A DNA stretch of 64,000 nt from Cenarchaeum sp. (GTDB lineage: Archaea; Thermoproteota; Nitrososphaeria; Nitrososphaerales; Nitrosopumilaceae), in contig OY843584.1 in NCBI GenBank assembly GCA_963692915.1, positions 1,088,001 to 1,152,000 of the forward strand, in the 5' to 3' direction. The notes under the pieces were generated by a model that worked only from the letters and a program-made list of their open reading frames with translations, had not been told where the DNA came from and did not search any database. Shown piece by piece: positions 1 to 64,000 of this stretch (positions are counted from its first letter, which is position 1; every line of letters begins with the position of its first letter). Both the position numbers and the translations under genes were made by a program.

Positions 1-3000
1 TCCTCTCCGGCCTCGGTGATGTCAGCAGACGCTATCCGGTACGTCGTGCTCTCTGTCGCCGCAGCCACCGTGAGCGTTATCGTGTTCAACGTGGCGTCAA
101 ATAACGGCAGCGTGGAAGTGCTCACGGTGAGCGTGTCTGTGAGTCCAGGCAGCGCGCTGACTGTGAACGTGCCTACCGGCGAGGCCGAGATCGCCTCGCT
201 CGTCGTGATCTCTATGGTCGTTGGGGACGTGAATTGTGCCCCTGTGAACGTTGGTGGCGCGTCGTCAGTCAGCGTGGACGGCGAGGTCGGAATCGTGTTA
301 TCTGTCGCGTCTCTAAACGGTAAGCTCGCCGGCGGCGTGTAGACGATCGAGGACGGCGTGAGCGCCGGTGATGACGTGAGGTCAGTGGCGCGCGCGGCAC
401 CAAGTGTGAGCACAAGGCCGTCGGCAGACGATATCGAGCCTATTGCCTGGCCTCCTACCGTCCAGTCCGGAGCATAGGGCACGCCGACCACGGTTTCGCT
501 AAAGTCCAGCGCTATGGTCGACGAGCTTGTGAGGCGCGCGCCAAAGATAAGCGGCGCGCTGTCAGTCGCCGCAGTGTCGCGCGTGGCGATATCCGAGGTG
601 CCCTCGGCGAAGAACCCGCCGGCCGGCCTCATGTCGGGCTTTGTGTACGCGACTTGCGGCGTGGCCGTCGTCGAGGAGAGCGCAGGGTGCGTGATGAGCA
701 GGCGCGTGGCAGTCGAGTCGTCCGGTATGGCAATCGGGGTGTCTGCCGTGGCCGCAGTCGCCGTCGGGGTGCCGTCGGCCTCAGCAGTCGCCACGCTCGA
801 CGGCGTGTGCTCCACGTTCATCGAGTCGGCCGTGTCGTTGTCCGTGACCGTCCAGTCGTCCACGTCGAGCGTGCCCCTGAGCGCGTCGCCGGTAAACGTG
901 ACGAGCGTAGTCGTGAGGCTCCTCGTGGCAGCCGTGAAGGGGACATACGTGTACGTCGCCTTCGTCATGGCGCCGTCGCCTATCACGTTGGCCGACGTGG
1001 CGAGGTCCTCGATGTCGTCGGCCAGGTTGATCGTGTACTCCGTGCCGGACGTGGCCGCCGAGACGGTGAGCGTGTACTCGTTGTCTGTGTGGTCCACGTC
1101 TGACACGGTCAGGCCGGTCACAGTCCACCCGTCTGATGCCTCAAAGCCAGTCTCGCCGGTCACGTTCTCGCTGAACTCCACGGTGATCGTAGTGGCGTCA
1201 TCGAACGTGGCGGTGAACGTCGGCGGCACGCCGTCAGTGGCCGCCGTGTCGCGCGTGTCGAGATCAGAGGTGCCCTCGGCGAGGAACCCGCCGGCCGGCT
1301 CGATGCCGGGCTTTGCGTACGCGACTTGCGGCGTGGCCGCCGTCGAGGAGAGCGGATCGTGCGTGATGAGGAGCTGCGTGACGTCTGGGGTTGACGGGAT
1401 CACCGGCGTCTGTTCTGCCGCGCCGCCCGACACGACCGGCGTCGCCACAGTCATCGTCGCGACGCCGCCGACCGCAGTCGCCACGCTCAATGTCGTCAGC
1501 GCCACGTTGTCCACCGCGTTGGCCGCGTCGTTCTCGGTGACCGTCCAGTCGTCCACGTCGAGCGTGCCCTCGAGCGCGGCGCCGGTAAACGTGACGAGCG
1601 TCGTCGTGAGGCTCGCAGTGGCGGCCGTGAAGGGGTCGGCTGCGACGGTCGCGGTGATGCCGTCGGCGGCGATCGCCGACGCGCCGTCCATGACAGGGTT
1701 GTTCTCGACAGGGTCAAGGTGGCTAGGTTTAGCATTCACCGTGTCGGCAAGGTAGCTGGAGGCGGGGCGGGTATAGGTGACTGTGGGCATGTCGTCCACG
1801 CCAAGGGTCGCCACGGTGAGCGTAAAGACCGTGTGTGTAGCGCCGCCCTGCGTAACGTTGGCCGCGTTCAGGCCGCTCGGCGGGGCGCCGTCTACGTCCC
1901 AGTTCCCCACGGCTCTAAAGGCGGCGTTAACAGCGGCGTCTCCCGTGTTGCGTAGCGTCTCGCTGAACGTGACGTCTATCATCGCCGTCGTCGACGTGCG
2001 CGCCGTGAACGTCGGCGGGGCCTTGTCGGTGACGGCCGTGGCAGATGTCGAGCCGGCGGCGGCCGCAAGGTAGAGCTCTGCCGAGTTCCGGAGCGTGTCA
2101 TCACCCGTCGACGGGCGCGTATAGGCCACGCTCGCCGCGGTGATCGCAGTCAGGTCGCCGTCACCGTCGGGGTCGGCCAGGCTGGTGGAGGGGCGCGCCG
2201 CCTCTAGCGTGAGGACGATCTCTGTGGCGTCAAAGGGCGAGGACGGCACCGCAGTCCTGACTGTCGAGCCGGCGACTGCCCACTCGGAGCCGGCAGTCAC
2301 GCCAAAGACGGCCTCGTTGAACGTGATCCTCACGGTGTCCGCCGAGGTCAGCTCGGCGCTGAACGTAGGCGCCGACGTGTCCTCGGCGTACGTGGCAGTC
2401 ACCGAGACGGCGGCGAGCGCGTTGTCCGAGGAGTCGTCTATGCCCGCGGGCAGCGCGACAGAGTACTCGCCGTCAGACGGCGAGGAGATCGTGACTGTCG
2501 CCCTGTCGGTGTTGTCGGCGTGGTCTGCGTTCAGCGCGCCGCCGGGCGTGACGGCCAGCGTGTCCGGCACTCCGTTGACCGGCTCGCTGAACAGGATGAC
2601 GATCGCGCTGCCCAAAAAGGCCGCCCTGGCAGTCGGCGGCGCGCCGTCAGCCACTGCCGTGGCCGTGGCCCTCGAGCCGGCGGTGGCGACAAGGTCGTTG
2701 CCGGCGCCGTCGGCGAGCGTGTTGGACGCAGTCGCCGAGTCGGCCGCAGGGCGCGCATAGACCACGTTTGCCGTCGTGATCTCCTCGAGCGGGCCTGCAC
2801 CGTCTGGGTCTGCCAGCGCCGTGCCCGCGCGCGAGGCCGACAGCGTGAGGACGATCTCGTCGACCGAGGAGGGCGAGGAGGGCGTGACTGAGCTGACTGT
2901 CGAGCCGGCGACGGTCCACTCGGCCGGCGCCGTCGTGCCGCTGACAGCCTCGGTAAACATGATCGTCACGGTGTCAGCAGACGTGAGCGTCGCGCTGAAC

Positions 3001-6000
3001 GTCGGCGCAGTAGTGTCTGGCATGTCCGCCGTGTACGCCACCGTCTCGGCCACGGCCACAAGCGCGTTGCCGGCTAGGTCGAGGACCGTGGCAGGTATGC
3101 TTACGGCATAGTCCCCGTCCGCGCTGGCGTTGACGTCGACTGTGACAGTCATGCCGCTCGCCGTCGCACCGTACGGCGTCGGGACTCCAGACGGCGGCGT
3201 GACCATTATGTCACCGGTGACCGTGACGTTCTCGCTGAACGTGAGGACGATGTCATTGCCGGCAAACGCCGAGCTCACAAACGTCGGCGCAACCTTGTCC
3301 ACGATTGGCACGGCATCAGCCGTACTGCCAGTCGCAAAGCCCGACTCGGCCACCGAGCCGGACGCCGTCGTTATCGTGCCGGACACCGTGCCGTCGGTGA
3401 CCGATATCGAGAGGGCCATCGTGCCCTCGGGCGCCGAGACGCCCACGGGCAGGTCGTACGTCCACGCATTCGCGTCCCCTGAGACGGCGTTCATGGCTAT
3501 GTTCGTGACCCCGGCCCCGCTGAGGCGCGGCCTCTCGGTGATCGCCTCGTTGAGCGTGAGCCGTATGCTCACGTCGTCGTTGAGCTTTGCGTAAAGCTCC
3601 GAGTCGCCGGACTTTTCCACGCCGGCGCTAGCAAGGCCGTCGTACACCGTAAAGGACATTGCAGTCGCCAGCGGCGGCGCGTCATAGGTCGCCGTGGCCG
3701 CCGCGCCGGCGTACGCGTTGCCGGCCCTGTCGGTGACAGTCGCCAGCGCGACAGAGTACGACCCGCCCTCGACGGGGAGCGCCGTGACGGTGAGGACAGT
3801 GTCCTGCGCGTCGGCGTCCCTCGGGCCGGCCACGCCTGGCGCCGGGGGCGTGAGCTGCAGCATGGCCGGAGAGACGACGTTCTCGCTGAACGTGATGACA
3901 AGCGAGCGAGCCGAGAAGGCCGCGGACACTAGCGTCGGCGCCGTGCGGTCAATGGTGGGCAGCTCCGTAGGCGCAGCGCCCACGTGGCCGGCCGTAGGCG
4001 TTATAGGCACCGACGCGTCGGCGGCGTCGGCCGCAGTTATCGTAAAGTCCAGCGCGCCCTCGGGCGTCGTGTCCGAGACGGCGAGGTCATAGTGCCACGT
4101 CGTGTCTACGCTGCCGCCCGTGTTCGTCATGGGCTTGTCCGTGAGCCCGCCGACGTCGATCCTCGGCGTGCCAGAGGCGTCCTCGTCGAGCGTGAGCAGG
4201 AGGCGGATCGTCTCGCCCTCTTTTGCGTGCAGCGCATAGTCGCCGCCCTTTAGCGTGTTGGTGCCCGGGGCCGACGTGTGGACCTCAAAGGAGATCGAGT
4301 CGGCCCTCGGCGGCGCGCCGAACTTGGCGCCTCCCGGCACGGCCGTGTTGGCGGTCAGGCCGTTCCCCCCCTCGTCGTCTATCCCGCTCAGGATCAGGGC
4401 GTACGTGCCCGTGGCCACACTGTCGTGCAGCGCGAAGCGCAGGCCGGTGTTCGGCCCGTGCTCGGTACCTGGCGGATCAAAGGGGTTGGGGGCCGTCGCC
4501 GTGGACTCTGGCGCCGTGCCCGTGGTGACCTCGGCGCCGTTGGCGGTGACCGACAGGGGGAGGGTGGTGGGCCTCACGACTGCCTCGCTAAAGATGACCT
4601 CGACGGCGTTGGCCGCCGTAAAGCTGCCCTCCACAGGGGCCGGCGGCGCGCCGTCGGCGGCGGTGACGGGGCTCATGCCAGTCGAGTCCACCGCGTTGCC
4701 GACCCTGTCGGCCAGGAGCGCCTGCCCCATGGCCAGATCGGACTCGGCCGGCCGCACGTACGAGACCTCCGGCGTCGAGGCCGTCGAGGGGAGATCGCCG
4801 TGGTGGAGGATCACCGTGAGCTCCCCGCGCGGCCCTGTCGTGTCTGCGCCCATTGGCGCCCCGCCGGGCAGGTTCACGCTCGTGACGGTGGGCGTGGAGC
4901 CCCCGTCCGAGACTGACCAGTCGGCCGCGCGCGCCGTGCCCACGATCGGCTCGGCGAAGGAGAGCGCCGTGCGCCCCGGGGCCTGCGTCCTGGCCGTGAA
5001 CGCCGGCGGCGTGGTGTCCTCCACGGCAGACGAGGTCCCGTCGGCCAGCGCGTTGCCGGCCGCGTCGACTAGCGAGCCGGCCCTGGCCGTCTCGCCGTCC
5101 GACGGGACGTCGAGCGTGAGCGTGATCGGCCTGTCCGCGTTGAAGATGTTATAGCTGGGGTCGAACCGTCCAACGCCCGCCGCGGGCACGACCGTGGCGG
5201 TGCCGGCGTCCAGGTCAACGGTGGCCGTCGCGGCGCCCAGCGTGGCGTCGGCGGTGTCCCCGAGGTTCCTCCCGCTGAACGTCCAGTCGGCCTCTGTCGG
5301 CAGCGTCTTGCCGGTGGCCATCGAGACGGTCTCGGAGAAGGTCACGGTGTGGACGGGGCTAGCGGTGCCGGTCAGCGGCCTCTCTACGGTGAACGTCGGC
5401 GGCGCGCCGTCAGTGGCCGCCGTGCCGCGCGTGGCGACCTCGGATGTGCCCTCGGCGAGGAACCCGCCAGTCGGCCTGTCGTCAGGCTTTGTGTACGCGA
5501 CGTTCGGCGTGGCCGCCGTCGAGGAGAGCGGATCGTGCGTGATGAGGAGCTGCGTGACGTCTGGGGTTGACGGGATCACCGGCGTCTGTTCTGACGCGCC
5601 GCCCTGCACGGCCGGCGTCGCCACAGTCGTCGTCGCGACGCCGCTGAGCGCAGTCGCCACGCTCAATGTCGTCAGCGCCACGTTGTCCGCAGAATCAGTC
5701 GCGTCGTTCTCGGTGACCGTCCAGTCGTCCACGTCGAGCGTGCCGGCGAGCGCGGCTCCGTTGAACGTGACGAGCGTAGTCGTGAGGCTCGCAGTGGCGG
5801 CCGTGAAGGGGTCTACGATGGTCGCGGCTATGCCGTCAGAGGCTATCGCCGACTCGCCGTCCATGACAGGGTTGTTCTCGGCAGGGTCTGTGCTGCTAGA
5901 GCCGGCCTTCACCGCGTCGGCGAGGTAGCTGGAGGCGGGGCGGGTATAGGTGACCGTGGGCATGTCGTCCACGCCAAGGGTCGCCACGGTGAGCGTAAAG

Positions 6001-9000
6001 ACCGTGTATGTAGCGCCGTCCCGCGTAACGTTTTCCGCGGTCAGGGCGCTCGGCGGGGCGCCGTCCACGGCCCAGTGCCCCACGGCTCTAAAGGTGGCGC
6101 CAGCATCGGCGGATCCCGTGTTACGCATCGTCTCGCTGAACGTGACGGCCATCATCGTCGTCGTCAACGTGCGCGCCGTGAACGTCGGCGGGGCCTTGTC
6201 GGTGACGGCCGTGGCAGATGTCGAGCCGGCGGCGGCCGCAAGGCGGAGCTCCGCCGAGTTCCGGAGCGTGTCATCGCCCGTCGACGGGCGCGTATAGGCC
6301 ACGCTCGCCGCGGTGATCTCCGCCAGGTCGCCAGCACCGTCGGGGTCGTCCAGGCTGGTGTAGGGGCGCGCCGGGTCTAGCGTGAGGACGATCTCCGTGG
6401 CGTCAAAGGGCGAGGACGGCACCGCAGTCCTGACTGTCGAGCCGGCGACTGCCCACTCGGAGCCGGCAGTCACGCCAAAGACGGCCTCGTTGAACGTGAT
6501 CCTCACGGTCTGCGCCGAGGTCAGCTCGGCGCTGAACGTCGGCGCCGACGTGTCCTCGGCGTACGTGGCAGTCACCGGGGCGGCGGCGAGCGCGTTGTCC
6601 GAGGCGTCGTCTATGCCCGCAGGCAGCGCGACAGAGTACCCGCCGGCAGCCGGCGAGGAGATCGCGACTGTCGCCCTGTCGGTGTTGTCGGTGTGGTCTG
6701 TGCCAGTCGGACCGGCAGTGACAGTCGAGCCGGCCGGTGGCGTGAGGGCAAGCGTGTCCGGCACGCCGTTGACCGGCTCGCTGAACAGGATGACGATCGC
6801 GCTGCCCAAAAAGGCCGCCCTGGCAGTCGGCGGCGCGCCGTCGGCCACTGCGGTGGCCGTGGCCGTCATCCCGGCTGCGGCAAGGTCGTTGCCGGCGCCG
6901 TCGGCGAGCGTGTTGGAAGCAGTCGCCGAGTCGGCCGCAGGGCGCGCATAGACCACGCTCGCCGTCGTGATCTCCTCGAGCGGGCCATCACCGTCGGGGT
7001 CGGCCAGTGCCGTGCCCGCGCGCGAGGCCGACAGCGTGAGGACGATCTCGTCAACCGAGGACGGCGAGGAGGGCGTGACCGCGCTGACTGTAGAGCCGGC
7101 GACTGTCCACTCGGCAGGCGCCGTCGTGCCGTCGACATCCTCGGTGAACGTGATCGTCACGGTGGTCGCAGACGTGAGGCTTGCGCTGAACGTCGGCGGA
7201 GTCGTGTCCGCCGGCGCCGTGTACGTCGCGCTCGCCGTGGCGCCCGTGGCAAACGCGTTGCCGGCGAGGTCGGCCAGGCCCGCCGGCAGCGTGACTGTGT
7301 GCTCGACCGCGTCCGCGTCGGCGGCCAGCGTGAGCGTGATCGTGCGGGCCGTGGCGTCATAGTCGACGGGCTTTACCGGCGGGCGGGCCGCAGGATCCGC
7401 CGTGGCCAGCAGGACGTCCTCGGCGACGCCGTCCGAGTCGGTGTCCGGCACCGTCACGCCGAACGTGTAGCCCTCCACCTGCGCCTGCGTGTTGAGGAGC
7501 GCCTCGCCTGCCGTGATGACGAGCGTCCTGGCCGCCGTGAACCCCGCAGTCGCCGTCGGCGCAGTCAGGTCTATGGTCGGCACGGTGACGGTGACTCCCG
7601 CGCCCAGGCCGGCGTCCTGCGTGATGGGCTCCGAGTTGTTCGCCGCGTCGGCGGCCATGATCGTGAACGCATAGGCCGCCTCAGTCCAGGAGGACGTCAC
7701 GAGCAGGTCGTGGCGCCACGTCGTGGCCAGCGTGTCGCCGTTGTTGTCCATCGCGGTCCCCGCCGCCGTCCGGCCGTCCACCTCTATCGTCGGCGTGCCG
7801 GCGGCGTCCTCGTTGAGCGTCAGTATCAGGCGGATCGTGTCCCCGTCGCTTGCGCGCAGCGCGCTGTCGCCGGACTTTAGCGTGTCGGCGCCCGGCGCGC
7901 CGTCGTGCACCTCGAATAGTATCGAGCTTGCGACCGGCTCAGACGTGTCCGGCGCCGTGTACGTCGCAGTGTCAGACTCTGTGGAGAGAACCCTGTTTGC
8001 CGTCGGCGTGACTATGTCGTCGATCATGTCTGCTGCGTTGATCGTGTACTCTGTGCCGGGCACCACGTCGGACACCGTGAGCGTGTACGTGGGGGAGGCA
8101 AACCCGACATTGCTCACCGTGAGGCTGGCAGAGCCGACCACCACGGACCATCCCTCCGGCCCTGTCGTCAGGTCACTCGTCACGGCCTCGCTAAAGGTCA
8201 CCGATATCTTGTCGGCCGCCGTGAACGTGGCGCTCATTATCTCCGGCCTTAGGGCGTCAGTCGCAGCCACTGTGGCCGCAGACGTCGCGGAGTCAAGCGC
8301 TATGGCGTTGCGGGCAGCGTCGACTATGTCCGTGCCCGTGTACTCTACTGTCGGCGCAAATGACGTGTCGGCGATCGTCGCGTAAGTGAGCGTCACCGTG
8401 CTGCCCGAAACGTCGACGCCGGAGATCATAGCCTCCGTCGCGCCGTCCTCTGCAGACCACTCGGTGGCGACGCCGGCTCCCGTGACTGCCTCTGAGAGCG
8501 TGACAGTCAGCATGCCCGTCGTCGCCGTGGCCGCCGAGGAGAGCGTCGGCGCGTCCGAGTCGACTGTCACGTTCGTGCCCTCCAGGTCAGCCTGCGTGTA
8601 CGTCGCCTCGTTGCCCGCAGTGTCGCGTATCGTCAGGCTGAACGCGAGCGCACCGTCGGCATCCGAGGCGGCTATTGTGCGCACGTACGAGTACATGTTG
8701 CCCGCCGCAGTGTCCACCGAGTCGGCGGCAGTCGACGTCCCAAAGAGCGCAATGTCGCTGACTGCCGTGACTAGCGTCTCGCCGGCCGCGACGTTGACGC
8801 GGATGTCGTCGTCGATTCCGGCCAGCGTGACAGTGGACGAGTCTGCCGTCGCGTCCTCGAGCCTCACGCTCGCAGTCACAGTCGCCGTCGGCGCGTCGCG
8901 GTCGATCGTCGGCGGCGTCGTCGCCGACAGGGTCGTCTCGTCCACAGGGCGCGTCTCGCCCGAGGCGGCCGTCACCGTCGCGTCAAACGTGAACGCGCCG

Positions 9001-12000
9001 TCGATGGAGCCTGCAGACTCTACGACATACGTCGCGCGCCACTCGTTGGTTCCTGTGACTTGGGTCATCGTGACTGCATCAGCAGCGTCCGTCTTGCCCA
9101 CAAAGAGCACGCTCACCGAGGTCGCCTCGCCGTCAAGCGTGATCGAGAGCCTGATCGTGTCGTCCTCGCGCGCGTGGGATGCGTACGGGTCAGGCCTCGC
9201 GTTGGCCGTGCTCCCGTCAAGGACCGTGTACGCCACGACAGTCGCCATCGGCGCGGGAGCCGCCGTGTACGTCGCCGTCGTCATGGCGCCGTCGCCTATC
9301 GCGTTGGCCGGCACGGCGAGGTCGGCGATGTCGTCGGCCAGGTTGATCGTGTACTCCGTGCCGGACGTGGCCGCCGAGACTGTGAGCTCGTACTCGTCGT
9401 CTGTGTGGTCCACGCCTGACACGGCCAGGCCGGTCACAGACCAGTCGCCTGATGCCGAGGAGAAGCCGGTCTCCTCGGTCACGTTCTCGCTGAACTCCAC
9501 GATGATCGTCGTGGCGCCGTCGAACTCGGCCTCAAACGTCGGCGTCGCCTTGTCGGTGACTGCCGTGGCCTCGACCATGCTGTTGACCGTCACAAACGCA
9601 TTGTCCGCCGTGTCGGCCAGCGCGCCCGTGCCGCGGGGGGCGTACGTGACGCCCGAGGCGGCCAGGCCGCCAAGGTCGGTGCTCGCGCGCGCGGCGGCGA
9701 GCGTGATGTAGAGCGTGTCTGTGGCCGTGGTGGTCTGCAGGTCGCCAGTCACGGCCGCCCCGTCCTCTGTCAGCGAGAGCGACGCGGGGGCAGAGCCGGC
9801 CACCTCCCACTCGCCAAACGCCGTCGTGCCCTCGACGTTCTCGGTAAAGGTGATCTTTACCGTGCTAGCCGACGTGAGCTCGGCGCTAAAGGTCGGCGCG
9901 TCAGAGTCGACCACGACGTTCGTGCCCGTCACGTCTGCCTGCGTGAGCGTCGTCTCGTTGCCTTCACTGTCGCTTATCGTCAGGGTAAACGCGAGTGGGC
10001 CGTTGGCGTCCGAGTCGGCTATCGTGCGCACGTACGAGTACGCGTTGCCCGCCGCAGTGTCCACCGAGTCGGCGTCAGTGGACGTCCCAAAGAGCGCAAT
10101 GTCGCCGACGGCCGTGACTAGCGGCTCGCTGGCCACGACGTTGACGCGGACGTCGTCGCCGATTCCGGCCGTTGTGACTGTCGCATGGTCAGCACCATCG
10201 CCCTCGAGCCTCACAGTCGCAGTCACCGTCGCCGTCGGGGCGATCTTGTCAGTAACGTGCTCTGCTGTCACCGTGTCGCCCGCATTGGTGGCGAGATGGT
10301 TGTCCGCGTCATCCTGGATCGTGTTGGTGCCCACCGTCGGGCGCGTGTACGTGACGCCCGAGGCGTCCAGGCCGCCGAGGTCGGTGCCCGCGCGCGCCGA
10401 GGCGAGAGTGAGGACGACCTCCGTGGCCCTGGAGGGCGATGCCGGCACAACCGAGTTGACAGTCGAGCCGGCCACTGCCCACTCGCCCTGCGCCGTCGTG
10501 CCGTCGACACGCTCGCTAAAGATGATCCTCACTGTGCTCGCCGAGGCCAGCTCGGCCTCAAACGTCGGCGGCGCGCCGTCGGCTGCCACCGCGTCGCCGA
10601 GCGTCACGGCGGTCCCGCCCTCGGTCAGGCCCGTCCCCCTGTACAAGACCGTCGGCGTCGCCGCCGTCGAGATCTGCGTGTGCGTGATGAGTATCTGCGT
10701 GACGGCGGGGTCTGCCCCGATCGTCACCGAGGCCACCGGCGCGCCGTGCGGCGTGCCGACCGTGTTCGACCTGACAGATTCGGCGGGGTCAGTCGTGACG
10801 GTCTCCACGACCAGCGCGACCAGGCGCGTCCCCACGCCACCGCTCTCCATGATGGACCAGTCGGCGACTGCGAGCGCGCCGCCCAGGTCGCCGCCGTCAA
10901 AGGTCACGATCGTCGTAGTCGCGCTGCGCGTCTCGGCTGCAAACGGCGGCACTACTGGCGCCGGCGTGACCGCCGCTCTCGTCGGCGAGGCCATCGCCAC
11001 GCCGGCCGCGTCGGCCAGCGCCAGGGCGCCGGAGGCCGTGTACGTCAGCGTCGGGCTGCCCTCCGGGATCGGGAACAGCGGCGTGAACGTCGAGGACGAC
11101 CTGATAATGACCCTGTCGGGCACTGGGTCGGCCGCGGCGGCGTGGGCGACCCTGTCGACTGCCGCTGTGGCCGTCCCGAGCGTCACGGCCCACTGCCCGT
11201 CCGCGCCGGCCGGCGTTGCCGCAAAGTCCGCCGCGTCCATCGCCTCGGACATGCGGGCCGCGTAGACGGCGTACAGCGCGCGGCCGTCGTCGTCCGTGAC
11301 GCCTACGAGGGCCTCCTCGGCCTCAGTCGCCTCATGGACCGTGAACGTCGGAGGCGCGCCGTCAGTCGCGTCTGCACCGCCGTCGGCGACGCTGGTGCCG
11401 CTGGCGCCGCCCTCCTTGAGGTCGCCGTCGGCATAGTCAACGCGCGGCGTGGCCGCCGTCGAGGAGAGCGCATTGTGCGTGATGAGGAGCTGCGTGGCCT
11501 CGGGGCTCGACGGGATCGTCGGCGTGGCCGCGTCGCCCGCGTCCGGCGCCGTCTCGGGCGTCGCAGTCACCGAGCCAGAGGCGGCCACCGTCGCCACGCT
11601 AGATATCACCAGCTCCGCGTCCATCGAGTCGGCAGTGTCATTGTCTGTGACCGTCCAGTCCGTCACGTCGAGCGTGCCGGCGAGCGCGCCGCCGTCAAAG
11701 GTCACGAGCGTCGTCGTGAGGCTCCTCGTGGCGGCCGTGAAGGGGTCTGCGACGGGCGCCGTGTACTCCACCGTCCTCTGCACGGGCGCAAACACGTTGC
11801 CGGCGAGGTCTTGGATCGCGGACGTCACATATATGATATAGCCCCCTTCCACCGAAGCGCCGACCTCGACAGTGACGGTCATGCCGCTCGCAGTCGCCAC
11901 GTACTCCACAAAGCCTCCAGACGGCGGCGTGACCAGCAGGCCGCCGCCGCCGATCGTGACGTCCTCGTCGAACGTGAGGACGATGTCATTGTCCACAAAC

Positions 12001-15000
12001 TCCGCGTCCTGGAGCGTCGGCTGCGTCTTGTCCACGACGGGCAGGTCGTCGGCCATGCTGCCGGTCGCAAAGCCCGACTCGGCCACCATGCCTGACGCCG
12101 TCGTTATCGTGCCGGTCACCGTGCCGTCGGTGACCGATATCGAGAGCGCCAGCGTGCCCTCGGGCGTCGCGGCCCCCACGGACAGGTCGTACGTCCACAT
12201 GGTGGTGTCCCCCTGGACGGCGTTCATTTGGACGTTCGAGACACCGGTCCCGGTGAGGACTGGCCTCGCGGTGATCGCCTCGTTGAGCGTGAGCAGGATG
12301 CGAACCGTGTCGGTGAGCCTTGCGTGAAGCTCGGAGGCGCCGGACTTTGTATGGCCGAAGGACGCGGGGCCGTTGAACACCGTGAAGGACATCGCAGTCG
12401 CCAGCGGAGGCGCGTCATAGGGCGCAGTTGCGGCCGCGCCGGCGTACGCGTTGCCGGCCCTGTCGGTGACGCCCGCCAGCGCCACAGAGTATGTCCCGCC
12501 CTCGGCGGGGAGTGCCGTGACGGTGACTGCCGCGCCGCTGGCGTCGGCGGCCCTCGGGCCGGCCATGCCTGGCGCCGGCGGCGTGAGCTGCAGCGTGGCC
12601 GGAGAGACGACGTTCTCGCTGAACGTGATGACAAGCGAGGCGCCCGAGAACGCCGCAGACACTAGCGTCGGCGCCGTGCGGTCAATGGTGGGCAGCGGCG
12701 CCGGCGCGGCGCCCACGTGGCCGGCCGTAGGCGTTATCGGCACGGACACGCCGTCGGCGTTGGCCGCAGTTATCTCAAAGTCCAGCTCTCCCTCGGTCGT
12801 CGTGGCCGACACGAGGAGGTCATAGCGCCACGTGCTCGCGTCGCCGTCTCCCCTGTCGTCCATCGAGGCTCCAGTCGTGCCGGCCACGTCTATGGTCGGC
12901 GTGTCCGAGACGTCCTCGTCGAGCGTTAGCAGGAGGCGGACAGTCTCGCCCATCCTTGCGTGCAGCGGATAGTCACCGGCCTTTAGCGTGTCGGCGCCGG
13001 GGGCCGACGTGTGAACCTCAAAGGAGATCGTCTCGGCCCTCGGCGGCACGTCATAGGCCGCCACATACGTGTCGCCTCCCACACGCGTGTTGTCGTCCAA
13101 GGAGTTGTCTGCCGCGTCTTCTATCTCGCTCAGGGTCAGGGCGTACGTGCCCTCGGCCACAGGCGCGGCCAGCGTGAACCTCAGGCCAGTGCCCGGCCCA
13201 TAGCCCTCGTCGGCGGGGTCAAAGAGGTCGCCCGCGTTGTCGACGCTGCCCGTGGTGACCGCCGTGCCGATCACGGTGCCGGCCACGCTGGAGACCGTTA
13301 GGCGCTCGCCGTCGGGCTGCACGACGGCCTCGCCAAAGAGGATCTCTACGATGTTCGACGCCGTGAAGCGGCCCACCGCCGGGACCGGCGGCACGCCGTC
13401 GGCCGCCTCGGTGCCGCCGTCGTCGACGTCAGAGCCGCCGGTGCCGCCCTCCTTGAGATCGCCGTCGGCATACGCGACGCGCGGCGTGGCCGCCGTCGAG
13501 GAGAGCGGCGCGTGCGTGATGAGGAGCTGCGTGGCCGCCGGACTCGACGGTATGGACGGCGTTACCGCATCATCGGCCCCTGCCGAGGTCTCCGGCGTCG
13601 CCACAGTCGCCGTCGCGACGCCGCCGGCCGCAGTCGCCACGCTCGATATAATCAGCTCCGCGTCGGCCGAGCCGGTGTCGTTGTCGGTGACCGTCCAGTC
13701 CGTCACGTCGAGCGTGCCGGCCAGCGCGCCGCCGTCAAAGGCCACTAGCGTCGTCGTCAGGCTCGCAGTGGCTGCCGTGAAGGGGCCAGGCTCCGTGTAC
13801 GTCGCGTCTGCCTCCGCGTCGGCGCCTATCGTGTTGGCCGTCGGCGTGGCCTTGTCCTTGATCGTGCCAGGCGCGCTTATCGTGTACTCTGTGCCGTCAG
13901 TCGCGCCAGAGACGGTGAGCGTGTACGTGTCGTCGTCGTCAAAGTCCACGTCAGACACCGAAAGGCCGCCGCTCGCCGACCAGCCCGCGGTAACCTCGGT
14001 CACGTCCTCGCTGAACTCCACGATGATCGTCGTGGCGCCGTCGAACATGGCGGTGAACGTCGGCGGCGCGCCATCCACTGCCACGGGCAGCGGGGCAGAC
14101 GTCCCGAGCAGCGGGTCAGCGCCGGCGGCGTCTGTCATCGAGGCGACGCCAGAGCGCACAAACTCGACAGTCGGCGTTGCGGCCGTCGAGGAGAGCGCGT
14201 CATGGAGGAGCGTGATGCTCGTCGGGGAGCCGGTGATCTGCGTCGTGGTCGCAGTCGCCACCGATGCGGCCTCGCCGGCGGCGATGCCGTCCACCGCAAC
14301 CCTAGTCGAGCCCTCAGTGAGCGTCCACTCGAGGCTCACGGCCGTCCCGCCGACTGTCTCGCTAAACGTGACGAGCGTCCTAGTCGCGTCTAGCGTCCTC
14401 GCTCCAGTCACATAGGGGCCGTCACTAAACGTCACGGCGCGCGAGACGGCGACTAGCGCGTTGCCGGCTCTGTCGAGGATGGTCGCCGGCAGCATTGCCG
14501 AGTAGGTGTCGCCATCGGAGGCCTGCGTGACTGCCAGCGAGAGGGAGCGCGAGGGCGGCACGTGCGTGACTGCCGCGTCGGCGACGTCTGCGTCAGTGTC
14601 TGGGTCATCGCCGTCCGGCGAGCTCACGCTAACCGTCGCTGGCGCTGCGGTGATCGGCTCGCCAAACTCGACGAGTATCGCCGACGCGCCGGCAAAGCGC
14701 GCGCCGGCTACGGCCGGAGCCGTCGTGTCGATGATGGCGTTGCCCGCCGCGCCCGTGATGGCCTCCTGCGTGGCAATGCCCGTCGTCATGACATCCTCGG
14801 CATCGCCGCTAATCGAGTTTGTCACGGACCTAGTGCGCACCGCTGACACCTCAAAGCCTGCTGGCCCCTCGGCGTCAGCCGCAGCTACCGTGTGCCGGGC
14901 GGTCCATGCCGTGCGCGCCGCAGGCGCGGGGCTGCCTGACGTGACCTCGTCCATGCCCGCAGCGACGCCACCAAGGAACGACGCCCTCGGGGAATGGTCG

Positions 15001-18000
15001 TCTCCGGCCTGCGCCGCAGTGTCCAGCACGACGCTGATCTCTATTGTGTCACCGGCCATCGCGTGCTGCGCGTGCGCGCCCGTGCGCGCCACGAGGTTCT
15101 CCACGTCGTCATTCGGCGAGGCCTCGCGCAGGACCCTGACGTCCATCGACGTGATGCCCAGGCTGACAGGCGGGCCGTCCAAAAGGTAGACCGCCATTGT
15201 CGCCAGGGTGTTGGGCACGGCGGCGTCATCTGCAGCAGACGTCGTGATCGTGATGGTGTATATCGTGTTGGCCATCGCCGCCGTGCCGACCTCGGCGCGA
15301 AGCCTAGTGCGCGTCTCGTCAAGCGTGACGTCACCGAGCGTGCCGAGTGCGGCGTCTATTCCCACCCAGCTGGCCGCCGGTGTCCCCATCGCCTCGCTGA
15401 ACGTGGCGAGTATTGCGCCGCCGCCGATCTCAAATGATGCGCTGCGCACAGTCGGCCTCACCGTGTCGGCTGCAGGCGTTGCGCTAAACGTCGCCAGCTC
15501 ATTGCCCGCAACGTCAAACAGTCGCGTGGCCGACGCCGTATAGGCGACAAGAACCCCGCCTCCCGTGTGCCCAAGCTCGTCGTGGCGCAGCGTGAATGAC
15601 AGCGGGAGCCCGGAGAGCGTGTACGAGTCAGCCTCGGCTCCCGAGGACGTGATGATCTTTGCGGGGTTGCCTGACGTCGCACCAGAGAGGCTCAAGTCAG
15701 TCCTGCTCACCGTTCCGGTGAGCGCCTCGTTGAACGTGAGCATGACATCAGACGTCGTAGTTGACTTTGCGGACACGAGGGTCGGGGCGACCCTGTCAGT
15801 TATGGGCCGTGTCGGTGCGGCGTATGAGGGCACATGGCCCGCAGAGCCCGTCACGACTGTCATGTTTGGCGTGGGCATTGCCTCATCAGACACGCTCATC
15901 ATGAACTCAAACGTACCGTCGGCAGGCTCGCCGGCTCCGGCGAGCACGAGATAGTCGACGGTCCAGCGCGTCTCGTCTCCGGCGGCCACGCGCGTCATTG
16001 TCACGGTGTTGGCGTCATCGGCCGTGGTGCCAGGATCGTCGGTCTTGCCGTCGAGAAGTATCGTCGGCGGCTCTACAGCATCCTGGTTGAGCGTGACTGT
16101 GAGGCGTATCGTGTCACCGGCGCGCGCATAGTTCGAGTACGGCGCTGCGCGCGCCGAGAGCGCCCCCATCGAGTCGGCCTCGAGGACAGTGTACGAGATC
16201 GCCGTCGCGAGCGGAACCATCGTGTCGACTGTCACGGTGCCCACGAGGTCAGCTGCGGGGCTGTTGGATGCCGGAGAGGCATCACCAATATCCGTGGTGG
16301 CCCTGAGCGTGTACTGCGCGTCAGCTGCGGCGAGCGGAAGCGTGAGCGCGACTATCTCGGGGGAGCCGGTGACCGGGGCCACGGTGACGCCGGCCACGGG
16401 CGTCGTCCTGCCAGTCGACGTCGTGTCACCGGCCTCTAGGTAGACTGTCGTGCCAGAGACCGTGGAGGCGTCAAGTGCCTCGCTGAACGTGGCGTGTATC
16501 GTTCGCGTCGGCAGTTGCTGAAGCACGGACACGAGCGTCGGCGGCACGCTGTCGGCTACCATGACTGGGCTCTGCGGCGTGATTGCCGCAAGCTCGCGGT
16601 CGATCCTGTCAATCACGCGTCCGGCCGCAGAGGTGCCCAGGGCGTACTCTAGTGTCGGCGTTGCGCCAGTCGGGAGCGGCGCGTGCGACATTGTCATCAC
16701 TGTGCCCGATATGGAGACAGAGCCTGTCGCCGCCTGCGCACCGGCATTCTTTATGGCCCAGTGGCCTGCGCGCTCGGCGGCGGTCCCGCCGTTAAACCTC
16801 ACTATCTCGTTGAATTCCACCGTTGTCGTAGTCGTCGACGTCATTGTGGCCGAGACGACTGTTGGGGGGTTGTGGTCCACTATTGGCCACAGTGCGGCAA
16901 AGCGCGCCTCATTAATGTCATTATTCCCACTGTCGTTGACACATGCGTGAGCTCGCGTGTTTGCGTCCCTGGTGCAGTCGGCGCCTCGCGTGAACGTTGC
17001 CTCGTTGCCCACCGGAATGTCAACCGTTGTAAACACTGGCACTAGCTGGCCCTCCGGGATGCCCGTGGTCACAGTCAGCGTGTGTGTCCAGTTGTCGTTA
17101 GCAGCATCATAGGAAAGTGGACGTGATGTGTCATCATCAAAGTATTTGACCTTCGCAGACGCTATGGCGTATGGCGGATCAGCGCACTGTGGCTCTGGTA
17201 GACGGCAATCCGGATCATCTGGGCCATTTGGCGTGTATGACGGTATCTCCGGCCGCACTGTTACGGTGTCTCCGGCCTTTACGAGCAGTGTGCCATAACC
17301 CACTGACGGGTCTGCGGCCGGAAGGCGCGCCCTGCTCACGTCAAGATTGACGGTGTATGCCTCCGGCCCAGCCCTGTCTAGCATGCGCTCATTGGGCACA
17401 ACTAGCCTCTCTGCGCCCACCCGCAGCGCATTGCCGGCCACGTCAGTCAGCGCAGTGTCCGTGTACTGGAGGGTGGCGCCATGGTCTCGTTCGCGCTTGC
17501 CCTCATAGTAGCCGATCTGCGTGGAGGAGAGCAGGGCGTGTACAATGACAATCTCACTTGACGGGGATGATGGTGGTATAGAGAGCGTCAGCGCGGCGGG
17601 TTTATCAGGCAGTGAGAGTCCCTGGACACTTGGAAAAGTGCTGGACGAGGACTCCTCGTCACGGATAATCCACGAGTTGAGTCTCGTCGAGCCCGCCATG
17701 GGCTCGCTAAACTGCACGAGCATCGAGGTCGGGCCCGTTATGTGGACCACGCCGATGACCGGCCGCACCCTGTCAGTCGCCTCGGTGCCGCCGTCGTCGA
17801 CGTCAGAGCCGCCGGTGCCGCCCTCCTTGAGATCGCCGTCGGCATACGCGACGCGCGGCGTAGCGCCAGTCGAGGAGAGCGCGCCGTGCGTGATGAGCAG
17901 GCGCGTGGCAGTCGAGGCGTCCGGTATGGCAATCGGGGAGCCCGCCGTGGCCGCAGTAGCCGTCGCGACGCCGCCGGCCGAGGCAGTCGCCACTCTCGAT

Positions 18001-21000
18001 GGCGTGAGCACCACGTCAGCCGAGCCGGTGTCGTTGTCGGTGACCGTCCAGTCCGTCACGTCGAGCGTGCCGGCGAGCGTGCCGCCGTGAAAGGTCACGA
18101 GCGTCGTCGTGAGGCTCCTCGTGGCGGCCTCGAATGTGGCAGGCGCCGCGTACGTCGCGCTCGCCGTGGCGCCCGTGGCAAACGCGTTGCCGGCGAGGTC
18201 GGCCAGGCCCGCCGGCAGCGTGACGGTGTGCTCGACCTCGGCCGCGTCGGCGGCGAGCGTGAGGGTGATCGTGCGGGCCGTCGCGTCATAGGCGACGGGC
18301 TTCACCGGCGGGCTGGCGCTCGGGTTCGCCGTGGCCAGCGGGACGGCGTCGGGGCTGCCGTCCGAGTCGGCGTCTGGCACCGTCACGCCGAACGTATAGC
18401 CCTCCACCTGCGCCTGCGTGTTGAGGAGCGCCTCGCCTGCCGTGATGACGAGCGTCCTGGCCGCCGTGAACTCCGCAGTCGCCGTCGGCGCAGTCAGGTC
18501 TATGGTCGGCACGGTGACGGTGACTCCGGTGTCCAGGCCGGCGGCCTGCATGATGGGCGACGTGTTGCCCGCCGCGTCAGCCGCCGCGATCGTGAACGTA
18601 TATGCCGCCTCAGTCCAGGAGGACATCACGAGCAGGTCGTGGTGCCACGTCGTGGCCAGCGCGTCGCCGTTGTCGCCCATCGCGGTTCCCGCCGCCGTCC
18701 GGCCGGGCACCTCTATCGTCGGCGTGCCGGCGGCGTTCTCGTTGAGCGTCAGTATCAGGCGGATCGTGTCCCCGTTGCTTGCGCTCAGCGCGCTGTCACC
18801 GGTCTTTAGCGTGGCGGGAGCCGGCGTGCCGTCGTACACCTCGAAGGCTATCGAGCTTGCGACCGGCGCAGTCATGTCCGGCGCCGTGTACGTCGCGTCT
18901 GCCTCATCGCCGGCCACTATCGTGTTGGGCGTCGCGGCCTCGTCCATGATCGTGCCGGGCGCGCTTATCGTGTACTCTGTGCCGTCAGTCGCGCCGGAGA
19001 CGGTGAGCGTGTACGTGGTGGCGTCGCCGACGACAAGGGCCGCGTTCGACACCGTGAGGCCGCCGTCCGCCGTCCATCCCGTGGTGACCTCGGTCACGTC
19101 CTCGGTGAACGTGACTTCGATCGTGTCAGCCGCCGTGAACTCGGCGGACTCTATGGACGGCCTGACCTTGTCGGCGGCCTCGACCGGGTTTGCGCCCGTC
19201 GGGCGCAGCGCGACGTCGTCGGGGTCGAGCAGCCCGCCGGCGGCGTCCGTGTACGCGACGTCCGGCGTCGCGTCGGCGGCCTGCGCGCTGGCCAGCGTGA
19301 GCGTGATCGTGTCGGTGGCCGACGTTATCGTGATCGCGGCGTCGCCGACCGTCGTCAGCAGGCCTGCCGTGACGGAGTCGGGCTGCTGGCCGGCCACCGT
19401 CCACGCCATGCGCGCGGTGCTGCCGTCAAGATCATCGGAGAACTCGACGGTGACTGACGTCGGCGTGACAAGCTCCGCGAGCGTTATCGTCGGCGGCGCG
19501 TTGTACGTCGCCGTCTCGGTCTCGCCGGCCACTATCGTGTTGGGCACCGTGGCCACGTCCGCGATCGTGCCGGGCGCGTTCACCGTGTACGACCTGCCGT
19601 CCACGGCGTTGCCGTCCAGCTCGAGCGTGTACGTGCTGCCCGAGTGATCCGCGGTGTCCACGTCGAGGCTGCCCACCGTGTCGGTCAGCGACCAGCCCGC
19701 GGTGACCTCGGTCACCGGCTCGGTGAAGGTGACGGTGATCATGTTGGGCTCCGTGAACGTGGCAGACTCGATGGACGGGGCGATCCCGTCGGCGGCCTCG
19801 ACCGGGTTTGCGCCCGTCGGGCGCAGCGCGACGTCGTTGGGGTCGAGCAGCCCGCCGGCGGCGTCCGTGTACGCGACGTCCGGCGTCGCGTCGGCGGCCT
19901 GCGCGCTGGCCAGCGTGAGCGTGATCGTGTCGGTGGCCGACGTTATAGTGATCGCGGCGTCGCCGGCCGTCGTCAGCAGGCCTGCCGTGACGGAGTCGGG
20001 CCGCTGGTCGGCCACCGTCCACGCCGTGCGCGCGGTGCTGCCGTCGAGCGCCACGGAGAACGTGACGGTGACTGACGTCGGCGTGTCGAGCGTGGCGGCC
20101 ACTATCACCGGCTGCGCGCGCGTGGCCGCAACGCCGGCGTCGGCGTACGGCAGGTATGCGGCGTTGGCCAGCCGCGACGTCGGCGTGACGGTGTGGGTAG
20201 CCGAGGACGCGTCTTCGGCTAGCGTGAGCGTGACGGTGAGTGCGTTGGCGTCATAGGCCACGGGGTCAGTCGAGGCCAGCGCGACGGCGTCAGGCAGGGC
20301 GTCTGCGTCGATGCCGTCAGGCACCGTCACGCCAAAGTTGCCGGCCACCACGGTCTCTGGCGCCAGCGCGTCATCAAAGGTGAGGACAATTGTGCGCGCG
20401 CCGGTGATCTTGGCCGTGAACGTCGGTGCCGTGGTGTCGTACGTCACGGCGGGGAGACTCGCGGGGTTCTCGACGTACGCGTTGCTGCTTGGGTCTATTA
20501 TGCTGCCCTCGCCCATGATCCCCAGCGTGTACATTGTCCCGTCGGGGGAGCTCGAGGCGCCGGGCGCCACCGTGAACGTTACCGTGTTACCTGCGACGGT
20601 CACCGTGCCGGCCGTGAGTGCAGTGGCTCCCGCGCTGCCCGTCAGGACAAAGGTGACCCCTCCAGGGGTCAGCGCGGCCAGACTCTCGCTAAAGGTCATC
20701 CTCACGCTCGCGCCGCCGAGTATAAACTCGGCGCGATCCACCACAGGGGGCGCACGATCGGTGACGGACCTGGCCATCAAAGCCTCGCCCTTGCCCACGA
20801 GGGGGGTGCCCCCTGCGTTAGAGAGCACGTTGGCGCCCTCTGACGGACGAGTGTACGACACGGTACTCCTGTTAATCGCAGTCAGGTCGCCGGAGGAGCC
20901 GTCGGGGTCAGTCAGGCCCGTGGAGGGGCGCGGCTGCTCAAACGTGAGGAGGACAGAGCGCGCCGTCTCAAGCATGGTCGGCACGACTGTCCTTACAGTC

Positions 21001-24000
21001 GAGCCGCCCACTTTCCACTCGCCAGGCGCCGTCGTGCCGCTGACGGACCTGCTAAAGTCGATCCTCATGGTGCTCGCCGACGTGAGCACGGCGTCGATTG
21101 CGGGGAGCGGCACGTACTCTACGGTGCCCGGCACGCGCACGGCGGTGAGGGCATCATTTCCGAGCGAGTCCGTCGTTCCGGTCACGCGCAGTATGAACGC
21201 GCTGCCTGTGGCCACACCGCCGGCCAGCGGGAACCTCAGGCCCGTGTCCGGGCCATAACCCTCGTCCTCCGGGTCAAAGGAGGCACTGGCGGTGCCCGTC
21301 TGGGCAACAGTGCCGGAGCTGAGGGAGATCTCCAGGCCCTCGTCGCCCTGCAACACGACGGCATCATCAAAGAGGATCTCGGCTATGAACGCGCTTGTAA
21401 AGCGGCCCACCTGGGGCTTCGGCTCGATGCCGTCAGCGGCGCGGACGGGGGTGTCACCCGTCGAGAGCATGGTGTTGCCAGACGCGTCGGCCAGGCGCAC
21501 CTGCCCGGCATCGAGCGCAGTCGAGGCGTCGTACGCAAAGTCCGGCGTCGAGGCCGAGGAGGCAAGCGTGGGATGGTTGATGTTCACGCTGCCCGTAGAC
21601 GACGCGGTGAGCAGGGTCGCGGTGGCCGAGTCAATGCCATTGGCTGTCATCTTTGTGCCGTCCTGGCCCTCCGTGAACGACCAGTCAACTGCGCGTATCG
21701 TGCCGTCGACAGGCTCGCTAAAGGTGATCGTCGTGGCGTCCAGCTCCAGCGTCTTGGCCGTGAACGTCGGCGGCGCCTTGTCAGATACTGCCGTGGCCGT
21801 GGCCATCTCGCCGGCAGCAGCAATGTCGTTGCCAGAGGCGTCTGTGATCGTGTTAGACACAGTACCAGGGACGGTCGCGGGGCGCGTATAGACCACGTTC
21901 GCCGGCGTGATCGCCACGAGCGGGCCGGTGCCATCAGGGTCGGCCAGTGCCGTGCCCACGCGCGAGGCTGACAGCGTGAGGACGATCTCCTCGACAGAGG
22001 ACGGCGCGGATGGCGTGACTGTGCTGACCGTCAAGCCGGCGACTCTCCACTCATCAGGTGCTGTCACGCCGTTGACAGGCTCGCCAAAGTCGATCGTAAC
22101 GGTGCTCGCAGACGTGAGGCTTGCGGTGAACGCCGGTCCGATCGTGTCCGTCAGCGGGAGCGTGACCGCAACGCCGGCGCCGCCGTACGGCAGGTATGCG
22201 GCGTTGGTCAGCAGCGACGTCGGCGTGATCGTGTGGGCCACGCCGCGCGTCGCATCACCGGCGAGCAGGAGCGTGACTGTGAGCGCATCTGCGTCATAGG
22301 TGACAGCGCCTGTTGAGGCCAGCGCGACGCTGACGGGGGAGCCGCCCTGCGTAGAGTTGGGCACCGTCACGCCAAAGTTGCCGGCCACGACTGTCCTCTG
22401 CGCGAGCAGCTCGTTAAAGGTGAGCACGATGGTGCGATCGCCGGAGAACGCCGCGCGGAACGTCGGCGGCGTCGTGTCGTACGTCGCGCTCACCGAATCC
22501 TCAAACGCGTTGCCGTTCACGTCCTCTATGGTGCCCCCGCCGATCGTTAGCGCGTAAAGAGTCCCGTCATCAGCACTCGAGACGCTAGACGCCAGCGGGA
22601 GCGTTATCGTGCTGCCCGAAGCCGTCACCACGCCGACTGTGGGAATCGGCGCTCCGGTCACCACGCTGCTCAGCGCAAAGGTGAGCCCCGAGGGCAGCGT
22701 GGCTAGCGTCTCGGTAAAGGTCAGCGTCATGCCGTTGCCGTCAGTCGCAAAGACTGCGCGATCCAGCCTTGGGTTGGCCTCGTCGGTCACTGCCGTGGAC
22801 ATGGCCCTCGAGCCGGCGGCGGCAAGGTCGTTGCCGGAGAGGTCCGTGATCGTGTTAGACGCAGTCGTCGTGCCGGTCGCGGGGCGCGTATAGACCACGC
22901 TCGTCGCGCTGAGCGCAGTCAGGCCGCTGGCGCCATCGGGGTCAGACAGGTCAGTCGTCGCGCGCTCCGTGGCTAGCGTGAGGGTGATCTCCCTGACCGA
23001 GGACGGCGAGGACGTCGAGGACGGCTCGACCGTGCTGACTGCCGAGCCGGCGACGATCCACTCTTCAGGGGCGGTGGTGCCGCGGACGTCCTCGTCAAAC
23101 CTGATCGTCACGGTGTCCGCAGACGTGAGCGTCGCGCTGAACGTCGGCGCAGTCGTGTCTGGCGTGTATGTCGTCTCTGACACGACGGCGACGAGCGCGT
23201 TGCCGGCCAGGTCGGTGATCACACTCGTCAGCTGCACGGCCCACGACCCTGCCAAGTTTGCCATGGCATCCACGGTGAGGACGGCGCCCTCGGCGATAGC
23301 ACCCCTATTCTGCTGCTGGACGCCTGACGTAAGCGGCGGGGCGACATTCACGGTGAACGTGTCCGGCGTCACGATCACCTCGTTGAACGTGATCACAATC
23401 GAGGTGCCCCTAAAGAACGCCGGCATTGCCGCATCAAGCGTCGGTGCGGTTCGGTCCACGGTGGGCAGCTCGACTGTGATGTCTCCGGTGTGGCCGTCCT
23501 CGGCCGTTATCTGTCCGTCGATGCCGGCTGCATCCTCGACATCTATGGTAAAGTCAAATGGCGCGACAGACGACGTCTCGGGAGTCGTGGCCGACACGGC
23601 GAGGTCATAGTGCCACGTGCTCGCGTCGCTGCCGCCCGTGTTCACCATGGACTGGTCCGTGAGCCCGCCGACGTCGATCTCCGGCGTGCCAGAGGCATCC
23701 TCGCCGAGCGTGAGCAGGAGGCGGATCGTGTCACCGGCAGCAGCTTGGAGCGCCGAGGCGCCGGACTTTAGCGTGGACAGCTCCAGCGTGTCACCCGTGC
23801 CCGAGCCGTCCGTGTCGGTGTCATCATACACCTCAAAGGATATCTCAGTAGCCCTCGGCGGCGCGTCATAGGTGCCCGTGGCAGCCGCGTCGGCGTACGC
23901 GTTGCCGGCCAGGTCAGTCAGCGTGGATGGCAGTGCCACAGAGTATGCTCCCGGCGCGTATGTGGCATCGAGCACGGTGACGACCGCACCGACTGGCATG

Positions 24001-27000
24001 GTGTTTCTGGCCATCGCATCAGACGCGCCTGACGGCGGCGTGACAGTCAGCGTGGTCGGAGAGACGACTGTCTCGCTGAACGTGAGGACGATCGAGGTGC
24101 CCGAGAAGGCAGTCGTCGTGAGCGTCGGCGCCGTGCGGTCTATGGTCGGCACGCTGAACGTGATGCCGCCGGCAAGCATGGTATCCTGCGTTATGGGCAC
24201 AGGGTTGTTCCCCACTGTGATCGAGAACGTGAACGGCGCAGTGGACGACGTCTCGACTGTCGTGGCGCCCACGATAATGTCGTGGTGCCACGTCGAGGCG
24301 TCAGCGTCACCGGCGTTGCCCATCGGCGTCGCAGTCGGCGTCCTGCCCATGCCGGGCACCGTCACTGACGGCGCGGTGGCGACGTCCTTGTCGAGCGTGA
24401 GCGCGAGGCGGATCGTGTTGTCGGCCATCGCGTGGAGCGCCGAGGCGCCGGACTTTATCGTTAACAGGTTCAGCGTGTCGGCCGTTCCGGAGCCGTCCGT
24501 GTCAGTGTCGCCGTACACCGCAAAGGAGATCACAGTCGCCATCGGCAGCGAGTCGTACTCGGCGCCTCCAGGCACGGCCGTGTTGGCAGTTATGATGTTC
24601 ATCGCCGCGTCGCGTATATCGCTCAGGACCAGGGCGTACGTGCCATCGACCACATGGTCGGCCAGCGTGAAGCGCAGGCCGGTGTCCGGCCCGTGCACGG
24701 CGCCGGGCGGATCAAAGGGGTTGGGGGCCATCTCCGTGGATTCTGGCGCCGTGCCCGTGGTGGCCTCGATGCCGTTGAGGGTGACCGACAGGGGCTTGTC
24801 GGTGGGCCTTATGACGGCCTCGCTAAAGATGACCTCGACGGTGTTCGACGCCGTAAAGCTGCCCTCCACAGGGACCGGCCCCACGCCGTCGGCGGCCACG
24901 ACGGGGCTGTCGAGCGTGGAGCCCACGAGGTTGCCGGCCTTGTCGGCCAGAAGCGCCTGCCCCATGGCCATCTCCTGATCGGTCAGGGTCGGCTGCACGT
25001 ACGAGACCTCCGGCGTCGAGCCCGTCGATTGGAGACTGGCGTGGGTGAGGAGCATTGAGGCCGCCCCGCCTGACCCGATCGTGATTGCTGGCAATGGCGT
25101 CCCGGTGTCCAGGGTCACGCCCGTGATGGCGAGCGGGGCGCTCCCGTCCGAGATTGACCAGTCGGTCGCGCGCACCGTGCCCACTAACGGCTCTGTGAAG
25201 TGGATCCTCGTGTGCTCCAGGGATCGCGTCAGGGGCGTGAACGTCGGCGGCGTGGTGTCCTCCACGGCCGAGAAGGTCCCGTCGGCCAACGCGTTGCCGG
25301 CCGTGTCGACTATCGAGTCGACCCTGCCGTCGGCCTGCGCGTCAAGGGTGAGCACTATCGTGTCAAGGCTAAACTGGGAGTAGACGTCAAACCTTCTAAC
25401 GTCTAGCATGGCCGTGGCGAGCTGCGACGGCATGTCATAGACGACAGAGTCGGCGGTGACCGAAGTGTCCGTGCTGGCGCCAGGCGCCCTCCCGCTGAAC
25501 GTCCAGTCGTCCTCTGTCGGCAGGGTCTTGCCGGTGGCATGCAAGACGGGCTCGGAGAAGGTCACGGTGTGAACGTTGGTAACCGCGTCAGTCAGCGGCC
25601 TCTCTACCGTAAACATCGGAGGCGCGCCGTCGGTGACTGTCGCAGCCGTGGCCGTGCCGCCAGCAGAGTCCACAAGGTAGAGCATTGCAGAGTTTTGGAT
25701 CGTGCTGGTGCCCGTCGACGGGCGCGTATAGACCACGTTTGCCGTGGTGATCGCAGTCAGGCTGTCGGTGCCGTCAGGGTCCTCCAGGCCCGTGGAGGGG
25801 CGCGCCGCATCAAGCGTGAGGACGATCTCTGTGTCGCCAAAGGGCGAGGACGGCGTGACGGTTCTGACTGTAGAGCCGGCCACTGCCCACTCGCCGAACG
25901 CCGTCGCGCCAACGACTGGATCGCTAAACGTGATCGTCACGGTGTCCGCAGACGTGAGCGTCGCGCCAAACGTCGGCGCAGTCGTGTCCACCGCGTACGT
26001 GGCCATCACGGAGGCGGTGGCAAGCTCGTTGCCCGAGACGTCCGTTATGTCCGTGGAGAGCGCGACAGAATACTCGCCAGCAGTAGGCGGGGAGATCGGG
26101 ACTGCCACCCGAATCTCGCCGTCACTGTGAGCCACGGTCACGCCGCCAGTGGTGGACGCAGGCGTCGTGACCTGCAGGCTCGAGGGCATGTTGTTGACCG
26201 GCTCGCTGAACAGGATGGCTATCGCGTCGCCAAAGAAGACGGCCCTGGCCGTAGGCGCCACACTGTCAGTCACTGCCGTGGCCGTGGCCGTCCCGCTGGC
26301 GGTGGCAACAAGGTCGTTGCCGACGCCGTCGGCGAGCGTGTTGGACGCAGTCGCCGAGTCCGCCGCCGGACGCGTATAGACCACGTTCGCCGCGGTGAAC
26401 GCAGTCAGGCTGCCGGTGCCGTCAGGGTCTTCCAGGCCCGTGGAGGGGCGCGCCGCATCAAGCGTGAGGACGATCTCGTCAACCGAGGACGGCGAGGAGG
26501 GCGTGACTGCGCTGACCGTAGAGCCGGCAACCGTCCACTCTCCGGGCGCCGTCGTGCCGCTGACATTCTCGTCAAACTCGATCGTCACGGTGTCCGCAGA
26601 CGTGAGGCTTGCGCTGAACGTCGGCGCAGTAGAGTCTGGCGCGTATGTCGCAGTCACCGTGGCCGGCGAGGCAAACGCATTGCCGGCAAGGTCGGCCAGC
26701 AGGGTCGGCAGCGTGATGGTGTGCACGATGTTCAACGTGGCATCATCGGCGAGCGTGAGGGTGATCGTGAGGGCCGTGGCGTCATAGGCCGGCGGGTTGG
26801 AGCTGTCCAGCGAGACAGCCTTGGTAGTTCCGCCAGAGCTGGTGTCTGGCACCGTCACGCCAAACGTATAGCCCGCTATATCCAAGGCCGTGTTGGCGAG
26901 GGCCTCGTCGAGCGTGATGGCGACCTTTCTGATTGCCGTGAAGTCCGCCTCGGCCGTGGGTGCCGTGAGGTCTATGGTCGGCACGCTGACGGTGACTCCG

Positions 27001-30000
27001 GTGGACAGGCCGGCGGCCTGCGTGATGGGCTCCGAGTTGCCCCCCGCGTCAGCCGCCGTGATCGTGAACGTAAAGGCCGCCTCGCCCGAGGAGGACGTCA
27101 CGGGCAGGTCGTAGCGCCACGTCGTGGCCAGGTCGTCGTCATTGTCGTCCATCGCAGTCCCCTCCGCCGCCGTCCGGCCGTTCACCACTATCATCGGCGT
27201 GCCGGCTGCGTCCTCGTCGAGCTTTAGCACGAGGCGGATCGTGTCCCCGTCGCTTGCGTGCAGCGCGCTCTCGCCGGTCTTTAGCGTGCCGGAATCTGGC
27301 GTGCCGTCGTACACCGTAAAGACAAGCGAGCTTGCGGTCGGCGCCCTCGTGTCTGACACCATGCGCGTCGCGCTCGCCGTGGCGGCTGCTGCGATCATAT
27401 TGTCGCTATCGTCCTGTATGCCATCGGGCAGCTCGACTGTGTGGGATACGTTGGGAGCCGAGTTTGACGCCAGCGTCAGCGTGACTGTCGAGGTGACGTC
27501 CTGCTCGGCATAATCGGCCGTGCCTGTGAGGCCCACAGCCGAGCTGCCGGAGGTCATGGGGTACGACGAGGTCGTAGAGGGCACCGTGCCGTCCTTTAGG
27601 TGCTCGCGGAACGTGATGACAAACGTGTTGGGCGCGCTAAACGCCGAGGAGAGAACCTCGGGGTCGCGCACCTCTACGCGCACGCGATAGCCCCCGTCAT
27701 CGATCAGGACTCCTGCCGTGTCTCCGGAACGGGTGCGGGGAATAGACGAGTCTTCAGTCAGGTCCTCGTGCGTGAACATTGACTCGTTGCCGACGGCGTC
27801 GCGCACGGTGAGCATGAACGTGATGTTGCCCTCCGGTGAGGAGGCCGTGACGGCGTGCGAATAGTTGTATATCCGCGTGGTTTCGCCGGATTGTCCTGCG
27901 CCCAAGGCAGTCGCAGACGAGGGCGTGCCGGGGAAGAACGTGATGTCAGCGGAGGCCGCAGAGGGAGTGTAGGTTTGTGAGGCAGGATTGCCGGAACCTA
28001 TCGGTATGGCTGAGCCGCCGACATAGAGGGTCTCGCTGGGCTTTATGAGCACCCATGCCACATGGCCAGCGCTGGCAGGATTCGAGCTGTAAGTGGGAGC
28101 AGACCCAGGGTTGGGTACAGCCCTGAGCATAAAGAGCGAGCCGGTGTCGGCCAGCTCGGGGGCCGCATTGTCAGTAAAGGTGGCGCTAGTCGCCGTTGGT
28201 GCCAGCGCGTTGGACGAGGCGTCAACTATCGACCCTGTGCCCGTGTGGGCGAGGACTGCGCCGGTGGCGACTGCAGTCGAGGGCAGCCTGTTCGTGGCGT
28301 CCCTCGTGAGCGTGACTGTGGTGCCCGAGACCGTGCCAGAGTCAAAGGTGATGCCGGTGCTGATATTCCACTCCGAGCCAGTAATCGTGCCGGTCACGGT
28401 CTCGGACATTGTCGCCGTCACCTGCGTCGAGGAGTCAAGCGTCGCCGATAGTATCGTGGGCGCTATCCTGTCAAGGGCCGTGATGTGGGGTGCGATCGTC
28501 GACTCGAGGGCGACGTCGGCTGTGCTGTCAAGCGAGTTGGGGTCCTGTCCCGCAGTGGGCCTCGTGTACGTCACGACAGGTGTCGCGTCGACGGCCTGTG
28601 CGCTGGCCAGCGTGAGCGTGAGCGTCATGGTTGCCGTACCTATCGTGAGCGTCGAGCCGGCGTCTACTGGCGAGCCGCCTGCGTCCACCGAGGCCGGCGC
28701 CACGTTGTCGACTCTCCACTCGTTGGCGTCCGTCTCGCCGTCGAGCGTCCCCGAGAACGTGACGGTGACTGTCGTCGGCGCATCAAGCGTCGCGCCCATT
28801 ATCGTCGGCGGCGCATTGTACGTCGCCGTCGTCGACGCAGAGGCGCCGATATTGTTGGCCATCGGCGTGGCTCTGTCCTTGATCGCATTAGCCGCGTTGA
28901 TCGTGTACGTCAGGCCGGCCTGCGCGGCGTCCTCGAGCTCTATCGTGTACTCCGAGTCGGCCGTGCGCGAGGCCGACTCTAGGTCGAGGGATGTGACACC
29001 GCGCGTCACCGACCAGCCGTCGTCTCCCTCAATGTCAGTCACGTTAGTCACGTCCTCGCTGAACGTCACGGTGATCGTGTCAGCATCGACAAACAGGGCC
29101 GACTCGATCGTCGGGGCTATCCCGTCAGCGGCCACGATGCCGCCTGCCGGCGTCGAGAGCAGCGGGAGATCGGCGGCGTTCGCTAGCGAGTTGGCGCCCG
29201 CTCCCGTGGGCCTCGTGTACATCACGACTGGCATCGCGTCGTCATCTTGCTCGTCCTTGTCTGCCAGCGTGAGCGTGATCGAGCGCACCGCCGCAGTTAT
29301 CGTGATCGAGCCGGGACCAGTCGTCGTCTGCAAGCCAGCCGTGACGGAGTCGGGCTCATCACCGTCGACGCTCCACTCGCCGCGCGCAGTCTTGCCGTCA
29401 AGCGTATCTGAAAAGCTCACCGTGACTGACGTCGGGGAGGTGAGCCTGACAGAGGATATCGTGGGCGCCGAGCTAATGACAGCCAGCGTGCCATCGCTCA
29501 CGGCATTGCCCTGCGCGTCGGCGATCGAGAGCTCCCTGTTCACATCAACGGCGTCAAACTCTATGCTGATGGGCGTGTCTGCCTTGAAATCGTCATACCC
29601 GTGATTGCCGGTGGCCCGCGGGCTCAGCGTGACTGTGTCAGCCGTGACAAGGTCGATCGCATACCCCGCGCTCAGCGCAGGAACCCTGATGGTCGCATCC
29701 AAGTTGTTCAGGCCGACGAACTGCCAGTCCTCGTGTGTGGGCAGCGTCTTGGTTGCGACAAGCTCTGCCCCCTCGGTGAACGTTATCGTGTGCTCAAGGT
29801 CGGCTCCCGTGCCGGTCCGCACGGCGATATAGTCCGGAGGCGCCCCGTCAGTCGCAGTAGCAGTCGCCGCGCTCACGGTGCGGCCAGTCGCAGGCGAGAG
29901 GCCGCCCGCAGTGGCAGCATACGTAATGGTTGGCAGCGAGGCCGTAGAGATGGGCTCGTGGAGGAGCGTTATCTTGTCAGAGGTGATCGACACGGCAGCC

Positions 30001-33000
30001 GCGCCGGCCGTGACCGCATCGACCTCACCGGCGGCGATTCCAGTGGCCGGACCGGCCGGCTCGCCATCAAGGCTGCCGTCAACGGTCCACTCTGACGGCG
30101 CACTAGAGCCGGTCACAGCAGAGGTGAACGTGATGACGGTGAGAGTCGAGGAGCTCGTCACCGCAGATATCGTCGGCGTCGCCGGTATGCTAATCGTGCC
30201 GGCAGTCACGTTCGTCTCATCAGCGGTGACATCGACACTGGGTGCTGCGCCGTCGCGCGCGACAATGTCAAACTCGACCGTTCCTGACGCGTCATCAACT
30301 CCGACGGTGTGCGTGTGCGTCCAGACGGTCCGGTGGGCAGAGCCCGCGGCGGCGACCATATCGACTGTGGAGCCGAGTATCGTTATCATGGGTTCAGAGG
30401 CCGCCGAGGCCGGCTCGTTGAGGCTCGCCGTTATGACAATGTCCTCGCCCACATTGGCCACGCGCGCAGACTGGCCCATCTTTGCAGTCTTTGGCGTGCT
30501 ATCATTATCATCCTCATCGACAAAGACGCCGGCCGTGGCCGTTATGGTCAGCGCAGTGGTGTCAACAAAGTCCGCAACCCCGACTGCGCTAGTCAGGACG
30601 CGCAGCGCGCCGGCGTCTGACGAGAGGCCTGACGTGCGTGGCGTGCCGTCCGCGCCTAGATAGCGCACGACGGGCGTCGCGTCTGCCGGAAGGGCAGAGG
30701 CCGCCCCAAGGGTGATCGCAAGCGAGGCCCCGCCGGCTGCAAGCGTCGCGCCCGAGGGCACTATGTGGCTCGCCGTGTCACCAAGCCCGCCGGGGAACGT
30801 CGAGGGCGTGAGGTCGAGTATCCATTGGCCAGGCGTGGTCGTGCCTGACATCGAGTCAGAGAACGTCACGGTTATGGCCGTAGGCGAGGTGAGCGTCGCG
30901 CCAAACGTCGGTATCGCGCCGGTCATCACGTCATAGTCGCCGCCAAGCAGCAGAACATTGTCAGACGGGTCAGGATCAGAGGCGACGTACGTTCTAACCG
31001 TGGAGGGTATCGTGATCGTCTGCGAGGACGGCGTGCTCGCATCGGCCCGCAGCGCGACTGTGAGCGTCGAGCCGTCAGTAGCGGCCGCTATCACGTCGGC
31101 CCTGTACGACTCGCCGTCAGCAGTAACCACTGCAAGGTCGCCAAACGGCGGCGTAGTCGACGGCCTGTTTGGAAGTGTTGTCGGGTCTGGGGTGCTGCCC
31201 GCAAAGGCGAGGCTCACCTCAGACGCCCCGCGGCCGGCGACCTCGCCGACAGTCACCGTGACTGTCGGCGTGAGCGAGGCCGAGCCCGGACCGGCCACGC
31301 CGTTGGCGTCAGTTATGCCCGCAATGGTCACGGCGTGTGACACGTCGCGCGCGGCCGCACTGGGCAACGTAATGAGAATCGTGTCTGGTGCGACAAACTC
31401 GGCCGGAAGGTTCACAGAGGCTGCCGTGCCGATCGTGACGCCGAGTGCGGACGGAACCGTCTCGTCAGCGAGAGCCTCGCTGTACTCTAGGCGCAGCGTG
31501 TCCTGTGAGGCCAGCGTGAGTGTCACAGTCGGCGCAGTCGTGTCACGTACTACTGGTGCCGTAATGTCATCGGTGGTCCCGTTAGAGTGCGCGTCTGCAA
31601 TCGCGGGCATAGCGGTCGTGGAGGCAAGGGTGAGCGTGTACATGGTTCCCTCGGCGGCATTACTGATGCCTGGAGGCTGATAGTTTAGGATCAGTGTGTC
31701 CGCAGGAACGGGATCGCCCCTAAAGGTGCCGCCGGGAACCCCGGCGATTGAGAAAGTCGGAACCGGCGCGTTGACGCTTGAGATTCCGTGAGACAGGCTT
31801 CCGGTATTCACGTTGATAGGCTCGCTAAAGAGGATGCTCAGAACAACGCCAGCAGAGTCAAACGTCGCGCGAACGAGCGTCGGATCCAGGCCGTCAGCGG
31901 CAGTGACGGGCGAGTCGCCAGTAACTTCGAGGTCGTTGTCGTTCACGTCAGCCAGGCTCGTTGCGGCATCAGTTATCTCATACGCCACAGACGGCCTCGC
32001 GGCAGTAGAGTCAAGCTCGGCATGGACCAAAAAGAGCGTCCGCGCGTTCGTTAAGGTCTGCGTCGCGGCACCATCAGAGTCCACGGCAGTCGCGACGCCC
32101 GTGACGGCCACGCCGGCGACTGTCCAGTCAGCCACGCGGGCAGTCCCCGTGACAAGCTCGCTGAACGTGATCTCGGTCCGGTCCAGCCTCGCCGTCTCGG
32201 CAGTAAATGTCGGCATCATGGTATCAATCACCACTGCAGATGACGTGTCGGCCACGGCGTTGTCGGCCATATCGACGATAGAGTTGGCCCTGGCAGACTC
32301 GCCATCACTAGGCACGTCGAGCGTGAGCGTGATCGCCTTGGACTGGTCAAAGGCCGGATAACCGCTAGTCGCGTCATTGCTGGCCACGACGGCAAGCGTG
32401 CCGGCCGTGGCAAACGCCGTGTTGACCACCGACGTAGCCGAGACCGTAATGTCCGCATCAGCGGCGTTCTTGCCGGTGAACTTCCAGTCAGCTATCGTCG
32501 GCAGCGTCTTGCCGGTGGCCATCGAGACGGGCTCAGAGAAGGTCACCGTGACGGTGTGTACGCCGCCCACTATGGAGATCGAGGCGCCAAACGTGGGCGA
32601 GACGCCATCAGAGGCCACGACAGAGTCTTGCCCCACGGCCAGGTCATCAGCGTCGGCCAGCGCGCCAGTCTCGCTGCCGGAGGCCACAGTATACTTGACA
32701 GTCGGCACAGAGGCCGTCGAGGAGAGTGCTGCGTGCGTGATGGTAAAGGACAAGGCGCGAGCTGACTCGGGTATGGTATAGTCGGTGCCGACGATTGCCG
32801 CATTTGAATCATCAACGCGCAGCACGGTTACGACCCTAGACCTGTCGCCCTCGCCCGCGCTGTCAGTCACCGCCCACTCGCCGACTGCAAGGCGGCCGTC
32901 AACTGTTACATCGGCACCAGAGGGGCTCTTTAGCGTCACGACTGTAGTCGTCAGGCTCGCAGTCGCAGCCTCAAAGGTCACTGTCGGAACGCGCTCCACG

Positions 33001-34787
33001 TCACCATCGGGAACGGCCCCCTCGTTGTCGCGAAGCGCGCCGCCTGTGACGCCCTTTAGGTCCGGAAAGCCCGAGTATGCGACATTTACCCTGTCCGGAG
33101 TCGTAGACGAGCGAGTCGCGTGCGTGATCGTGATCGAGGAGACAGGCGCCGAGGGCAATATCGTGAGCGTGGCGGCCGCAGTCCCCCCTGCGCTGAGCGT
33201 CGAGATGACACGCTCTGTCTCGGTCTCGCCGACCGTGTCAGTCACCTCCCAGTCGCCGATCGCAGTCGTGCCAGCTACTGGCTGCGTGAACGTGACTACT
33301 GTCGTAGTCGGGTCGATGCTAGAGACGCCAGAGACAAAGGGCGGCTGCGTGTTTGTGGCAAGCGCGCTAGTCTGCGAGGCGACATCATCGCCGTCAGCGA
33401 CTGACTCGATGCCGGCCCCGCCAGAGGAGGGCACATAGCGCACGATGGGCGTCGCGGCAAGCGAAAAGGCGTTGGCATCAGGGACCGTGAGCACAAGGGA
33501 GACGCTGCCTGATATCGGGCCGGCCGACGCGGCGGCAAATGACTCTGTGTCTGTCGGCGTGGCTATGCGCGTGGCGGGCGTAGAGTCGACGAGCCACTCG
33601 GCGGCCGCAGGCGCGCTCAGCGTGCCGGTGAGGCGTATATGCTCGCCAAAGGTCACGCGTATCTCGGTGGGCGAGCGAATGGTGGCCTCAAAGCGCGGCG
33701 AGCCAAACGTCGCAGTCACGGTCCCGCCGTCAAATGACGGCGAGCCGTCGGCATAGTCTATCGAGTCAGGCAGCACGAGCGAATGGCCGGCCGGCGTCGT
33801 GACCGAGGCGCTCAGCGCCAGGTCGACAACGGTGGAGCTCGCCGCGGTGATAGCGGCAACAGGCGCGTCATACGCCACAGTGGAGCCGACAGGCGTAACC
33901 GATATGGTCGCAGGCAGTGTAGAGACGGAGACTGCCTCGGCAAAGGTGACGCGCAACAGGAGCGCGTCGACGAACTCGGCGGTGGCGACCTGCGAGGTCG
34001 CAGTAGCGCTCAGTGCGCTGGCGGCAGTCACGCCGTTGTGGTTTGCGGCTGCGCTCGGCAGCGTCACCGTGTACGTCGTGGATGGCAGAACGTCAGGAAT
34101 GCGGATTGTGAGCTTTGTGTTGCCGTCAAACTCGGCATCGAGGTGCACAAGCGTGCCTCCGGCCGGCGTGACAGATATTTGCAGGCCGGCAGCCATCGCA
34201 TCCGTGTCAAGCGTGGGGCCGCGCATCCGTTGCGTAAAGGTGAGCTCGATAGTGTCATGTGTCAAAAATAGCGCAGTCGGCGCAGTGGGAGCAGCAGTAT
34301 AGTATGTCGCCGTGACAGTCGTGGCATCTGTCGTGTTTGGCGTCGCGACGAGATCAGAGATCGACGGAACCGAGATCATCACCGACGCGCCGGCGGCGAG
34401 TGCCGGAGTGATGTTGAATGTGACCTGTTCGGGGTTTGTCGACGTGCTGTGGGCCTGACCCGAGGCCGTAAATGACGAAGTGCTCACGCTAAATGGGCCG
34501 GGCGGCGCGATGGCCTCGCTAAAGACGATCGTCACGGGGCTCACCGGTGTAGTGTCTGTGGTCGGCGCGCCGACAGTGACTGTCGAGACGACCGGTCCGG
34601 CGCCGTCTGCGGCAGTCGCCATCGCGCCGGCGGCGAGCGCATTGTCGGCCCGATCAAGGATCGGGTTTGCCGGCAGCGTCGCCACCTGGGCCGCCGCGTC
34701 GCTCCCGCCGAGTCCGGCAAGGAGCGTTATGGCAGCTAGCATAGCAATGCCCGTAGAGGACAACCTACTGTGGCTCAATTGGGCCAT
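1..34787 (-). CDS. Giant secreted surface/adhesin-like protein (>=11,595 aa, 3' end outside window) made of tandem Ig-like/SwmB-like repeats
   Basis: ATG at 34787 reads MAQLSHSRLSSTGIAMLAAITLLAGLGGSDAAAQVATLP; the same frame still reads TYRIASADITEAGE at position 3. The ORF track lists no stop-terminated ORF in this minus frame over 34.8 kb, which implies no in-frame stop. Recurrent motifs: DGxxPTFxA, TVTFSE, WxV, TPxVxYxxP, DxAGNAL. The start could be TTG at 34778 given TATA spacing. Confidence 0.93.
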   Translation of the reverse strand, partial: MAQLSHSRLSSTGIAMLAAITLLAGLGGSDAAAQVATLPANPILDRADNALAAGAMATAADGAGPVVSTVTVGAPTTDTTPVSPVTIVFSEAIAPPGPFSVSTSSFTASGQAHSTSTNPEQVTFNITPALAAGASVMISVPSISDLVATPNTTDATTVTATYYTAAPTAPTALFLTHDTIELTFTQRMRGPTLDTDAMAAGLQISVTPAGGTLVHLDAEFDGNTKLTIRIPDVLPSTTYTVTLPSAAANHNGVTAASALSATATSQVATAEFVDALLLRVTFAEAVSVSTLPATISVTPVGSTVAYDAPVAAITAASSTVVDLALSASVTTPAGHSLVLPDSIDYADGSPSFDGGTVTATFGSPRFEATIRSPTEIRVTFGEHIRLTGTLSAPAAAEWLVDSTPATRIATPTDTESFAAASAGPISGSVSLVLTVPDANAFSLAATPIVRYVPSSGGAGIESVADGDDVASQTSALATNTQPPFVSGVSSIDPTTTVVTFTQPVAGTTAIGDWEVTDTVGETETERVISTLSAGGTAAATLTILPSAPVSSITITHATRSSTTPDRVNVAYSGFPDLKGVTGGALRDNEGAVPDGDVERVPTVTFEAATASLTTTVVTLKSPSGADVTVDGRLAVGEWAVTDSAGEGDRSRVVTVLRVDDSNAAIVGTDYTIPESARALSFTITHAALSSTASVPTVKYTVASGSETGALADADDLAVGQDSVVASDGVSPTFGASISIVGGVHTVTVTFSEPVSMATGKTLPTIADWKFTGKNAADADITVSATSVVNTAFATAGTLAVVASNDATSGYPAFDQSKAITLTLDVPSDGESARANSIVDMADNAVADTSSAVVIDTMMPTFTAETARLDRTEITFSELVTGTARVADWTVAGVAVTGVATAVDSDGAATQTLTNARTLFLVHAELDSTAARPSVAYEITDAATSLADVNDNDLEVTGDSPVTAADGLDPTLVRATFDSAGVVLSILFSEPINVNTGSLSHGISSVNAPVPTFSIAGVPGGTFRGDPVPADTLILNYQPPGISNAAEGTMYTLTLASTTAMPAIADAHSNGTTDDITAPVVRDTTAPTVTLTLASQDTLRLEYSEALADETVPSALGVTIGTAASVNLPAEFVAPDTILITLPSAAARDVSHAVTIAGITDANGVAGPGSASLTPTVTVTVGEVAGRGASEVSLAFAGSTPDPTTLPNRPSTTPPFGDLAVVTADGESYRADVIAAATDGSTLTVALRADASTPSSQTITIPSTVRTYVASDPDPSDNVLLLGGDYDVMTGAIPTFGATLTSPTAITVTFSDSMSGTTTPGQWILDLTPSTFPGGLGDTASHIVPSGATLAAGGASLAITLGAASALPADATPVVRYLGADGTPRTSGLSSDAGALRVLTSAVGVADFVDTTALTITATAGVFVDEDDNDSTPKTAKMGQSARVANVGEDIVITASLNEPASAASEPMITILGSTVDMVAAAGSAHRTVWTHTHTVGVDDASGTVEFDIVARDGAAPSVDVTADETNVTAGTISIPATPTISAVTSSSTLTVITFTSAVTGSSAPSEWTVDGSLDGEPAGPATGIAAGEVDAVTAGAAAVSITSDKITLLHEPISTASLPTITYAATAGGLSPATGRTVSAATATATDGAPPDYIAVRTGTGADLEHTITFTEGAELVATKTLPTHEDWQFVGLNNLDATIRVPALSAGYAIDLVTADTVTLSPRATGNHGYDDFKADTPISIEFDAVDVNRELSIADAQGNAVSDGTLAVISSAPTISSVRLTSPTSVTVSFSDTLDGKTARGEWSVDGDEPDSVTAGLQTTTGPGSITITAAVRSITLTLADKDEQDDDAMPVVMYTRPTGAGANSLANAADLPLLSTPAGGIVAADGIAPTIESALFVDADTITVTFSEDVTNVTDIEGDDGWSVTRGVTSLDLESASRTADSEYTIELEDAAQAGLTYTINAANAIKDRATPMANNIGASASTTATYNAPPTIMGATLDAPTTVTVTFSGTLDGETDANEWRVDNVAPASVDAGGSPVDAGSTLTIGTATMTLTLTLASAQAVDATPVVTYTRPTAGQDPNSLDSTADVALESTIAPHITALDRIAPTILSATLDSSTQVTATMSETVTGTITGSEWNISTGITFDSGTVSGTTVTLTRDATNRLPSTAVATGAVLAHTGTGSIVDASSNALAPTATSATFTDNAAPELADTGSLFMLRAVPNPGSAPTYSSNPASAGHVAWVLIKPSETLYVGGSAIPIGSGNPASQTYTPSAASADITFFPGTPSSATALGAGQSGETTRIYNYSHAVTASSPEGNITFMLTVRDAVGNESMFTHEDLTEDSSIPRTRSGDTAGVLIDDGGYRVRVEVRDPEVLSSAFSAPNTFVITFREHLKDGTVPSTTSSYPMTSGSSAVGLTGTADYAEQDVTSTVTLTLASNSAPNVSHTVELPDGIQDDSDNMIAAAATASATRMVSDTRAPTASSLVFTVYDGTPDSGTLKTGESALHASDGDTIRLVLKLDEDAAGTPMIVVNGRTAAEGTAMDDNDDDLATTWRYDLPVTSSSGEAAFTFTITAADAGGNSEPITQAAGLSTGVTVSVPTIDLTAPTAEADFTAIRKVAITLDEALANTALDIAGYTFGVTVPDTSSGGTTKAVSLDSSNPPAYDATALTITLTLADDATLNIVHTITLPTLLADLAGNAFASPATVTATYAPDSTAPTFSASLTSADTVTIEFDENVSGTTAPGEWTVAGSTVSAVTPSSPSSVDEIVLTLDAARPSTGLEDPDGTGSLTAFTAANVVYTRPAADSATASNTLADGVGNDLVATASGTATATAVTDSVAPTARAVFFGDAIAILFSEPVNNMPSSLQVTTPASTTGGVTVAHSDGEIRVAVPISPPTAGEYSVALSTDITDVSGNELATASVMATYAVDTTAPTFGATLTSADTVTITFSDPVVGATAFGEWAVAGSTVRTVTPSSPFGDTEIVLTLDAARPSTGLEDPDGTDSLTAITTANVVYTRPSTGTSTIQNSAMLYLVDSAGGTATAATVTDGAPPMFTVERPLTDAVTNVHTVTFSEPVLHATGKTLPTEDDWTFSGRAPGASTDTSVTADSVVYDMPSQLATAMLDVRRFDVYSQFSLDTIVLTLDAQADGRVDSIVDTAGNALADGTFSAVEDTTPPTFTPLTRSLEHTRIHFTEPLVGTVRATDWSISDGSAPLAITGVTLDTGTPLPAITIGSGGAASMLLTHASLQSTGSTPEVSYVQPTLTDQEMAMGQALLADKAGNLVGSTLDSPVVAADGVGPVPVEGSFTASNTVEVIFSEAVIRPTDKPLSVTLNGIEATTGTAPESTEMAPNPFDPPGAVHGPDTGLRFTLADHVVDGTYALVLSDIRDAAMNIITANTAVPGGAEYDSLPMATVISFAVYGDTDTDGSGTADTLNLLTIKSGASALHAMADNTIRLALTLDKDVATAPSVTVPGMGRTPTATPMGNAGDADASTWHHDIIVGATTVETSSTAPFTFSITVGNNPVPITQDTMLAGGITFSVPTIDRTAPTLTTTAFSGTSIVLTFSETVVSPTTLTVTPPSGASDAMARNTMPVGAVVTVLDATYAPGAYSVALPSTLTDLAGNAYADAAATGTYDAPPRATEISFEVYDDTDTDGSGTGDTLELSTLKSGASALQAAAGDTIRLLLTLGEDASGTPEIDVGGLTDQSMVNTGGSDASTWHYDLAVSATTPETSSVAPFDFTIDVEDAAGIDGQITAEDGHTGDITVELPTVDRTAPTLDAAMPAFFRGTSIVITFNEVIVTPDTFTVNVAPPLTSGVQQQNRGAIAEGAVLTVDAMANLAGSWAVQLTSVITDLAGNALVAVVSETTYTPDTTAPTFSATLTSADTVTIRFDEDVRGTTAPEEWIVAGSAVSTVEPSSTSSPSSVREITLTLATERATTDLSDPDGASGLTALSATSVVYTRPATGTTTASNTITDLSGNDLAAAGSRAMSTAVTDEANPRLDRAVFATDGNGMTLTFTETLATLPSGLTFALSSVVTGAPIPTVGVVTASGSTITLPLASSVSSADDGTLYALTIGGGTIEDVNGNAFEDSVSATYDTTPPTFRAAFSGDRTIVLTFNELLAQRTVVAGNFGVTVPNSTQGGSPVSVALASTGAVTYDADALTVTLLLAGDATRGVAHTITPTSLLTNAAYLPYGGAGVAVTLPLTDTIGPAFTASLTSASTVTIDFGEPVNGVTAPDEWRVAGLTVSTVTPSAPSSVEEIVLTLSASRVGTALADPDGTGPLVAITPANVVYTRPATVPGTVSNTITDASGNDIAAAGEMATATAVSDKAPPTFTAKTLELDATTITFSEPVDGTIRAVDWSFTEGQDGTKMTANGIDSATATLLTASSTGSVNINHPTLASSASTPDFAYDASTALDAGQVRLADASGNTMLSTGDTPVRAADGIEPKPQVGRFTSAFIAEILFDDAVVLQGDEGLEISLSSGTVAQTGTASASFDPEDEGYGPDTGLRFPLAGGVATGSAFILRVTGTTDSLGNDALTAVRVPGTVEYVPLPAIDAVLTSASTMRIDFSRSVSGTTAPGEWKVGGSTVRTVVPTMLETARSVLLTFEQPRPSTGLTDPDGSSGDLTAINRSTVSYTRPSEGANVLSNAGGTPLVGKGEALMARSVTDRAPPVVDRAEFILGGASVRMTFSESLAALTPGGVTFVLTGSAGATALTAGTVTVAGNTVTFTVAPGASSSPDGTMYTLGIMGEGSIIDPSSNAYVENPASLPAVTYDTTAPTFTAKITGARTIVLTFDDALAPETVVAGNFGVTVPDGIDADALPDAVALASTDPVAYDANALTVTLTLAEDASSATHTVTPTSRLANAAYLPYADAGVAATRAQPVIVAATLDTPTSVTVTFSVALDGSTARTAWTVADQRPDSVTAGLLTTAGDAAITITSATDTITLTLASAQAADATPDVAYTDAAGGLLDPNDVALRPTGANPVEAADGIAPSIESATFTEPNMITVTFTEPVTEVTAGWSLTDTVGSLDVDTADHSGSTYTLELDGNAVDGRSYTVNAPGTIADVATVPNTIVAGETETATYNAPPTITLAELVTPTSVTVEFSDDLDGSTARMAWTVAGQQPDSVTAGLLTTVGDAAITITSATDTITLTLASAQAADATPDVAYTDAAGGLLDPDDVALRPTGANPVEAADKVRPSIESAEFTAADTIEVTFTEDVTEVTTGWTADGGLTVSNAALVVGDATTYTLTVSGATDGTEYTISAPGTIMDEAATPNTIVAGDEADATYTAPDMTAPVASSIAFEVYDGTPAPATLKTGDSALSASNGDTIRLILTLNENAAGTPTIEVPGRTAAGTAMGDNGDALATTWHHDLLVMSSWTEAAYTFTIAAADAAGNTSPIMQAAGLDTGVTVTVPTIDLTAPTATAEFTAARTLVITAGEALLNTQAQVEGYTFGVTVPDADSDGSPDAVPLATANPSASPPVKPVAYDATARTITLTLAADAAEVEHTVTLPAGLADLAGNAFATGATASATYAAPATFEAATRSLTTTLVTFHGGTLAGTLDVTDWTVTDNDTGSADVVLTPSRVATASAGGVATATAATAGSPIAIPDASTATRLLITHGALSSTGATPRVAYADGDLKEGGTGGSDVDDGGTEATDRVRPVIGVVHITGPTSMLVQFSEPMAGSTRLNSWIIRDEESSSSTFPSVQGLSLPDKPAALTLSIPPSSPSSEIVIVHALLSSTQIGYYEGKRERDHGATLQYTDTALTDVAGNALRVGAERLVVPNERMLDRAGPEAYTVNLDVSRARLPAADPSVGYGTLLVKAGDTVTVRPEIPSYTPNGPDDPDCRLPEPQCADPPYAIASAKVKYFDDDTSRPLSYDAANDNWTHTLTVTTGIPEGQLVPVFTTVDIPVGNEATFTRGADCTRDANTRAHACVNDSGNNDINEARFAALWPIVDHNPPTVVSATMTSTTTTTVEFNEIVRFNGGTAAERAGHWAIKNAGAQAATGSVSISGTVMTMSHAPLPTGATPTLEYALGTSAAGRVIDRIDRELAAITPQSPVMVADSVPPTLVSVLQQLPTRTIHATFSEALDASTVSGTTVYLEAGDTTSTGRTTPVAGVTVAPVTGSPEIVALTLPLAAADAQYTLRATTDIGDASPASNSPAADLVGTVTVDTMVPLATAISYTVLEADSMGALSARAAPYSNYARAGDTIRLTVTLNQDAVEPPTILLDGKTDDPGTTADDANTVTMTRVAAGDETRWTVDYLVLAGAGEPADGTFEFMMSVSDEAMPTPNMTVVTGSAGHVPSYAAPTRPITDRVAPTLVSAKSTTTSDVMLTFNEALTGTVSRTDLSLSGATSGNPAKIITSSGAEADSYTLSGLPLSFTLRHDELGHTGGGVLVAYTASATRLFDVAGNELATFSATPAADTVRPTVRSASFEIGGGAILATFSEAMGTPAASWVGIDAALGTLGDVTLDETRTRLRAEVGTAAMANTIYTITITTSAADDAAVPNTLATMAVYLLDGPPVSLGITSMDVRVLREASPNDDVENLVARTGAHAQHAMAGDTIEISVVLDTAAQAGDDHSPRASFLGGVAAGMDEVTSGSPAPAARTAWTARHTVAAADAEGPAGFEVSAVRTRSVTNSISGDAEDVMTTGIATQEAITGAAGNAIIDTTAPAVAGARFAGASAILVEFGEPITAAPATVSVSSPDGDDPDTDADVADAAVTHVPPSRSLSLAVTQASDGDTYSAMLPATILDRAGNALVAVSRAVTFSDGPYVTGARTLDATRTLVTFSETVGGTAVSLEWTLTEGSTRVAVDGIAAGEAASVATATTTQITGSPTSITLLHDALSSTAATPTVEFVRSGVASMTDAAGADPLLGTSAPLPVAVDGAPPTFTAMFDGATTIIVEFSEDVTEVTAGWSASGGLSVSDVDFDDDDTYTLTVSGATDGTEYTISAPGTIKDKATPTANTIGADAEADATYTEPGPFTAATASLTTTLVAFDGGALAGTLDVTDWTVTDNDTGSADAELIISSVATAAGGVATATVATPETSAGADDAVTPSIPSSPAATQLLITHAPLSSTAATPRVAYADGDLKEGGTGGSDVDDGGTEAADGVPPVPAVGRFTASNIVEILFGEAVVQPDGERLTVSSVAGTVIGTAVTTGSVDNAGDLFDPADEGYGPGTGLRFTLAAPVAEGTYALTLSEIEDAADNSLDDNTRVGGDTYVAAYDVPPRAETISFEVHTSAPGADTLKAGDYPLHARMGETVRLLLTLDEDVSDTPTIDVAGTTGASMDDRGDGDASTWRYDLLVSATTTEGELDFEITAANADGVSVPITPTAGHVGAAPAPLPTIDRTAPTLVSAAFSGASLVITFSENVVSPATLQLTPPAPGMAGPRAADASGAAVTVTALPAEGGTYSVALAGVTDRAGNAYAGAAATAPYDAPPLATAMSFTVFNGPASFGHTKSGASELHARLTDTVRILLTLNEAITARPVLTGTGVSNVQMNAVQGDTTMWTYDLSVGAATPEGTLALSISVTDGTVTGTITTASGMVAESGFATGSMADDLPVVDKTQPTLQDAEFVDNDIVLTFDEDVTIGGGGLLVTPPSGGFVEYVATASGMTVTVEVGASVEGGYIIYVTSAIQDLAGNVFAPVQRTVEYTAPVADPFTAATRSLTTTLVTFDGGALAGTLDVTDWTVTDNDTADSMDAELVISSVATVAASGSVTATPETAPDAGDAATPTIPSSPEATQLLITHNALSSTAATPRVDYADGDLKEGGASGTSVADGGADATDGAPPTFTVHEATEAEEALVGVTDDDGRALYAVYAARMSEAMDAADFAATPAGADGQWAVTLGTATAAVDRVAHAAAADPVPDRVIIRSSSTFTPLFPIPEGSPTLTYTASGALALADAAGVAMASPTRAAVTPAPVVPPFAAETRSATTTIVTFDGGDLGGALAVADWSIMESGGVGTRLVALVVETVTTDPAESVRSNTVGTPHGAPVASVTIGADPAVTQILITHTQISTAATPTVLYRGTGLTEGGTAVTLGDAVAADGAPPTFEAELASASTVRIIFSERVDGTTAQGEWAVAGSTVNSVVPASPSRATEVVLTLASARAGTDLGGLDASGVTYTRPTVGTNTIQDDADNHLATNAGDTVTAEHVTDKIAPTATVTATVRLEGDGADHATVTTAGIGDDVRVNVVASEPLVTAVGDIALFGTSTDADSVDTAAGNAYSYVRTIADSDANGPLAFTLTISDSEGNETTLTQADVTGTNVVVDSDAPTFSAELTSASTVKITFTENVEGTTAFGEWEVAGSAPASLSLTEDGAAVTGDLQTTTATDTLYITLAAARASTDLGGLAASGVTYAPRGTGALADTADNAFVTVNSMVEATAVTDKATPTFEAEFDGATTIIVEFSENVTEETGFSSASGDWSVTGLAVSGVDHTDDEYELTVSAATSGTEYTINLADDIADLAVPANAIGDGAMTTATYTAAPAPMATVVAYTVLDGSTANARPDPYASHAREDDTIRLSITLDGEATSVSVLFVGKTDAADAVTMTQVTGTNEWRATYVVESAGSIDGAFTFDATVTAASGETRPVDETTLSATTPPTIDRDAPTATVTASVRLEDATADSSTVTLAGIDDDIRVNVAAGETLVTAVSDIALFGTSTAADSVDTAAGNMYSYVRTIAASDADGALAFSLTIRDTAGNEATYTQADLEGTNVTVDSDAPTLSSAATATTGMLTVTLSEAVTGAGVATEWSAEDGATEAMISGVDVSGSTVTLTYATIADTSFAPTVEYTGTDIVDAARNAIALDSATSAATVAATDALRPEIMSATFTAADKISVTFSEAVTSDLTTGPEGWSVVVGSASLTVSNVGFASPTYTLTVSDVVPGTEYTINAADMIDDIVTPTANRVLSTESDTATYTAPDTSEPVASSILFEVHDGAPGADTLKSGDSALRASDGDTIRLILTLNEDAAGTPTIEVDGRTAAGTAMDNNGDTLATTWRHDLLVTSSWTEAAYAFTIMAADAANNSEPITQDAGLGAGVTVTVPTIDLTAPTATAGFTAARTLVITAGEALLNTQAQVEGYTFGVTVPDTDSDGVAEDVLLATADPAARPPVKPVDYDATARTITLTLAADADAVEHTVTLPAGLADLAGNAFATGATASATYTAPADTTPPTFSASLTSATTVTITFTEDVDGTTAPAEWTVAGSTVSAVTPSSPSSVDEIVLTLSASRAGTALADPDGDGPLEEITTASVVYARPAADSATASNTLADGAGNDLAAAGMTATATAVADGAPPTARAAFLGSAIVILFSEPVNGVPDTLALTPPAGSTVTAGPTGTDHTDNTDRATVAISSPAAGGYSVALPAGIDDASDNALAAAPVTATYAEDTSAPTFSAELTSAQTVRITFNEAVFGVTAGSEWAVAGSTVRTAVPSSPFDATEIVLTLDPARPYTSLDDPDGAGDLAEITAASVAYTRPSTGDDTLRNSAELRLAAAAGSTSATAVTDKAPPTFTARTLTTTMMAVTFSETMRNTGSADAGATFRAVGHWAVDGAPPSALTAENVTRDGATYTVFTLTVATLGVDDMPTVTYTRPASSYLADAVKAGSSSTDPAENNPVMDGESAIASDGIAATIVDPFTAATASLTTTLVTFNGAALAGTLDVDDWTVTENDATDSADNVALTTLSVATALSGVATTTVATPAVQGGASEQTPVIPSTPDVTQLLITHDPLSSTAATPNVAYTKPDDRPTGGFLAEGTSEVATRGTAATDGAPPTFTVERPLTGTASPVHTVTFSETVSMATGKTLPTEADWTFSGRNLGDTADATLGAATATVDLDAGTATVVPAAGVGRFDPSYNIFNADRPITLTLDVPSDGETARAGSLVDAAGNALADGTSSAVEDTTPPAFTARTQAPGRTALSFAEPIVGTARAADWSVSDGGSTPTVTSVNLPGGAPMGADTTGPRGELTVILHHGDLPSTASTPEVSYVRPAESDLAMGQALLADRVGNAVDSTGMSPVTAADGAPPAPVEGSFTAANAVEVIFSEAVVRPTTLPLSVTANGAEVTTGTAPESTATAPNPFDPPGTEHGPNTGLRFALHDSVATGTYALILSGIDDEGGNGLTANTAVPGGAKFGAPPRADSISFEVHTSAPGTNTLKGGDYALHAKEGETIRLLLTLDEDASGTPRIDVGGLTDKPMTNTGGSVDTTWHYDLAVSDTTPEGALDFTITAADAADASVPITPTAGHVGAAPTELPTIDRTAPTLVSAAFSARSLVITFSENVVSPAMLQLTPPAPGVAGPRDADAQDTVLTVTALPVEGGSYSVALATVTDRAGNAYAGAAATATYDAPPLATAMSFTVYDGLASAGVEKSGDSELYAKLNDDVSIRLTLNEAITERPRLSGAGVTNIAMNAVSGDANAWTYDLPVGVSAPEGTMALSISVTDGTVSGTITTASGSVAESGFATGSTADAVPIVDKVAPTFVSSAFAGNDIVLTFSENVTVTGDIMVTPPSGVPTPYGATASGMTVTVDVNASADGDYAVSIPATVLDLAGNALVAVAETVAYTADMPDTTAPTFSATLTSADTVTIMFTEAVSGTTAPAEWTVAGSTVSSVTPSSPSSVDEIVLTLSASRAGTALADPDGAGPLEEITTANVVYARPAADSATASNTLADGAGNDLVATAGSRATATAVADGAPPTARAAFLGSAIVILFSEPVNGVPDTLAVTPGGALNADHADNTDRATVTISSPSDGEYSVALPAGIDDSSDNALAAVSVTATYAEDTSAPTFSAELTSADTVRITFNEAVFGVTAGSEWAVAGSTVRTAVPSSPFDATEIVLTLEAARPSTSLADPDGDGDLTAITAASVAYTRPSTGDDTLRNSAELYLAAAAGSTSATAVTDKAPPTFTARTSTTAMIDVTFSETLRNTGDAAVNAAFRAVGNWDVDGAPPSGLNAANVTQGGATHTVFTLTVATLGVDDMPTVTYTRPASSYLADTVNAKPSHLDPVENNPVMDGASAIAADGITATVAADPFTAATASLTTTLVTFTGAALEGTLDVDDWTVTENDAANAVDNVALTTLSVATAVGGVATMTVATPVVSGGAAEQTPVIPSTPDVTQLLITHDPLSSTAATPQVAYAKPGIEPAGGFLAEGTSDLDTRDTAATDGVPPTFTATFDDATTITVEFSENVTGETGFEASDGWTVTGLTVSDVDHTDNEYTLTVSAATSGTEYTINLADDIEDLATSANVIGDGAMTKATYTYVPFTAATRSLTTTLVTFTGDALRGTLDVDDWTVTDNDTADSMNVEHTPSSVATAEADGTPTATAATADTPIAIPDDSTATRLLITHPALSSTTATPQVAYTKPDMRPAGGFFAEGTSDIATRDTAATDSAPLIFGARLTSSSTIALDFSETVVGVPYAPDWTVGGQAIGSISSADGLVLTLGAARATDLTSSPALTPSSIVYTPPASLPFRDATDNTIPTSPSTLTDDAPPTFTGAQFTSPTTIEITTSEAISASPVGTFTVSALPGLTDTLTVSTSTLPLFDATLNTITLTVAAATESTTYRIASADITEAGE
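1215..7200. repeat. ~1.8-kb internal duplication in the giant gene (about 1215-3010 vs 5390-7200)
   Basis: Long near-identical stretches, e.g. gatcgtgcgtgatgaggagctgcgtgacgtctggggttgacgggatcaccggcgtc at 1355 and 5531 (offset 4176, in frame). Confidence 0.9.
3030..13050. repeat. ~1.3-kb internal duplication (about 3030-4320 vs 11760-13050)
   Basis: Shared segments such as gtcgcaaagcccgactcggccacc and gagacgacgttctcgctgaacgtgatgacaagcgag in both copies. Confidence 0.85.
8530..10240. repeat. ~350-bp near-identical internal repeat (about 8530-8890 vs 9890-10240)
   Basis: gtgcgcacgtacgagtac...ttgcccgccgcagtgtccaccgagtcggcg...gacgtcccaaagagcgcaatgtcgc present in both. Confidence 0.85.
19126..20090. 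repeat. Near-identical tandem module, period 618 bp
   Basis: gcggcctcgaccgggtttgcgcccgtcgggcgcagcgcgacgtcg... near 19175 and 19793; the minus shadow ORFs starting at 19404 and 20022 are near-identical. Confidence 0.9.
34689..34787 (-). other. Sec-type signal peptide of the giant protein
   Basis: Basic n-region (H,R), hydrophobic IAMLAAITLLAGL, and AAA-Q cleavage motif after residue 33. Confidence 0.75.
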
Positions 34788-34803
34788 TCGGGCGCGCGTT
34801 AGG

Positions 34804-34811
34804 TTATAAGC
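34804..34811 (-). promoter_or_regulatory. TATA box of the giant gene
   Basis: CTTATAA on the minus strand just upstream of the start, in an otherwise GC-rich context. Confidence 0.6.
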
Positions 34812-34820
34812 ATAGTGGCA

Positions 34821-34991
34821 GAAAATAGCGCGATCAGGGCATGATCGCGCCCCCCCCCCCCCCCCCCCAATTTTGGGCGGTGAATGTAGGCGGGCAAGAC
34901 GCCAAACTGTCAAGTCGGCCCAGGGCTGGGCATCGGGCCGGCGCAGGCCGACAGGTCGGCAGGAGTCCCGTGTCGCACTTTTGCGCAGGGC
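34821..34991. repeat. ~165-bp element, copy 1: palindrome plus C19 tract
   Basis: gcgcgatca-gggca-tgatcgcgc perfect inverted repeat (34828-34850), C19 (34850-34868), then aattttggg...aggagtcccgtgtcgcactttt; matches 38628-38790. Confidence 0.92.
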
Positions 34992-35051
34992 GAGTCGGAC
35001 AAGCCAATCATCGATCGCAAAAAAAGCGGCGGCCGTGCCGGCGCAGAAATC

Positions 35052-36077
35052 CTATTTGGCGCGAACCATAAACCCTGGGAGGGAGCTTGCCGAGCCGCTG
35101 TAAGCTGTGGCGCAATAGCGCGCAACAGTCAGCTCGTCATCCCCACAGTGCACTGCAGTGGGGCCACTGATGAACAGTGGCCCGCCGCGCATGGATGTCA
35201 CATAGGCCACGTCATCAGGAATATTGTCACTTTGCAGAACCGTCAGTCCAGGGAAGCAAAAGACATTGCCATACGGCGAGTCTGCGGCATCGTCATGTTC
35301 TACTGTTATGGACCGACCCACAAACATCGTGTCGAGCCGGTATGGCAAGTCACTGCCAAGGCTCTTGACAAGGTCCAGTGCAAGACTTGGGGACATTGGG
35401 CGGTCGATATTTAGGGTCTGCGCGTGCTTGGGGAGCTTGGCAAGCCGTTCCCGGCAAAGTGAGTCCTCAAGGGACCAGATTTTTGGCATGATATCGTTGA
35501 GAAGGCCTGTAGGGTCGGGATTGTCAAGCAGGTGTTTGGCGACGGAGAATGTTCTAGGACGCATGCCAATTAATCTATCATGTAAAGGAAGGTGCATAAC
35601 TTCATGAGGATATGACGACAGTTGGAATGCCATATCGCTAAGAAAACGCATCTCAAAGTGGGTTGTGCGGAACCCATACGGCAGGTGAGCCTGTATCGCA
35701 TGTTCAAAAAAAGAGTCAATTTGTGGCGTGAGATCCTGTGACGGGTATGTGCACAGGCCATAATTATTTAATGAGTATTCTACATGATGATATTTCGGAT
35801 CGCCATAGTCAATATTATCAGAGACGCCAACATGGCATACAGCATCACGGTGATCAAATTCACTGCGCATGACGATAGCAGAGCTGCAAGGAGAAAGAGA
35901 GCAGCGTTGGGCATGGTCGAACACAGTTGAGCTGCTTGTCCCATGATGCAGTCCATGTATATGGGCTAGCGCTAGCGGCAACTCTTCGGGCACATACGCA
36001 TCAAGGCTCACACGCCAGGGCAACAGACGGAAACATATACGTGTTTGAGCAGAAATGGCACAAGTCCTGCAAGTCAT
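35052..36077 (-). CDS. Hypothetical protein, paralogue of 37413-38525; putative divergent HK97-fold (capsid/encapsulin-like)
   Basis: ORF open to 36188, start uncertain. Motifs FSVAKHLLD..IWSLEDSLC, YRLDTMFV and GLTVLQSDNIPDDVAYV. Confidence 0.7.
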   Translation of the reverse strand: MTCRTCAISAQTRICFRLLPWRVSLDAYVPEELPLALAHIHGLHHGTSSSTVFDHAQRCSLSPCSSAIVMRSEFDHRDAVCHVGVSDNIDYGDPKYHHVEYSLNNYGLCTYPSQDLTPQIDSFFEHAIQAHLPYGFRTTHFEMRFLSDMAFQLSSYPHEVMHLPLHDRLIGMRPRTFSVAKHLLDNPDPTGLLNDIMPKIWSLEDSLCRERLAKLPKHAQTLNIDRPMSPSLALDLVKSLGSDLPYRLDTMFVGRSITVEHDDAADSPYGNVFCFPGLTVLQSDNIPDDVAYVTSMRGGPLFISGPTAVHCGDDELTVARYCATAYSGSASSLPGFMVRAK

Positions 36078-36288
36078 GCGGCAAGGATCAGTGCGCGCGC
36101 ATCGCCCTGAGGAGATGGCATGGTGTGGGACTATTGTATAAACGGCCTTGGCCGATACCCGCACTCCTGAACAGTCTCCCCTAGGCACGCTCTTTGACCA
36201 GCATGTGACAAAAGGCTGTCAGTCATTTATGGCCAGGCACGGGATCGCGCACCCAAACCCCCAAATCGCCATCGGATCACATGGCGCA

Positions 36289-37317
36289 CTACCAGTGTCC
36301 AAGCCTATGCCCCTCCCTTAGCATCCAGGCAAGCCGCCCAGAGTTGACGCGCAGCTGGCCCACCCTGTATGGAATGTCAACGAGCACGCAAAACAGCACG
36401 TGGTCAGCATGGGACTCGTACATGTCAACCGTGATGTCGCGGCCGAGCCTGTCAGGATACCGGCCAGTGGAATTGTGCAAGAACAGCGGCATGTAATGTG
36501 GTGCGTGCGAGATCAAGATCTGAAATCCAAACTCCATGACCAGGCGGCGAAGAAACTTGCCATATGGAAAGTCCCCCCCCCCCCCCCCCCCAAGGCGTGA
36601 CCTTGCGCCATCAGAAAGGAATGCCTGACACTCGCGAAAATGGCGCGCAAAGAGGGCACGTTCGGCAAGATTCTCCGCAAGCGCCATATGGCCCGCACGG
36701 CATTTTGAGAGGGCGGCATAGTCCAGGGTTTTGTGGGAGAGCAGCGGGGCATCCAGGGTGCGGTTGGATATTTTAGGCAAGGCCATGCCAGTCCGTCCGG
36801 TGAGGGAGAGGAGTGAGGAGGTGTGCTTTTTTTGCTGCGAGTTGAGAATGGCAATGGCGTTTTCTTTTACCTGAAATCCCATATGGCTCTTCCATGTGCG
36901 AGACTTCCACGACGAGTCACCTAGCCAAACTTTCCAGGCATGGGCCATGAACTGGGCCGCGTTCTCATCACGGGCCGCATCTGGCCCTGGTGCGGCATTG
37001 ATATACGAGGCGAGCAGGTCACCAGACGGCACGGAGGGCAGCCCTATTCCGGCAATGTGGTCGGCATATAGCCGGTATATGTGGGGATAGAACTGGTGTC
37101 CAAGTGAGCCCAGGATGGACGTGCCGATGTCCCGGTCAACCTCCTCGCAAAGCCTGAGAACAACGGCCTTTAGCTGCTTTTCAATGGACTGCTGGCCAAG
37201 ATACATGGCAGACCCCAGGGCGTATCCGGACCGGCAAAACCTTGCGATGAGCTGGGACTGGATCAGCTCAGAGGCGGCCTGCTGCTCAAAATGCCCCGAC
37301 ATTTGGCGCATGGGCAA
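36289..37317 (-). CDS. HEPN-domain protein with a large insertion and an in-frame poly-G tract
   Basis: AMYLGQQSIEKQLKAVV matches the HEPN A.F..QQa.EK.LKA.l signature, followed by LGH and a C-terminal GRYP. G19 encodes Gly6. Confidence 0.75.
   Translation of the reverse strand: MPMRQMSGHFEQQAASELIQSQLIARFCRSGYALGSAMYLGQQSIEKQLKAVVLRLCEEVDRDIGTSILGSLGHQFYPHIYRLYADHIAGIGLPSVPSGDLLASYINAAPGPDAARDENAAQFMAHAWKVWLGDSSWKSRTWKSHMGFQVKENAIAILNSQQKKHTSSLLSLTGRTGMALPKISNRTLDAPLLSHKTLDYAALSKCRAGHMALAENLAERALFARHFRECQAFLSDGARSRLGGGGGGDFPYGKFLRRLVMEFGFQILISHAPHYMPLFLHNSTGRYPDRLGRDITVDMYESHADHVLFCVLVDIPYRVGQLRVNSGRLAWMLREGHRLGHW
36573..36591. repeat. C19 homopolymer (G19 on the coding strand) inside the HEPN gene
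   Basis: Direct count; reads CTT (GGG)6 GAC. Confidence 0.95.
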
Positions 37318-37412
37318 TCACGTGACATGTCCCGTGCCATCCATTGTCAGTAGGGTCATGCGCGCGCACGGGCAGCCGTGCCGCAGGCGAACAGGGACAG
37401 ATCCGTGCGCAG

Positions 37413-38525
37413 TCATCTAGTGCCCCCCTCGGACTGTTTCTTGCTTTTTCTCCACTCCATTGTAGAGTTGAACTTTACTCCCCACGGAACGCCTTGCGCG
37501 CCAGTGGTCGGTGGAAAGGCCAGATCACAATAGCGCTCAACTTTGATCTCAGAGTCCGTGCTGCGCAGTATTGACGGGCCATGGACAAACACCGGACCCT
37601 GCGCAGACGACGTGGCAAACGAAGAGTCAGGGGGCATCGAGGATGAGTGCAGGAACGTAATGCCGTTCAGGCGAACCATGTTTCTATAGTCTGGATATCC
37701 CTCAGACCAGTCAAGTGTTCTCGGATCACGGCCAAAGAGCAAGAGATACAGGCCATAGTCCACAAATACCGTGTCAAGGCGCATGTCGTCCGGACGCGAG
37801 CGGTTTAGCCTGCCGACAAAGTCCTCGAGATCGGCGAGTGTAGAGTCCCAGTGGCACGCAAACGTCTCTTCGCCGTCTAGTGCCATCAGCTGCTCAAGGC
37901 ACATGGCATCCTCACGCCACCATATGCTGTCAGCCATGTTATAGTAAAAGTCATTGGCGCCAGGACGCATAAAGTCAGGCCTCTTGATTTTAAGCGCAAA
38001 GTGCGGCATGTCTGCCATGCCCGTGCGCCCGTGATCGCACACGGCCTTTCCGTTGGCAGGAGACGGAACCTGGGATTCTGCACATTCCTGCCTGGCAAGA
38101 CGTGTCCGTTGCACCCTAAATCCGGCGGCAAGGGGCGCAGACGGCGCATTGCCGTCCGGATCCATAACGCGCGCATCGGAGAGCTGCGGCACGTCGGGGG
38201 ACCCGATGAGGCGCCGGTCAAGCTGGAGCATTGCCTGGCCCCGGGAGCCGGCCTGGCGGACAGACGCTGCCCTAGAGTACGTGATCCTGCCGTGCGCGCT
38301 GACCTCAACTGTAGAGCCGGGCTCAAGCGCGCAGCACGGCACGCTATCGACTAGGAATCTCCCCGAGTTGGGGCCTTGCGGGCATGTTGGGGGGACCGCA
38401 TCGGAGAACTGCGCCTCGCGATGGCAGTCACAGTGCCCAAGGAATAGATCGACTGCCCTGCTCAGCGAGGTCTGATCCGCATAGGAATAGTGGTCTGCAG
38501 GCCCGGCGCGCCCGTCGTTTGTCAT
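37413..38525 (-). CDS. Hypothetical protein, paralogue of 35052-36077; putative divergent HK97-fold
   Basis: 370 aa with TATA (TTATTATAA) about 25 nt upstream. Motifs SIWWREDAMCL, LADLEDFVGRL..RLDTVFVDYGLY and LNGITFLHSSSMPPD. Confidence 0.75.
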   Translation of the reverse strand: MTNDGRAGPADHYSYADQTSLSRAVDLFLGHCDCHREAQFSDAVPPTCPQGPNSGRFLVDSVPCCALEPGSTVEVSAHGRITYSRAASVRQAGSRGQAMLQLDRRLIGSPDVPQLSDARVMDPDGNAPSAPLAAGFRVQRTRLARQECAESQVPSPANGKAVCDHGRTGMADMPHFALKIKRPDFMRPGANDFYYNMADSIWWREDAMCLEQLMALDGEETFACHWDSTLADLEDFVGRLNRSRPDDMRLDTVFVDYGLYLLLFGRDPRTLDWSEGYPDYRNMVRLNGITFLHSSSMPPDSSFATSSAQGPVFVHGPSILRSTDSEIKVERYCDLAFPPTTGAQGVPWGVKFNSTMEWRKSKKQSEGGTR

Positions 38526-38627
38526 GCAGATGATTAATGGGCGGCATTATAATAATGTGATGGTGTGTGCTAGGCATGAGGGCCGCACCCCTGCCCATTT
38601 GGTCAGATAGGCGCGCTGACCTCATAC

Positions 38628-38790
38628 GAAAATGGCGTGATCAGGCCATGATCGCGCCCCCCCCCCCCCCCCAATTTTGGGGGGGTGAATGCAGAGCCGC
38701 AAGACGCCAAACTGCCAAAGTCGGCCCAGGGCTGGGCATCGGGCCGGCGCAGGCCGGCAGAGGAGTCCCGTGTCGCACTTTGCGCAGGGC
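38628..38790. repeat. ~165-bp element, copy 2: palindrome plus C16 tract
   Basis: gcgtgatca-ggcca-tgatcgcgc, C16 (38657-38672), aatttt G7; direct repeat of 34821-34991. Confidence 0.92.
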
Positions 38791-39349
38791 AGCGACGTGC
38801 AAGAACTAGTCGCAGCAGCAGATCGTGCAAACGGTTCGCGCAGCATCGTTTTCGCGCGCACAAGTTGTGCGGCCGCGCCGCGTGGCAGAGAGATGCGGCA
38901 TGAAAGACGCGGGTGGGGCGTGTCGGCCATGCCGCACTGCCATGTCATGCGGCCTGTCTATAGTCTGGCAAGAGATGGCGCGTGGGTGGGGCGTGTCGGC
39001 AAGCCACGGCGTGCGGTGAGCATGGCACTGTGTCGCAGTGGGTTTTGGTGGCTCGAATCGCTCGCGTCACGCGTGCAGGCGCAATCCTGTGTCATGAACA
39101 TGGCGCGCAAAGAACTGTGCAGCACAAAGCCTGCACACAGTTCTATCGGCACAAGGTGGCACAAGATCGGCGATCACACAGGGCGTTCCAGAGAACGCGT
39201 GTCCTGATCAGGGATCGTCTGGAGCCATGCGCGCAAGCCAGGCGACTGACATTGTGGGCGTGTGTGCAGCCGATCAGGAGAACAGGGCATTGCGCGAGAT
39301 GGCCACATCACGCAACGGCCAGAGATGGGCGAGCCGGCACGGTGGCGCC

Positions 39350-39520
39350 ACTATGGCATCGCATACGCGCAGAACAGCGTGCGGTTCATCTTTACGTTGA
39401 CAATGTTTCTGTGCACTATGGGGACGTTGTGGTATGTGGCGGCCTTGCTGCTGCAGATCACCAGTGTGGAGAAATACATGTCTTGCGCATTCTGCCAGGG
39501 ATATCGTGTATGTCACCGGC
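39350..39520 (-). pseudogene. Frameshifted duplicate of the C-terminal part of the adjacent PDT-like gene
   Basis: Translates as FSTLVICSSKAATYHNVPIVHRNIVNVKMNRTLF vs FSAVICNREAAEHYGIPIVRRNIANVKKNQTEF; the upstream AECARH segment lies in a different frame. Confidence 0.75.
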
Positions 39521-39573
39521 CAGTGAACTCAAGCCCGCAAAGGCACACGTCAGTGATATACGAGAAGGAAATT

Positions 39574-40206
39574 CTAGTCTCGGATATATGTGGTAAAGTC
39601 GCGCGTGTCATCACGGCGCTGATAGACGTGGAACTCGGTCTGGTTTTTCTTTACGTTTGCAATGTTGCGGCGCACTATGGGGATGCCATAGTGCTCTGCG
39701 GCCTCCCTGTTGCAGATCACAGCAGAGAAGGGAAGGCGGTGTTTACTCACATATTCCGCAGCAGCCGCCGTGTCTGTTATCTTTATGGATCCTGGAAGTA
39801 ACGGCATTCGGAGCATCTTGTGGCTCTCGAGAAACCTGCTGCACTGGTCGAGTGGCTCAGACTTTGAATAGACTCCGTGAATGTCATCTAGCTTTCCATA
39901 TGAGGCCAGCACGTGAGCCACGGTGAATGCGAGTGTGTGGATGTTTTGTAGGTTCAGCCTCTTTGCTATCTCAATAACAGGTGTGGCCTTGTCGCTCCCA
40001 CAGATCAGCCCGTTCACGGTGTTTCTGACTGGAACCACGGCAACATCAGCCCTTGCGCGATGCACTGTTTGAAGGCATTTGTCAAACGTGGGAAATGTCA
40101 GCACGTGCCCAGAGTCACCAAACATTTTGCGTGTCGCAAGGTCGCTATAGCTCATCTTTTGGCCGATTCGCGCGATCACGATCTGCACAGGCGATCTGTT
40201 TTTCAT
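39574..40206 (-). CDS. Prephenate dehydratase catalytic-domain-like protein, no ACT domain, altered motifs
   Basis: SYSDLA, AVVPVRNTVNG, QCSRFL, TAAAAEYV, AAEHYG and NQTEF follow the PheA/PDT pattern. TATA CTTATAAAG about 22 nt upstream. Confidence 0.8.
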   Translation of the reverse strand: MKNRSPVQIVIARIGQKMSYSDLATRKMFGDSGHVLTFPTFDKCLQTVHRARADVAVVPVRNTVNGLICGSDKATPVIEIAKRLNLQNIHTLAFTVAHVLASYGKLDDIHGVYSKSEPLDQCSRFLESHKMLRMPLLPGSIKITDTAAAAEYVSKHRLPFSAVICNREAAEHYGIPIVRRNIANVKKNQTEFHVYQRRDDTRDFTTYIRD

Positions 40207-40383
40207 CGCATTGGCATAATGCCTGATCTTTATAAGAGCTTAACAGGCCTCGCCAAACCCCCAGAGGCAGCGTCTCGGGCGCATCCCTGCCCTGATCATC
40301 GAGCACAAGTCCTTAGAACGGCCAGTCAGGACGCATGACCCACAATGCGCGCACATGCCACATGCTGCAAGCCTTGTGCACGC

Positions 40384-40731
40384 TCAATAGTCCTGTGGAG
40401 GGTTGATAGTGTCCTTTATGCTCACAAAAGCCTGCATCTTTATTGCCATGTCTCGCACGTTGGGGTCACAGAGCGTCTCATAGACCAGGGCGTCCATTAG
40501 CTCCTTTGATGGCTTTTCACCCATGGAGGAGACGAGGCCGGCGAGGTAGCCCTGCACGTAGCAGAGAGTCTCGGCCAGGCCGTTGCGCTCGTTGATCACC
40601 GGAAACATTGGGCAGGCCTCGGGGTTGGCCAGTATCCTTTTCGCATATTTCTTTGTCTCGACTACGGCGACATCGAGGGAGAGGCCATTGTCTGACTCTT
40701 GCAGATTGCGGGTGGTCGTCCTGCGCTTCAT
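40384..40731 (-). CDS. Orphan family protein B1 (115 aa)
   Basis: MKRRTTTRNLQ...CPMFP...ETLCYVQGYLAG...PPQDY; own TATA (TTAATAA); three paralogues in the window. Confidence 0.85.
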   Translation of the reverse strand: MKRRTTTRNLQESDNGLSLDVAVVETKKYAKRILANPEACPMFPVINERNGLAETLCYVQGYLAGLVSSMGEKPSKELMDALVYETLCDPNVRDMAIKMQAFVSIKDTINPPQDY

Positions 40732-41021
40732 GTGGCGCCCCTCAAAGGGGGGCACATTATTAATCATTCGTGCCATCCACCGCACAGGCGCAGCGCAGCG
40801 CCCGCTAGCCGGCAGTCGCGATCCGGCCGACGGGTCTAGCCACAGCGACGCCACTAGGCAAGAGGCGGGGCACGCTGGAGGCACAAAGTCCGTTGACCCC
40901 ACAGGATCCCGCGTCATGGCAGGACAGAGGGCTCTGGAGCCCAGGCTGCTCAACACGGACATCACGAGAACGGCGTAACCCCCGATCGTGCGCGCAGATG
41001 ATATGGCCACGTGGGGCACGC

Positions 41022-41363
41022 TCAATAGTCCTGAGCGGGATGGATGACGTCTTCCAGGGATGGCGCCATCTTTACGACAATGTCGCGCACGTTGTCATCA
41101 GACAGCGCGTCATGGACCAGGGCATCCATCACTTTCCTTGACGGAATGGCCCCTGTAAAGCCCACGATTCCGGCAAGGTACCCTTGCATATAGCAGAGCG
41201 TCTCTAATGGCCCGTTGTGCTCGGTGACAAGCGGAAACATTGGGCAGGCCTTTGGGTCGTCCACTATGCGCGCCGCGTATCTCTTTGTCGCCTCGACGGC
41301 GACGTCGAGGGCGAGTGGGTTGGGCTTTTCTGCCTTCTCTTTTGTGGCCGACTGCAGGCTCAT
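41022..41363 (-). CDS. Orphan family protein A1 (113 aa)
   Basis: MSLQSATKEK...CPMFP...ETLCYMQGYLAG...PAQDY; TATA TTTAATAT upstream. Confidence 0.85.
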   Translation of the reverse strand: MSLQSATKEKAEKPNPLALDVAVEATKRYAARIVDDPKACPMFPLVTEHNGPLETLCYMQGYLAGIVGFTGAIPSRKVMDALVHDALSDDNVRDIVVKMAPSLEDVIHPAQDY

Positions 41364-41969
41364 GCTGCGTCCGACAGGTGTGCGCCATATTAAATATTCT
41401 AATGATCGTGGATTTTGGGGCTCAAGCACGGGCTAGCTCTGATTCCTGCTAGACTCTACATAGAGCATGCAACGGCGCCCCATGACGCTGGAGCTAGCGC
41501 TGCGGCTCAATCACCACTGCGCCAAAGTTATAGTTCAATTTCGTGCCAGAGCCATCATCTGTTAGTATCTCCACCAGTCTGCCCAAGAATGCCTTGCCCG
41601 TCACGGGGTCTGACATCTCTTCAGCAGACATTGCGCGCACCCGCGCCACGGATTGGCATAGATCTGTGGGGGATCTTGGGGTTCAAGCCAGCAAAGACTT
41701 ATCAAAGCGCATGAGTACGGATCGGGGTGAAAATTCGGATCAAGGGTGCGAGGCAGAGGGTAGATCTCAAGAGTGTCACAGGCCACGAGTCCAGCGCGTA
41801 CAGGCAGGCCAGCGCAGGCATGCACAGATCAATGATTGTGCCGATCCGAAACGAGTGCCTTGTAGGGGGCGGAACGGATGCGCCACATGCGTCAGAACCA
41901 CAATTGGCCGCCACGAGGCAAGAGGGCGCAGGCGCGCACGTGAACCATACGGGCACCGAGATTGAGCGC

Positions 41970-42446
41970 ATGGAGCGCATCGGAACCCTGTTCAGGTTTT
42001 TCAACTATCTGCATATGAAAGGTGTTCTGGCCGACGGTGACACGCTCGACAAACCAGAGGTGCAGCACAAGCTGCAAAGGTGCGCCTATATCGCAAAAAA
42101 GCTGGGGACAGACATGGGATACGAGTTTGGCTTTTTGGACAGTGGGGCGTTCTCAACGGACATTGCAATAGACATCTATGATCGCGGATGTGGAGAGGGG
42201 GGCACAGAGCCATTTGTGCGCGATCCCGATGCCTCGCGGATGTTTGTTCATATGGTGCAGGGACGCAATGTGGAATGGTTGGATGTTGCGACGTTTGCCC
42301 TTCGCGAGAACCATGGAAATGAGACACTAGACGAGTTCGTCAAGCGCATGAAGCGCGAAAATATCGAATATGGCAAAAAGCTGGTTATGGACGTGTTTGG
42401 CCATGTTCGCGCATGCATGAATGGGGAGGTCACGGGGCAGGCATGA
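41970..42446 (+). CDS. YwgA/Panacea(SocA)-like helical protein
   Basis: HKLQRCAYIAKKLG..MGYEF..LDSGAFSTDIA resembles KLQKLvYi....Y.F.....GPyS.dl. ORF is open from 41727, start uncertain. Confidence 0.55.
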   Translation: MERIGTLFRFFNYLHMKGVLADGDTLDKPEVQHKLQRCAYIAKKLGTDMGYEFGFLDSGAFSTDIAIDIYDRGCGEGGTEPFVRDPDASRMFVHMVQGRNVEWLDVATFALRENHGNETLDEFVKRMKRENIEYGKKLVMDVFGHVRACMNGEVTGQA

Positions 42447-42967
42447 GCTCGACTCCGCGGTGGCTAGGCTGGTTAGGTACCCTAGCAGGAATCGTCTCCA
42501 TAATGATGCTCGTTCCGGACATCAGGGAGCATGCCATGATCGTGCTGGGAATCTTTTCTGCAACATTGGCAGTAAACGTGATATGGGTGGCCGTAAAATC
42601 TGAAAAAGCGCAAAGGATGGAGGATTACAGCATGATCATGGACGTGCAGTTTGTGGCAAGGCAGTGCGAGCACGCTTTAGAGATGTTGAGCAGAACTGCA
42701 GGAACGCATGATGGGAGCACACATCGTGCGCTTGACCAGCTTGCCACAAGAATTAGCCTTTGTATTACTAGGTATAGACGCTATCTCAACCCCGCAACTA
42801 TAGAATCCCTAAAGGGCGTCGAGATGGTCATCATGGAGGCCCAGATCAACAGGGACACACGGATGACACTTACCATCTTTCCCATCAAAAAGACCATCAT
42901 GGGAATAAAGTACGGCATACGCGAGATCGATGACGCTGACCTCCAAGCCGCACGTCGCAGGATATAG
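42443..42967 (+). CDS. Hypothetical protein with two N-terminal transmembrane helices
   Basis: ATGA overlap with the upstream gene; hydrophobic WLGWLGTLAGIVSIMMLV and AMIVLGIFSATLAVNVIWVAV. Confidence 0.7.
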   Translation: MSSTPRWLGWLGTLAGIVSIMMLVPDIREHAMIVLGIFSATLAVNVIWVAVKSEKAQRMEDYSMIMDVQFVARQCEHALEMLSRTAGTHDGSTHRALDQLATRISLCITRYRRYLNPATIESLKGVEMVIMEAQINRDTRMTLTIFPIKKTIMGIKYGIREIDDADLQAARRRI

Positions 42968-43012
42968 GCCAGCTTTGGCATGTCACATGTAACATACGCT
43001 GACTGTAGTGCG

Positions 43013-44167
43013 TCACTTTGAAATGGGCGGGACTTTTAGTGTCGGAGCCATGGCAGCCGCAAGATCCAGCTCTTCGAGAGCCTCGTCGTAGCGTCCAAGC
43101 GATCGTAGCGCGTAGCCGCGGCAGATGTGCGTGCAGGCGTTGTCCGAATCCAGCGCTAGCGCGCGATCAAGATCCTTGAGCGCCGCGGCGTAATGTCCAA
43201 GTTCAAGGAGCGCATGACCGTGGCCAAGATGCGCATCGGCGCTGTCGGGATCCAGCTCGAGCGCATGATTCAACGCAAGACGAGCCTCATCGTAGCGACC
43301 GAGTCCTAGGAGCGCATGACCCCTCCCAATATACGCGTCGACGCTGTTCGGATCAAGCCCTATCGCAGAGTCCATCGCGATGAGAGCCTCACCGTAGCGA
43401 CCGAGCGAGTGGAGCGCCCTGCCGCGACAAATGTGCGCATCAGAGTTGTCAGGCCTGATGTGAATTGCGCGATCAAAGGCAGCAAGGGCGTCAATGACGC
43501 GATCAAGCTGGAGCAGTGTGTCACCCCTGCCGATGTGGGCCACAATATTGCCAGAATCAAGCTCGAGGGCACGGTCTAGTTCCACGAGGGCGTCTTCATG
43601 CCATCCAATACTGGCAAGTATGGCGCCTTTTTTAACGCACACGTCAATATTCTTGTGATCAATGCTTTTGATACGATCGAGTTCTTTTAATGCCTCATGA
43701 AATCTGCCATGAGCGGCAAAAATCAAACTTTTGTTTGTCGGCTCTATGGAGAACACAGGATCAATCCTATCAACACATTCAAAAACTGCGAATGGGCGCG
43801 AGTCGTCAGCAGGAGTGGACAATGTGGGTTCGGAACCTAGGTGTGGTCTGTCCCCGGAAAAACGCGCGCGAAATGTGATATGACGCATGGACGTCAGGCT
43901 ATCGAGGGAATCAGCGACATCTTTCTGGTTTTGCAAACCCGGCAATTGTTTTTGATATTTGAGGCGCACCCCCCTGCCATATGCGCTTATGGCATCATCG
44001 TAGCGTCCATTCATATACAGATCTTCTCCACGGCTCATGCAGAGCTGGGAATCCTGTCGGGTGTTTGAATCCATGCCGTTTCCATCCTCAGGGCAAGTGG
44101 AGACTACTTTTAACCGTTTATTGGGCGTGTCGTTTGCCTCACGCCTGTATCGCCACAATATCCCCAA
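43013..44167 (-). CDS. Tetratricopeptide repeat protein
   Basis: About 7 consecutive 34-aa repeats (AHI.RG.AL..LGRY.EAL...D.AL.LDP) plus one N-terminal TPR; start uncertain. Confidence 0.9.
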   Translation of the reverse strand: MGILWRYRREANDTPNKRLKVVSTCPEDGNGMDSNTRQDSQLCMSRGEDLYMNGRYDDAISAYGRGVRLKYQKQLPGLQNQKDVADSLDSLTSMRHITFRARFSGDRPHLGSEPTLSTPADDSRPFAVFECVDRIDPVFSIEPTNKSLIFAAHGRFHEALKELDRIKSIDHKNIDVCVKKGAILASIGWHEDALVELDRALELDSGNIVAHIGRGDTLLQLDRVIDALAAFDRAIHIRPDNSDAHICRGRALHSLGRYGEALIAMDSAIGLDPNSVDAYIGRGHALLGLGRYDEARLALNHALELDPDSADAHLGHGHALLELGHYAAALKDLDRALALDSDNACTHICRGYALRSLGRYDEALEELDLAAAMAPTLKVPPISK

Positions 44168-44507
44168 GGTGGCCGTTCTGCACAGGCTCGTCGATTATAA
44201 CCAGCATTTACATATGGTCAATAATCCCGACACCCTGGATCACTATGAATGTGATGCAGGCGCATGGAAGACAGTGCAGGCGGCGGCATGCCGCATCAGA
44301 CTTGGAACAGTAATCGTTCCGACATGACCGTTACGCCAAGCCCCTGTCACAGGCCATTCACAAGATTGTGTCAAGCCGCACGTTCGGCAAGATTTTGTCG
44401 ACGGACTGCATGTCAGCCGCACCTGCCATGTAAAACAGGTCCGTCCGCGTTCTGACGTAGCGCAGGCAATATCAAGTCTTTAAATAGAACCATGAGTATA
44501 TGAGTGC

Positions 44508-44639
44508 GTGAAATGGCACGAGGCAGTCATAGTTGGCGGCGTGCTTGTGGGACTTTATGCCATTCTCTCATCCAAGAGTGGCGACAATGATGCAGACAAC
44601 AGCGGGGAACAGAACGAGGACGACTCCAACAGTGACTAG
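44508..44639 (+). CDS. 43-aa single-pass membrane microprotein with acidic tail
   Basis: GTG start about 22 nt after TTTAAATA (44479-44486); MKWHEAVIVGGVLVGLYAILSSKSGDNDADNSGEQNEDDSNSD. Confidence 0.6.
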   Translation: MKWHEAVIVGGVLVGLYAILSSKSGDNDADNSGEQNEDDSNSD

Positions 44640-44773
44640 TGTGCCAGAGCACCCGGAACCCGCACGGCATTGCGCAACAGATGATTGAGACCCGACGCAT
44701 AAAATCGAATGGTGAAAAGACCCCGCAAGGCGCAGCAGAGTGCATGGGCGGCACGACACCACCGCGTGTGCGC

Positions 44774-45121
44774 CTAGTACTCGCGCGGAGGGTTTACGCA
44801 GTCAGTCGGCAGGGCAGACGTCTGCATGGCTACTGCGATATCGCGCACGTTGTGGTCACAGAGCGTCTCGTAGACTAGGGCGTCCATCTTTTCCTTTGTC
44901 GGCTTTTCTCCCATTGACGAGACAAAGCCGGCGAGGTAGCCCTGCATGTAGCTGAGCGACTGGAGAATGCCGTGGTACTCATTGATGACCGGAAACATCG
45001 GGCACGCCTGTGGGTCGTTGCGTATGCTCGCCGCATACCTCTTTGTCGCGTCCACTGCGATTTTAAGGGACAGATCGTTGTCTGGCTCTTGCACATTGCG
45101 CAAACTCGTCTTGCGTTTCAT
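44774..45121 (-). CDS. Orphan family protein B2 (115 aa)
   Basis: Close paralogue of B1; TATA TTTAATAA upstream. Confidence 0.85.
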   Translation of the reverse strand: MKRKTSLRNVQEPDNDLSLKIAVDATKRYAASIRNDPQACPMFPVINEYHGILQSLSYMQGYLAGFVSSMGEKPTKEKMDALVYETLCDHNVRDIAVAMQTSALPTDCVNPPREY

Positions 45122-45405
45122 GTGACGCGCTCTAAAGTGAGCGCATTATTAAACACTCGCACCATCTGACCGCACGAGGGCAGCGCAGCGTTGGCCAGGC
45201 AGGCGCGAACAGGCCGACGTGTCTGGCCACAGCGACGTCACTAGGCAAGAGGCGAGGTATGGCGATGAGCGCATAGTCGACTCTGCAGGAACCCGCGCCA
45301 TGGCAAGACAGAAGGCTCGAGGGCAGGGGCTGCTCAACATGTACATCACGAGAACGGCGTAACCCCCGATCGTGCGCGCAGACGATATGGCCACATGGGG
45401 CGCGC

Positions 45406-45747
45406 TCAATAGTCCTGCGGGGGGTTTATGCACTCGTCCAGGGACAGCGTCATCTTTAAGACAATGTCGCGCACATTGTCATCAGAGAGCGCATCACGAA
45501 CCATCGAGTTCATCACATCCCTAGTTGGGGTAGCCCCGGCAAAGTCCGCGATTCCGGCGAGGTAGCCGTGCATGTAGCAGAGCGTCTCGAGTGCCCCGCC
45601 GTGACTGGTGAGCACAGGAAGCATTGGACAGGCCTTTGGGTTGTCCACTATGCTCGCCGCGTATCTCTTTGTCTCGCTCACGGCGACGTCTAGCACGAGT
45701 GGGTTGGGCTTTTCTGCCCTCTCCTTTGTGGCCGTCTGCAGGCTCAT
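45406..45747 (-). CDS. Orphan family protein A2 (113 aa)
   Basis: Close paralogue of A1 (MSLQTATKER); TATA TTTAATAT upstream. Confidence 0.85.
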   Translation of the reverse strand: MSLQTATKERAEKPNPLVLDVAVSETKRYAASIVDNPKACPMLPVLTSHGGALETLCYMHGYLAGIADFAGATPTRDVMNSMVRDALSDDNVRDIVLKMTLSLDECINPPQDY

Positions 45748-46050
45748 GCCTCTCGCAGCATATACACACCATATTAAACATTCCAATGACTGTGGCTTTT
45801 GTGGGCTCAAGCGCGAGCCACCGTCGATTCTGGTCACGAACTTTGCACAGGGCAAAAAGCAGGGCATGACACGGCGCGCGTCTTCCTCACTCAGGGCGCA
45901 CAGTGTGGCAGTGCCATGTAGCCTGCGATCAACAGGGCGCACACTATCCGATCAAAGTGAGGCGCTGTAGTTTGGGAAGAGCTCGCGAGGCACACCAATG
46001 GCGGCAGGCAGGGCCAACACGCTTAAAAATCGCCATCGTGTGAGCGGGAC

Positions 46051-46728
46051 ATGGAATTAGCCGCAAGCCCGACATTGACACACTATGTGTTCTCGGACAT
46101 TACGGGGGATTTGAGCACCCGCAGTAATGATGACCATGTTGGGATCGCAGGAATCATGGTCAGTGCGGAGCGCGCCCTAATGCTTGACAGGGGCCTGCAG
46201 GAGCTCAAGGACAGGCGGTATCCGAAGCACGATCCCCTAAAGTTCATGCTTCATGGAACCGAACTAGGCAGCGGGCGCATTGGGCACATTGGAGACGCGG
46301 TCCCGCCGCCATATGAGAGCGTGTTCGGCGAGGTCCTAAAAGTGCTCAATGATGCCAATGTGAGAGTCATCCATGTCAGTTTGAGCAAAAAGGCCAACCG
46401 CACCGACAATAGCACGGATGTCAGCATGCGGGATCAGTTGTGGAACAAGTTTTTGACAGGATGCGACAGGGCGCTAGAGTCCGTCGGCGGGGACTCTATG
46501 GCGATGATCGTCCACGACAGGGACCGCACGAGTGAAATCATCTCCGGAATTCTCAGCGCACACGTAAAGGGGCATGCTGGATGCAGGATGAGTCCTCCAA
46601 TGAGGTTTCACAGATCGCGCAGCGTAAACGCCCTGCAGGGGGCAGACATTGTGGCGTATATCGAGCGGCATGCGCACAAGAGTCCCGTGTTTGAAGAGTG
46701 GCACAAGAGCATCACGGGTATGAGATGA
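46051..46728 (+). CDS. DUF3800-family (RNase H-like fold) protein
   Basis: N-terminal YVFSDITGD, central IVHD, C-terminal S..LQGADIVAY. Confidence 0.7.
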   Translation: MELAASPTLTHYVFSDITGDLSTRSNDDHVGIAGIMVSAERALMLDRGLQELKDRRYPKHDPLKFMLHGTELGSGRIGHIGDAVPPPYESVFGEVLKVLNDANVRVIHVSLSKKANRTDNSTDVSMRDQLWNKFLTGCDRALESVGGDSMAMIVHDRDRTSEIISGILSAHVKGHAGCRMSPPMRFHRSRSVNALQGADIVAYIERHAHKSPVFEEWHKSITGMR

Positions 46729-46852
46729 GGGGCGGACGGACGGATCCATTACGGATGCCGCCCATCCTAAAGGCGAATCAATCGCGCGCCTCTGGGCAGG
46801 CAGGCAGGCGGCACACATTATTAGCGTTGCCCAAAAACGGACATGTCATCCC

Positions 46853-48106
46853 TCATGCGGTGATCTGTGGCCGAATCACGTCAGCGAGGCCATCACGATC
46901 CCTGACGTGTGCGCCCACCCTGTCATCAAGTATGGCACTCGCGAGGGACTCCATCTCCCTTGTGCTGACCCGCAGCTCGTGCAGCCTCAGGAGCGAGTTT
47001 ATCCTGTCATATGCGCCATGATCGCAGGGCGCACCGTCCAGCTCGCCGAGAATTTCGCGCGCCGCAGCATTATCGCCCATGCCGGCCTCCATGGCGATTG
47101 TGTGTGCGAGGCCATTATGGTCGGAGACGGGGCGCAGTCCGACGGTGCGACTGTCAAGGGCCTGCAGCTTGCGTACGTCGTTCTTTCTTTCAGGATATCC
47201 AAACCCGCGCGTTGTGGACAGCGCCACAAGGTCAGCGCCCCAGAACGGCATGCAATGGATCGTCGAGGCCCGATGATCCGCAAGGTTTGCGCGCGGTATG
47301 TTGGTGGCAAGAAACGCGACATCCCTGTGCGCATATTTCTGAAGGCACTCATAGGCGGCCGGAGCCGACTCGGGCGGCCGGTACAGTATGTTCACCATGT
47401 TCAATCCAAGCTCGTCAACAATATACTCCAGCACATCGGCAAAGGCAAAATATCCCATGTCAATTGAGGGAAGTGTCTGCTTGCGGCAGCTCTCAATCTC
47501 CCCGTGTACGCGCCAGAGCTTTTTTTGCAGCCAGTCAGGTGCCGTGCGGCTCTCGATGTTGGATTGCGGCACTTCTTCAACGTGTGGCGCCATCCTTGCC
47601 TGCTCGGGGTTTAGGCCCATGTGCGGCACGGACACAATGTCATAGCCGGCCCTCATCTGTGAGCGAACAAGCGCATCAACTAGGTGATCTTGCGCATCGC
47701 CACACTCGAGTATCGGATTTGGCGCGCCCATCGCAATGTCGCCAATCTGGAGCGAGCACACACGGAGTGGGGCGTTCTGCGCGTTGAACTTTGCCAGGTC
47801 ATCGACGAATTGCCGTTGCCCGCCATGGTAGGCAAGCAGCGTAAACGTGTCATGGCGGTATATTGTCTTTGCGTACACGGCCACGCGGTTCTCGAGCTCG
47901 ATTCCGAGGTCATGACGGGAGTTCATGTCCATCTCGTATCCCGTTGCGCATCTCGCCGGAGTCACGATCACCTCGTCGCCAACGCGCATCTCAAGTGAGC
48001 GCAGTGCGGGCATGTCGTGTGTTGCCTCCACAACGCGCCTCACGCGCACGTCTAGCAACGCAGGGTCACGCCCCCGCACGCGAGGCGCACGTGCCATACG
48101 CGGCAT
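46853..48106 (-). CDS. Hypothetical TIM-barrel protein, distantly tRNA-guanine-transglycosylase-like
   Basis: R.LEMRVG..IVTP at the N-terminus, Q.RAGYDIVSVP, FWGADLV; no DSGG or CxCxxC motifs. Confidence 0.5.
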   Translation of the reverse strand: MPRMARAPRVRGRDPALLDVRVRRVVEATHDMPALRSLEMRVGDEVIVTPARCATGYEMDMNSRHDLGIELENRVAVYAKTIYRHDTFTLLAYHGGQRQFVDDLAKFNAQNAPLRVCSLQIGDIAMGAPNPILECGDAQDHLVDALVRSQMRAGYDIVSVPHMGLNPEQARMAPHVEEVPQSNIESRTAPDWLQKKLWRVHGEIESCRKQTLPSIDMGYFAFADVLEYIVDELGLNMVNILYRPPESAPAAYECLQKYAHRDVAFLATNIPRANLADHRASTIHCMPFWGADLVALSTTRGFGYPERKNDVRKLQALDSRTVGLRPVSDHNGLAHTIAMEAGMGDNAAAREILGELDGAPCDHGAYDRINSLLRLHELRVSTREMESLASAILDDRVGAHVRDRDGLADVIRPQITA

Positions 48107-48216
48107 CCCCGTCGCATTCCATGTCGCGCAGCCTGCGTGGACATATTTATAGCTGAGCGCCCATGATGTTCACGGCCGACGTGTGGGCGCGCCCGCACTG
48201 CAGGCATTGCTGTAAA

Positions 48217-50493
48217 TCACGCGTGATCCAGTTCAGTCTGCAGCGCAAGACATATGCGATCTATGGTGTCCGGCGGGAGCGGTGTGGTGGCGCAGTCGTT
48301 CCTGATGAAAAATGTGTTATAGTGCATGTCCACGTGCTTGACAAGGAGTATGCCCCCAAGGCCAGGCCTGCGCTGAAGCCTGTCATGGAGAAGCTTGCGC
48401 AGATCCTTGCTGTAAAACTCGCCCCAGTCACATTCGACAGCCAGGATCGACTGTTCTCCTGTAAAGTATTCTATCTGCTTTTTGTCCATTATCCTGCAGC
48501 AAAGGTCCGGAATCGAGGCAGCATCGAGACGGGCACTGTCGGCAGTTGTAAGGAGGAGATCAAGCGGAAAGTATGCCTCGATGTAACAGTCTTCCACTAG
48601 CAGGTCAAGGCATCCCCTGTCAGCAATTGTCGGACAGGGTTTGATATTTTTAAAATGGGATGCACAGTGTGCGTATAGATTTATCTCTAGGAGCATCTTC
48701 CAGAGCTCCGAGGCGCGGATGCCATGTGTCCATGGTTTGGAGCCGAGTTTTGGGTCAATGCGCAGCTTTTTCATTGTCTTTAGAGTCGTTTCGAGCTCCT
48801 CTAGCGCCCCGTTGGGGTAATATCGCAGGTTTTGTTTCTGTGCCTGACGGTAAATTCCCATCTGCGCCGATATGTGGCGAGCCAGATCCGACTTTGACGC
48901 CACCATTTGGCCGATATGCTTCTCTATATGCAGAAAGCCATGTGAGAGCGGACGTTGGTCGAGGATCCATGAATTGAGCTCATCGGCGCTGTACACCCTT
49001 CGACGCTGCATAATGTCAAATTCGAGCTCGCGAGCACTTTTCAACGCATCTCCGTGGTAATGCGCGAGCGCCAGGCCCAGCCCGAGTGCCCCAGATCTTT
49101 GCTCAAGGATGGTTCCGCACCGCCGTACGATGGAGTCCGCATTCTCGGGGCGACACCTTTCCATTGGGGCAAGAATTATGCCGATTATGGACTCGGGCAG
49201 CCGTGATGCGGCGATCCTTTGCGAGTCAGCGCCGCCAAAGTCCACCATTGCCCCACATATGTCACATGCCTCGCCATAAAGACTGCGATCCAGGTAGAGC
49301 GTTGTCATGACTGCGTCTATGAACTCATCAGGAATTCCGGAGCCAAATCGCGCCATGTCTAGTATGTGGCGCTTTGTGGCCTCCCCCACTGTCACGTCCT
49401 TTGACACGTATGTCAGCATGAACGACAACGTGCTGCGCAGCTCGCCAATGTGCTGTATTCGCACGCGCCCAAGGCGCTTGACCACAAGATCAAGCTCGCG
49501 ACGCGCCTCTTGTTCTGTATGGATTGAGCCACGCTGTGGGGGTTTTGACTCTGGAAACTTGGAAAACGCGCACCGGAACGGGTATTTCTCAACGGCTGAC
49601 GGCCGAGACCCGTCATCATGCTGGAGTCGCCGTTCCATAATGACGCGCGCAGTTCGCGATATTGCCTCAGGCGCAAGAGCCCCGTCACGTGGAATCGCGA
49701 TATCCACCCCTAGCGCATCGATGCGCCGGGCCAGAATGTCACTGCAGGACTTTGCAATTTTTGGATCCATTTCTGTTCTCTGTGCAATGGCGTGTTTGGC
49801 GAGCCTTTCAATCGAGGCCTCTGGAACAGTGGAGGCCAGCGCACACTGTGCGTCCTCGTAATCAAAATCCATAATCTTGTGGCATATGGCGAACACATCC
49901 CCATACTGTCCACGCTTTATGCAAAGCTCGTCGATAATTGCAACAGGCACGTCATCCCCAAATCCAAATCCAAACCTAGATCTAGAGCCAAACCTCACCA
50001 TGTCCGCCACATAATTCTGCGCCGCAGAGCCGATCCCTGCGCCATCATCAAGGCGCATAGCCAGGTCACGCAGCTGTGATTTCCAGGAGTCAAGGCTCGA
50101 CACGTACGCGTCCATGAATTGTGTGCAGACAGAGCGGATTGCCGGGAGCAAGTCATCTAATGTAGTTACAGAGTTCAGCGTGCTGATGTGAACCAGCTCG
50201 CACTCTATGGCAATGATGTACTCTAGATCACTGTCCACGCTTGCCAGCTCGTCACGAAGGCGAACCCAGGAGGCCAGACCCGATGTGGGCTCGATTGTGT
50301 CCAGTAGCCGAAGCGCGCGCTTTTTGGCATCCCCGCCACCTGCCATGTCGGACAGGCCGTTGCGCACACGAGTCAGGATATTTTTGCGCGTGTCGTTGCG
50401 CGGGTGATCCCGCAGCGGTGGCTTGACGGATGGCGCACCGGGGCCACGCTCCGAGCCTGTAGGCTGTCCTGCGCGCCGTGTCCCGTCTGCCAT
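48217..50493 (-). CDS. Large helical protein with two ~215-aa internal repeats and a putative C-terminal PD-(D/E)XK-like domain
   Basis: ORF open to 50850. Repeats begin DMVRFGS and DMARFGS; C-terminal LLEINL..PTI...LDLLVEDCYIEAY. Confidence 0.65.
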   Translation of the reverse strand: MADGTRRAGQPTGSERGPGAPSVKPPLRDHPRNDTRKNILTRVRNGLSDMAGGGDAKKRALRLLDTIEPTSGLASWVRLRDELASVDSDLEYIIAIECELVHISTLNSVTTLDDLLPAIRSVCTQFMDAYVSSLDSWKSQLRDLAMRLDDGAGIGSAAQNYVADMVRFGSRSRFGFGFGDDVPVAIIDELCIKRGQYGDVFAICHKIMDFDYEDAQCALASTVPEASIERLAKHAIAQRTEMDPKIAKSCSDILARRIDALGVDIAIPRDGALAPEAISRTARVIMERRLQHDDGSRPSAVEKYPFRCAFSKFPESKPPQRGSIHTEQEARRELDLVVKRLGRVRIQHIGELRSTLSFMLTYVSKDVTVGEATKRHILDMARFGSGIPDEFIDAVMTTLYLDRSLYGEACDICGAMVDFGGADSQRIAASRLPESIIGIILAPMERCRPENADSIVRRCGTILEQRSGALGLGLALAHYHGDALKSARELEFDIMQRRRVYSADELNSWILDQRPLSHGFLHIEKHIGQMVASKSDLARHISAQMGIYRQAQKQNLRYYPNGALEELETTLKTMKKLRIDPKLGSKPWTHGIRASELWKMLLEINLYAHCASHFKNIKPCPTIADRGCLDLLVEDCYIEAYFPLDLLLTTADSARLDAASIPDLCCRIMDKKQIEYFTGEQSILAVECDWGEFYSKDLRKLLHDRLQRRPGLGGILLVKHVDMHYNTFFIRNDCATTPLPPDTIDRICLALQTELDHA

Positions 50494-51094
50494 GCCTCCA
50501 CGGGCAAGCCGGCCCCCGCTTAAGTCTATTTCTGCGAGCCCACACGGGCAGACATCACAAAAAACAGAAATTTGTGATGAGCAGGAGTGATCAGCGCAGG
50601 CAGCAGATCTTTGTTCAGTTATAGCGAGAAGTGCGCGAGGATGGCTCACGAGGCGACGAATCAGGCCAGAGGCGCCGGCGTGCCTCAGGCCAGTGATCTC
50701 TTGGAAGGAGCGAACCGTGATGCACGAGTTTTTGCAGTGTCCCGGCATGGACATCGCCGTCTGTGGCGGTGACGTATTTGCAGCAAACGAGTCGACAGAA
50801 GTGGCTAAAAGGCAATAACCGCCCACCCTGGCGAGCCGGTATACATTCACGGCAATACGATCCTGTGCACATCAGCACGGGTATGCCCATTCTCCTGCAG
50901 GAGCACGGTGTTGGCGCATCTCCATGGGTGATGCCGATGCAGCGTGCCAGCAATCCCATTCACAAATCTGCAGGTTCATCATGACACCAGAGTGTCATGA
51001 GATACGCCAGGGGCATGACGCCGGGACACACAGGCGCAGCAGGAATCTGGCAATGGCCTAAAACTAATTAATGCCCCACTGCCCGCACCATGCC

Positions 51095-51373
51095 ATGTCC
51101 CAGAGAAGAGTCCACATACACGTGTCAGGAACCGTGCAGGGCGTCTATTACAGGCTCACGATGCAAAAGTCCGCCGCAGCGCACGACGTTGTGGGCTGGG
51201 TGCGCAACATGGAGGACGGCAGGGTCGAGGCAGTCATCGAGGGCGATGCGGACGGCGTCGAGCGCGTGCTCGAATGGTGCGCGCGCGGGCCGGGTGCAGC
51301 AAAGGTAGACGGAGTCTCTAGTGCAGAGGAGGAGCCGACTGGCGAGTTTGCGTCCTTTGACATACGCGACTAG
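51095..51373 (+). CDS. acyP: Acylphosphatase
   Basis: VSGTVQGVYYR, GWVRNMEDGRVEAVIEG, GPGAAKV. Confidence 0.95.
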   Translation: MSQRRVHIHVSGTVQGVYYRLTMQKSAAAHDVVGWVRNMEDGRVEAVIEGDADGVERVLEWCARGPGAAKVDGVSSAEEEPTGEFASFDIRD

Positions 51374-51678
51374 ACGCGCCCGTAGGCGGCAGCTATCGCA
51401 TCACGCACACGTTTCATGTCATCGCCGGCGCGCACGGTCAGCACGCTGGGTTCTGCGCGCCTCCCCTCGTTGAGCCTCACGATAACAGAGTCCCCGTCAG
51501 GTGACACGTCGGCAAACCAGCGCATCGCCATCGACCTGCCAAACACGACCCTGTGCATGCGCACGTGCTCGACGACGCCAGGCCCAATCGTCATGCACAG
51601 CTCGCGCAGGAGGACGAGTGCCTTGCGTGCCGAACCGGCATCATGCAAGAGATCCCCAAACGTCCTCGGCGCGTCCAT
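51370..51678 (-). CDS. Conserved hypothetical protein (DUF5655-like)
   Basis: MDAPRTFGDLL...LRELCMTIG..V.EHVRMHRVVFG; lies downstream of SRP RNA. Confidence 0.6.
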   Translation of the reverse strand: MDAPRTFGDLLHDAGSARKALVLLRELCMTIGPGVVEHVRMHRVVFGRSMAMRWFADVSPDGDSVIVRLNEGRRAEPSVLTVRAGDDMKRVRDAIAAAYGRV

Positions 51679-51708
51679 CGTGCGCGCACGCGCACGGCCA
51701 AATATGTA

Positions 51709-52024
51709 GGTAGCAGGCCCGGTGGCCCCACCATAGGCCGGCGACCCCATCTCCCGGCGCGCAAGATCCACCACGTTGACGGGGAAGCGTGGATGCTCCG
51801 ACTTAGGGCTGCTCCCTCCCGGACCTGGCCCATTTCGACGGCTCGCCCATGGGGTTCGGCCCTTCGGCCGGCCCCTGTGCTGCAACCACCCGCCCCGGCG
51901 TGGCTTCATGTCCGCTCGCCAAGCGGGAACCGTCAACCTAGGGATTTACCCACCAGTTGCTGGCCTCTGCGTATAGCCGGTTTCAGAACGGGGCACGGCT
52001 AGCACCCCGGCCCTCCCTGCTACC
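51709..52024 (-). ncRNA. ffs: Archaeal SRP (7S) RNA
   Basis: Helix-8 motif GGGCCAGGTCC-GGGA-GGGAGCAGCCC on the minus strand; ends pair (GGTAGCAGG / CCTGCTACC); about 316 nt. Confidence 0.93.
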
Positions 52025-52085
52025 GCACGGCCCGCCGGCGCCGAGGTATATTTGCCTAAGGGCGCGCGTGGGCGTGGCGCTGCGC

Positions 52086-53021
52086 CTAGGTGGCCGTCTC
52101 TGGCGTCTTGGCCTGCAGTCCCTCCAGCGTCAGGCATGCGGCGCACTGGATACCAGTGCACGGGGCGCCGCAGCGCGAGCACGCCGATGCGGCAGCCTGC
52201 GGGCTCGCCGAGCGCAGCCTTGAGGCGATGCTGACAGCCGAGCGGTACATGCCGTTCTTTATGCCGCTGTGTCGCGACTCTAGCGCGTTGAGAAACTCGC
52301 GAACCTCCGTGCGCACGCCCTCGTTCATGTGCGGGCACGACTCGGACTGGAACGGGAGCGACTCAGAGTATGCGTAAAACGCGATCTCGGCCTCATAGAT
52401 GTCGCAGAACGGCTTTATCCTCCTCGTGCCCGTTCTTGCCGGCGCGTCGGGGTCTGTGCGCGCAATCCTGCCAATGTCACCGGACATCATGTTGATCAGC
52501 GTTGTCTGCACAATGTCATCCAGGTTGTGCGCAGTGGCCACAGAGTCCGCATCAAGCTCGGATGCGGCAATGTCAAGGGCTCGGCGCCGCAGGGTTCCGC
52601 ATATCGAGCATGACGTCGGGCGCGAGTCTGACTCTAGTGCGGACTCTAGCGTTGTCCCAAAGAGGCCCTCGTACGAGTACACGTGGTGGCCCAGTCCAAG
52701 TGACGAGCAGAACGTGGAGACGATGGATAGCGCCTCGTCCCTGTATCCGGGTATTCCCTCGTCGATCGTGACGGGAACCAGCTCGACGCCCTTTTTTGGC
52801 GCCATTTTGATGAGGACGTGCAGGAGGGCGAGTGAGTCCTTGCCGCCAGACACGCCAACGCAGATGCGCTCTCCCCGTTTCATCATCGCGTGGCGCGAGA
52901 TGGCCGCAGCCGTCTTTTTTTGTATCGAGCGCGCAAAGCACGATGAGCACAGTGACTCGCCCGAGTATCTGCGCGTGTATGCCGGCGGTGCGCCGCATAT
53001 GCACACAGGCGTGCCGCTCAA
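52086..53021 (-). CDS. tRNA 2-thiolation protein, TtuA/Ncs6/CTU1 family
   Basis: SGGKDS PP-loop, CSICG.LRR, ATAHNLDD, N- and C-terminal CxxC zinc fingers; TTG start overlaps the upstream stop. Confidence 0.92.
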   Translation of the reverse strand: MSGTPVCICGAPPAYTRRYSGESLCSSCFARSIQKKTAAAISRHAMMKRGERICVGVSGGKDSLALLHVLIKMAPKKGVELVPVTIDEGIPGYRDEALSIVSTFCSSLGLGHHVYSYEGLFGTTLESALESDSRPTSCSICGTLRRRALDIAASELDADSVATAHNLDDIVQTTLINMMSGDIGRIARTDPDAPARTGTRRIKPFCDIYEAEIAFYAYSESLPFQSESCPHMNEGVRTEVREFLNALESRHSGIKNGMYRSAVSIASRLRSASPQAAASACSRCGAPCTGIQCAACLTLEGLQAKTPETAT

Positions 53022-54220
53022 ATCGTAAACCAGCCGGACTTTGCGTACGAGAGGCCGATGTTTAGCGCAAAGAGCGCAAACGTCACGCCGTATATGGCCC
53101 ACATGGCCACATTGAGGCGCGCCTCAGAGAGGCGGGCCGAGAGGAGTATGTGGACAAACTTGCCGCCATCGAGTATCGGCAGCGGGAGCATGTTGATGAT
53201 TCCGATAAAGAACGATATCATCCAGAGCCAGAGGAGGAACATCGAGACAGACGGGTTGTCCCAGGCGATATAGTCGTGTATTGGCTTGAATGCGGCCGTA
53301 TTGTCGCGCATGATGCCGACTAGGCCGACGGACGGGTCATTTGGCGAGGGCATTATCTCGACCTCCATGGAGATCTCCTCGCCCCCGCGCAGTATGCGCA
53401 GGTCAGCCGTGTCGCCTGGCTCTAGGCCTGCGCGCGAGAGATCCACAAACGAGGCTATCTCTAGGCCGTTGACGCCGACTATCTTGTCTCCGGCGAGGAT
53501 TCCGGCGCGCTCGGCACCAAGGCCCTCCATGACCGAGAGGACGCCGACGCCGCCGGGCGTCTCATAGAACGCGTCAACTAGGGGGTCAGGCAGCACGATC
53601 GCAAAGACGGGGTTTGTCAGCAGCAGCGCGCCGAGGACCATCGAAAAGGCAACGTTGGCAGTCGCGCCGGCCCCGATGACGCGCAGTCGCGAGAGGCGGC
53701 GGGCAGATTCAAACGCCTTTTCATCAGGCTCGACAAAGCCGGCAAAGAGTGCGATAAAGACGGCAAATCCCCCGTTCTTTATGCGGATCCTCTCAAGGGC
53801 CGCCACGATACCGTGGGCGCCCTCGTGCATGATAAGGACTATTGGTATCGAGAGCAAAAAGAACGCGATTGCAGGTCCCGACGTGAGTGTCACGCCGGGT
53901 ATGAGGACCGTGACCTCGGCGAACTCGGTAGGCGCATCAAAGTAGGCCGTAACGTTTGCGGCAAGGAAATAGAACGCAAAGGCCATCATTGCAAATCCCG
54001 CAACGACGCTCACGTCGGCAAATATCCTCACGGCCCTGCGCGTGCGCGAGAGGAGGCGCTCGAGGACGTCGTTGACTGACTCGTTCCTGTACACGAGGCT
54101 GTACGGCTTTAGCGAAAAGCCGTGCCTGTCAAGGCCGCACGCCTTGGCTAGGACTATGGTGATGACCCACGCGATGAGCACGTAGACTATGGGGTTCTCG
54201 GATATGAACTCTAGTACCAT
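53018..54220 (-). CDS. Site-2 protease (peptidase M50) with PDZ domain
   Basis: HEGAH, NMLPLPILDGG, GAERAGILAGDKIVGVNG. Confidence 0.95.
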   Translation of the reverse strand: MVLEFISENPIVYVLIAWVITIVLAKACGLDRHGFSLKPYSLVYRNESVNDVLERLLSRTRRAVRIFADVSVVAGFAMMAFAFYFLAANVTAYFDAPTEFAEVTVLIPGVTLTSGPAIAFFLLSIPIVLIMHEGAHGIVAALERIRIKNGGFAVFIALFAGFVEPDEKAFESARRLSRLRVIGAGATANVAFSMVLGALLLTNPVFAIVLPDPLVDAFYETPGGVGVLSVMEGLGAERAGILAGDKIVGVNGLEIASFVDLSRAGLEPGDTADLRILRGGEEISMEVEIMPSPNDPSVGLVGIMRDNTAAFKPIHDYIAWDNPSVSMFLLWLWMISFFIGIINMLPLPILDGGKFVHILLSARLSEARLNVAMWAIYGVTFALFALNIGLSYAKSGWFTI

Positions 54221-54264
54221 TCTGACGCGCACGTTTTTTAGGCACGGGGGTTTATACCTTGCCC

Positions 54265-54609
54265 ATGGGACTGGCGATGGTCATCACGACATACGCAGAC
54301 ATGGCGTCAGCTCGAACCGAGGCGCAGCGCATGGTCAGGGCGCGACTTGCCGCGTGCGCAAGCATGACTCCCGTGACGTCGATATACGAGTGGAACGGCG
54401 CAATGCAGGATGCCGGCGAGGTCATGACAATATTCAAGACGGCGCAGGACAGGGCAGGCGCGCTGCGCGAGGCCATACTGGCGGGTCACGCGTACGACAC
54501 GCCCGAGGTCATTACGCTTGATGCCGAGTCGGCCGGCCCCTACATGGACTGGGTCTGCGCGCATGTCGGCTCAGGTGCCAAATCGCAGGGTCGCGATAAC
54601 GCCGCCTAG
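54265..54609 (+). CDS. cutA: CutA divalent-cation tolerance protein
   Basis: RLAACAS, SIYEWNG, IFKT, HAYDTPEVI, YMDWV. Confidence 0.92.
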   Translation: MGLAMVITTYADMASARTEAQRMVRARLAACASMTPVTSIYEWNGAMQDAGEVMTIFKTAQDRAGALREAILAGHAYDTPEVITLDAESAGPYMDWVCAHVGSGAKSQGRDNAA

Positions 54610-55608
54610 GCCAGAGACGCGCATCCCGACGTCGGTGCTCGTGTCAACGGCATAGACGTCCGCGCCGCCTGACTCGGCGTCATTGAGGAGGCGGACTGCG
54701 GCATCCTCGCCGGCATCAGCTAGCAGGCGGTCAGAGAAGACGACTGCCGAGGCTGCGCGCGAGGTTACCGCACGCAGGACGTCAGCATGGCCCATCGCAT
54801 ACAGCCTCGAGCGCGAACCGGCCATGCGCATGACCTCCTCGACTATCTCGAGGACGCGCGCGAGCTTTGAGCCAGACATGATCTCGCGCATCATGGCCGA
54901 CTTTGCGAACGTGTGGATGCCATCCTCACCGCCCGAGTCGATGCCCTCGATGACGTGCGCCTCGAGTCCCTCTATCTTGTCGAGCTCGGCGCACACGCGC
55001 CTCTTCTCCTCGCCTGGCCCAAATACGACGAGACCGTCGCCGGCGTGTGCGATCGACGAGACGGCAACGCGAACGCCGGCGCGGTATGCCGTCGCATCAG
55101 TGCTCACGCGGTAGCGCTTGCCGGCAATTCCCGAGTATATGTTGGGGAGTATGTGGAGGTGCGTGCCGACAAGCCTTGCGATTCCGCACTCGCGCGTGTC
55201 AGTGGCAACAAGTATGAACGCGCGCGCCGCGCGCGTGCGGCCGAGGAGGCGCCTGTGGAGCGGTGTCCATGACCTCTTGCTGATCGTGATGCGCTCACCC
55301 GGCGTCACCGTTATCGAGTGGTGCGAGCCGTGACTGACTGACTCGTGGCTCGAGCCAGTTATCGGGCCGGATACTCGCAGACGGTCAAGGACGCTGTCAA
55401 GGGATGCGCGCTCGACTCGCAGAGTTATACGAATACGCACACGCTCGCCCCTGTCAGGGCGCGCGTGCTCGCGCTCTGCCTTTATTGCGCGCGTCGTGCT
55501 TGCAGTCACTAGGTCTCCCGGCGCAAGAACGCGCCGGAGCGCTATGAGGTCATCGGGTTCCTCGGGCGTGACGTGCATCGAGCCGTCGGCTGCGCGCGAG
55601 GATATCAT
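54571..55608 (-). CDS. pelA: Pelota/Dom34 ribosome rescue factor
   Basis: PEEPDDL..LRRVL.PGD, DRLRVSG.I, GSHHSI, GLGGVIATLRF. Confidence 0.93.
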   Translation of the reverse strand: MISSRAADGSMHVTPEEPDDLIALRRVLAPGDLVTASTTRAIKAEREHARPDRGERVRIRITLRVERASLDSVLDRLRVSGPITGSSHESVSHGSHHSITVTPGERITISKRSWTPLHRRLLGRTRAARAFILVATDTRECGIARLVGTHLHILPNIYSGIAGKRYRVSTDATAYRAGVRVAVSSIAHAGDGLVVFGPGEEKRRVCAELDKIEGLEAHVIEGIDSGGEDGIHTFAKSAMMREIMSGSKLARVLEIVEEVMRMAGSRSRLYAMGHADVLRAVTSRAASAVVFSDRLLADAGEDAAVRLLNDAESGGADVYAVDTSTDVGMRVSGLGGVIATLRFGT

Positions 55609-55638
55609 GCGCCGACTACCGCAAACCTCATGGCGAGC

Positions 55639-56046
55639 CTAGGACCCGTCGGTCTTGCCCTCGCGCTTTTGCTCGGCATAGTTCTCTATCCACTTTAGGT
55701 CGACGACGCCGGCCTGGGCCATGTTGACTATGGTGTGGTCAGAGGCCACACCGGTGACCTTGCCGCTGTACTTGCCCTGCTGGCGCCACTTTAGCGACGT
55801 GTTGCCGCTCTTTGAGTTGTATATGACGCCGAGGACGTCGCGCGCGTTGACGAATGTGATTCCGCGCATGTCCTTGAGCGTCACCTTGTCGGCGGCCTCG
55901 ACGTATATCACGCCGGGCTCCTCGGAGCGCTCGGGGAATATCTCTGAATCATCAAGGTAGCTCTGGGGCGCAAAGGACTCGCACGTGCTCGCCATGATGA
56001 ACCTCCTAAAGCTGTCTAGTGACGCAGACGCGTCTATCTCCACCAT
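55639..56046 (-). CDS. Hypothetical protein (135 aa)
   Basis: MVEIDASASLDSFRRFIMASTCESF...; host-like codon usage; TATA-like sequence upstream. Confidence 0.75.
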   Translation of the reverse strand: MVEIDASASLDSFRRFIMASTCESFAPQSYLDDSEIFPERSEEPGVIYVEAADKVTLKDMRGITFVNARDVLGVIYNSKSGNTSLKWRQQGKYSGKVTGVASDHTIVNMAQAGVVDLKWIENYAEQKREGKTDGS

Positions 56047-56121
56047 CGGGGCGCACCGCCATGCATGCCGTTTATCAAGGTTTTTCAAGGGTCGCCCGTG
56101 CGCTGTGCCCTTAGGCACGGC

Positions 56122-56183
56122 GCGGGCTGTGATGAGCGCATCCTGATGAGGCAGATGATCTGGATCTTGAGTTCTGAGCCCGC
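56122..56183 (+). ncRNA. Box C/D guide sRNA, D-guide complementary to tRNA-Leu(CAA) anticodon arm
   Basis: Terminal stem gcgggc/gcccgc, box C GTGATGA (56129), internal D'/C'-like boxes, box D CTGA (56174-56177). Confidence 0.8.
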
Positions 56184-56206
56184 AAGAATCGCCCTGGGTG
56201 CCCTCC

Positions 56207-56371
56207 CTAGCCAAAGTCCGTGTCGCGCTTTTGGCTGCCTGACTCGTTGGCCCTCGCGGCGGCGCGGAACTCGTCTTCGTGGTTCTGCGGTCCGTGGCCA
56301 CAGCTCACACACGCTATCTTGAAGCCGTTCTCGTTTCGGACATACTCGTCACACCCGCAAAAGCACGCCAT
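56207..56371 (-). CDS. 54-aa Cys/His-rich putative metal-binding microprotein
   Basis: MACFCGCDEYVRNENGFKIACVSCGHGPQNH...; TTATAA about 27 nt upstream; below the ORF-track cutoff. Confidence 0.75.
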   Translation of the reverse strand: MACFCGCDEYVRNENGFKIACVSCGHGPQNHEDEFRAAARANESGSQKRDTDFG

Positions 56372-56410
56372 CGCGCGCGGCGTGCGGCACGGGGACGTTA
56401 TAACGCTTTA

Positions 56411-56776
56411 CTAGCTTCCAAGCATCTTGCCAGCAAGGTTGTCGCGCCGGCGAATCCACTTGAGTTCAAGCGAGGAGAACTCGCCGATGATGGGCCATAT
56501 CTCCCTGGCAAGCGCGCGCAGCGAGTCGTTGTTTATCCCGTACTGGTGTTTTACCTGTGAGACCATCGTCTGTGAATCGCTGTATATCGTGATCTTCTCT
56601 GACTGTGCGCCCTCTGAGCTCAGCCACTCAAGGGCGAGCTTTAGGGACATGTATTCGGCCTCCATGTTTGTCAGGTTTTGCGCACGCTCATAGCTGGACT
56701 TGCCGGACTCTTTTACGAAAAATCCAAACTTTGGGTCATCACCGGCGCCACCATCGATGTATATCGTCATGGCCAT
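56411..56776 (-). CDS. Ribonuclease HI-like protein
   Basis: IYIDGG, TNMEAEY, IYSDSQ, WIRRRDNLAG. Confidence 0.88.
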   Translation of the reverse strand: MAMTIYIDGGAGDDPKFGFFVKESGKSSYERAQNLTNMEAEYMSLKLALEWLSSEGAQSEKITIYSDSQTMVSQVKHQYGINNDSLRALAREIWPIIGEFSSLELKWIRRRDNLAGKMLGS

Positions 56777-56829
56777 CGACGCGCGTGGCGCGCAGGGCGC
56801 GATATAAGCGTGATTGTGGCCGCGCAGGC

Positions 56830-57135
56830 TCACTCGAGTGCCAGGCGCAAGAGTATGGCAAGTCCGGCAAGCTCGGCGATGCCGACTGCTAGCATATACG
56901 GGAATATCGCATGCGAGAATAGATCATCCATCGAAAAGTATGCCAGCGCGCCTATCGCGTTGTGCAGGATCAGGAGCGAGGAGACGAGCATCATTCCCAG
57001 GGGCAGGCGCGCGCTCGTCGCCTGGCGCATCCTCGCATAGACTGCGATGAGCACGGAGAGTATTCCAATGTTTGCGAGCGACACGGCAGACAGTGCCGCA
57101 GACGTGGCCTCCATCATGCGTGTGTGTGACAACAT
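56830..57135 (-). CDS. Small three-helix membrane protein
   Basis: Three hydrophobic segments; co-oriented directly behind the ArsR-type regulator. Confidence 0.75.
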   Translation of the reverse strand: MLSHTRMMEATSAALSAVSLANIGILSVLIAVYARMRQATSARLPLGMMLVSSLLILHNAIGALAYFSMDDLFSHAIFPYMLAVGIAELAGLAILLRLALE

Positions 57136-57138
57136 GGT

Positions 57139-57465
57139 TTATTTGCTTTTTTCCAGTTTTGCTGCGATCTCGTCAAACGTGGCCATGTTTGCCTCTAGGA
57201 GCGCAGAGGCCGAGTACGTCACGGCATAGCGTTCGCCGGCGCTTGAGACCATGCCGTCGCGCGTGAGAACCCTGAGATGGTGCTGCACGGCCTTATAGTC
57301 CACGCCTAGCGCGCCGGCCAGCTGGTTTGTGTTCATGGGCCGATCACGCAGAAGCGATATGATGCTGGTTCGCATGGGCCCGCCGCGCGTGCCGGCAAAG
57401 AGCATCCACAGCAGCCTCCTTGTGTACGGGTCGCTTGCCAACGTCACAGGCACACGGGCCGCCAT
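57139..57465 (-). CDS. ArsR-family winged-HTH regulator
   Basis: LLWMLFAGTRGG.MR..I..LLRDRPMNTNQLA..LGVDYKAVQHHLRVL; start may be TTG at 57441. Confidence 0.9.
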   Translation of the reverse strand: MAARVPVTLASDPYTRRLLWMLFAGTRGGPMRTSIISLLRDRPMNTNQLAGALGVDYKAVQHHLRVLTRDGMVSSAGERYAVTYSASALLEANMATFDEIAAKLEKSK

Positions 57466-57498
57466 GCTATAATAGCTCACGCGACACGTGCGTGCGCC

Positions 57499-58503
57499 TT
57501 GTCGGAGATACATGACCCACGCGGGCGAACCGCCGTCGTCATGGCCGGCTTTGCGCTAGCCTCCATGGCCATAGTCGGCGGGGTCATGTGGGCAACAGTC
57601 GACACGGGCGGCGCCTCGCATGGCGCCTGGACGGCGATAGCGTATGCGGCGGGCCTCTCGATGATAGTCCTCCCGTGCACGATGCCGCTAGTCTTTGTCA
57701 TCGTGCCGATGAGCATGGGTCGCGGAAACCACAGGGGCCTTGCAATGGCAGGACTATTTGGGGCCGGCCTAGTCATCACGATAACTGCGTACACTGCCGG
57801 CGTTGCCGCGCTTGGTGGTGCTGCCTCACTTGAGACTGCATCATCGGTCATGTTCGGCCTCGCCGGTGTCATAGCATACGCGTTTGGCCTCTCGCAGCTT
57901 GGCATAATCTCGATTCGCCTGCCAACGTATACCGGAATGCCAAAGTTCATGCAGGGTCGCGGCGAGCTTGCGCGCTCGTTTCTCATGGGAATACTGCTCG
58001 GAAACGCCGGAGTCGGCTGCCCCAACCCAATGTTCTACTGGCTCCTCGTCCACGTCGCCACAGTCGGCAGCGTCGAGCTCGGCGCGTCACTCGGCGTGGT
58101 TCACGGGATCGGCAGGGCAGTCCCGCTCGTCCTCGTCTCGGTTCTTGCCATACTCGGCGTTGACGCAACACGCCGCCTCGTCGGCGCGCGCATGAGACTT
58201 GAGCGCATCACGGGTGCGACGCTCATAGTCCTCGGCGCGTTTCTCGTGATCAATGCGCTGCCCTCCGGACACGCGTGGTACGAGCAGACAGTCGTCCATG
58301 GCGGATGGAACGCGCTAGTCGCCGAGCTCGGCATCCCATCCGAGCTTGCCATGGGGATCCACGACCACGGCGAGGTCGCGTTCCTGCCGCAGTGGATCGC
58401 ACCTGCGCTCCTCGGCGCGCTCATCACCGCGCCGGCCGTGGCATGGGCATTAGGGCTGGCGGTGCGCCGCGCGCGTGCGCCAGGAGACACGCAGGACGCA
58501 TGA
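57499..58503 (+). CDS. CcdA/DsbD-like transmembrane thiol-redox protein
   Basis: AGLSMIVLPCTMPLV and GVGCPNP cysteine pair in a multi-pass membrane protein. Confidence 0.85.
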   Translation: MSEIHDPRGRTAVVMAGFALASMAIVGGVMWATVDTGGASHGAWTAIAYAAGLSMIVLPCTMPLVFVIVPMSMGRGNHRGLAMAGLFGAGLVITITAYTAGVAALGGAASLETASSVMFGLAGVIAYAFGLSQLGIISIRLPTYTGMPKFMQGRGELARSFLMGILLGNAGVGCPNPMFYWLLVHVATVGSVELGASLGVVHGIGRAVPLVLVSVLAILGVDATRRLVGARMRLERITGATLIVLGAFLVINALPSGHAWYEQTVVHGGWNALVAELGIPSELAMGIHDHGEVAFLPQWIAPALLGALITAPAVAWALGLAVRRARAPGDTQDA

Positions 58504-58592
58504 GCGTGTGACGGCCAACTCTTGCCCCACGGGGCGCGACAGGCGCGCGGCCACGCAAACGCATTTAGCACAACGGCCTCCTCGTGCGCACA

Positions 58593-59369
58593 ATGCTCAC
58601 GAGCATAGAGTCACTCTCCACGGCCATCGATGACGCGCGCACGCTCGTCATCGATGCGCGAGCCTTCTCCGAGTACGCCAAGGGCCACATACCGGGGGCA
58701 GTCAGCGTTGACCTCTTTTCACTGCACTGGGTCGACACGACGCCGGCCGGAATAGACGCGTTCACGTCGCACATGCGCCTTGTCCTCTCGATGGCCGGAG
58801 TTGATGAGACGCGCAGGGTTGTGGTATATGACAACTCTTCAGGCATGCTCGCCGCGCGCGGCGTGTGGCTCCTCCAGTACCTCTCGCATCCAGACGCGAC
58901 GATGCTCGATGGCGGCATGGGCCTGTGGAAGGCGCGCGGACTGGACGTCGAGACTGACCTGCGCGCACCAGTCCCCTCGGAGCTAAAGACTCCGGCAAAC
59001 CCCACGCTAATAGCCGGCTATGGCGACATACTTGCAGGCGGTGGATCCCTGGAGCTCATCGATGCGCGGTCTGCAGACGAGTATTCGGGCAAGGTCGTTC
59101 GCGCCGCGCGCGGCGGACACATACCGGGTGCTACGAACATTGACTGGGCCGGCACGCTGGACTCTGAAGGGCGCCTTGCGGGGCGCGACGAGCTGGCCAA
59201 GGCGTACGGCATCACGCGAGACGCGCGGGTCATCACGTACTGCCAGGGCGCGTATCGCGCTGCGCACGCCTACGTTGCTCTAAAGGTTCTCGGCTATGAC
59301 GACGTTCGCGTTTACCTTGGATCGTGGGGAGAGTGGGGCAACCGCCGCGAGCTTCCAGTAGAGCCCTAG
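58593..59369 (+). CDS. Tandem-domain rhodanese/sulfurtransferase
   Basis: YAKGHIPGA, LDGG, GHIPGA.NIDW, active-site YCQGAYRAA, YLGSWGEW. Confidence 0.95.
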   Translation: MLTSIESLSTAIDDARTLVIDARAFSEYAKGHIPGAVSVDLFSLHWVDTTPAGIDAFTSHMRLVLSMAGVDETRRVVVYDNSSGMLAARGVWLLQYLSHPDATMLDGGMGLWKARGLDVETDLRAPVPSELKTPANPTLIAGYGDILAGGGSLELIDARSADEYSGKVVRAARGGHIPGATNIDWAGTLDSEGRLAGRDELAKAYGITRDARVITYCQGAYRAAHAYVALKVLGYDDVRVYLGSWGEWGNRRELPVEP

Positions 59370-61462
59370 GCGCGCTTCCACGACAGGCGGTTGTAGACGG
59401 TCTCGGGCACGAGGGAGCTGAACGCCGGCGCGCCGCCGTCATACCATTTTGTGAAATACTCGTAAAGGTGGAGCCTGAGCGACTGTATGTACACGATGAG
59501 GCCCTCGATTATCATTATCCCAATGTTGCCCCCGATGAGGAGCGCAAGGGCCGCGCCGGACTCGACGCCGCCAAGCGAGTGGAACGCATTGTTCACGGTG
59601 AGTAAGAGTGCCGCATGGACCAGCAGCATGATGCCGATTCGCGCATAGCTTATTGTGTGCGCAAGCGCCTCTATCGTCTTGCCCAGCAGAACCTCCATGA
59701 CTACTGCCGCAGCACCTCCGCCCTCATCAGGGTGCCTCTTGGAGTGGAGTATGCCGCCGACCATCATCGTGGCCATCGACGCAATGGCTGTAACGACTGC
59801 AATCCTAGTCACGATCCAGACCTGTGCCCACTCGCCCAGAAAGACTGTCACCCAGGGAACCGCCTCGGCGTGCGCGCGCGAGTACATGTTGATGACATCA
59901 TACTGTGCGCCTATGGCGCACATCATGATAACCACAATGCTCCCATAGAGCGTGAGGCTCGGCACGCCCTCCATGTAGGCCGCTATCTTGTGGCCCGCGA
60001 GTATGAGGCGCCTTATGCGCAGGACCATGGCCGCGACGAGGTGTATGATGCCGATAAAGAGCGAGACCTTTAGTATGTCGATGACCTGCTCGAATGTGAG
60101 CTCCGCTACGCTTATCGCGCCGACTAGCCACGAGACAGAGTGGAGCGGACCGCCCTCATGGAGGAGTGACTCAAAGGGCTCGAGGTGGTCGAGGTGGAAT
60201 CCAAACGCCTCGCCCGCACCGACTCCGGCTATCGCAGCTGACGCGCCAGAGATGGCGATGAGCATTCCCCAGCGCGAGAGCGTCCCCTGGCCCTTTAGCT
60301 TGAACAATAGTCCCATGCCCATCAGGAGGAGGCCGTGGCCGAGGTCGGCGAACATTATCCCGTAGAATATTGGCCACGCAAGCGCAATCATTGGAGTTGG
60401 ATCAAGCTCGCCCATGCGCGGTATTCCCTGGCTCTGCGTTATGGGCTCAAACGTGCGCGCAAACCGCCTGTTCTCGAGCAGTGTTGGCGCGCCGGCTGCA
60501 ACATCACCGCTCATCTCATCCACCATCGCCGTCCACTTTGGGAACGCGCTGGCAAACTTTGATGCGAGCCTTGCCGGTATGTATCCCTGTATTACTGCAA
60601 ACCTGCGCGTCCCGCCGGGCTTTCGCAGAGTCTCTAGCACATCCTTTGCGACGAGGGCCGCCTCGCGCATTGCGGCAATCTCGGCGCGGCCGGACTTTGA
60701 TATGGAGGCAAGGCGGCGGCGTATCTCCTTTTGCCGTGCGCGAAGCTCGGCGGCCTTTGAGGCTGCCAGCGCGTGGGCCTCGCTTGGAACCTGCGGGAAC
60801 CCCTCGGGGATGCGAAACGGCGCGGCGCCAAACCCGCGCATCACCTTTAGCGCGCGCTCCGAGTCCGACGCGGCGCACACGACAAGAATCCCGACGCTCT
60901 CCTTGGAGCCCAGGTCGAGTCGCAGAACCGTTGCGCCATCAAGTGAGCGCACGACCTCGTCATGATCAGATGCGCCAATGACAAACATGTCGACGTAAAA
61001 GTTGCGCATCAGGCCAAAGCCGCCGAGGTTGACGCCAAGGCCAGAGGCCGCGCCCAGGCCTGCGCGCAGTGCCAGGTACTCCTCAAGTGACCTGCGCGAT
61101 TGCGCAAGCTCCTCGAGGAGCTTTGTGGCCTCGCCGATGACGCCAGGCGCGCGCGAGCGCATGTCGGCCATCATGCCCTCTATCTCGGAGAGCTCATAGT
61201 CGCGTCGGCGAATCGAGGCCCCCTTGAAGAGAATCTCCATAATCCCGACGCGCTCGGGTATGCCCAGGCCCCGAGCCGCCTCGTCTATCTCCTGGAAGAG
61301 CTTTTGGGCCTCGAGGAGCAGGTCGTCAAGCTCGGGCGTGACGAGCTCGTCCTTTGAGTCGATCTTGTGGAACCACTCAAACTCGGCCAGGCGCGAGACT
61401 GCCTGCGCGGCCTCTGATCGCGGGAGCGCAAGCGTGGCCAGGCGAAGCTCTGCTACTCCCAA
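59366..61462 (-). CDS. atpI: A/V-type ATP synthase subunit I
   Basis: PTP..A.AWPIFYGIMFADLGHG, HTISYARI, IQSLRLHLYEYFTKWY. Confidence 0.96.
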   Translation of the reverse strand: MGVAELRLATLALPRSEAAQAVSRLAEFEWFHKIDSKDELVTPELDDLLLEAQKLFQEIDEAARGLGIPERVGIMEILFKGASIRRRDYELSEIEGMMADMRSRAPGVIGEATKLLEELAQSRRSLEEYLALRAGLGAASGLGVNLGGFGLMRNFYVDMFVIGASDHDEVVRSLDGATVLRLDLGSKESVGILVVCAASDSERALKVMRGFGAAPFRIPEGFPQVPSEAHALAASKAAELRARQKEIRRRLASISKSGRAEIAAMREAALVAKDVLETLRKPGGTRRFAVIQGYIPARLASKFASAFPKWTAMVDEMSGDVAAGAPTLLENRRFARTFEPITQSQGIPRMGELDPTPMIALAWPIFYGIMFADLGHGLLLMGMGLLFKLKGQGTLSRWGMLIAISGASAAIAGVGAGEAFGFHLDHLEPFESLLHEGGPLHSVSWLVGAISVAELTFEQVIDILKVSLFIGIIHLVAAMVLRIRRLILAGHKIAAYMEGVPSLTLYGSIVVIMMCAIGAQYDVINMYSRAHAEAVPWVTVFLGEWAQVWIVTRIAVVTAIASMATMMVGGILHSKRHPDEGGGAAAVVMEVLLGKTIEALAHTISYARIGIMLLVHAALLLTVNNAFHSLGGVESGAALALLIGGNIGIMIIEGLIVYIQSLRLHLYEYFTKWYDGGAPAFSSLVPETVYNRLSWKRA

Positions 61463-61833
61463 TGTGGCACGCGTCCGGAGTTCTACTTTTTAATACCTTT
61501 CTGATGTCCTGGACCCCTTTTGGCCCTTTTGCGATCCCAGTTGCGCAGACTGGCGATCGGGGCAGCATCGGCCATGGGCACCTTGCCCCACCAGAGCCAC
61601 CGCTAGTGGCGCAGGATCTGCCCAAGGCGCGCATGTCACGGCAGGCGCCATGTCTGCCGCATGGTCGCCGCCGGTGCGAACCCCGGGGTGCGCAGTCACC
61701 CTGCCCTGGGATGGGCACGCCTCGCTGCCATTGGGCACCCCAGAACGTGGGCCTCGCGTGCATACGTGGACAGCCGACGAAAGGGGCCGATCAGCGTTCA
61801 AGACATATATAAGAACTAGCAGTTTGGCGTCCC

Positions 61834-62184
61834 ATGGAGCGCATGTCCGGAAACGACGAGTCTATCTCGCAGGGACCAATGGCATCCCGCATTACACCAT
61901 CAAACCCCCAGACTGTCAAGGTCACACCCTGCGTGCCGAGAGGCGCATTCACAATGCCCAACATACGCCATGCGCATAAAGCACAAAGCAGGCGAGGCGA
62001 CACGATGACAAACGTCCTCGGGGAGATCGACAGTGCGGCACTCGCCAACAACATAGCCATGGGCGGATCCCTGTTCACCCAGGCTGATGCCGCACTCGCA
62101 CTTGATGTCATAGAGCGCATGGTGGACGTTCACATTATCAAGATAAAGTCCGCAATTGCAGGATATCGGAGGGACAGTGTCTGA
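61834..62184 (+). CDS. Hypothetical protein
   Basis: TATATAAG about 21 nt upstream; start may be 62005; stop overlaps the next ATG. Confidence 0.45.
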   Translation: MERMSGNDESISQGPMASRITPSNPQTVKVTPCVPRGAFTMPNIRHAHKAQSRRGDTMTNVLGEIDSAALANNIAMGGSLFTQADAALALDVIERMVDVHIIKIKSAIAGYRRDSV

Positions 62185-62462
62185 TGCAAGACGCCGCGAG
62201 TCTTGAAGACATAAAACGGGAGATTGCCGACCTGCATGCACGCAAGGCAGTTGCAACAAGGGCGCACAGAGAAGCCATGCATGACTGTGTCAAAAAGGAC
62301 GGCTCTCCGGACACTGCGATACTAGTCCAGCGACGCGCCGACATCAACAGCATGGAGGCACGATTACGCGAGCTAGAGGATCAATACTATCTGATATCCC
62401 TCAGGGGATCCCAAAAAAGGGATTCAGCAGAAAAAACAGTCGCAAAGGGCGACAGCACGTAA
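62184..62462 (+). CDS. Small coiled-coil hypothetical protein
   Basis: TGATG coupling; heptad-like LEDIKREIADL and INSMEARLRELEDQY. Confidence 0.55.
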   Translation: MQDAASLEDIKREIADLHARKAVATRAHREAMHDCVKKDGSPDTAILVQRRADINSMEARLRELEDQYYLISLRGSQKRDSAEKTVAKGDST

Positions 62463-62909
62463 CGTCGGCGCGCAATCATGGCGCCATTTATGCGAGCGGC
62501 CATGAACGCAGCCACAGACATCGTGCCACAGCGCCGCATCCCGCACAGCATGGACACGCCGATGACTCTGCCCACAGGCGACCCTGTGGGCGTCACGTGA
62601 TCTCGGTGCGCCCAGGGCGCCGGTGGCGGCCGATTGGGCAGCCTAGCCCTAGGTGGGCGCCCATGCCATGCGGCACCGGCGGGGTCTGGCATGGCATGTG
62701 CCACGTGCGCTCATTGGCTCCCCATCACATCAGAACCACGGCCATGGGAGCAAGATCGCCGATCTGCCCGAGCTCGCCGTGCCGACTCTTAGGGCACAGA
62801 CGCGCACGCGTGGGAGAGGCCGACGCCGGACCAAAATGGGCGCATGATCCGCCCAAACTGCCAAAAACCAACAAACACTAAAATCTGCGCCGCCGGACGT
62901 GTGCCCGAT

Positions 62910-63509
62910 TTGGCCTCAAATGTGCCCCTTGAGAGGACGATCAGCACGGTTCTAGAGCAGGCCGGCGGGGAGCTCCTAGGAAGCCTCGCCGAGTCGTACG
63001 ACGCGGCCCAAAAGTCCCTCGCAGCCTCGCTGCCGGGCCTAGAGGCCGAGTATGACCGCATAATATCCGAGGCCGGCAAGGAGGCAGACAAGCTAAAGAG
63101 GCAGATCACCGGCGGGGCCGACCTCGAGGCGCGCAATGCGCAGCTCCGCCTCGTCGAGGGAGCCATCGACAAGGTCTTCGGCGAGGTCGCCTCGCGCATA
63201 CGCGACGCGCCCCGTGACGAGTCCTACTCACGCCTGATCGCAGGCCTCCTCTCAGAGGCGACGACTGCCCTGGGAACGACGGACGTTATAGTCTCAACTA
63301 GTGCCGCTGACCGCGAGGCAGTCTCGGCTGCCGTCTCGGCAGTCTCGGGCGCCGAGCTTGCCGCCGAGCCCATAGAGTGCATGGGCGGCCTGCGGGTCGT
63401 GACGCGCGATGGCGCGACCTCTTTTGACAATACGCTTGACGCAAGGGTGGAGCGCATGAAGCCTTTAATAAGGAAGGAAATTGCCACGCGCTTTGGATTA
63501 GGTAACTGA
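62910..63509 (+). CDS. atpE: A/V-type ATP synthase subunit E
   Basis: GGADLEARNAQL, IECMGGL, FDNTLDARVERMKPLIRKEIA; directly upstream of atpA. Confidence 0.92.
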   Translation: MASNVPLERTISTVLEQAGGELLGSLAESYDAAQKSLAASLPGLEAEYDRIISEAGKEADKLKRQITGGADLEARNAQLRLVEGAIDKVFGEVASRIRDAPRDESYSRLIAGLLSEATTALGTTDVIVSTSAADREAVSAAVSAVSGAELAAEPIECMGGLRVVTRDGATSFDNTLDARVERMKPLIRKEIATRFGLGN

Positions 63510-63512
63510 GAT

Positions 63513-64000
63513 ATGGCGGTGCAGGGCAGAATTGTGTGGATAAGCGGTCCGGCCGTCAAGGCCGACGGGATGGCCAGCGCAAAGATGTACGAGACTGTCA
63601 CCGTCGGCGAGGCAAAGCTGATAGGCGAGGTCATCCGCCTCACCGGCGATGTCGCCTTTATCCAGGTTTACGAGTCAACTAGCGGCCTGAGGCCAGGCGA
63701 GCCGGTCACGGGGACGGGAAACCCGCTCAGCGTCCTGCTCGGACCGGGCATCATCGGCCAGATATATGACGGCATACAGCGTCCCCTTCGCGAGCTCTCA
63801 AAGGCATCAGGCTCGTTCATCGGGCGCGGGATCACCACTACGCCCATAGACATGTCCAAAAAGTACCACTTTGTCCCCAGCGTCGCCTCAGGCGACACCG
63901 TTGAGCCCGGCAGCATAATAGGATCCGTAAAGGAGACTGACATGATCGACCACAAGATAATGGTCCCGCCAGACCATGCGGGTGGCCGCATCACGAGCCT
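63513..64000 (+). CDS. atpA: A/V-type ATP synthase subunit A (5' part)
   Basis: [17 protein letters not shown]...[16 protein letters not shown]...[17 protein letters not shown]. Confidence 0.97.

Follow-up and report, generated by a model that had tools for sequence, protein, structure and literature searches.

SwmB is a giant surface protein on which marine Synechococcus depends for its non-flagellar swimming, and SiiE, LapA, RTX adhesins of the MpIBP type and Ebh are bacterial rods built from tens to hundreds of Ig-like modules. Such giant bacterial Ig-repeat adhesins hold their tip away from the cell, evolve fast, vary in their repeats and are very acidic. Among archaea, excerpts of the reports on halomucin of Haloquadratum walsbyi describe a secreted protein of 9,159 aa that surrounds the cells and is thought to coat them, and that was called the largest archaeal protein when published (PMC4378361, PMC1544339). 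The S-layer protein of Nitrosopumilus maritimus (NmSLP), according to an excerpt of its structural report, is an acidic array of ten Ig-like domains in 1,734 aa, which forms a lattice with its C-terminus toward the membrane (PMC11153153). Sponge thaumarchaea including C. symbiosum are described, in part of another report, as having expanded sets of surface proteins suggested to serve adhesion or recognition (Moeller et al. 2019, PMC6790972). Proteins longer than 10,000 aa are few in archaea and come mostly from Asgard (West-Roberts et al. 2023, bioRxiv 10.1101/2023.11.21.568195), few archaeal proteins in UniProt exceed 5,000 aa (PMC11573180), and the available passages of these two sources do not mention Cenarchaeum. 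No earlier description of the gene reported here was found in the giant-gene and sponge-thaumarchaeote genomics literature, in which the 2006 C. symbiosum genome paper may mention similar ORFs. The 25,609-aa product of this gene may be longer than any archaeal protein described so far.

The window, that is, the whole stretch of 64,000 nt that was analysed, lies at G000:C1:1088001-1152000 in a Cenarchaeum genome (G000), and the complete contig is 1.64 Mb long. In the window, an ORF list with open ends contains a minus-strand frame at 3..34913 of 11,637 codons counted from a TTG, with its 3' end open. MAQLSHSRLSSTGIAMLAAITLLAGLGGSDAAAQ begins at the ATG at window position 34787, and the 11,595 codons that follow from this ATG in the window are free of stops, as an initial annotation of the sequence had claimed in proposing a single minus-strand ORF of at least that length. 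Translation of the genome contig gave the whole gene at G000:C1:1045958-1122787 on the minus strand, 76,830 nt encoding 25,609 aa plus a TAG stop at G000:C1:1045958, and no stop interrupts the frame across the 25,651 codons counted from the TTG. The stop that the annotation had expected on an adjacent contig was found on the same contig, 42 kb past the window edge, and its estimate of more than 1.1 MDa holds as a lower bound but is more than doubled by the actual product of about 2.60 MDa (pI 4.05). The gene makes up 4.7% of the genome DNA. Because each of the other five frames contains 213-1,556 stops, a chance origin of the open frame is excluded; the longest open stretch in those frames is 786 codons. 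The annotation had also noted that host-associated thaumarchaeotes encode very large proteins. The giant ORF does belong to a host-associated thaumarchaeote, the nearest relatives being recorded as 'Cenarchaeum sp.' and 'Thaumarchaeota archaeon'. The features of the gene in the window are as follows.

3..34787, minus strand: window part of the giant gene (codons 1-11,595), a frame without a stop
34686..34787, minus strand: Sec-type signal peptide of 34 aa, assigned by inspection
237..34583, minus strand: about 97 of the roughly 213 Ig-like units of the protein, class 1 being Big_5-like and 90-160 aa long
8517..9227, minus strand: tandem class-2 pair, as an example (AGIDDxIRV..D.AGN..APT)
16908..17270, minus strand: unique insert of 121 aa without a family match, in which 4 of the 12 cysteines are located

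A start at the upstream TTG (34913) was rejected for two reasons: the signal peptide would then sit 42 residues inside the chain, and coding would cross a poly-G tract and TATA-like boxes. A horizontal origin, to which the higher G+C content (65.9% vs 59.4%) might point, was considered as well and was rejected because the excess is explained by the Ala/Thr/Gly/Val/Asp-rich composition and the gene is syntenic in a sister species.

The protein opens with a Sec-type signal peptide, continues with about 213 Ig-like modules and closes with a C-terminal module of 578 aa (residues 25032-25609). The N-terminal signal peptide, already noticed at 34787 in the initial annotation, shows on inspection a basic n-region (SHSR), a hydrophobic core (IAMLAAITLLAGLGG) and an Ala-rich end (AAAQ); it is kept in the ortholog of the sister species (G001), and the N-termini of paralogs are likewise built and end in A-Q. 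This suggests Sec-dependent export of the chain. A second hydrophobic segment was not found, as no 19-residue stretch in the whole protein has a Kyte-Doolittle mean above 1.9. Archaeosortase-type sorting signals such as PGF-CTERM and PEF/PEFG-CTERM combine a motif, a transmembrane helix and a basic tail; no such signal is seen at the C-terminus, where the chain terminates in an acidic ...PEDDDEGTDG. Hence there is no membrane anchor, where the annotation had proposed to look for an anchor, and a conserved C-terminal module is present instead. No RTX-type Pfam match was obtained in any chunk or in the last 800 aa, and the N-terminal Sec signal is contrary to what defines RTX/type-1-secreted adhesins. 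The net charge is about -2,100 overall and stays between -6.5 and -10.5 per 100 aa throughout the chain, the last block being slightly more negative than the rest. There are only 12 Cys in the 25,609 aa, and N-glycosylation sequons are depleted (61 vs 162 ± 11 in shuffles).

With an iterated HMM built here, we resolved 178 class-1 units (consensus ..PT..A....TFSE...W.V...TLT...YT...D..GN); the class-2 units number 38 (consensus A..GDTIRL.LTL.E...P.I..G....M...W.YDL..F.IT..D..GN...P.ID.TAPT), 16 of the latter within the window part, and the two classes together cover 24,384 of the 25,609 aa. Both of the repeat classes first seen in the window thus exist, but they do not strictly alternate: class-2 units sit singly or paired, scattered between class-1 runs. 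The units are ordered in recurring multi-unit blocks, which we attribute to segmental duplication. Pfam Big_5 (PF13205) was above its cut-off of 23.6 bits in all seven chunks (49-127 bits), and it matched 52 of 150 class-1 units scanned singly at E <= 0.01. SWM_repeat (PF13753) passed its cut-off of 27 bits in two of the seven chunks (30.1 and 58.2 bits), reached 16.6 bits in one more and was found in 13 of the 150 single units at E <= 0.01, always with fewer and weaker matches than Big_5. None of the 38 class-2 units matched Big_5, and no Pfam family recurs among them; the AF2 model of class 2 (pLDDT 87.1) is a seven-strand beta sandwich, the best PDB structural matches of which are all Ig-like. 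The resemblance to SWM repeats that the initial annotation had pointed out is therefore weak. A protein for non-flagellar swimming like SwmB could account for the chunks and units that match SWM_repeat, but the same units are better explained by Big_5, the organism is an uncultured archaeal sponge symbiont, and no further component of the SwmB system came up in the gene's neighbourhood, so that we find a motility role scarcely credible.

The C-terminal module contains a beta-rich domain, an Ig-like sandwich with a C-x-D-C-x-PPTLG motif and two long helices (AF2 model, pLDDT 87.3 overall and 94-98 in the core). Its core represents a family of ~185-aa Ig-like sandwiches (G-x-G-C-x-D-C-x-PPTLG ... 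W-Q-N-Y/F-x-N-H-G) that lie toward the C-terminus behind variable domains, and 36 columns are at least 90% conserved in an alignment of 77 sequences. The module is matched by 653 library representatives at E <= 1e-3. Searches for longer homologs, which reached up to proteins of 5,000 aa, gave none in the range of 3,501-5,000 aa. Many secreted proteins of Nitrosopumilaceae have the core at their C-terminus, and in homologs with Pfam content inspected the domains ahead of it are beta-propellers, Laminin_G_3, Ig arrays and solute-binding domains. At 11 of 13 Cenarchaeum-type loci checked, the stop follows within ~20 residues after the core; one of the remaining two runs into a contig end and the other has an in-frame repeat after the core. 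No NCBIfam family matched the C-terminal 800 aa at E <= 1, and Pfam has no family for these 800 aa or for the N-terminal 500 aa, save one sub-threshold Big_5 match. A profile of the module gave no match to PDB chain sequences at E <= 1, and Foldseek and VIA-align against the PDB returned generic Ig-like sandwiches only, with low TM-scores and no specific relative. The best structural match was the CD28 V-set (Z 8.6, residues 238-404), in a comparison that barely covered residues 1-224 and the helical tail. A protein atlas gave scores of 0.78-0.80 to unnamed clusters, within the chance range, and a complex prediction with two copies of residues 225-580 gave no answer (score 0.00), which has no bearing either way on self-association. 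We thus define here a previously unannotated C-terminal family of secreted Nitrosopumilaceae proteins. Because the module is common to many secreted proteins with unrelated N-terminal domains, it may act as a common address, and an anchoring role can be guessed from where it lies and how widely it occurs.

Another possibility is that the protein is released as a matrix or coat, an unanchored, hydrated polyanionic shell against sponge phagocytes, viruses or chemical stress, and that the C-terminal module serves folding, export or self-association instead of anchoring. The missing transmembrane segment and known archaeal sorting signal would agree with release, as would the extreme size, the strong negative charge and the signal peptide, all of which are common to halomucin. 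However, the modules are ordered, folded Ig domains and not mucin-like low-complexity sequence, and the C-terminal module, being shared by many secreted proteins that are otherwise unrelated, would seem to give a common address rather than to have a matrix function; on balance we consider release unlikely.

The charge could also point to an ammonium-harvesting polyanion, an acidic brush that enlarges the cation-capture surface and extends the role of the Nitrosopumilus S-layer. In the excerpted report, the N. maritimus S-layer is an Ig-like domain array whose negative charge enriches ammonium (PMC11153153), and the giant chain is uniformly negative along its length. On the other hand, a 2,000-aa repeat chunk had no match among PDB chain sequences at E <= 0.01, so that, in a sequence comparison made with this chunk and the C-terminal module, no likeness to a solved chain was found, and hence none to the N. 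maritimus S-layer protein if it was included. The slightly more negative last block does not amount to a charge gradient like that described for that S-layer, an acidic pI is general among thaumarchaeal surface proteins in the portion available of a comparative study (PMC6790972), and the rapid repeat turnover and poly-G tract described below would better fit an interaction surface than a physico-chemical device. Ammonium harvesting as the main function therefore appears quite improbable to us.

On the sister-species chromosome, the ortholog has a length of 76.6 kb, compared with 76.8 kb in G000, and its synteny extends to both flanks. In an alignment of 40,021 nt, 8.2% of the sites differ between the two genes; 52 of 57 indel events are multiples of 3 and no in-frame stop was observed, whereas 115 ± 12 would be expected under random substitution at the observed rate. 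The reading frame is thus held open by selection. Six repeat blocks had dN/dS ratios of 0.58-0.82, and the ratio for the last 1,011 aa was 0.34, showing that the repeats evolve fast with turnover and that the C-terminal part is more constrained, although ratios of 0.6-0.8 are equally expected from weak constraint. A single 1-nt deletion, at a site corresponding to about nt 73,729 of the G000 gene, splits the G001 ortholog into frames of 24,633 and 1,061 aa; if the frameshift is real, the final 1,061 aa, and with them the presumed anchor, are dispensable in that species.

This frameshift would be consistent with a non-working gene, either an artefact of assembly in a repeat region or a decaying, unexpressed relic, and none of the runs on record that contain the gene sequence is of RNA type. 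The long-range order of the repeats also rests on the assembly, as the public contigs matching window 1-20000 are pieces of 200 to 1,100 nt from three samples of two studies, which show presence only and are too short for long-range order. However, internal DNA repeats reach at most 89% identity, in a stretch of 1.9 kb, and no exact repeat is longer than 146 nt. Mis-assembly is unlikely because the internal repeats have diverged and the independent assembly of the sister species gives a nearly equal gene length. Decay is difficult to reconcile with the missing stops and the in-frame indels, or with the strain variants in public contigs, which are 3-nt indels or compensated +1/-1 pairs, one dissimilar record excepted. 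We therefore hold it very improbable that the gene is an artefact or a relic. Many apparent joints in the contig matches have sides of less than 40 nt at 90% likeness and were for this reason taken as cross-matches between repeats or paralogs.

The giant gene has relatives in the same genus, a paralog family with four full copies in G000 and 12 matches in G001. Among them are a tandem 9-kb pair at G000:C1:638222-656917 and G001 frames of 14,652, 16,125 and 11,156 aa, the second being the longest. These paralogs resemble the giant gene in their C-terminal module (50-78% identical), in signal peptides of the same build and in Big_5-type units, and in several of them a poly-G tract likewise precedes the ATG, by 59-81 nt. 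They differ in size, the giant gene being 1.6 to 8 times longer and alone taking up its 4.7% of the genome. The adjoining genes are housekeeping genes or a restriction-modification cassette, and none of the neighbours was recognised as a gene dedicated to secretion, glycosylation or sortase function.

Upstream of the ATG and of two neighbouring ORFs, the window contains the following features.

34850..34868, minus strand: poly-G tract, read as G19 on the coding strand, with its end 62 nt ahead of the ATG, a candidate slippage-prone promoter element
34829..34849, minus strand: inverted repeat CGCGATCA-N5-TGATCGCG right after the poly-G tract
34804..34828, minus strand: A/T-rich candidate promoter elements in the interval from the tract to the ATG, TATA-like by eye only
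34821-34828 and 34804-34809, minus strand: TATA-like candidates CTATTTTC and TTATAA, respectively
38657..38672, minus strand: duplicate of the promoter module of the giant gene, with a G16 and the same flanks, at a distance of 131 nt before a 370-aa ORF (37413-38525)
36573..36591, minus strand: third poly-G tract of the window (G19), upstream of a 378-aa ORF (35052-36188) that is a paralog of the 370-aa ORF

The inverted repeat, which has near-identical copies in the duplicated promoter (window 38657-38672) and in G001, is possibly a regulator-binding site. The genome has 15 G/C runs of at least 10 nt in total, including the G19 of the giant gene, and 4 of the 12 runs of at least 12 nt precede giant secreted-protein genes, at 59-81 nt from the ATG. 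Further G tracts of the genome lie at G000:C1:419733, 647452 and 656965. In the tandem 9-kb paralog pair, TTATATA lies ~24-31 nt before the ATG. The G001 ortholog has a G18 at the same spacing, and a G13 at the site of the second copy. Tract lengths in G000 and G001 are thus 19 vs 18 and 16 vs 13, and in the tandem 9-kb pair 19 and 17 vs 18 and 16, these differences being between species only and homopolymer lengths in assemblies being error-prone. Simple-sequence contingency loci have a long homopolymer at the 5' end of a surface gene or in its promoter, and such a tract is present here. What is new is that a G19 stands 62 nt before the ATG, that this layout is repeated at other giant surface-protein genes and that the tract length differs between species. 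The promoter pattern gave no match in JGI metagenome contigs. The promoter pattern of the tandem 9-kb pair was present in two of the five genus genomes (G000 and G001), and the other three, being fragmentary MAGs (72-91% complete), say nothing on its absence.

Taken together, the observations show one intact 76.8-kb gene of a sponge-type Cenarchaeum (Nitrosopumilaceae) that encodes a chain of Ig modules, and it is probable in our judgement that this chain is a Sec-exported rod held at the envelope by its C-terminal module. The product is most likely a long cell-surface fibre; we infer the adhesin or surface-fibre role from the architecture, the rapid evolution and the lifestyle, and the Ig-like repeat build is that of extracellular fibres and adhesins. 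The C-terminal module would hold the chain at the cell envelope, probably at the S-layer or in the space beneath it, and the rod would project its N-terminus away from the cell. An Ig module measures ~4 nm, and the rod could therefore be ~0.8 um long. Together with its paralogs, the giant protein may form a fibrillar coat that attaches the symbiont to the sponge matrix or to other cells and presents a variable surface to the host and to viruses, and slippage in the G19 tract, which lies immediately ahead of the promoter, may cause expression to switch or drift. With 4.7% of a 1.64-Mb symbiont genome spent on one exported chain that is kept open despite repeat turnover, the gene would seem central to life inside the sponge. 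More tentatively, and with considerable doubt, the family of giant fibres with its 25,609-aa top member, the Nitrosopumilales-wide C-terminal docking module and the slippage-prone poly-G promoters could together be an archaeal counterpart of bacterial contingency loci, varying the surface shown to the animal host and viruses. The promoter-proximal poly-G layout could become the first tractable case of archaeal phase variation. The unannotated domain, which tags hundreds of thaumarchaeal secreted proteins, is a candidate for attaching proteins to the envelopes of ammonia oxidisers, organisms that matter globally.

Compared with known systems, the giant protein is like SwmB of Synechococcus WH8102 in being a giant repetitive cell-surface protein with some units that reach the SWM_repeat cut-off, but only a few units do so, and more weakly than Big_5 is matched, and there is no sign of a motility role. 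In contrast to the bacterial Ig-repeat adhesins, a Sec signal replaces the type-1 secretion signal, neither RTX nor another Ca-repeat family is among the Pfam matches, and any anchoring of the chain would be through a new C-terminal module, on an archaeal envelope that has no outer membrane. Halomucin, compared by its description only, differs in being mucin-like rather than an Ig array and is 2.8 times shorter. NmSLP comes from the same organism family and is likewise an acidic array of Ig-like domains, but it has ten domains in 1,734 aa and forms a lattice. In bacteria, the C-stretch of Bordetella fim is a promoter homopolymer switch of a surface gene. As in such bacterial switches, a long G/C run lies by the promoter of a surface gene, its position is conserved and its length differs between relatives; unlike them, the promoter here is archaeal, and the tract lies upstream of a TATA-like box and not between two promoter elements.

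In the window, the minus-strand frame 3..34913 contains no stop and is still open at the window edge in the ORF listing. The window (G000:C1:1088001-1152000) is part of one N-free contig of 1,644,826 bp (G000:C1, from the Cenarchaeum sp. genome under study), and when we translated from position 34787 and read on past the window, a TAG at 1045958 of the same contig closed the frame. Counted from its first TTG, the giant frame comprises 25,651 codons; from the ATG at window position 34787 it encodes 25,609 amino acids (aa). The remaining five frames over the same 76.8 kb contain 213-1,556 stops. The initial annotation, with at least 11,595 codons, was right and covered less than half of the gene. 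We took the ATG at 34787 as the start because the signal-peptide-like sequence MAQLSHSRLSSTGIAMLAAITLLAGLGGSDAAAQ directly follows it, as had been suggested, because this sequence is conserved in the ortholog of a sister Cenarchaeum species (G001), and because A/T-rich promoter-like boxes sit between the upstream TTG and the ATG.

When the gene was compared with itself, 423 internal DNA matches emerged, nearly all 65-85% identical; the best internal repeat reaches 89% identity over 1.9 kb and exact repeats extend to 146 nt at most, so that collapse or chimerism of the repeats is unlikely. The complete G001 chromosome carries the giant gene at the same place, and the flanking DNA is homologous on either side. 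Both ends of the two genes align collinearly (88% identity at nt 1-13,363 and 93% at nt 65,616-76,830), and repeat blocks were gained and lost mid-gene, the final sizes being 76.8 kb in G000 and 76.6 kb in G001. Over 40,021 aligned nt, 8.2% of the sites differ and 52 of the 57 indel events have lengths divisible by three. At this rate, random substitution is expected to create 115 ± 12 in-frame stops, and none was observed. Selection on the giant reading frame is clear, and that the gene is a relic or an artefact seems very improbable to us. The dN/dS ratio is 0.34 in the last 1,011 aa and 0.58-0.82 in the repeats, which evolve fast. Each of the 30 bins of window 1-20000 is represented in public contigs, which come from three samples in two studies; these pieces of 200-1,100 nt show presence and are too short for the long-range order of the repeats. 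The indel variants listed in them are 3-nt changes or compensated pairs, except in one dissimilar record. The G001 ortholog consists of frames of 24,633 and 1,061 aa divided by one missing G, which falls in GGGACCGGCGGC (G001 locus L028:4631-4895, G001:C1:1250631-1250895) and not in a long homopolymer; this 1-nt loss may reflect either faulty assembly or a real truncation that removes the C-terminal module.

The protein has a mass of 2.60 MDa and a pI of 4.05, with 15.8% Thr, 14.5% Ala and 12 Cys. Asp and Glu number 3,137 vs 1,002 Lys and Arg, and the negative charge is spread evenly from end to end; a polyanion gathering ammonium is nevertheless an improbable reading of the chain. No hydrophobic 19-mer with a Kyte-Doolittle mean above 1.9 was found in the whole protein. 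N-x-S/T glycosylation sequons are strongly depleted (61 vs 162 ± 11 in 200 shuffles) despite the 16% Thr and the export expected for the protein.

Searched in chunks, the protein matched Pfam Big_5 in all seven, and SWM_repeat and CopC more weakly. An HMM refined iteratively on the protein's own sequence delimited 178 class-1 units of 90-160 aa (median spacing 118 aa), and the gaps it left hold 38 copies of class 2, about 105 aa each. Together they form ~213 Ig-like units that account for 24,384 of the 25,609 aa, 97 of them in the window part. The two repeat classes proposed from the sequence thus stand, but their simple alternation does not, since multi-unit blocks recur in the order of units. 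When class-1 units were scanned singly (150 of 178, evenly thinned; two of the 178 crossed locus borders), Big_5 was found in 52, SWM_repeat in 13, CopC in 11 and Big_12 in 3. The resemblance to SWM repeats noted earlier is weak and limited to some units, that to Big_5 is stronger, and a motility protein of the SwmB type is hardly credible. The class-2 units (n = 38), scanned singly, showed no recurrent family; their AF2 model is a seven-strand sandwich (pLDDT 87.1, pTM 0.77) with weak best neighbours in the PDB, all Ig-like. The protein also has a cysteine-containing insert:

Window 16908-17270: Cys insert of 121 aa with 4 Cys, no family match

The last 578 aa, the C-terminal module, have no Pfam or NCBIfam match. 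An AF2 model built with 77 homologs (pLDDT 87.3) predicts the following parts:

Module residues 1-224: beta-rich domain
Module residues 232-425: Ig-like sandwich (pLDDT 94-98)
Module residues 498-517 and 540-565: two long helices

Structure searches with the module returned generic Ig folds only, and its sequence profile found no match among solved chains. It matches 653 cluster representatives at E <= 1e-3 and 156 at E <= 1e-30, and is present in 15 of the 41 genomes searched, including all four others of the genus, and in none of 16 sampled genomes outside Nitrosopumilaceae. Within Cenarchaeum, the full-length module terminates giant proteins, and the protein studied here belongs to this paralog family: G000 has four copies (frames of 25,697, 3,494, 3,061 and 2,961 aa), and 12 matches were found in G001, the longest frame with one having 16,125 aa. 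In other Nitrosopumilaceae, a 185-aa core lies toward the C-terminus of secreted proteins of 400-700 aa, nearly all annotated as 'hypothetical' at source, behind beta-propellers, Laminin_G_3, fn3, Ig arrays or solute-binding domains. Because the module is common to secreted proteins with unrelated payloads and is always placed last, it is most simply seen as a putative address or docking device.

Three more giant frames of G001:C1 (14,652, 16,125 and 11,156 aa, ending near 608138, 385478 and 83883) terminate in the same module, and the largest G000 frame besides the giant gene has 5,232 aa, so the giant-gene repertoire differs sharply between these close species. Also on G000:C1, two plus-strand frames, both exactly 1,692 aa long, lie in tandem (5434-10509 and 11638-16713); in size and paired arrangement they are reminiscent of the two S-layer protein paralogs of Nitrosopumilus maritimus.

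A G19 tract ends 62 nt upstream of the giant gene's ATG, followed by an inverted repeat with 8-nt arms and then the A/T-rich boxes. The whole G000 genome has only 15 G/C runs of at least 10 nt and 12 of at least 12 nt, and in four cases the run is located 59-81 nt upstream of the ATG of a giant gene with a signal peptide, with poly-G on the coding strand and unrelated flanking sequences:

Giant gene
Both genes of a tandem 9-kb giant paralog pair (G000:C1:638222-656917)
5,232-aa frame

Two more precede the two ~370-aa ORFs in the window. G001 has tracts at matching places, so the tract by the giant gene's promoter is conserved; lengths in G001 vs G000 are 18 vs 19 at the giant gene, 13 vs 16 at the 370-aa ORF, and 18/16 vs 19/17 at the tandem pair, although these come from assemblies of two species and homopolymer assembly errors could mimic such differences. 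An additional G001 tract lies ahead of the 16,125-aa frame. No such tract was seen at the 3,494-aa and 2,835-aa genes of G000 or, in G001, where the 14,652- and 11,156-aa frames are estimated to begin. Further long G tracts occur away from giant genes in G000:C1 (G26, 280081-280106; G21, 1521639-1521659; G14, 21144-21157; G15, 1631617-1631631).

The neighbourhood contains the following features:

L003:6357-10074 (extracted G000 locus; G000:C1:1042357-1046074): 3.45-kb cassette, right after the giant gene stop and beyond the left edge of the window
Window 35052-36188 and 37413-38525, minus strand: paralogous ORFs of 378 and 370 aa, no family match, conserved C-terminal stretch common to both
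Window 43013-44167, minus strand: tetratricopeptide-repeat (TPR) protein of 384 aa, 8 kb upstream of the giant gene

The cassette comprises two N6/N4 DNA methylase genes and a 412-aa ORF without assigned function. It is flanked by a 135-nt direct repeat (97% identical), which takes in the final ~115 nt of the giant gene together with its stop codon. G001 lacks the cassette, which thus resembles a restriction-modification element that inserted recently. The next genes downstream encode a coiled-coil protein and topoisomerase VI subunit A. On the upstream side of the giant gene are the two paralogous ORFs, each preceded by a long poly-G tract of its own, as well as the TPR protein and housekeeping genes; a second copy of the giant gene's promoter module lies in front of the 370-aa ORF. 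TPR proteins are often counted among the 'eukaryotic-like proteins' of sponge symbionts. No dedicated secretion system was seen around the giant gene, which fits Sec export.

The gene encodes a real, exported-looking giant Ig-module protein, under selection and with a new C-terminal module. It would leave the cell via Sec, and the C-terminal module would dock the chain. Ig modules are about 4 nm long, and the array would form an extended rod on the order of 0.8 µm, probably serving attachment or surface presentation inside the sponge. Slippage at the poly-G tract may control expression. A shed coat like that of halomucin from Haloquadratum walsbyi, in which such a chain would be released, is unlikely but the most plausible of the alternatives to this docked rod.

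Giant Ig-repeat surface proteins are already a known kind. No description of the gene or of the module was found in the literature covered, which includes the West-Roberts preprint, PMC7848895, PMC6790972, PMC11573180, PMC11153153 and PMC2831843 and does not extend to the 2006 genome paper on C. symbiosum. The present protein is 2.8 times the size of halomucin (9,159 aa; PMC4378361, PMC1544339), described by its authors in 2006 as the largest archaeal protein. It differs from the known giant Ig-repeat surface proteins in belonging to another domain of life, the archaea, in this size, in its unannotated class-2 unit and C-terminal module, and in the poly-G tract at the promoter of its gene.

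Follow-up and report, generated by a model that had tools for sequence, protein, structure and literature searches.

According to its structural model, the protein encoded by ORF C of the window (the complete analysed stretch of 64,000 nucleotides from Cenarchaeum sp., an archaeal symbiont of sponges) has the HK97 fold of tailed-virus capsid proteins. The genes for such capsid-fold proteins are isolated in the host chromosome, outside any recognisable virus, and the C-type gene repeatedly precedes a gene of the HEPN superfamily, drawn from two different families. The stand-alone capsid-fold genes look like a domesticated viral part with a new, probably defensive, use. As the best explanation we tentatively propose a domesticated conflict module that would work as an abortive-infection or toxin-antitoxin system and is composed of a capsid-fold protein and a HEPN protein.

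Three co-oriented ORFs are arranged in the order C-B-A on the minus strand between two copies of a direct repeat, and they are the only ORFs of at least 150 aa in this repeat-flanked unit. ORF C (37413-38525, 370 aa, ATG start) encodes the C-type HK97-fold (capsid-like) protein and has a TATA sequence, TTATAA, about 21 nt upstream of its ATG (~38547-38552). ORF B (36289-37317, 342 aa) encodes an all-helical HEPN-like protein and ORF A (35052-35993) an A-type HK97-fold paralogue. The maximal form of ORF A comprises 378 aa (35052-36188); its start is most likely the GTG at 35993, which yields 313 aa, and the orthologue in the related genome G001 has an ATG two codons earlier, at the consensus start of the family. 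An earlier note on this DNA had described the 35052 and 37413 ORFs as co-oriented paralogues with a gene between them. Their orientation is as described, and their paralogy is borne out by a BLASTP match of E 3e-14 (29% identity, 151 residues) and by the motifs quoted there, which were found in both proteins. ORF A is also recognised by the family profile (E 6.9e-78), along positions 11-324 of its 336.

For the HK97-like fold claimed in the same note, the AlphaFold and Foldseek check proposed there was carried out. The AlphaFold2 model of ORF C is confident (pLDDT 82.5, pTM 0.84), covers the N-arm helix, the E-loop hairpin, the spine helix and the A-domain, and matches only capsid or encapsulin folds. 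Foldseek returned 228 matches at E<=1e-3 from the PDB, those listed all being capsids, encapsulins or nanocages engineered from them, and 193 matches from BFVD. Z scores in the VIA comparison were 12.7 for T4 gp23, 11.4 for HK97 gp5 and 11.3 for EncA. When the model was aligned exhaustively with 48,161 chains, the best 50 were all of the HK97 fold (Z 12.4-7.8). Further Z values are 12.4 for T4 gp24, 10.2 for the D. quercicolus encapsulin, 9.7-10.0 for the P. furiosus particle and 9.7 for the cf-PICI capsid (PDB 9gyi).

The capsid-like family is rare and specific for the Cenarchaeum lineage. At E<=1e-3 it has 38 representatives among 1.84 billion clusters; it is present in four of five Cenarchaeum genomes, in none of the 36 non-Cenarchaeum genomes among 41 relatives and in none of 400 further genomes from the phylum. 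Two subfamilies can be distinguished, the C-type of about 370 aa, whose N-terminal part bears a Cys-rich insert, and the A-type of about 313 aa. Four intact paralogues occur in this 1.64-Mb genome. The dN/dS of ORF C, 0.23 against its G001 orthologue and 0.30 against its own paralogue C2, points to purifying selection on C and C2. Some copies look decayed: ORF A is fast-evolving (dN/dS 0.69) and lacks the ATG of its orthologue, an IS630-type transposase interrupts one copy, and two contain an in-frame TAG. The centre of ORF A (35600-35999) is AT-richer and shares no more than 76-77% identity with the related genome.

None of the three proteins matched Pfam, NCBIfam, PADLOC or PHROG, and the Pfam search remained empty at E<=0.1, encapsulin families included. 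Neither terminase nor portal, protease or tail genes were found near the capsid-like genes. This agrees with the absence of terminase, portal and protease from the window reported before, and it extends to the whole complete genome for the three Pfam families tried, in which no terminase or portal exceeded the cut-off. Both cassettes of this genome are flanked by housekeeping genes, the second one by TatC, MoxR, VWA and PurP-type genes and nothing viral. A defence context surrounds the fourth paralogue, whose island also encodes an OLD-type nuclease, GmrSD, DUF3800 and a protein of the AbiJ_NTD4 type. Two regions, at about 38 to 50 kb of the window and an island at 1.59-1.63 Mb, are variable and IS-bearing. 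The protein beside paralogue A2 has phage capsid families as its closest clusters in the ESM Atlas (score 0.94), which is a lead only because just 142 features are shared.

Pairing was counted over 12 capsid-like loci from four genomes of one genus, and a HEPN-family gene is the immediate same-strand neighbour at eight of them. Four C-type genes have a B-type gene directly downstream, two A-type genes have one directly upstream, and two C-type genes are directly followed by a gene for a Ymh (PF09509) protein (E 7e-32 and 6e-22). A B-type gene lies about 900 nt downstream of one further C-type gene, and at the remaining three loci, beside an IS, beside TPR genes and at A2, a HEPN neighbour is missing within about 1 kb. 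The Ymh partners carry the motifs RNSVGH and RNPASH (RNxxxH); Ymh is described by Anantharaman et al. (2013, PMC3710099) as a HEPN family with the conserved motif. Two of the 12 loci are orthologues of two others and all stem from a single genus, so the loci are not independent and the pairing rests on few events. Homologues restricted to proviruses and never accompanied by HEPN, the outcome named in the earlier note as contrary to its proposal, were not what we found: IMG/VR viral contigs contained no relative of the capsid-like family, and HEPN neighbours recur.

The assignment of ORF B itself to HEPN, likewise claimed before, stood in part. No library placed it there above threshold. PF05168 was matched below threshold by nine of 13 members of the B family (best E 0.0022), the fold gives Z 5.0-6.2 with HEPN chains, and PF05168 occurs in 11%, 25% and 92% of the members of the nearest ESM Atlas clusters. 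Invariant motifs are QQSIEKQLKA (residues 42-51), H74, GRYP (285-288) and T296/D298/Y300, and the members share a conserved C-terminal tail G-x-x-L-G-x-W. An insert of about 190 residues separates the N- and C-terminal halves of the helical bundle. A conserved Rx4-6H is absent from the B family, the R82-x4-H87 of this copy not being conserved, so that nuclease activity of B is doubtful. Taken together, the Pfam hits below threshold, the weak matches of the fold, the neighbours in the language model and the motifs suggest, less firmly than for the capsid fold, a divergent HEPN-like protein. In the complex prediction proposed for the pair, C and B scored 0.54 against 0.00 for the best control. 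That mark was passed by 58 of 80 solved complexes and two of 110 mismatched pairs, and scores up to 0.60 comprised only seven of the 80 solved complexes but both passing mismatches. The runs share at least 62% of contacts with a partner pLDDT of at least 83. By the calibration of the tool itself, the prediction lends weak support to a binding of C to B.

The two repeat copies (34821-34985 and 38628-38790) enclose 3,642 bp, with a start-to-start spacing of 3,805-3,807 bp, in accordance with the ~165-bp direct repeat around a 3.6-kb unit noted earlier. Their alignment (query positions 7-176, E 2.9e-51) shows 87% identity, and a third copy was not found in the 1.64-Mb genome. Copy 1 directly precedes the start of a giant gene, which the earlier note did not mention; this gene (5' part at 3-34787, minus strand, ATG at 34787) encodes 25,609 aa with a signal-peptide-like start MAQLSHSRLSSTGIAMLAAITLLAGLGG and Ig-like, CopC-like and SWM repeats, and is separate from the capsid-like module. 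On the minus strand copy 1 consists of conserved blocks, a poly-G (34868-34850), a palindrome (GCGCGATCA-N5-TGATCGCGC, 34849-34827) and a T-run, and about 12 nt separate its end from the TATA of the giant gene (34809-34804). It is a promoter-upstream element of that gene. Copy 2, with its poly-G at 38672-38657, ends about 100 nt upstream of the ORF C ATG. G001 carries the unit and its two repeat copies at corresponding positions.

Runs of at least 12 C gave 21 overlapping matches corresponding to three tracts, with none expected from 100 shuffles. Two are the poly-C tracts already reported in the repeats (34850-34868, 19 nt; 38657-38672, 16 nt), and the third (36573-36591, 19 nt) lies inside ORF B, where it codes in frame for GGGGGG and is 12 nt longer than in relatives, which have GG. 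G001 is without a long tract in ORF B, and contigs of the runs X5 and X6 span the tract site with a 12-letter gap. Between related populations the tract lengths are 19 vs 18, 16 vs 13 and, in ORF B, 19 vs 7. That the HEPN gene is switchable, as described before, is plausible; both lengths in ORF B are in frame, and no out-of-frame, or off, form was seen in the contigs. The 19-G tract in B, which originated in this lineage alone, may be an on/off switch. Similar poly-G tracts are found upstream of four of the five largest (surface-type) genes, 59-131 nt from the start codons and outside the TATA-to-start interval.

In the proposed conflict module the capsid-derived protein would be the constant part, serving as sensor, decoy or scaffold. 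As long as the cell is uninfected it would bind its HEPN partner; on infection by a tailed virus, the capsid-assembly proteins of the virus would draw it off or co-assemble with it. The exchangeable HEPN protein would then be the effector, an RNase in the case of the Ymh-type partners and of uncertain activity for the B type. The two ~165-bp repeats represent one promoter-upstream element in duplicate, which serves the 25,609-aa surface-protein gene as well. A palindrome and a long poly-G tract are present in each, and the poly-G tracts may act as hypermutable regulators of expression. PADLOC contains nothing resembling a module of capsid-like and HEPN genes.

It counts against the conflict module that B is without a conserved Rx4-6H, that PADLOC has no counterpart, that some copies look decayed, that three of the 12 loci have no near HEPN neighbour and the pairing rests on few events, and that a stand-alone HK97-fold gene with a partner gene also resembles an encapsulin operon. 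The main rival, which we regard as rather unlikely, is an encapsulin-like nanocompartment with C, perhaps together with A, as closed HK97-fold shell and the HEPN-like protein as cargo or shell-bound partner. The isolation of the gene from any virus, EncA (Z 11.3) among the best structural matches, the span of the C model from N-arm helix and E-loop hairpin to spine helix and A-domain and the weak predicted C-B contact (0.54 vs 0.00) are compatible with it, and the B tail G-x-x-L-G-x-W could be a docking peptide. However, virus capsids score as high or higher, the Pfam encapsulin families are unmatched even at E<=0.1, the islands in which copies lie also hold nucleases, Abi-like genes and IS elements, and the literature search gave no encapsulin-HEPN link. 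The partner is moreover swapped between two HEPN families with unlike C-termini, which fits exchangeable effectors better than dedicated cargo. A little less credible is a descent from decayed proviruses or mobile elements, whose capsid genes would be relics in variable islands beside unrelated defence or addiction genes of the HEPN type that belong to these elements too. The two variable, IS-bearing regions, the fast-evolving ORF A with its lost ATG, the IS-split copy and the two with TAG would suit it, as would, as a lead, the capsid-like neighbour of A2. Four intact paralogues are nevertheless kept in a 1.64-Mb genome, C and C2 under purifying selection, the second cassette sits among TatC, MoxR, VWA and PurP-type genes, the genome is without a terminase or portal match, and the capsid-like-then-HEPN order recurs with two HEPN families.

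Very improbable is, finally, an excisable 3.6-kb element, in which one crossover at the repeat would have brought C-B-A in, and recombination between the copies could release it again. Campbell-type integration leaves direct repeats around an insert, as observed here; the repeat is found nowhere else in the genome, a 3'-end fragment of pheA is duplicated just outside the unit, and contigs of two runs join 38792 back to 34996. The short side of this joint, however, measures 43 letters and lies entirely within the repeat, and in depth the joint corresponds to a co-resident minor strain in which copy 1 is like copy 2 at this point, as in G001. The unit contains no integrase or recombinase, the copies are only 87% alike, so that the event is old, and G001 holds both copies and the unit at the same place. 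The empty site suggested before as a check was not found; repeat and flank were detected in one of the four other genomes of the genus, which is occupied. Excision through the repeats, as envisaged in the earlier note, was thus not sustained.

Among known systems, bacterial homopolymer-tract contingency loci control phase-variable surface genes. They share with the locus described here long G/C homopolymers upstream of or inside genes, with lengths differing between populations; here the host is an archaeon, the tracts lie outside the TATA-to-start interval, and lengths were compared between populations from contigs alone. Fv1-type restriction factors of animals and capsid-redirecting phage satellites (cf-PICI) use a domesticated or hijacking capsid protein to influence how another virus is assembled; on the functional level only, they may serve as an analogy for the decoy reading. 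Tailed-virus major capsid proteins (T4 gp23/gp24, HK97 gp5, HFTV1) have the same fold and are the best structural matches of C. Unlike them, the capsid-like genes are without terminase, portal, protease and tail genes of the families tried, and C has no PHROG or Pfam capsid match and no IMG/VR relative. Encapsulin shells (families 1-4) are likewise encoded by stand-alone cellular HK97-fold genes away from virus genes and beside a partner gene, and their structures match C at Z 9-11.3. In contrast to them, C, known here from genes and predicted fold, matches no encapsulin family in sequence, the genomes hold several paralogues each, located in variable or defence islands, and the partner is an exchangeable HEPN-superfamily protein, a pairing not found in the literature searched. 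HEPN toxin modules (HEPN-MNT toxin-antitoxin pairs; AbiJ, Ymh and other Abi-type HEPN proteins; PMC3710099) have a nucleotidyltransferase or AbiJ-type N-terminal domain as partner instead of a capsid fold, and the B-type HEPN differs from them by its ~190-residue insert and the lack of a conserved Rx4-6H. Like the cassettes described here, they are two-gene systems of a HEPN protein and a constant partner in defence-type islands, and two of our cassettes use a Ymh protein with RNxxxH.

In the complete source genome (1.64 Mb, 59% G+C), the capsid-like ORF C (37413-38525), the HEPN-like ORF B (36289-37317) and the C paralogue ORF A (35052-36188 as maximal frame) are encoded on the minus strand between two direct repeats of ~165 bp, copy 1 on the left (34821-34985) and copy 2 on the right (38628-38790). 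C and A belong to a genus-restricted, sequence-orphan HK97-fold family which occurs outside any virus and is paired with genes of the HEPN superfamily. The repeat copies share 87% identity in the alignment (E 2.9e-51) and are the only two in the genome. Plus-strand poly-C tracts are located in copy 1 (19 nt), in copy 2 (16 nt) and within B (19 nt); by chance no C runs of at least 12 nt are expected (0 in 100 shuffles). ORF calls, repeat alignment and shuffles show that the gene trio, the bracketing repeat and the tracts described in the earlier note are real.

The HK97-fold reading proposed there was confirmed for C by an AlphaFold2 model together with Foldseek, VIA-align and an independent structural alignment. 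The model, for which the family alignment served as input, reached a pLDDT of 82.5 and a pTM of 0.84 and comprises the elements by which the fold was defined, namely an N-arm, an E-loop hairpin, a P-domain with spine helix and an A-domain. Foldseek returned 228 matches in the PDB at E<=1e-3, and those listed are all capsids, encapsulins or nanocages engineered from one; of 193 matches in BFVD at the same threshold, major capsid proteins were at the top. With VIA-align the best agreement was obtained with T4 gp23 (Z 12.7, rmsd 4.0, 219 aligned residues), followed by T4 gp24 (Z 12.4), HK97 gp5 (Z 11.4) and EncA (Z 11.3), the alignments spanning 219-240 residues. In the independent alignment to 48,161 chains, the best 50 were exclusively HK97-fold proteins (Z 12.4 to 7.8). 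A is paralogous to C (E 3e-14) and is assigned the same fold by this homology.

At the sequence level the family stands alone. A, B and C matched no family in Pfam (E<=0.1), NCBIfam (E<=1), PADLOC or PHROGs (E<=0.01); thus, A and C belong to no described capsid family of Pfam or PHROGs and to no encapsulin shell family of Pfam or NCBIfam. The same databases yielded no model for two further paralogues in this genome, C2 (genome 616,571-617,680; 61% identity to C) and A2 (genome 1,624,550-1,625,503). The family profile found nothing among PDB sequences at E<=10, and a word-index search with A returned A itself as sole match. An exhaustive phmmer search with C retrieved 38 proteins at E<=1e-3 among 1.84 billion cluster representatives. 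For the family alignment of 38 rows, 35 of these were combined with C, A and A2; P0035 and P0039, two short fragments, were omitted, and P0008 was rejected as a member, being a repeat protein of 3,325 aa with 25 repeat-driven matches to residues 59-83 of C. The alignment separates a C-type subfamily of ~370 aa with a Cys-rich N-terminal insert from an A-type subfamily of ~313 aa, which have the motifs ED..C, LDTVF, GP.F..GP, RYC and PWG in common. At the consensus start position of the family, the related genome G001 of the same genus has ATG and the present genome GCG, with a GTG two codons later at 35993; ORF A is therefore shorter than its maximal frame.

The profile matched four of five genomes of the genus, whereas the other 36 genomes in the set of relatives and 400 additional genomes of the phylum had no match. 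Contig sets were searched with eight closer sequences of the family. Neither IMG/VR viral contigs (14 pattern matches) nor JGI metagenome contigs (134 pattern matches) contained a confirmed relative, and the five related loci among genome contigs all derived from records of Cenarchaeum sp. or Thaumarchaeota archaeon (MAG).

The assignment of B is more graded. Close relatives were found in the same genus only, and the B profile gave one marginal match in 400 other genomes of the phylum. The model is all-helical (pLDDT 67.5) and had no Foldseek match at E<=1e-3. In the wide VIA comparison, nine of the best 50 chains are annotated as HEPN or belong to known HEPN families, among them LsoA, sacsin HEPN, AF0298, ST0689, TT1696, two HEPN toxins and RnlA, at Z 5.0-6.2, a range that is unspecific for helical bundles. 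PF05168 (HEPN) was the commonest Pfam match of the 13 B-family members scanned at E<=10 (9/13, best E 0.0022); it exceeded the curated cut-off in none of them, and B of the window as whole protein had no match, its N-terminal 100 residues scoring 12.7 bits against a cut-off of 22. The sole match among PDB sequence profiles was 1wol (E 0.57). In the ESM Atlas, the clusters closest to B comprise archaeal proteins with lengths of 318-344 aa, and PF05168 is present in 11%, 25% and 92% of the members (scores 0.94, 0.91 and 0.89; 206, 187 and 189 shared features, respectively). Invariant in the B family are QQSxEKxLK, H74 and GRYP...T.D.Y, and the polar residues conserved in 13 sequences are E46, K47, K50, H74, R286, Y287, D298 and Y300; this pattern would fit a HEPN bundle whose N- and C-terminal halves are separated by an insert of ~190 residues. 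An invariant Rx4-6H motif is absent from the 13 sequences. According to Table 1 of PMC3710099, PF05168 members often lack the motif histidine and conserve another one elsewhere. We accept B as HEPN-like, with putative catalytic competence; the earlier HEPN call has weak backing from sub-threshold PF05168 matches, low-scoring fold matches and ESM Atlas neighbors.

Gene neighborhoods were compared at 12 capsid-like loci from four genomes by clustering the neighboring ORFs and scanning the resulting families; these loci are few and related, two of them being orthologues of two others. In four of the 12, a C-type gene is followed directly by a B-type gene on the same strand, and in one a B-type gene lies ~900 nt downstream of the capsid-like gene. 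Two loci are the A-type genes of C-B-A cassettes, located directly after B. In two more, a C-type gene is followed directly by a Ymh (PF09509) protein, encoded at L039:6637-7500 (E 7.1e-32) and L044:3483-4835 (E 6.3e-22), both over the cut-off of 25 bits and carrying the RNxxxH motif as RNSVGH and RNPASH. The remaining loci comprise one capsid-like gene followed by an IS630-type transposase, one followed by TPR genes, and A2, whose island also holds an OLD-type nuclease, GmrSD, DUF3800 and, two genes away from A2, an AbiJ_NTD4 protein. Ymh is described as a HEPN family with conserved motif in PMC3710099, and hence the capsid-fold gene would be linked to HEPN proteins from two distinct families. 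HEPN neighbors thus recur, and as no relative came from IMG/VR, the homologues do not show the pattern that the earlier note had named as counting against its proposal, i.e., an occurrence in intact proviruses only and never with HEPN.

Some neighbors deserve separate mention. The IS630-type gene mentioned above (neighbor cluster F6) was considered as a relative of B and rejected (hhalign probability 0.3). In G001, an IS630-type (DDE_3) transposase gene interrupts a capsid-like gene at L039:4473-6521, and the fetched loci of this genome hold at least five copies of the same transposase family. A second orphan family of 339-389 aa is encoded beside A2 (L021:13496-14665, plus strand), at L020:11832-12851 and at L038:2024-3043. 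In the ESM Atlas it lies closest to clusters of phage capsid families (PF25209, PF19821; score 0.94, only 142 shared features); it has no profile similarity to the A/C family and no match in Pfam (including PF25209), PHROGs or PDB sequences. The variable region adjoining the cassette contains a small multi-copy orphan family (40384-41025, 41022-41429 and 44774-45942), which has copies in G001 and no Pfam or PHROG match.

The earlier note had seen no terminase, portal or protease, and this observation holds. Pfam scans of 29 ORFs at 38.6-63.5 kb and of 11 ORFs around the second cassette revealed no terminase, portal or protease/scaffold gene, and PHROGs matched no virus gene in 22 proteins. Of three terminase and portal models run against the whole genome, PF03354 and PF04860 had no match and PF03237 a single one of 18.5 bits, below its cut-off. 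Judged by gene content, C and A would not qualify as major capsid proteins of a tailed virus or provirus.

Over 33.0-40.7 kb, the gene order of the window is preserved colinearly in G001 (87.7% identity), which has both repeat copies in place. Identity to G001 amounts to 96-99% in B, 91-98% in C and 95% in the housekeeping genes at 50.7-64 kb, and to only 52-79% in patches at 35600-35999 and 39400-41400; the patch inside ORF A is AT-richer (43-46% G+C). This mosaic suggests recombination or diversifying change. At window ~50.6-50.7 kb G001 carries ~62 kb of extra DNA, matches ending at 1,336,430 and resuming at 1,398,744 (G001 positions). In contigs of two sequencing runs (X1, X2), a second letter set with about a quarter to four tenths of the depth was observed at 35137-35471 and 37581-38547, which points to a co-resident close strain.

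All window DNA to the left of copy 1 belongs to a single giant minus-strand gene (3-34787 in the window, extending to genome position 1,045,958), which the earlier note had not recognized; the frame is open from 34913 past the window start. Its 25,609 codons far exceed the length of any other ORF in the genome and place it among the largest known in prokaryotes. T, A, V, S and D are abundant in the protein, which has matches to Ig-like (Big_5), CopC-like and SWM_repeat domains. The likely start is the ATG at 34787, where a signal-peptide-like sequence begins and which a TTATAA precedes by 16 nt; copy 1 would accordingly lie directly upstream of the giant-gene promoter. Copy 2 precedes the ATG of C by ~100 nt, and C has a TTATAA of its own 21 nt before this ATG. 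The stop codon of ORF A, a TAG at 35052-35054, shares its frame with the giant ORF, so that readthrough of this one codon would give an open frame of 26,086 aa; the same shared frame in G001 comprises 25,021 aa. This is probably chance, since the giant gene appears to have its own TATA, ATG and signal peptide.

The genome contains 15 G/C runs of 10-26 nt, set apart by a gap in run length (C runs up to 8, then 11; G runs up to 7, then 10). Four of the five largest ORFs are preceded by sense-strand runs of 17-19 G, 59-81 nt upstream of the start; for the giant 25.6k-aa gene the distance is ~62 nt to the likely ATG at 34787, and for the ORFs of 5,223, 3,057 and 2,957 aa it was measured to the first start codon. 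C is likewise preceded by a sense-strand G run, at a distance of 131 nt. Poly-G runs of 16-19 nt are located at genome positions 419733, 647452, 656965, 1122850 (window 34850) and 1126657 (window 38657), and a further duplicated upstream segment contains those at 647452 and 656965. Between populations the tracts differ in length: the repeats of G001 have 18 and 13 nt instead of 19 and 16 nt, its B gene has no tract, and contigs of two other runs (X5, X6) bridge B with a 12-letter gap, corresponding to a short 7-G form. All forms of the B tract in the genomes and contigs compared are in frame. A switchable B gene, as in the earlier note, is plausible. The poly-G tracts may exert phase-variable control of giant surface proteins in this archaeal symbiont.

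The bracketing repeats had led to the proposal of an excisable cassette. This is very improbable: the C-B-A unit contains no recombinase or integrase, no empty site was found, the only relative having the locus being occupied, and the sole back-joint in contigs (38792 to 34996) is ambiguous and was rejected as a circle junction. Joints from 36592 to 38657-38659 were rejected as assembly joins through the homopolymer (sides of 18-21 letters). The window contains no tRNA gene, and no Rfam family was detected in 33.5-41.5 kb at E<=0.5, so that the repeats are not tRNA-type att sites. A palindrome in the repeat was dismissed as an RNA hairpin (no consistent compensatory change among four copies), as were small ORFs within it as coding sequences (frame not conserved between copies). 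The reading that fits the repeat best is a promoter-upstream element which belongs to the giant gene and was copied before C; the repeat may be the remnant of an old recombination event. Just outside copy 2, a 99-nt stretch (39363-39461 versus 39622-39720) shares 71% identity with a portion of the 3' end of the prephenate dehydratase gene, a trace of an old duplication.

What we infer, with slightly less than even confidence, is a conflict module whose constant part, the capsid-derived protein, would serve as sensor or decoy and whose exchangeable effector would be the HEPN protein. Its more specific form, a poly-G-controlled capsid-decoy immune module of archaea, is doubtful. There, a domesticated HK97-fold capsid protein would hold the HEPN effector in check; on infection by a thaumarchaeal tailed virus, it would co-assemble with the viral capsid proteins or be titrated by the viral assembly factors, and either event would poison virus assembly and free the HEPN protein for cell shutdown. 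In this lineage, the module would be under the hypermutable poly-G control common to the giant surface-protein genes. An encapsulin-like shell with HEPN-like cargo is unlikely; encapsulins are among the structural matches of C, B adjoins C and has a conserved C-terminal tail, and the C-termini of the Ymh partners differ. A contact between C and B is weakly suggested by complex prediction, with 0.54 against 0.00 for the best control (run agreement at least 62%, partner pLDDT at least 83), a mark reached by 58 of 80 solved complexes and 2 of 110 mismatched pairs, while marks of at most 0.60 comprise only seven of the 80 solved complexes and both passing mismatches. That the loci are decayed remnants of mobile elements is quite improbable; one capsid-like gene is split by a transposase gene, and C is under purifying selection, with dN/dS of 0.23 versus the related genome and 0.30 versus C2 (B 0.59, A 0.69).

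In the literature searched, we found no description of a capsid-fold and HEPN pair, and supplements may hold gene lists of C. symbiosum; in PMC6563490 nothing on the capsid-like family was found. The family is restricted to a single genus of sponge-symbiotic ammonia oxidisers. In addition, poly-G tracts before the largest surface-protein genes suggest phase-variable surface display in this archaeal symbiont. If the conflict module serves defence, the concept of immunity derived from capsids, familiar from animals, would also apply to archaea and gain a new sensor type. The capsid-decoy form would represent the first prokaryotic immune sensor to derive from a capsid protein, and its HEPN effectors would be exchangeable. 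A shell would constitute a new encapsulin family with RNA-directed cargo. Under either reading, the system is compact, with two or three genes, and lends itself to expression and testing away from its uncultivated host. Cells are known to use the HK97 capsid fold in encapsulins, gene transfer agents and satellite capsids. Of these, encapsulins are named as the stand-alone HK97-fold case in PMC8987985.
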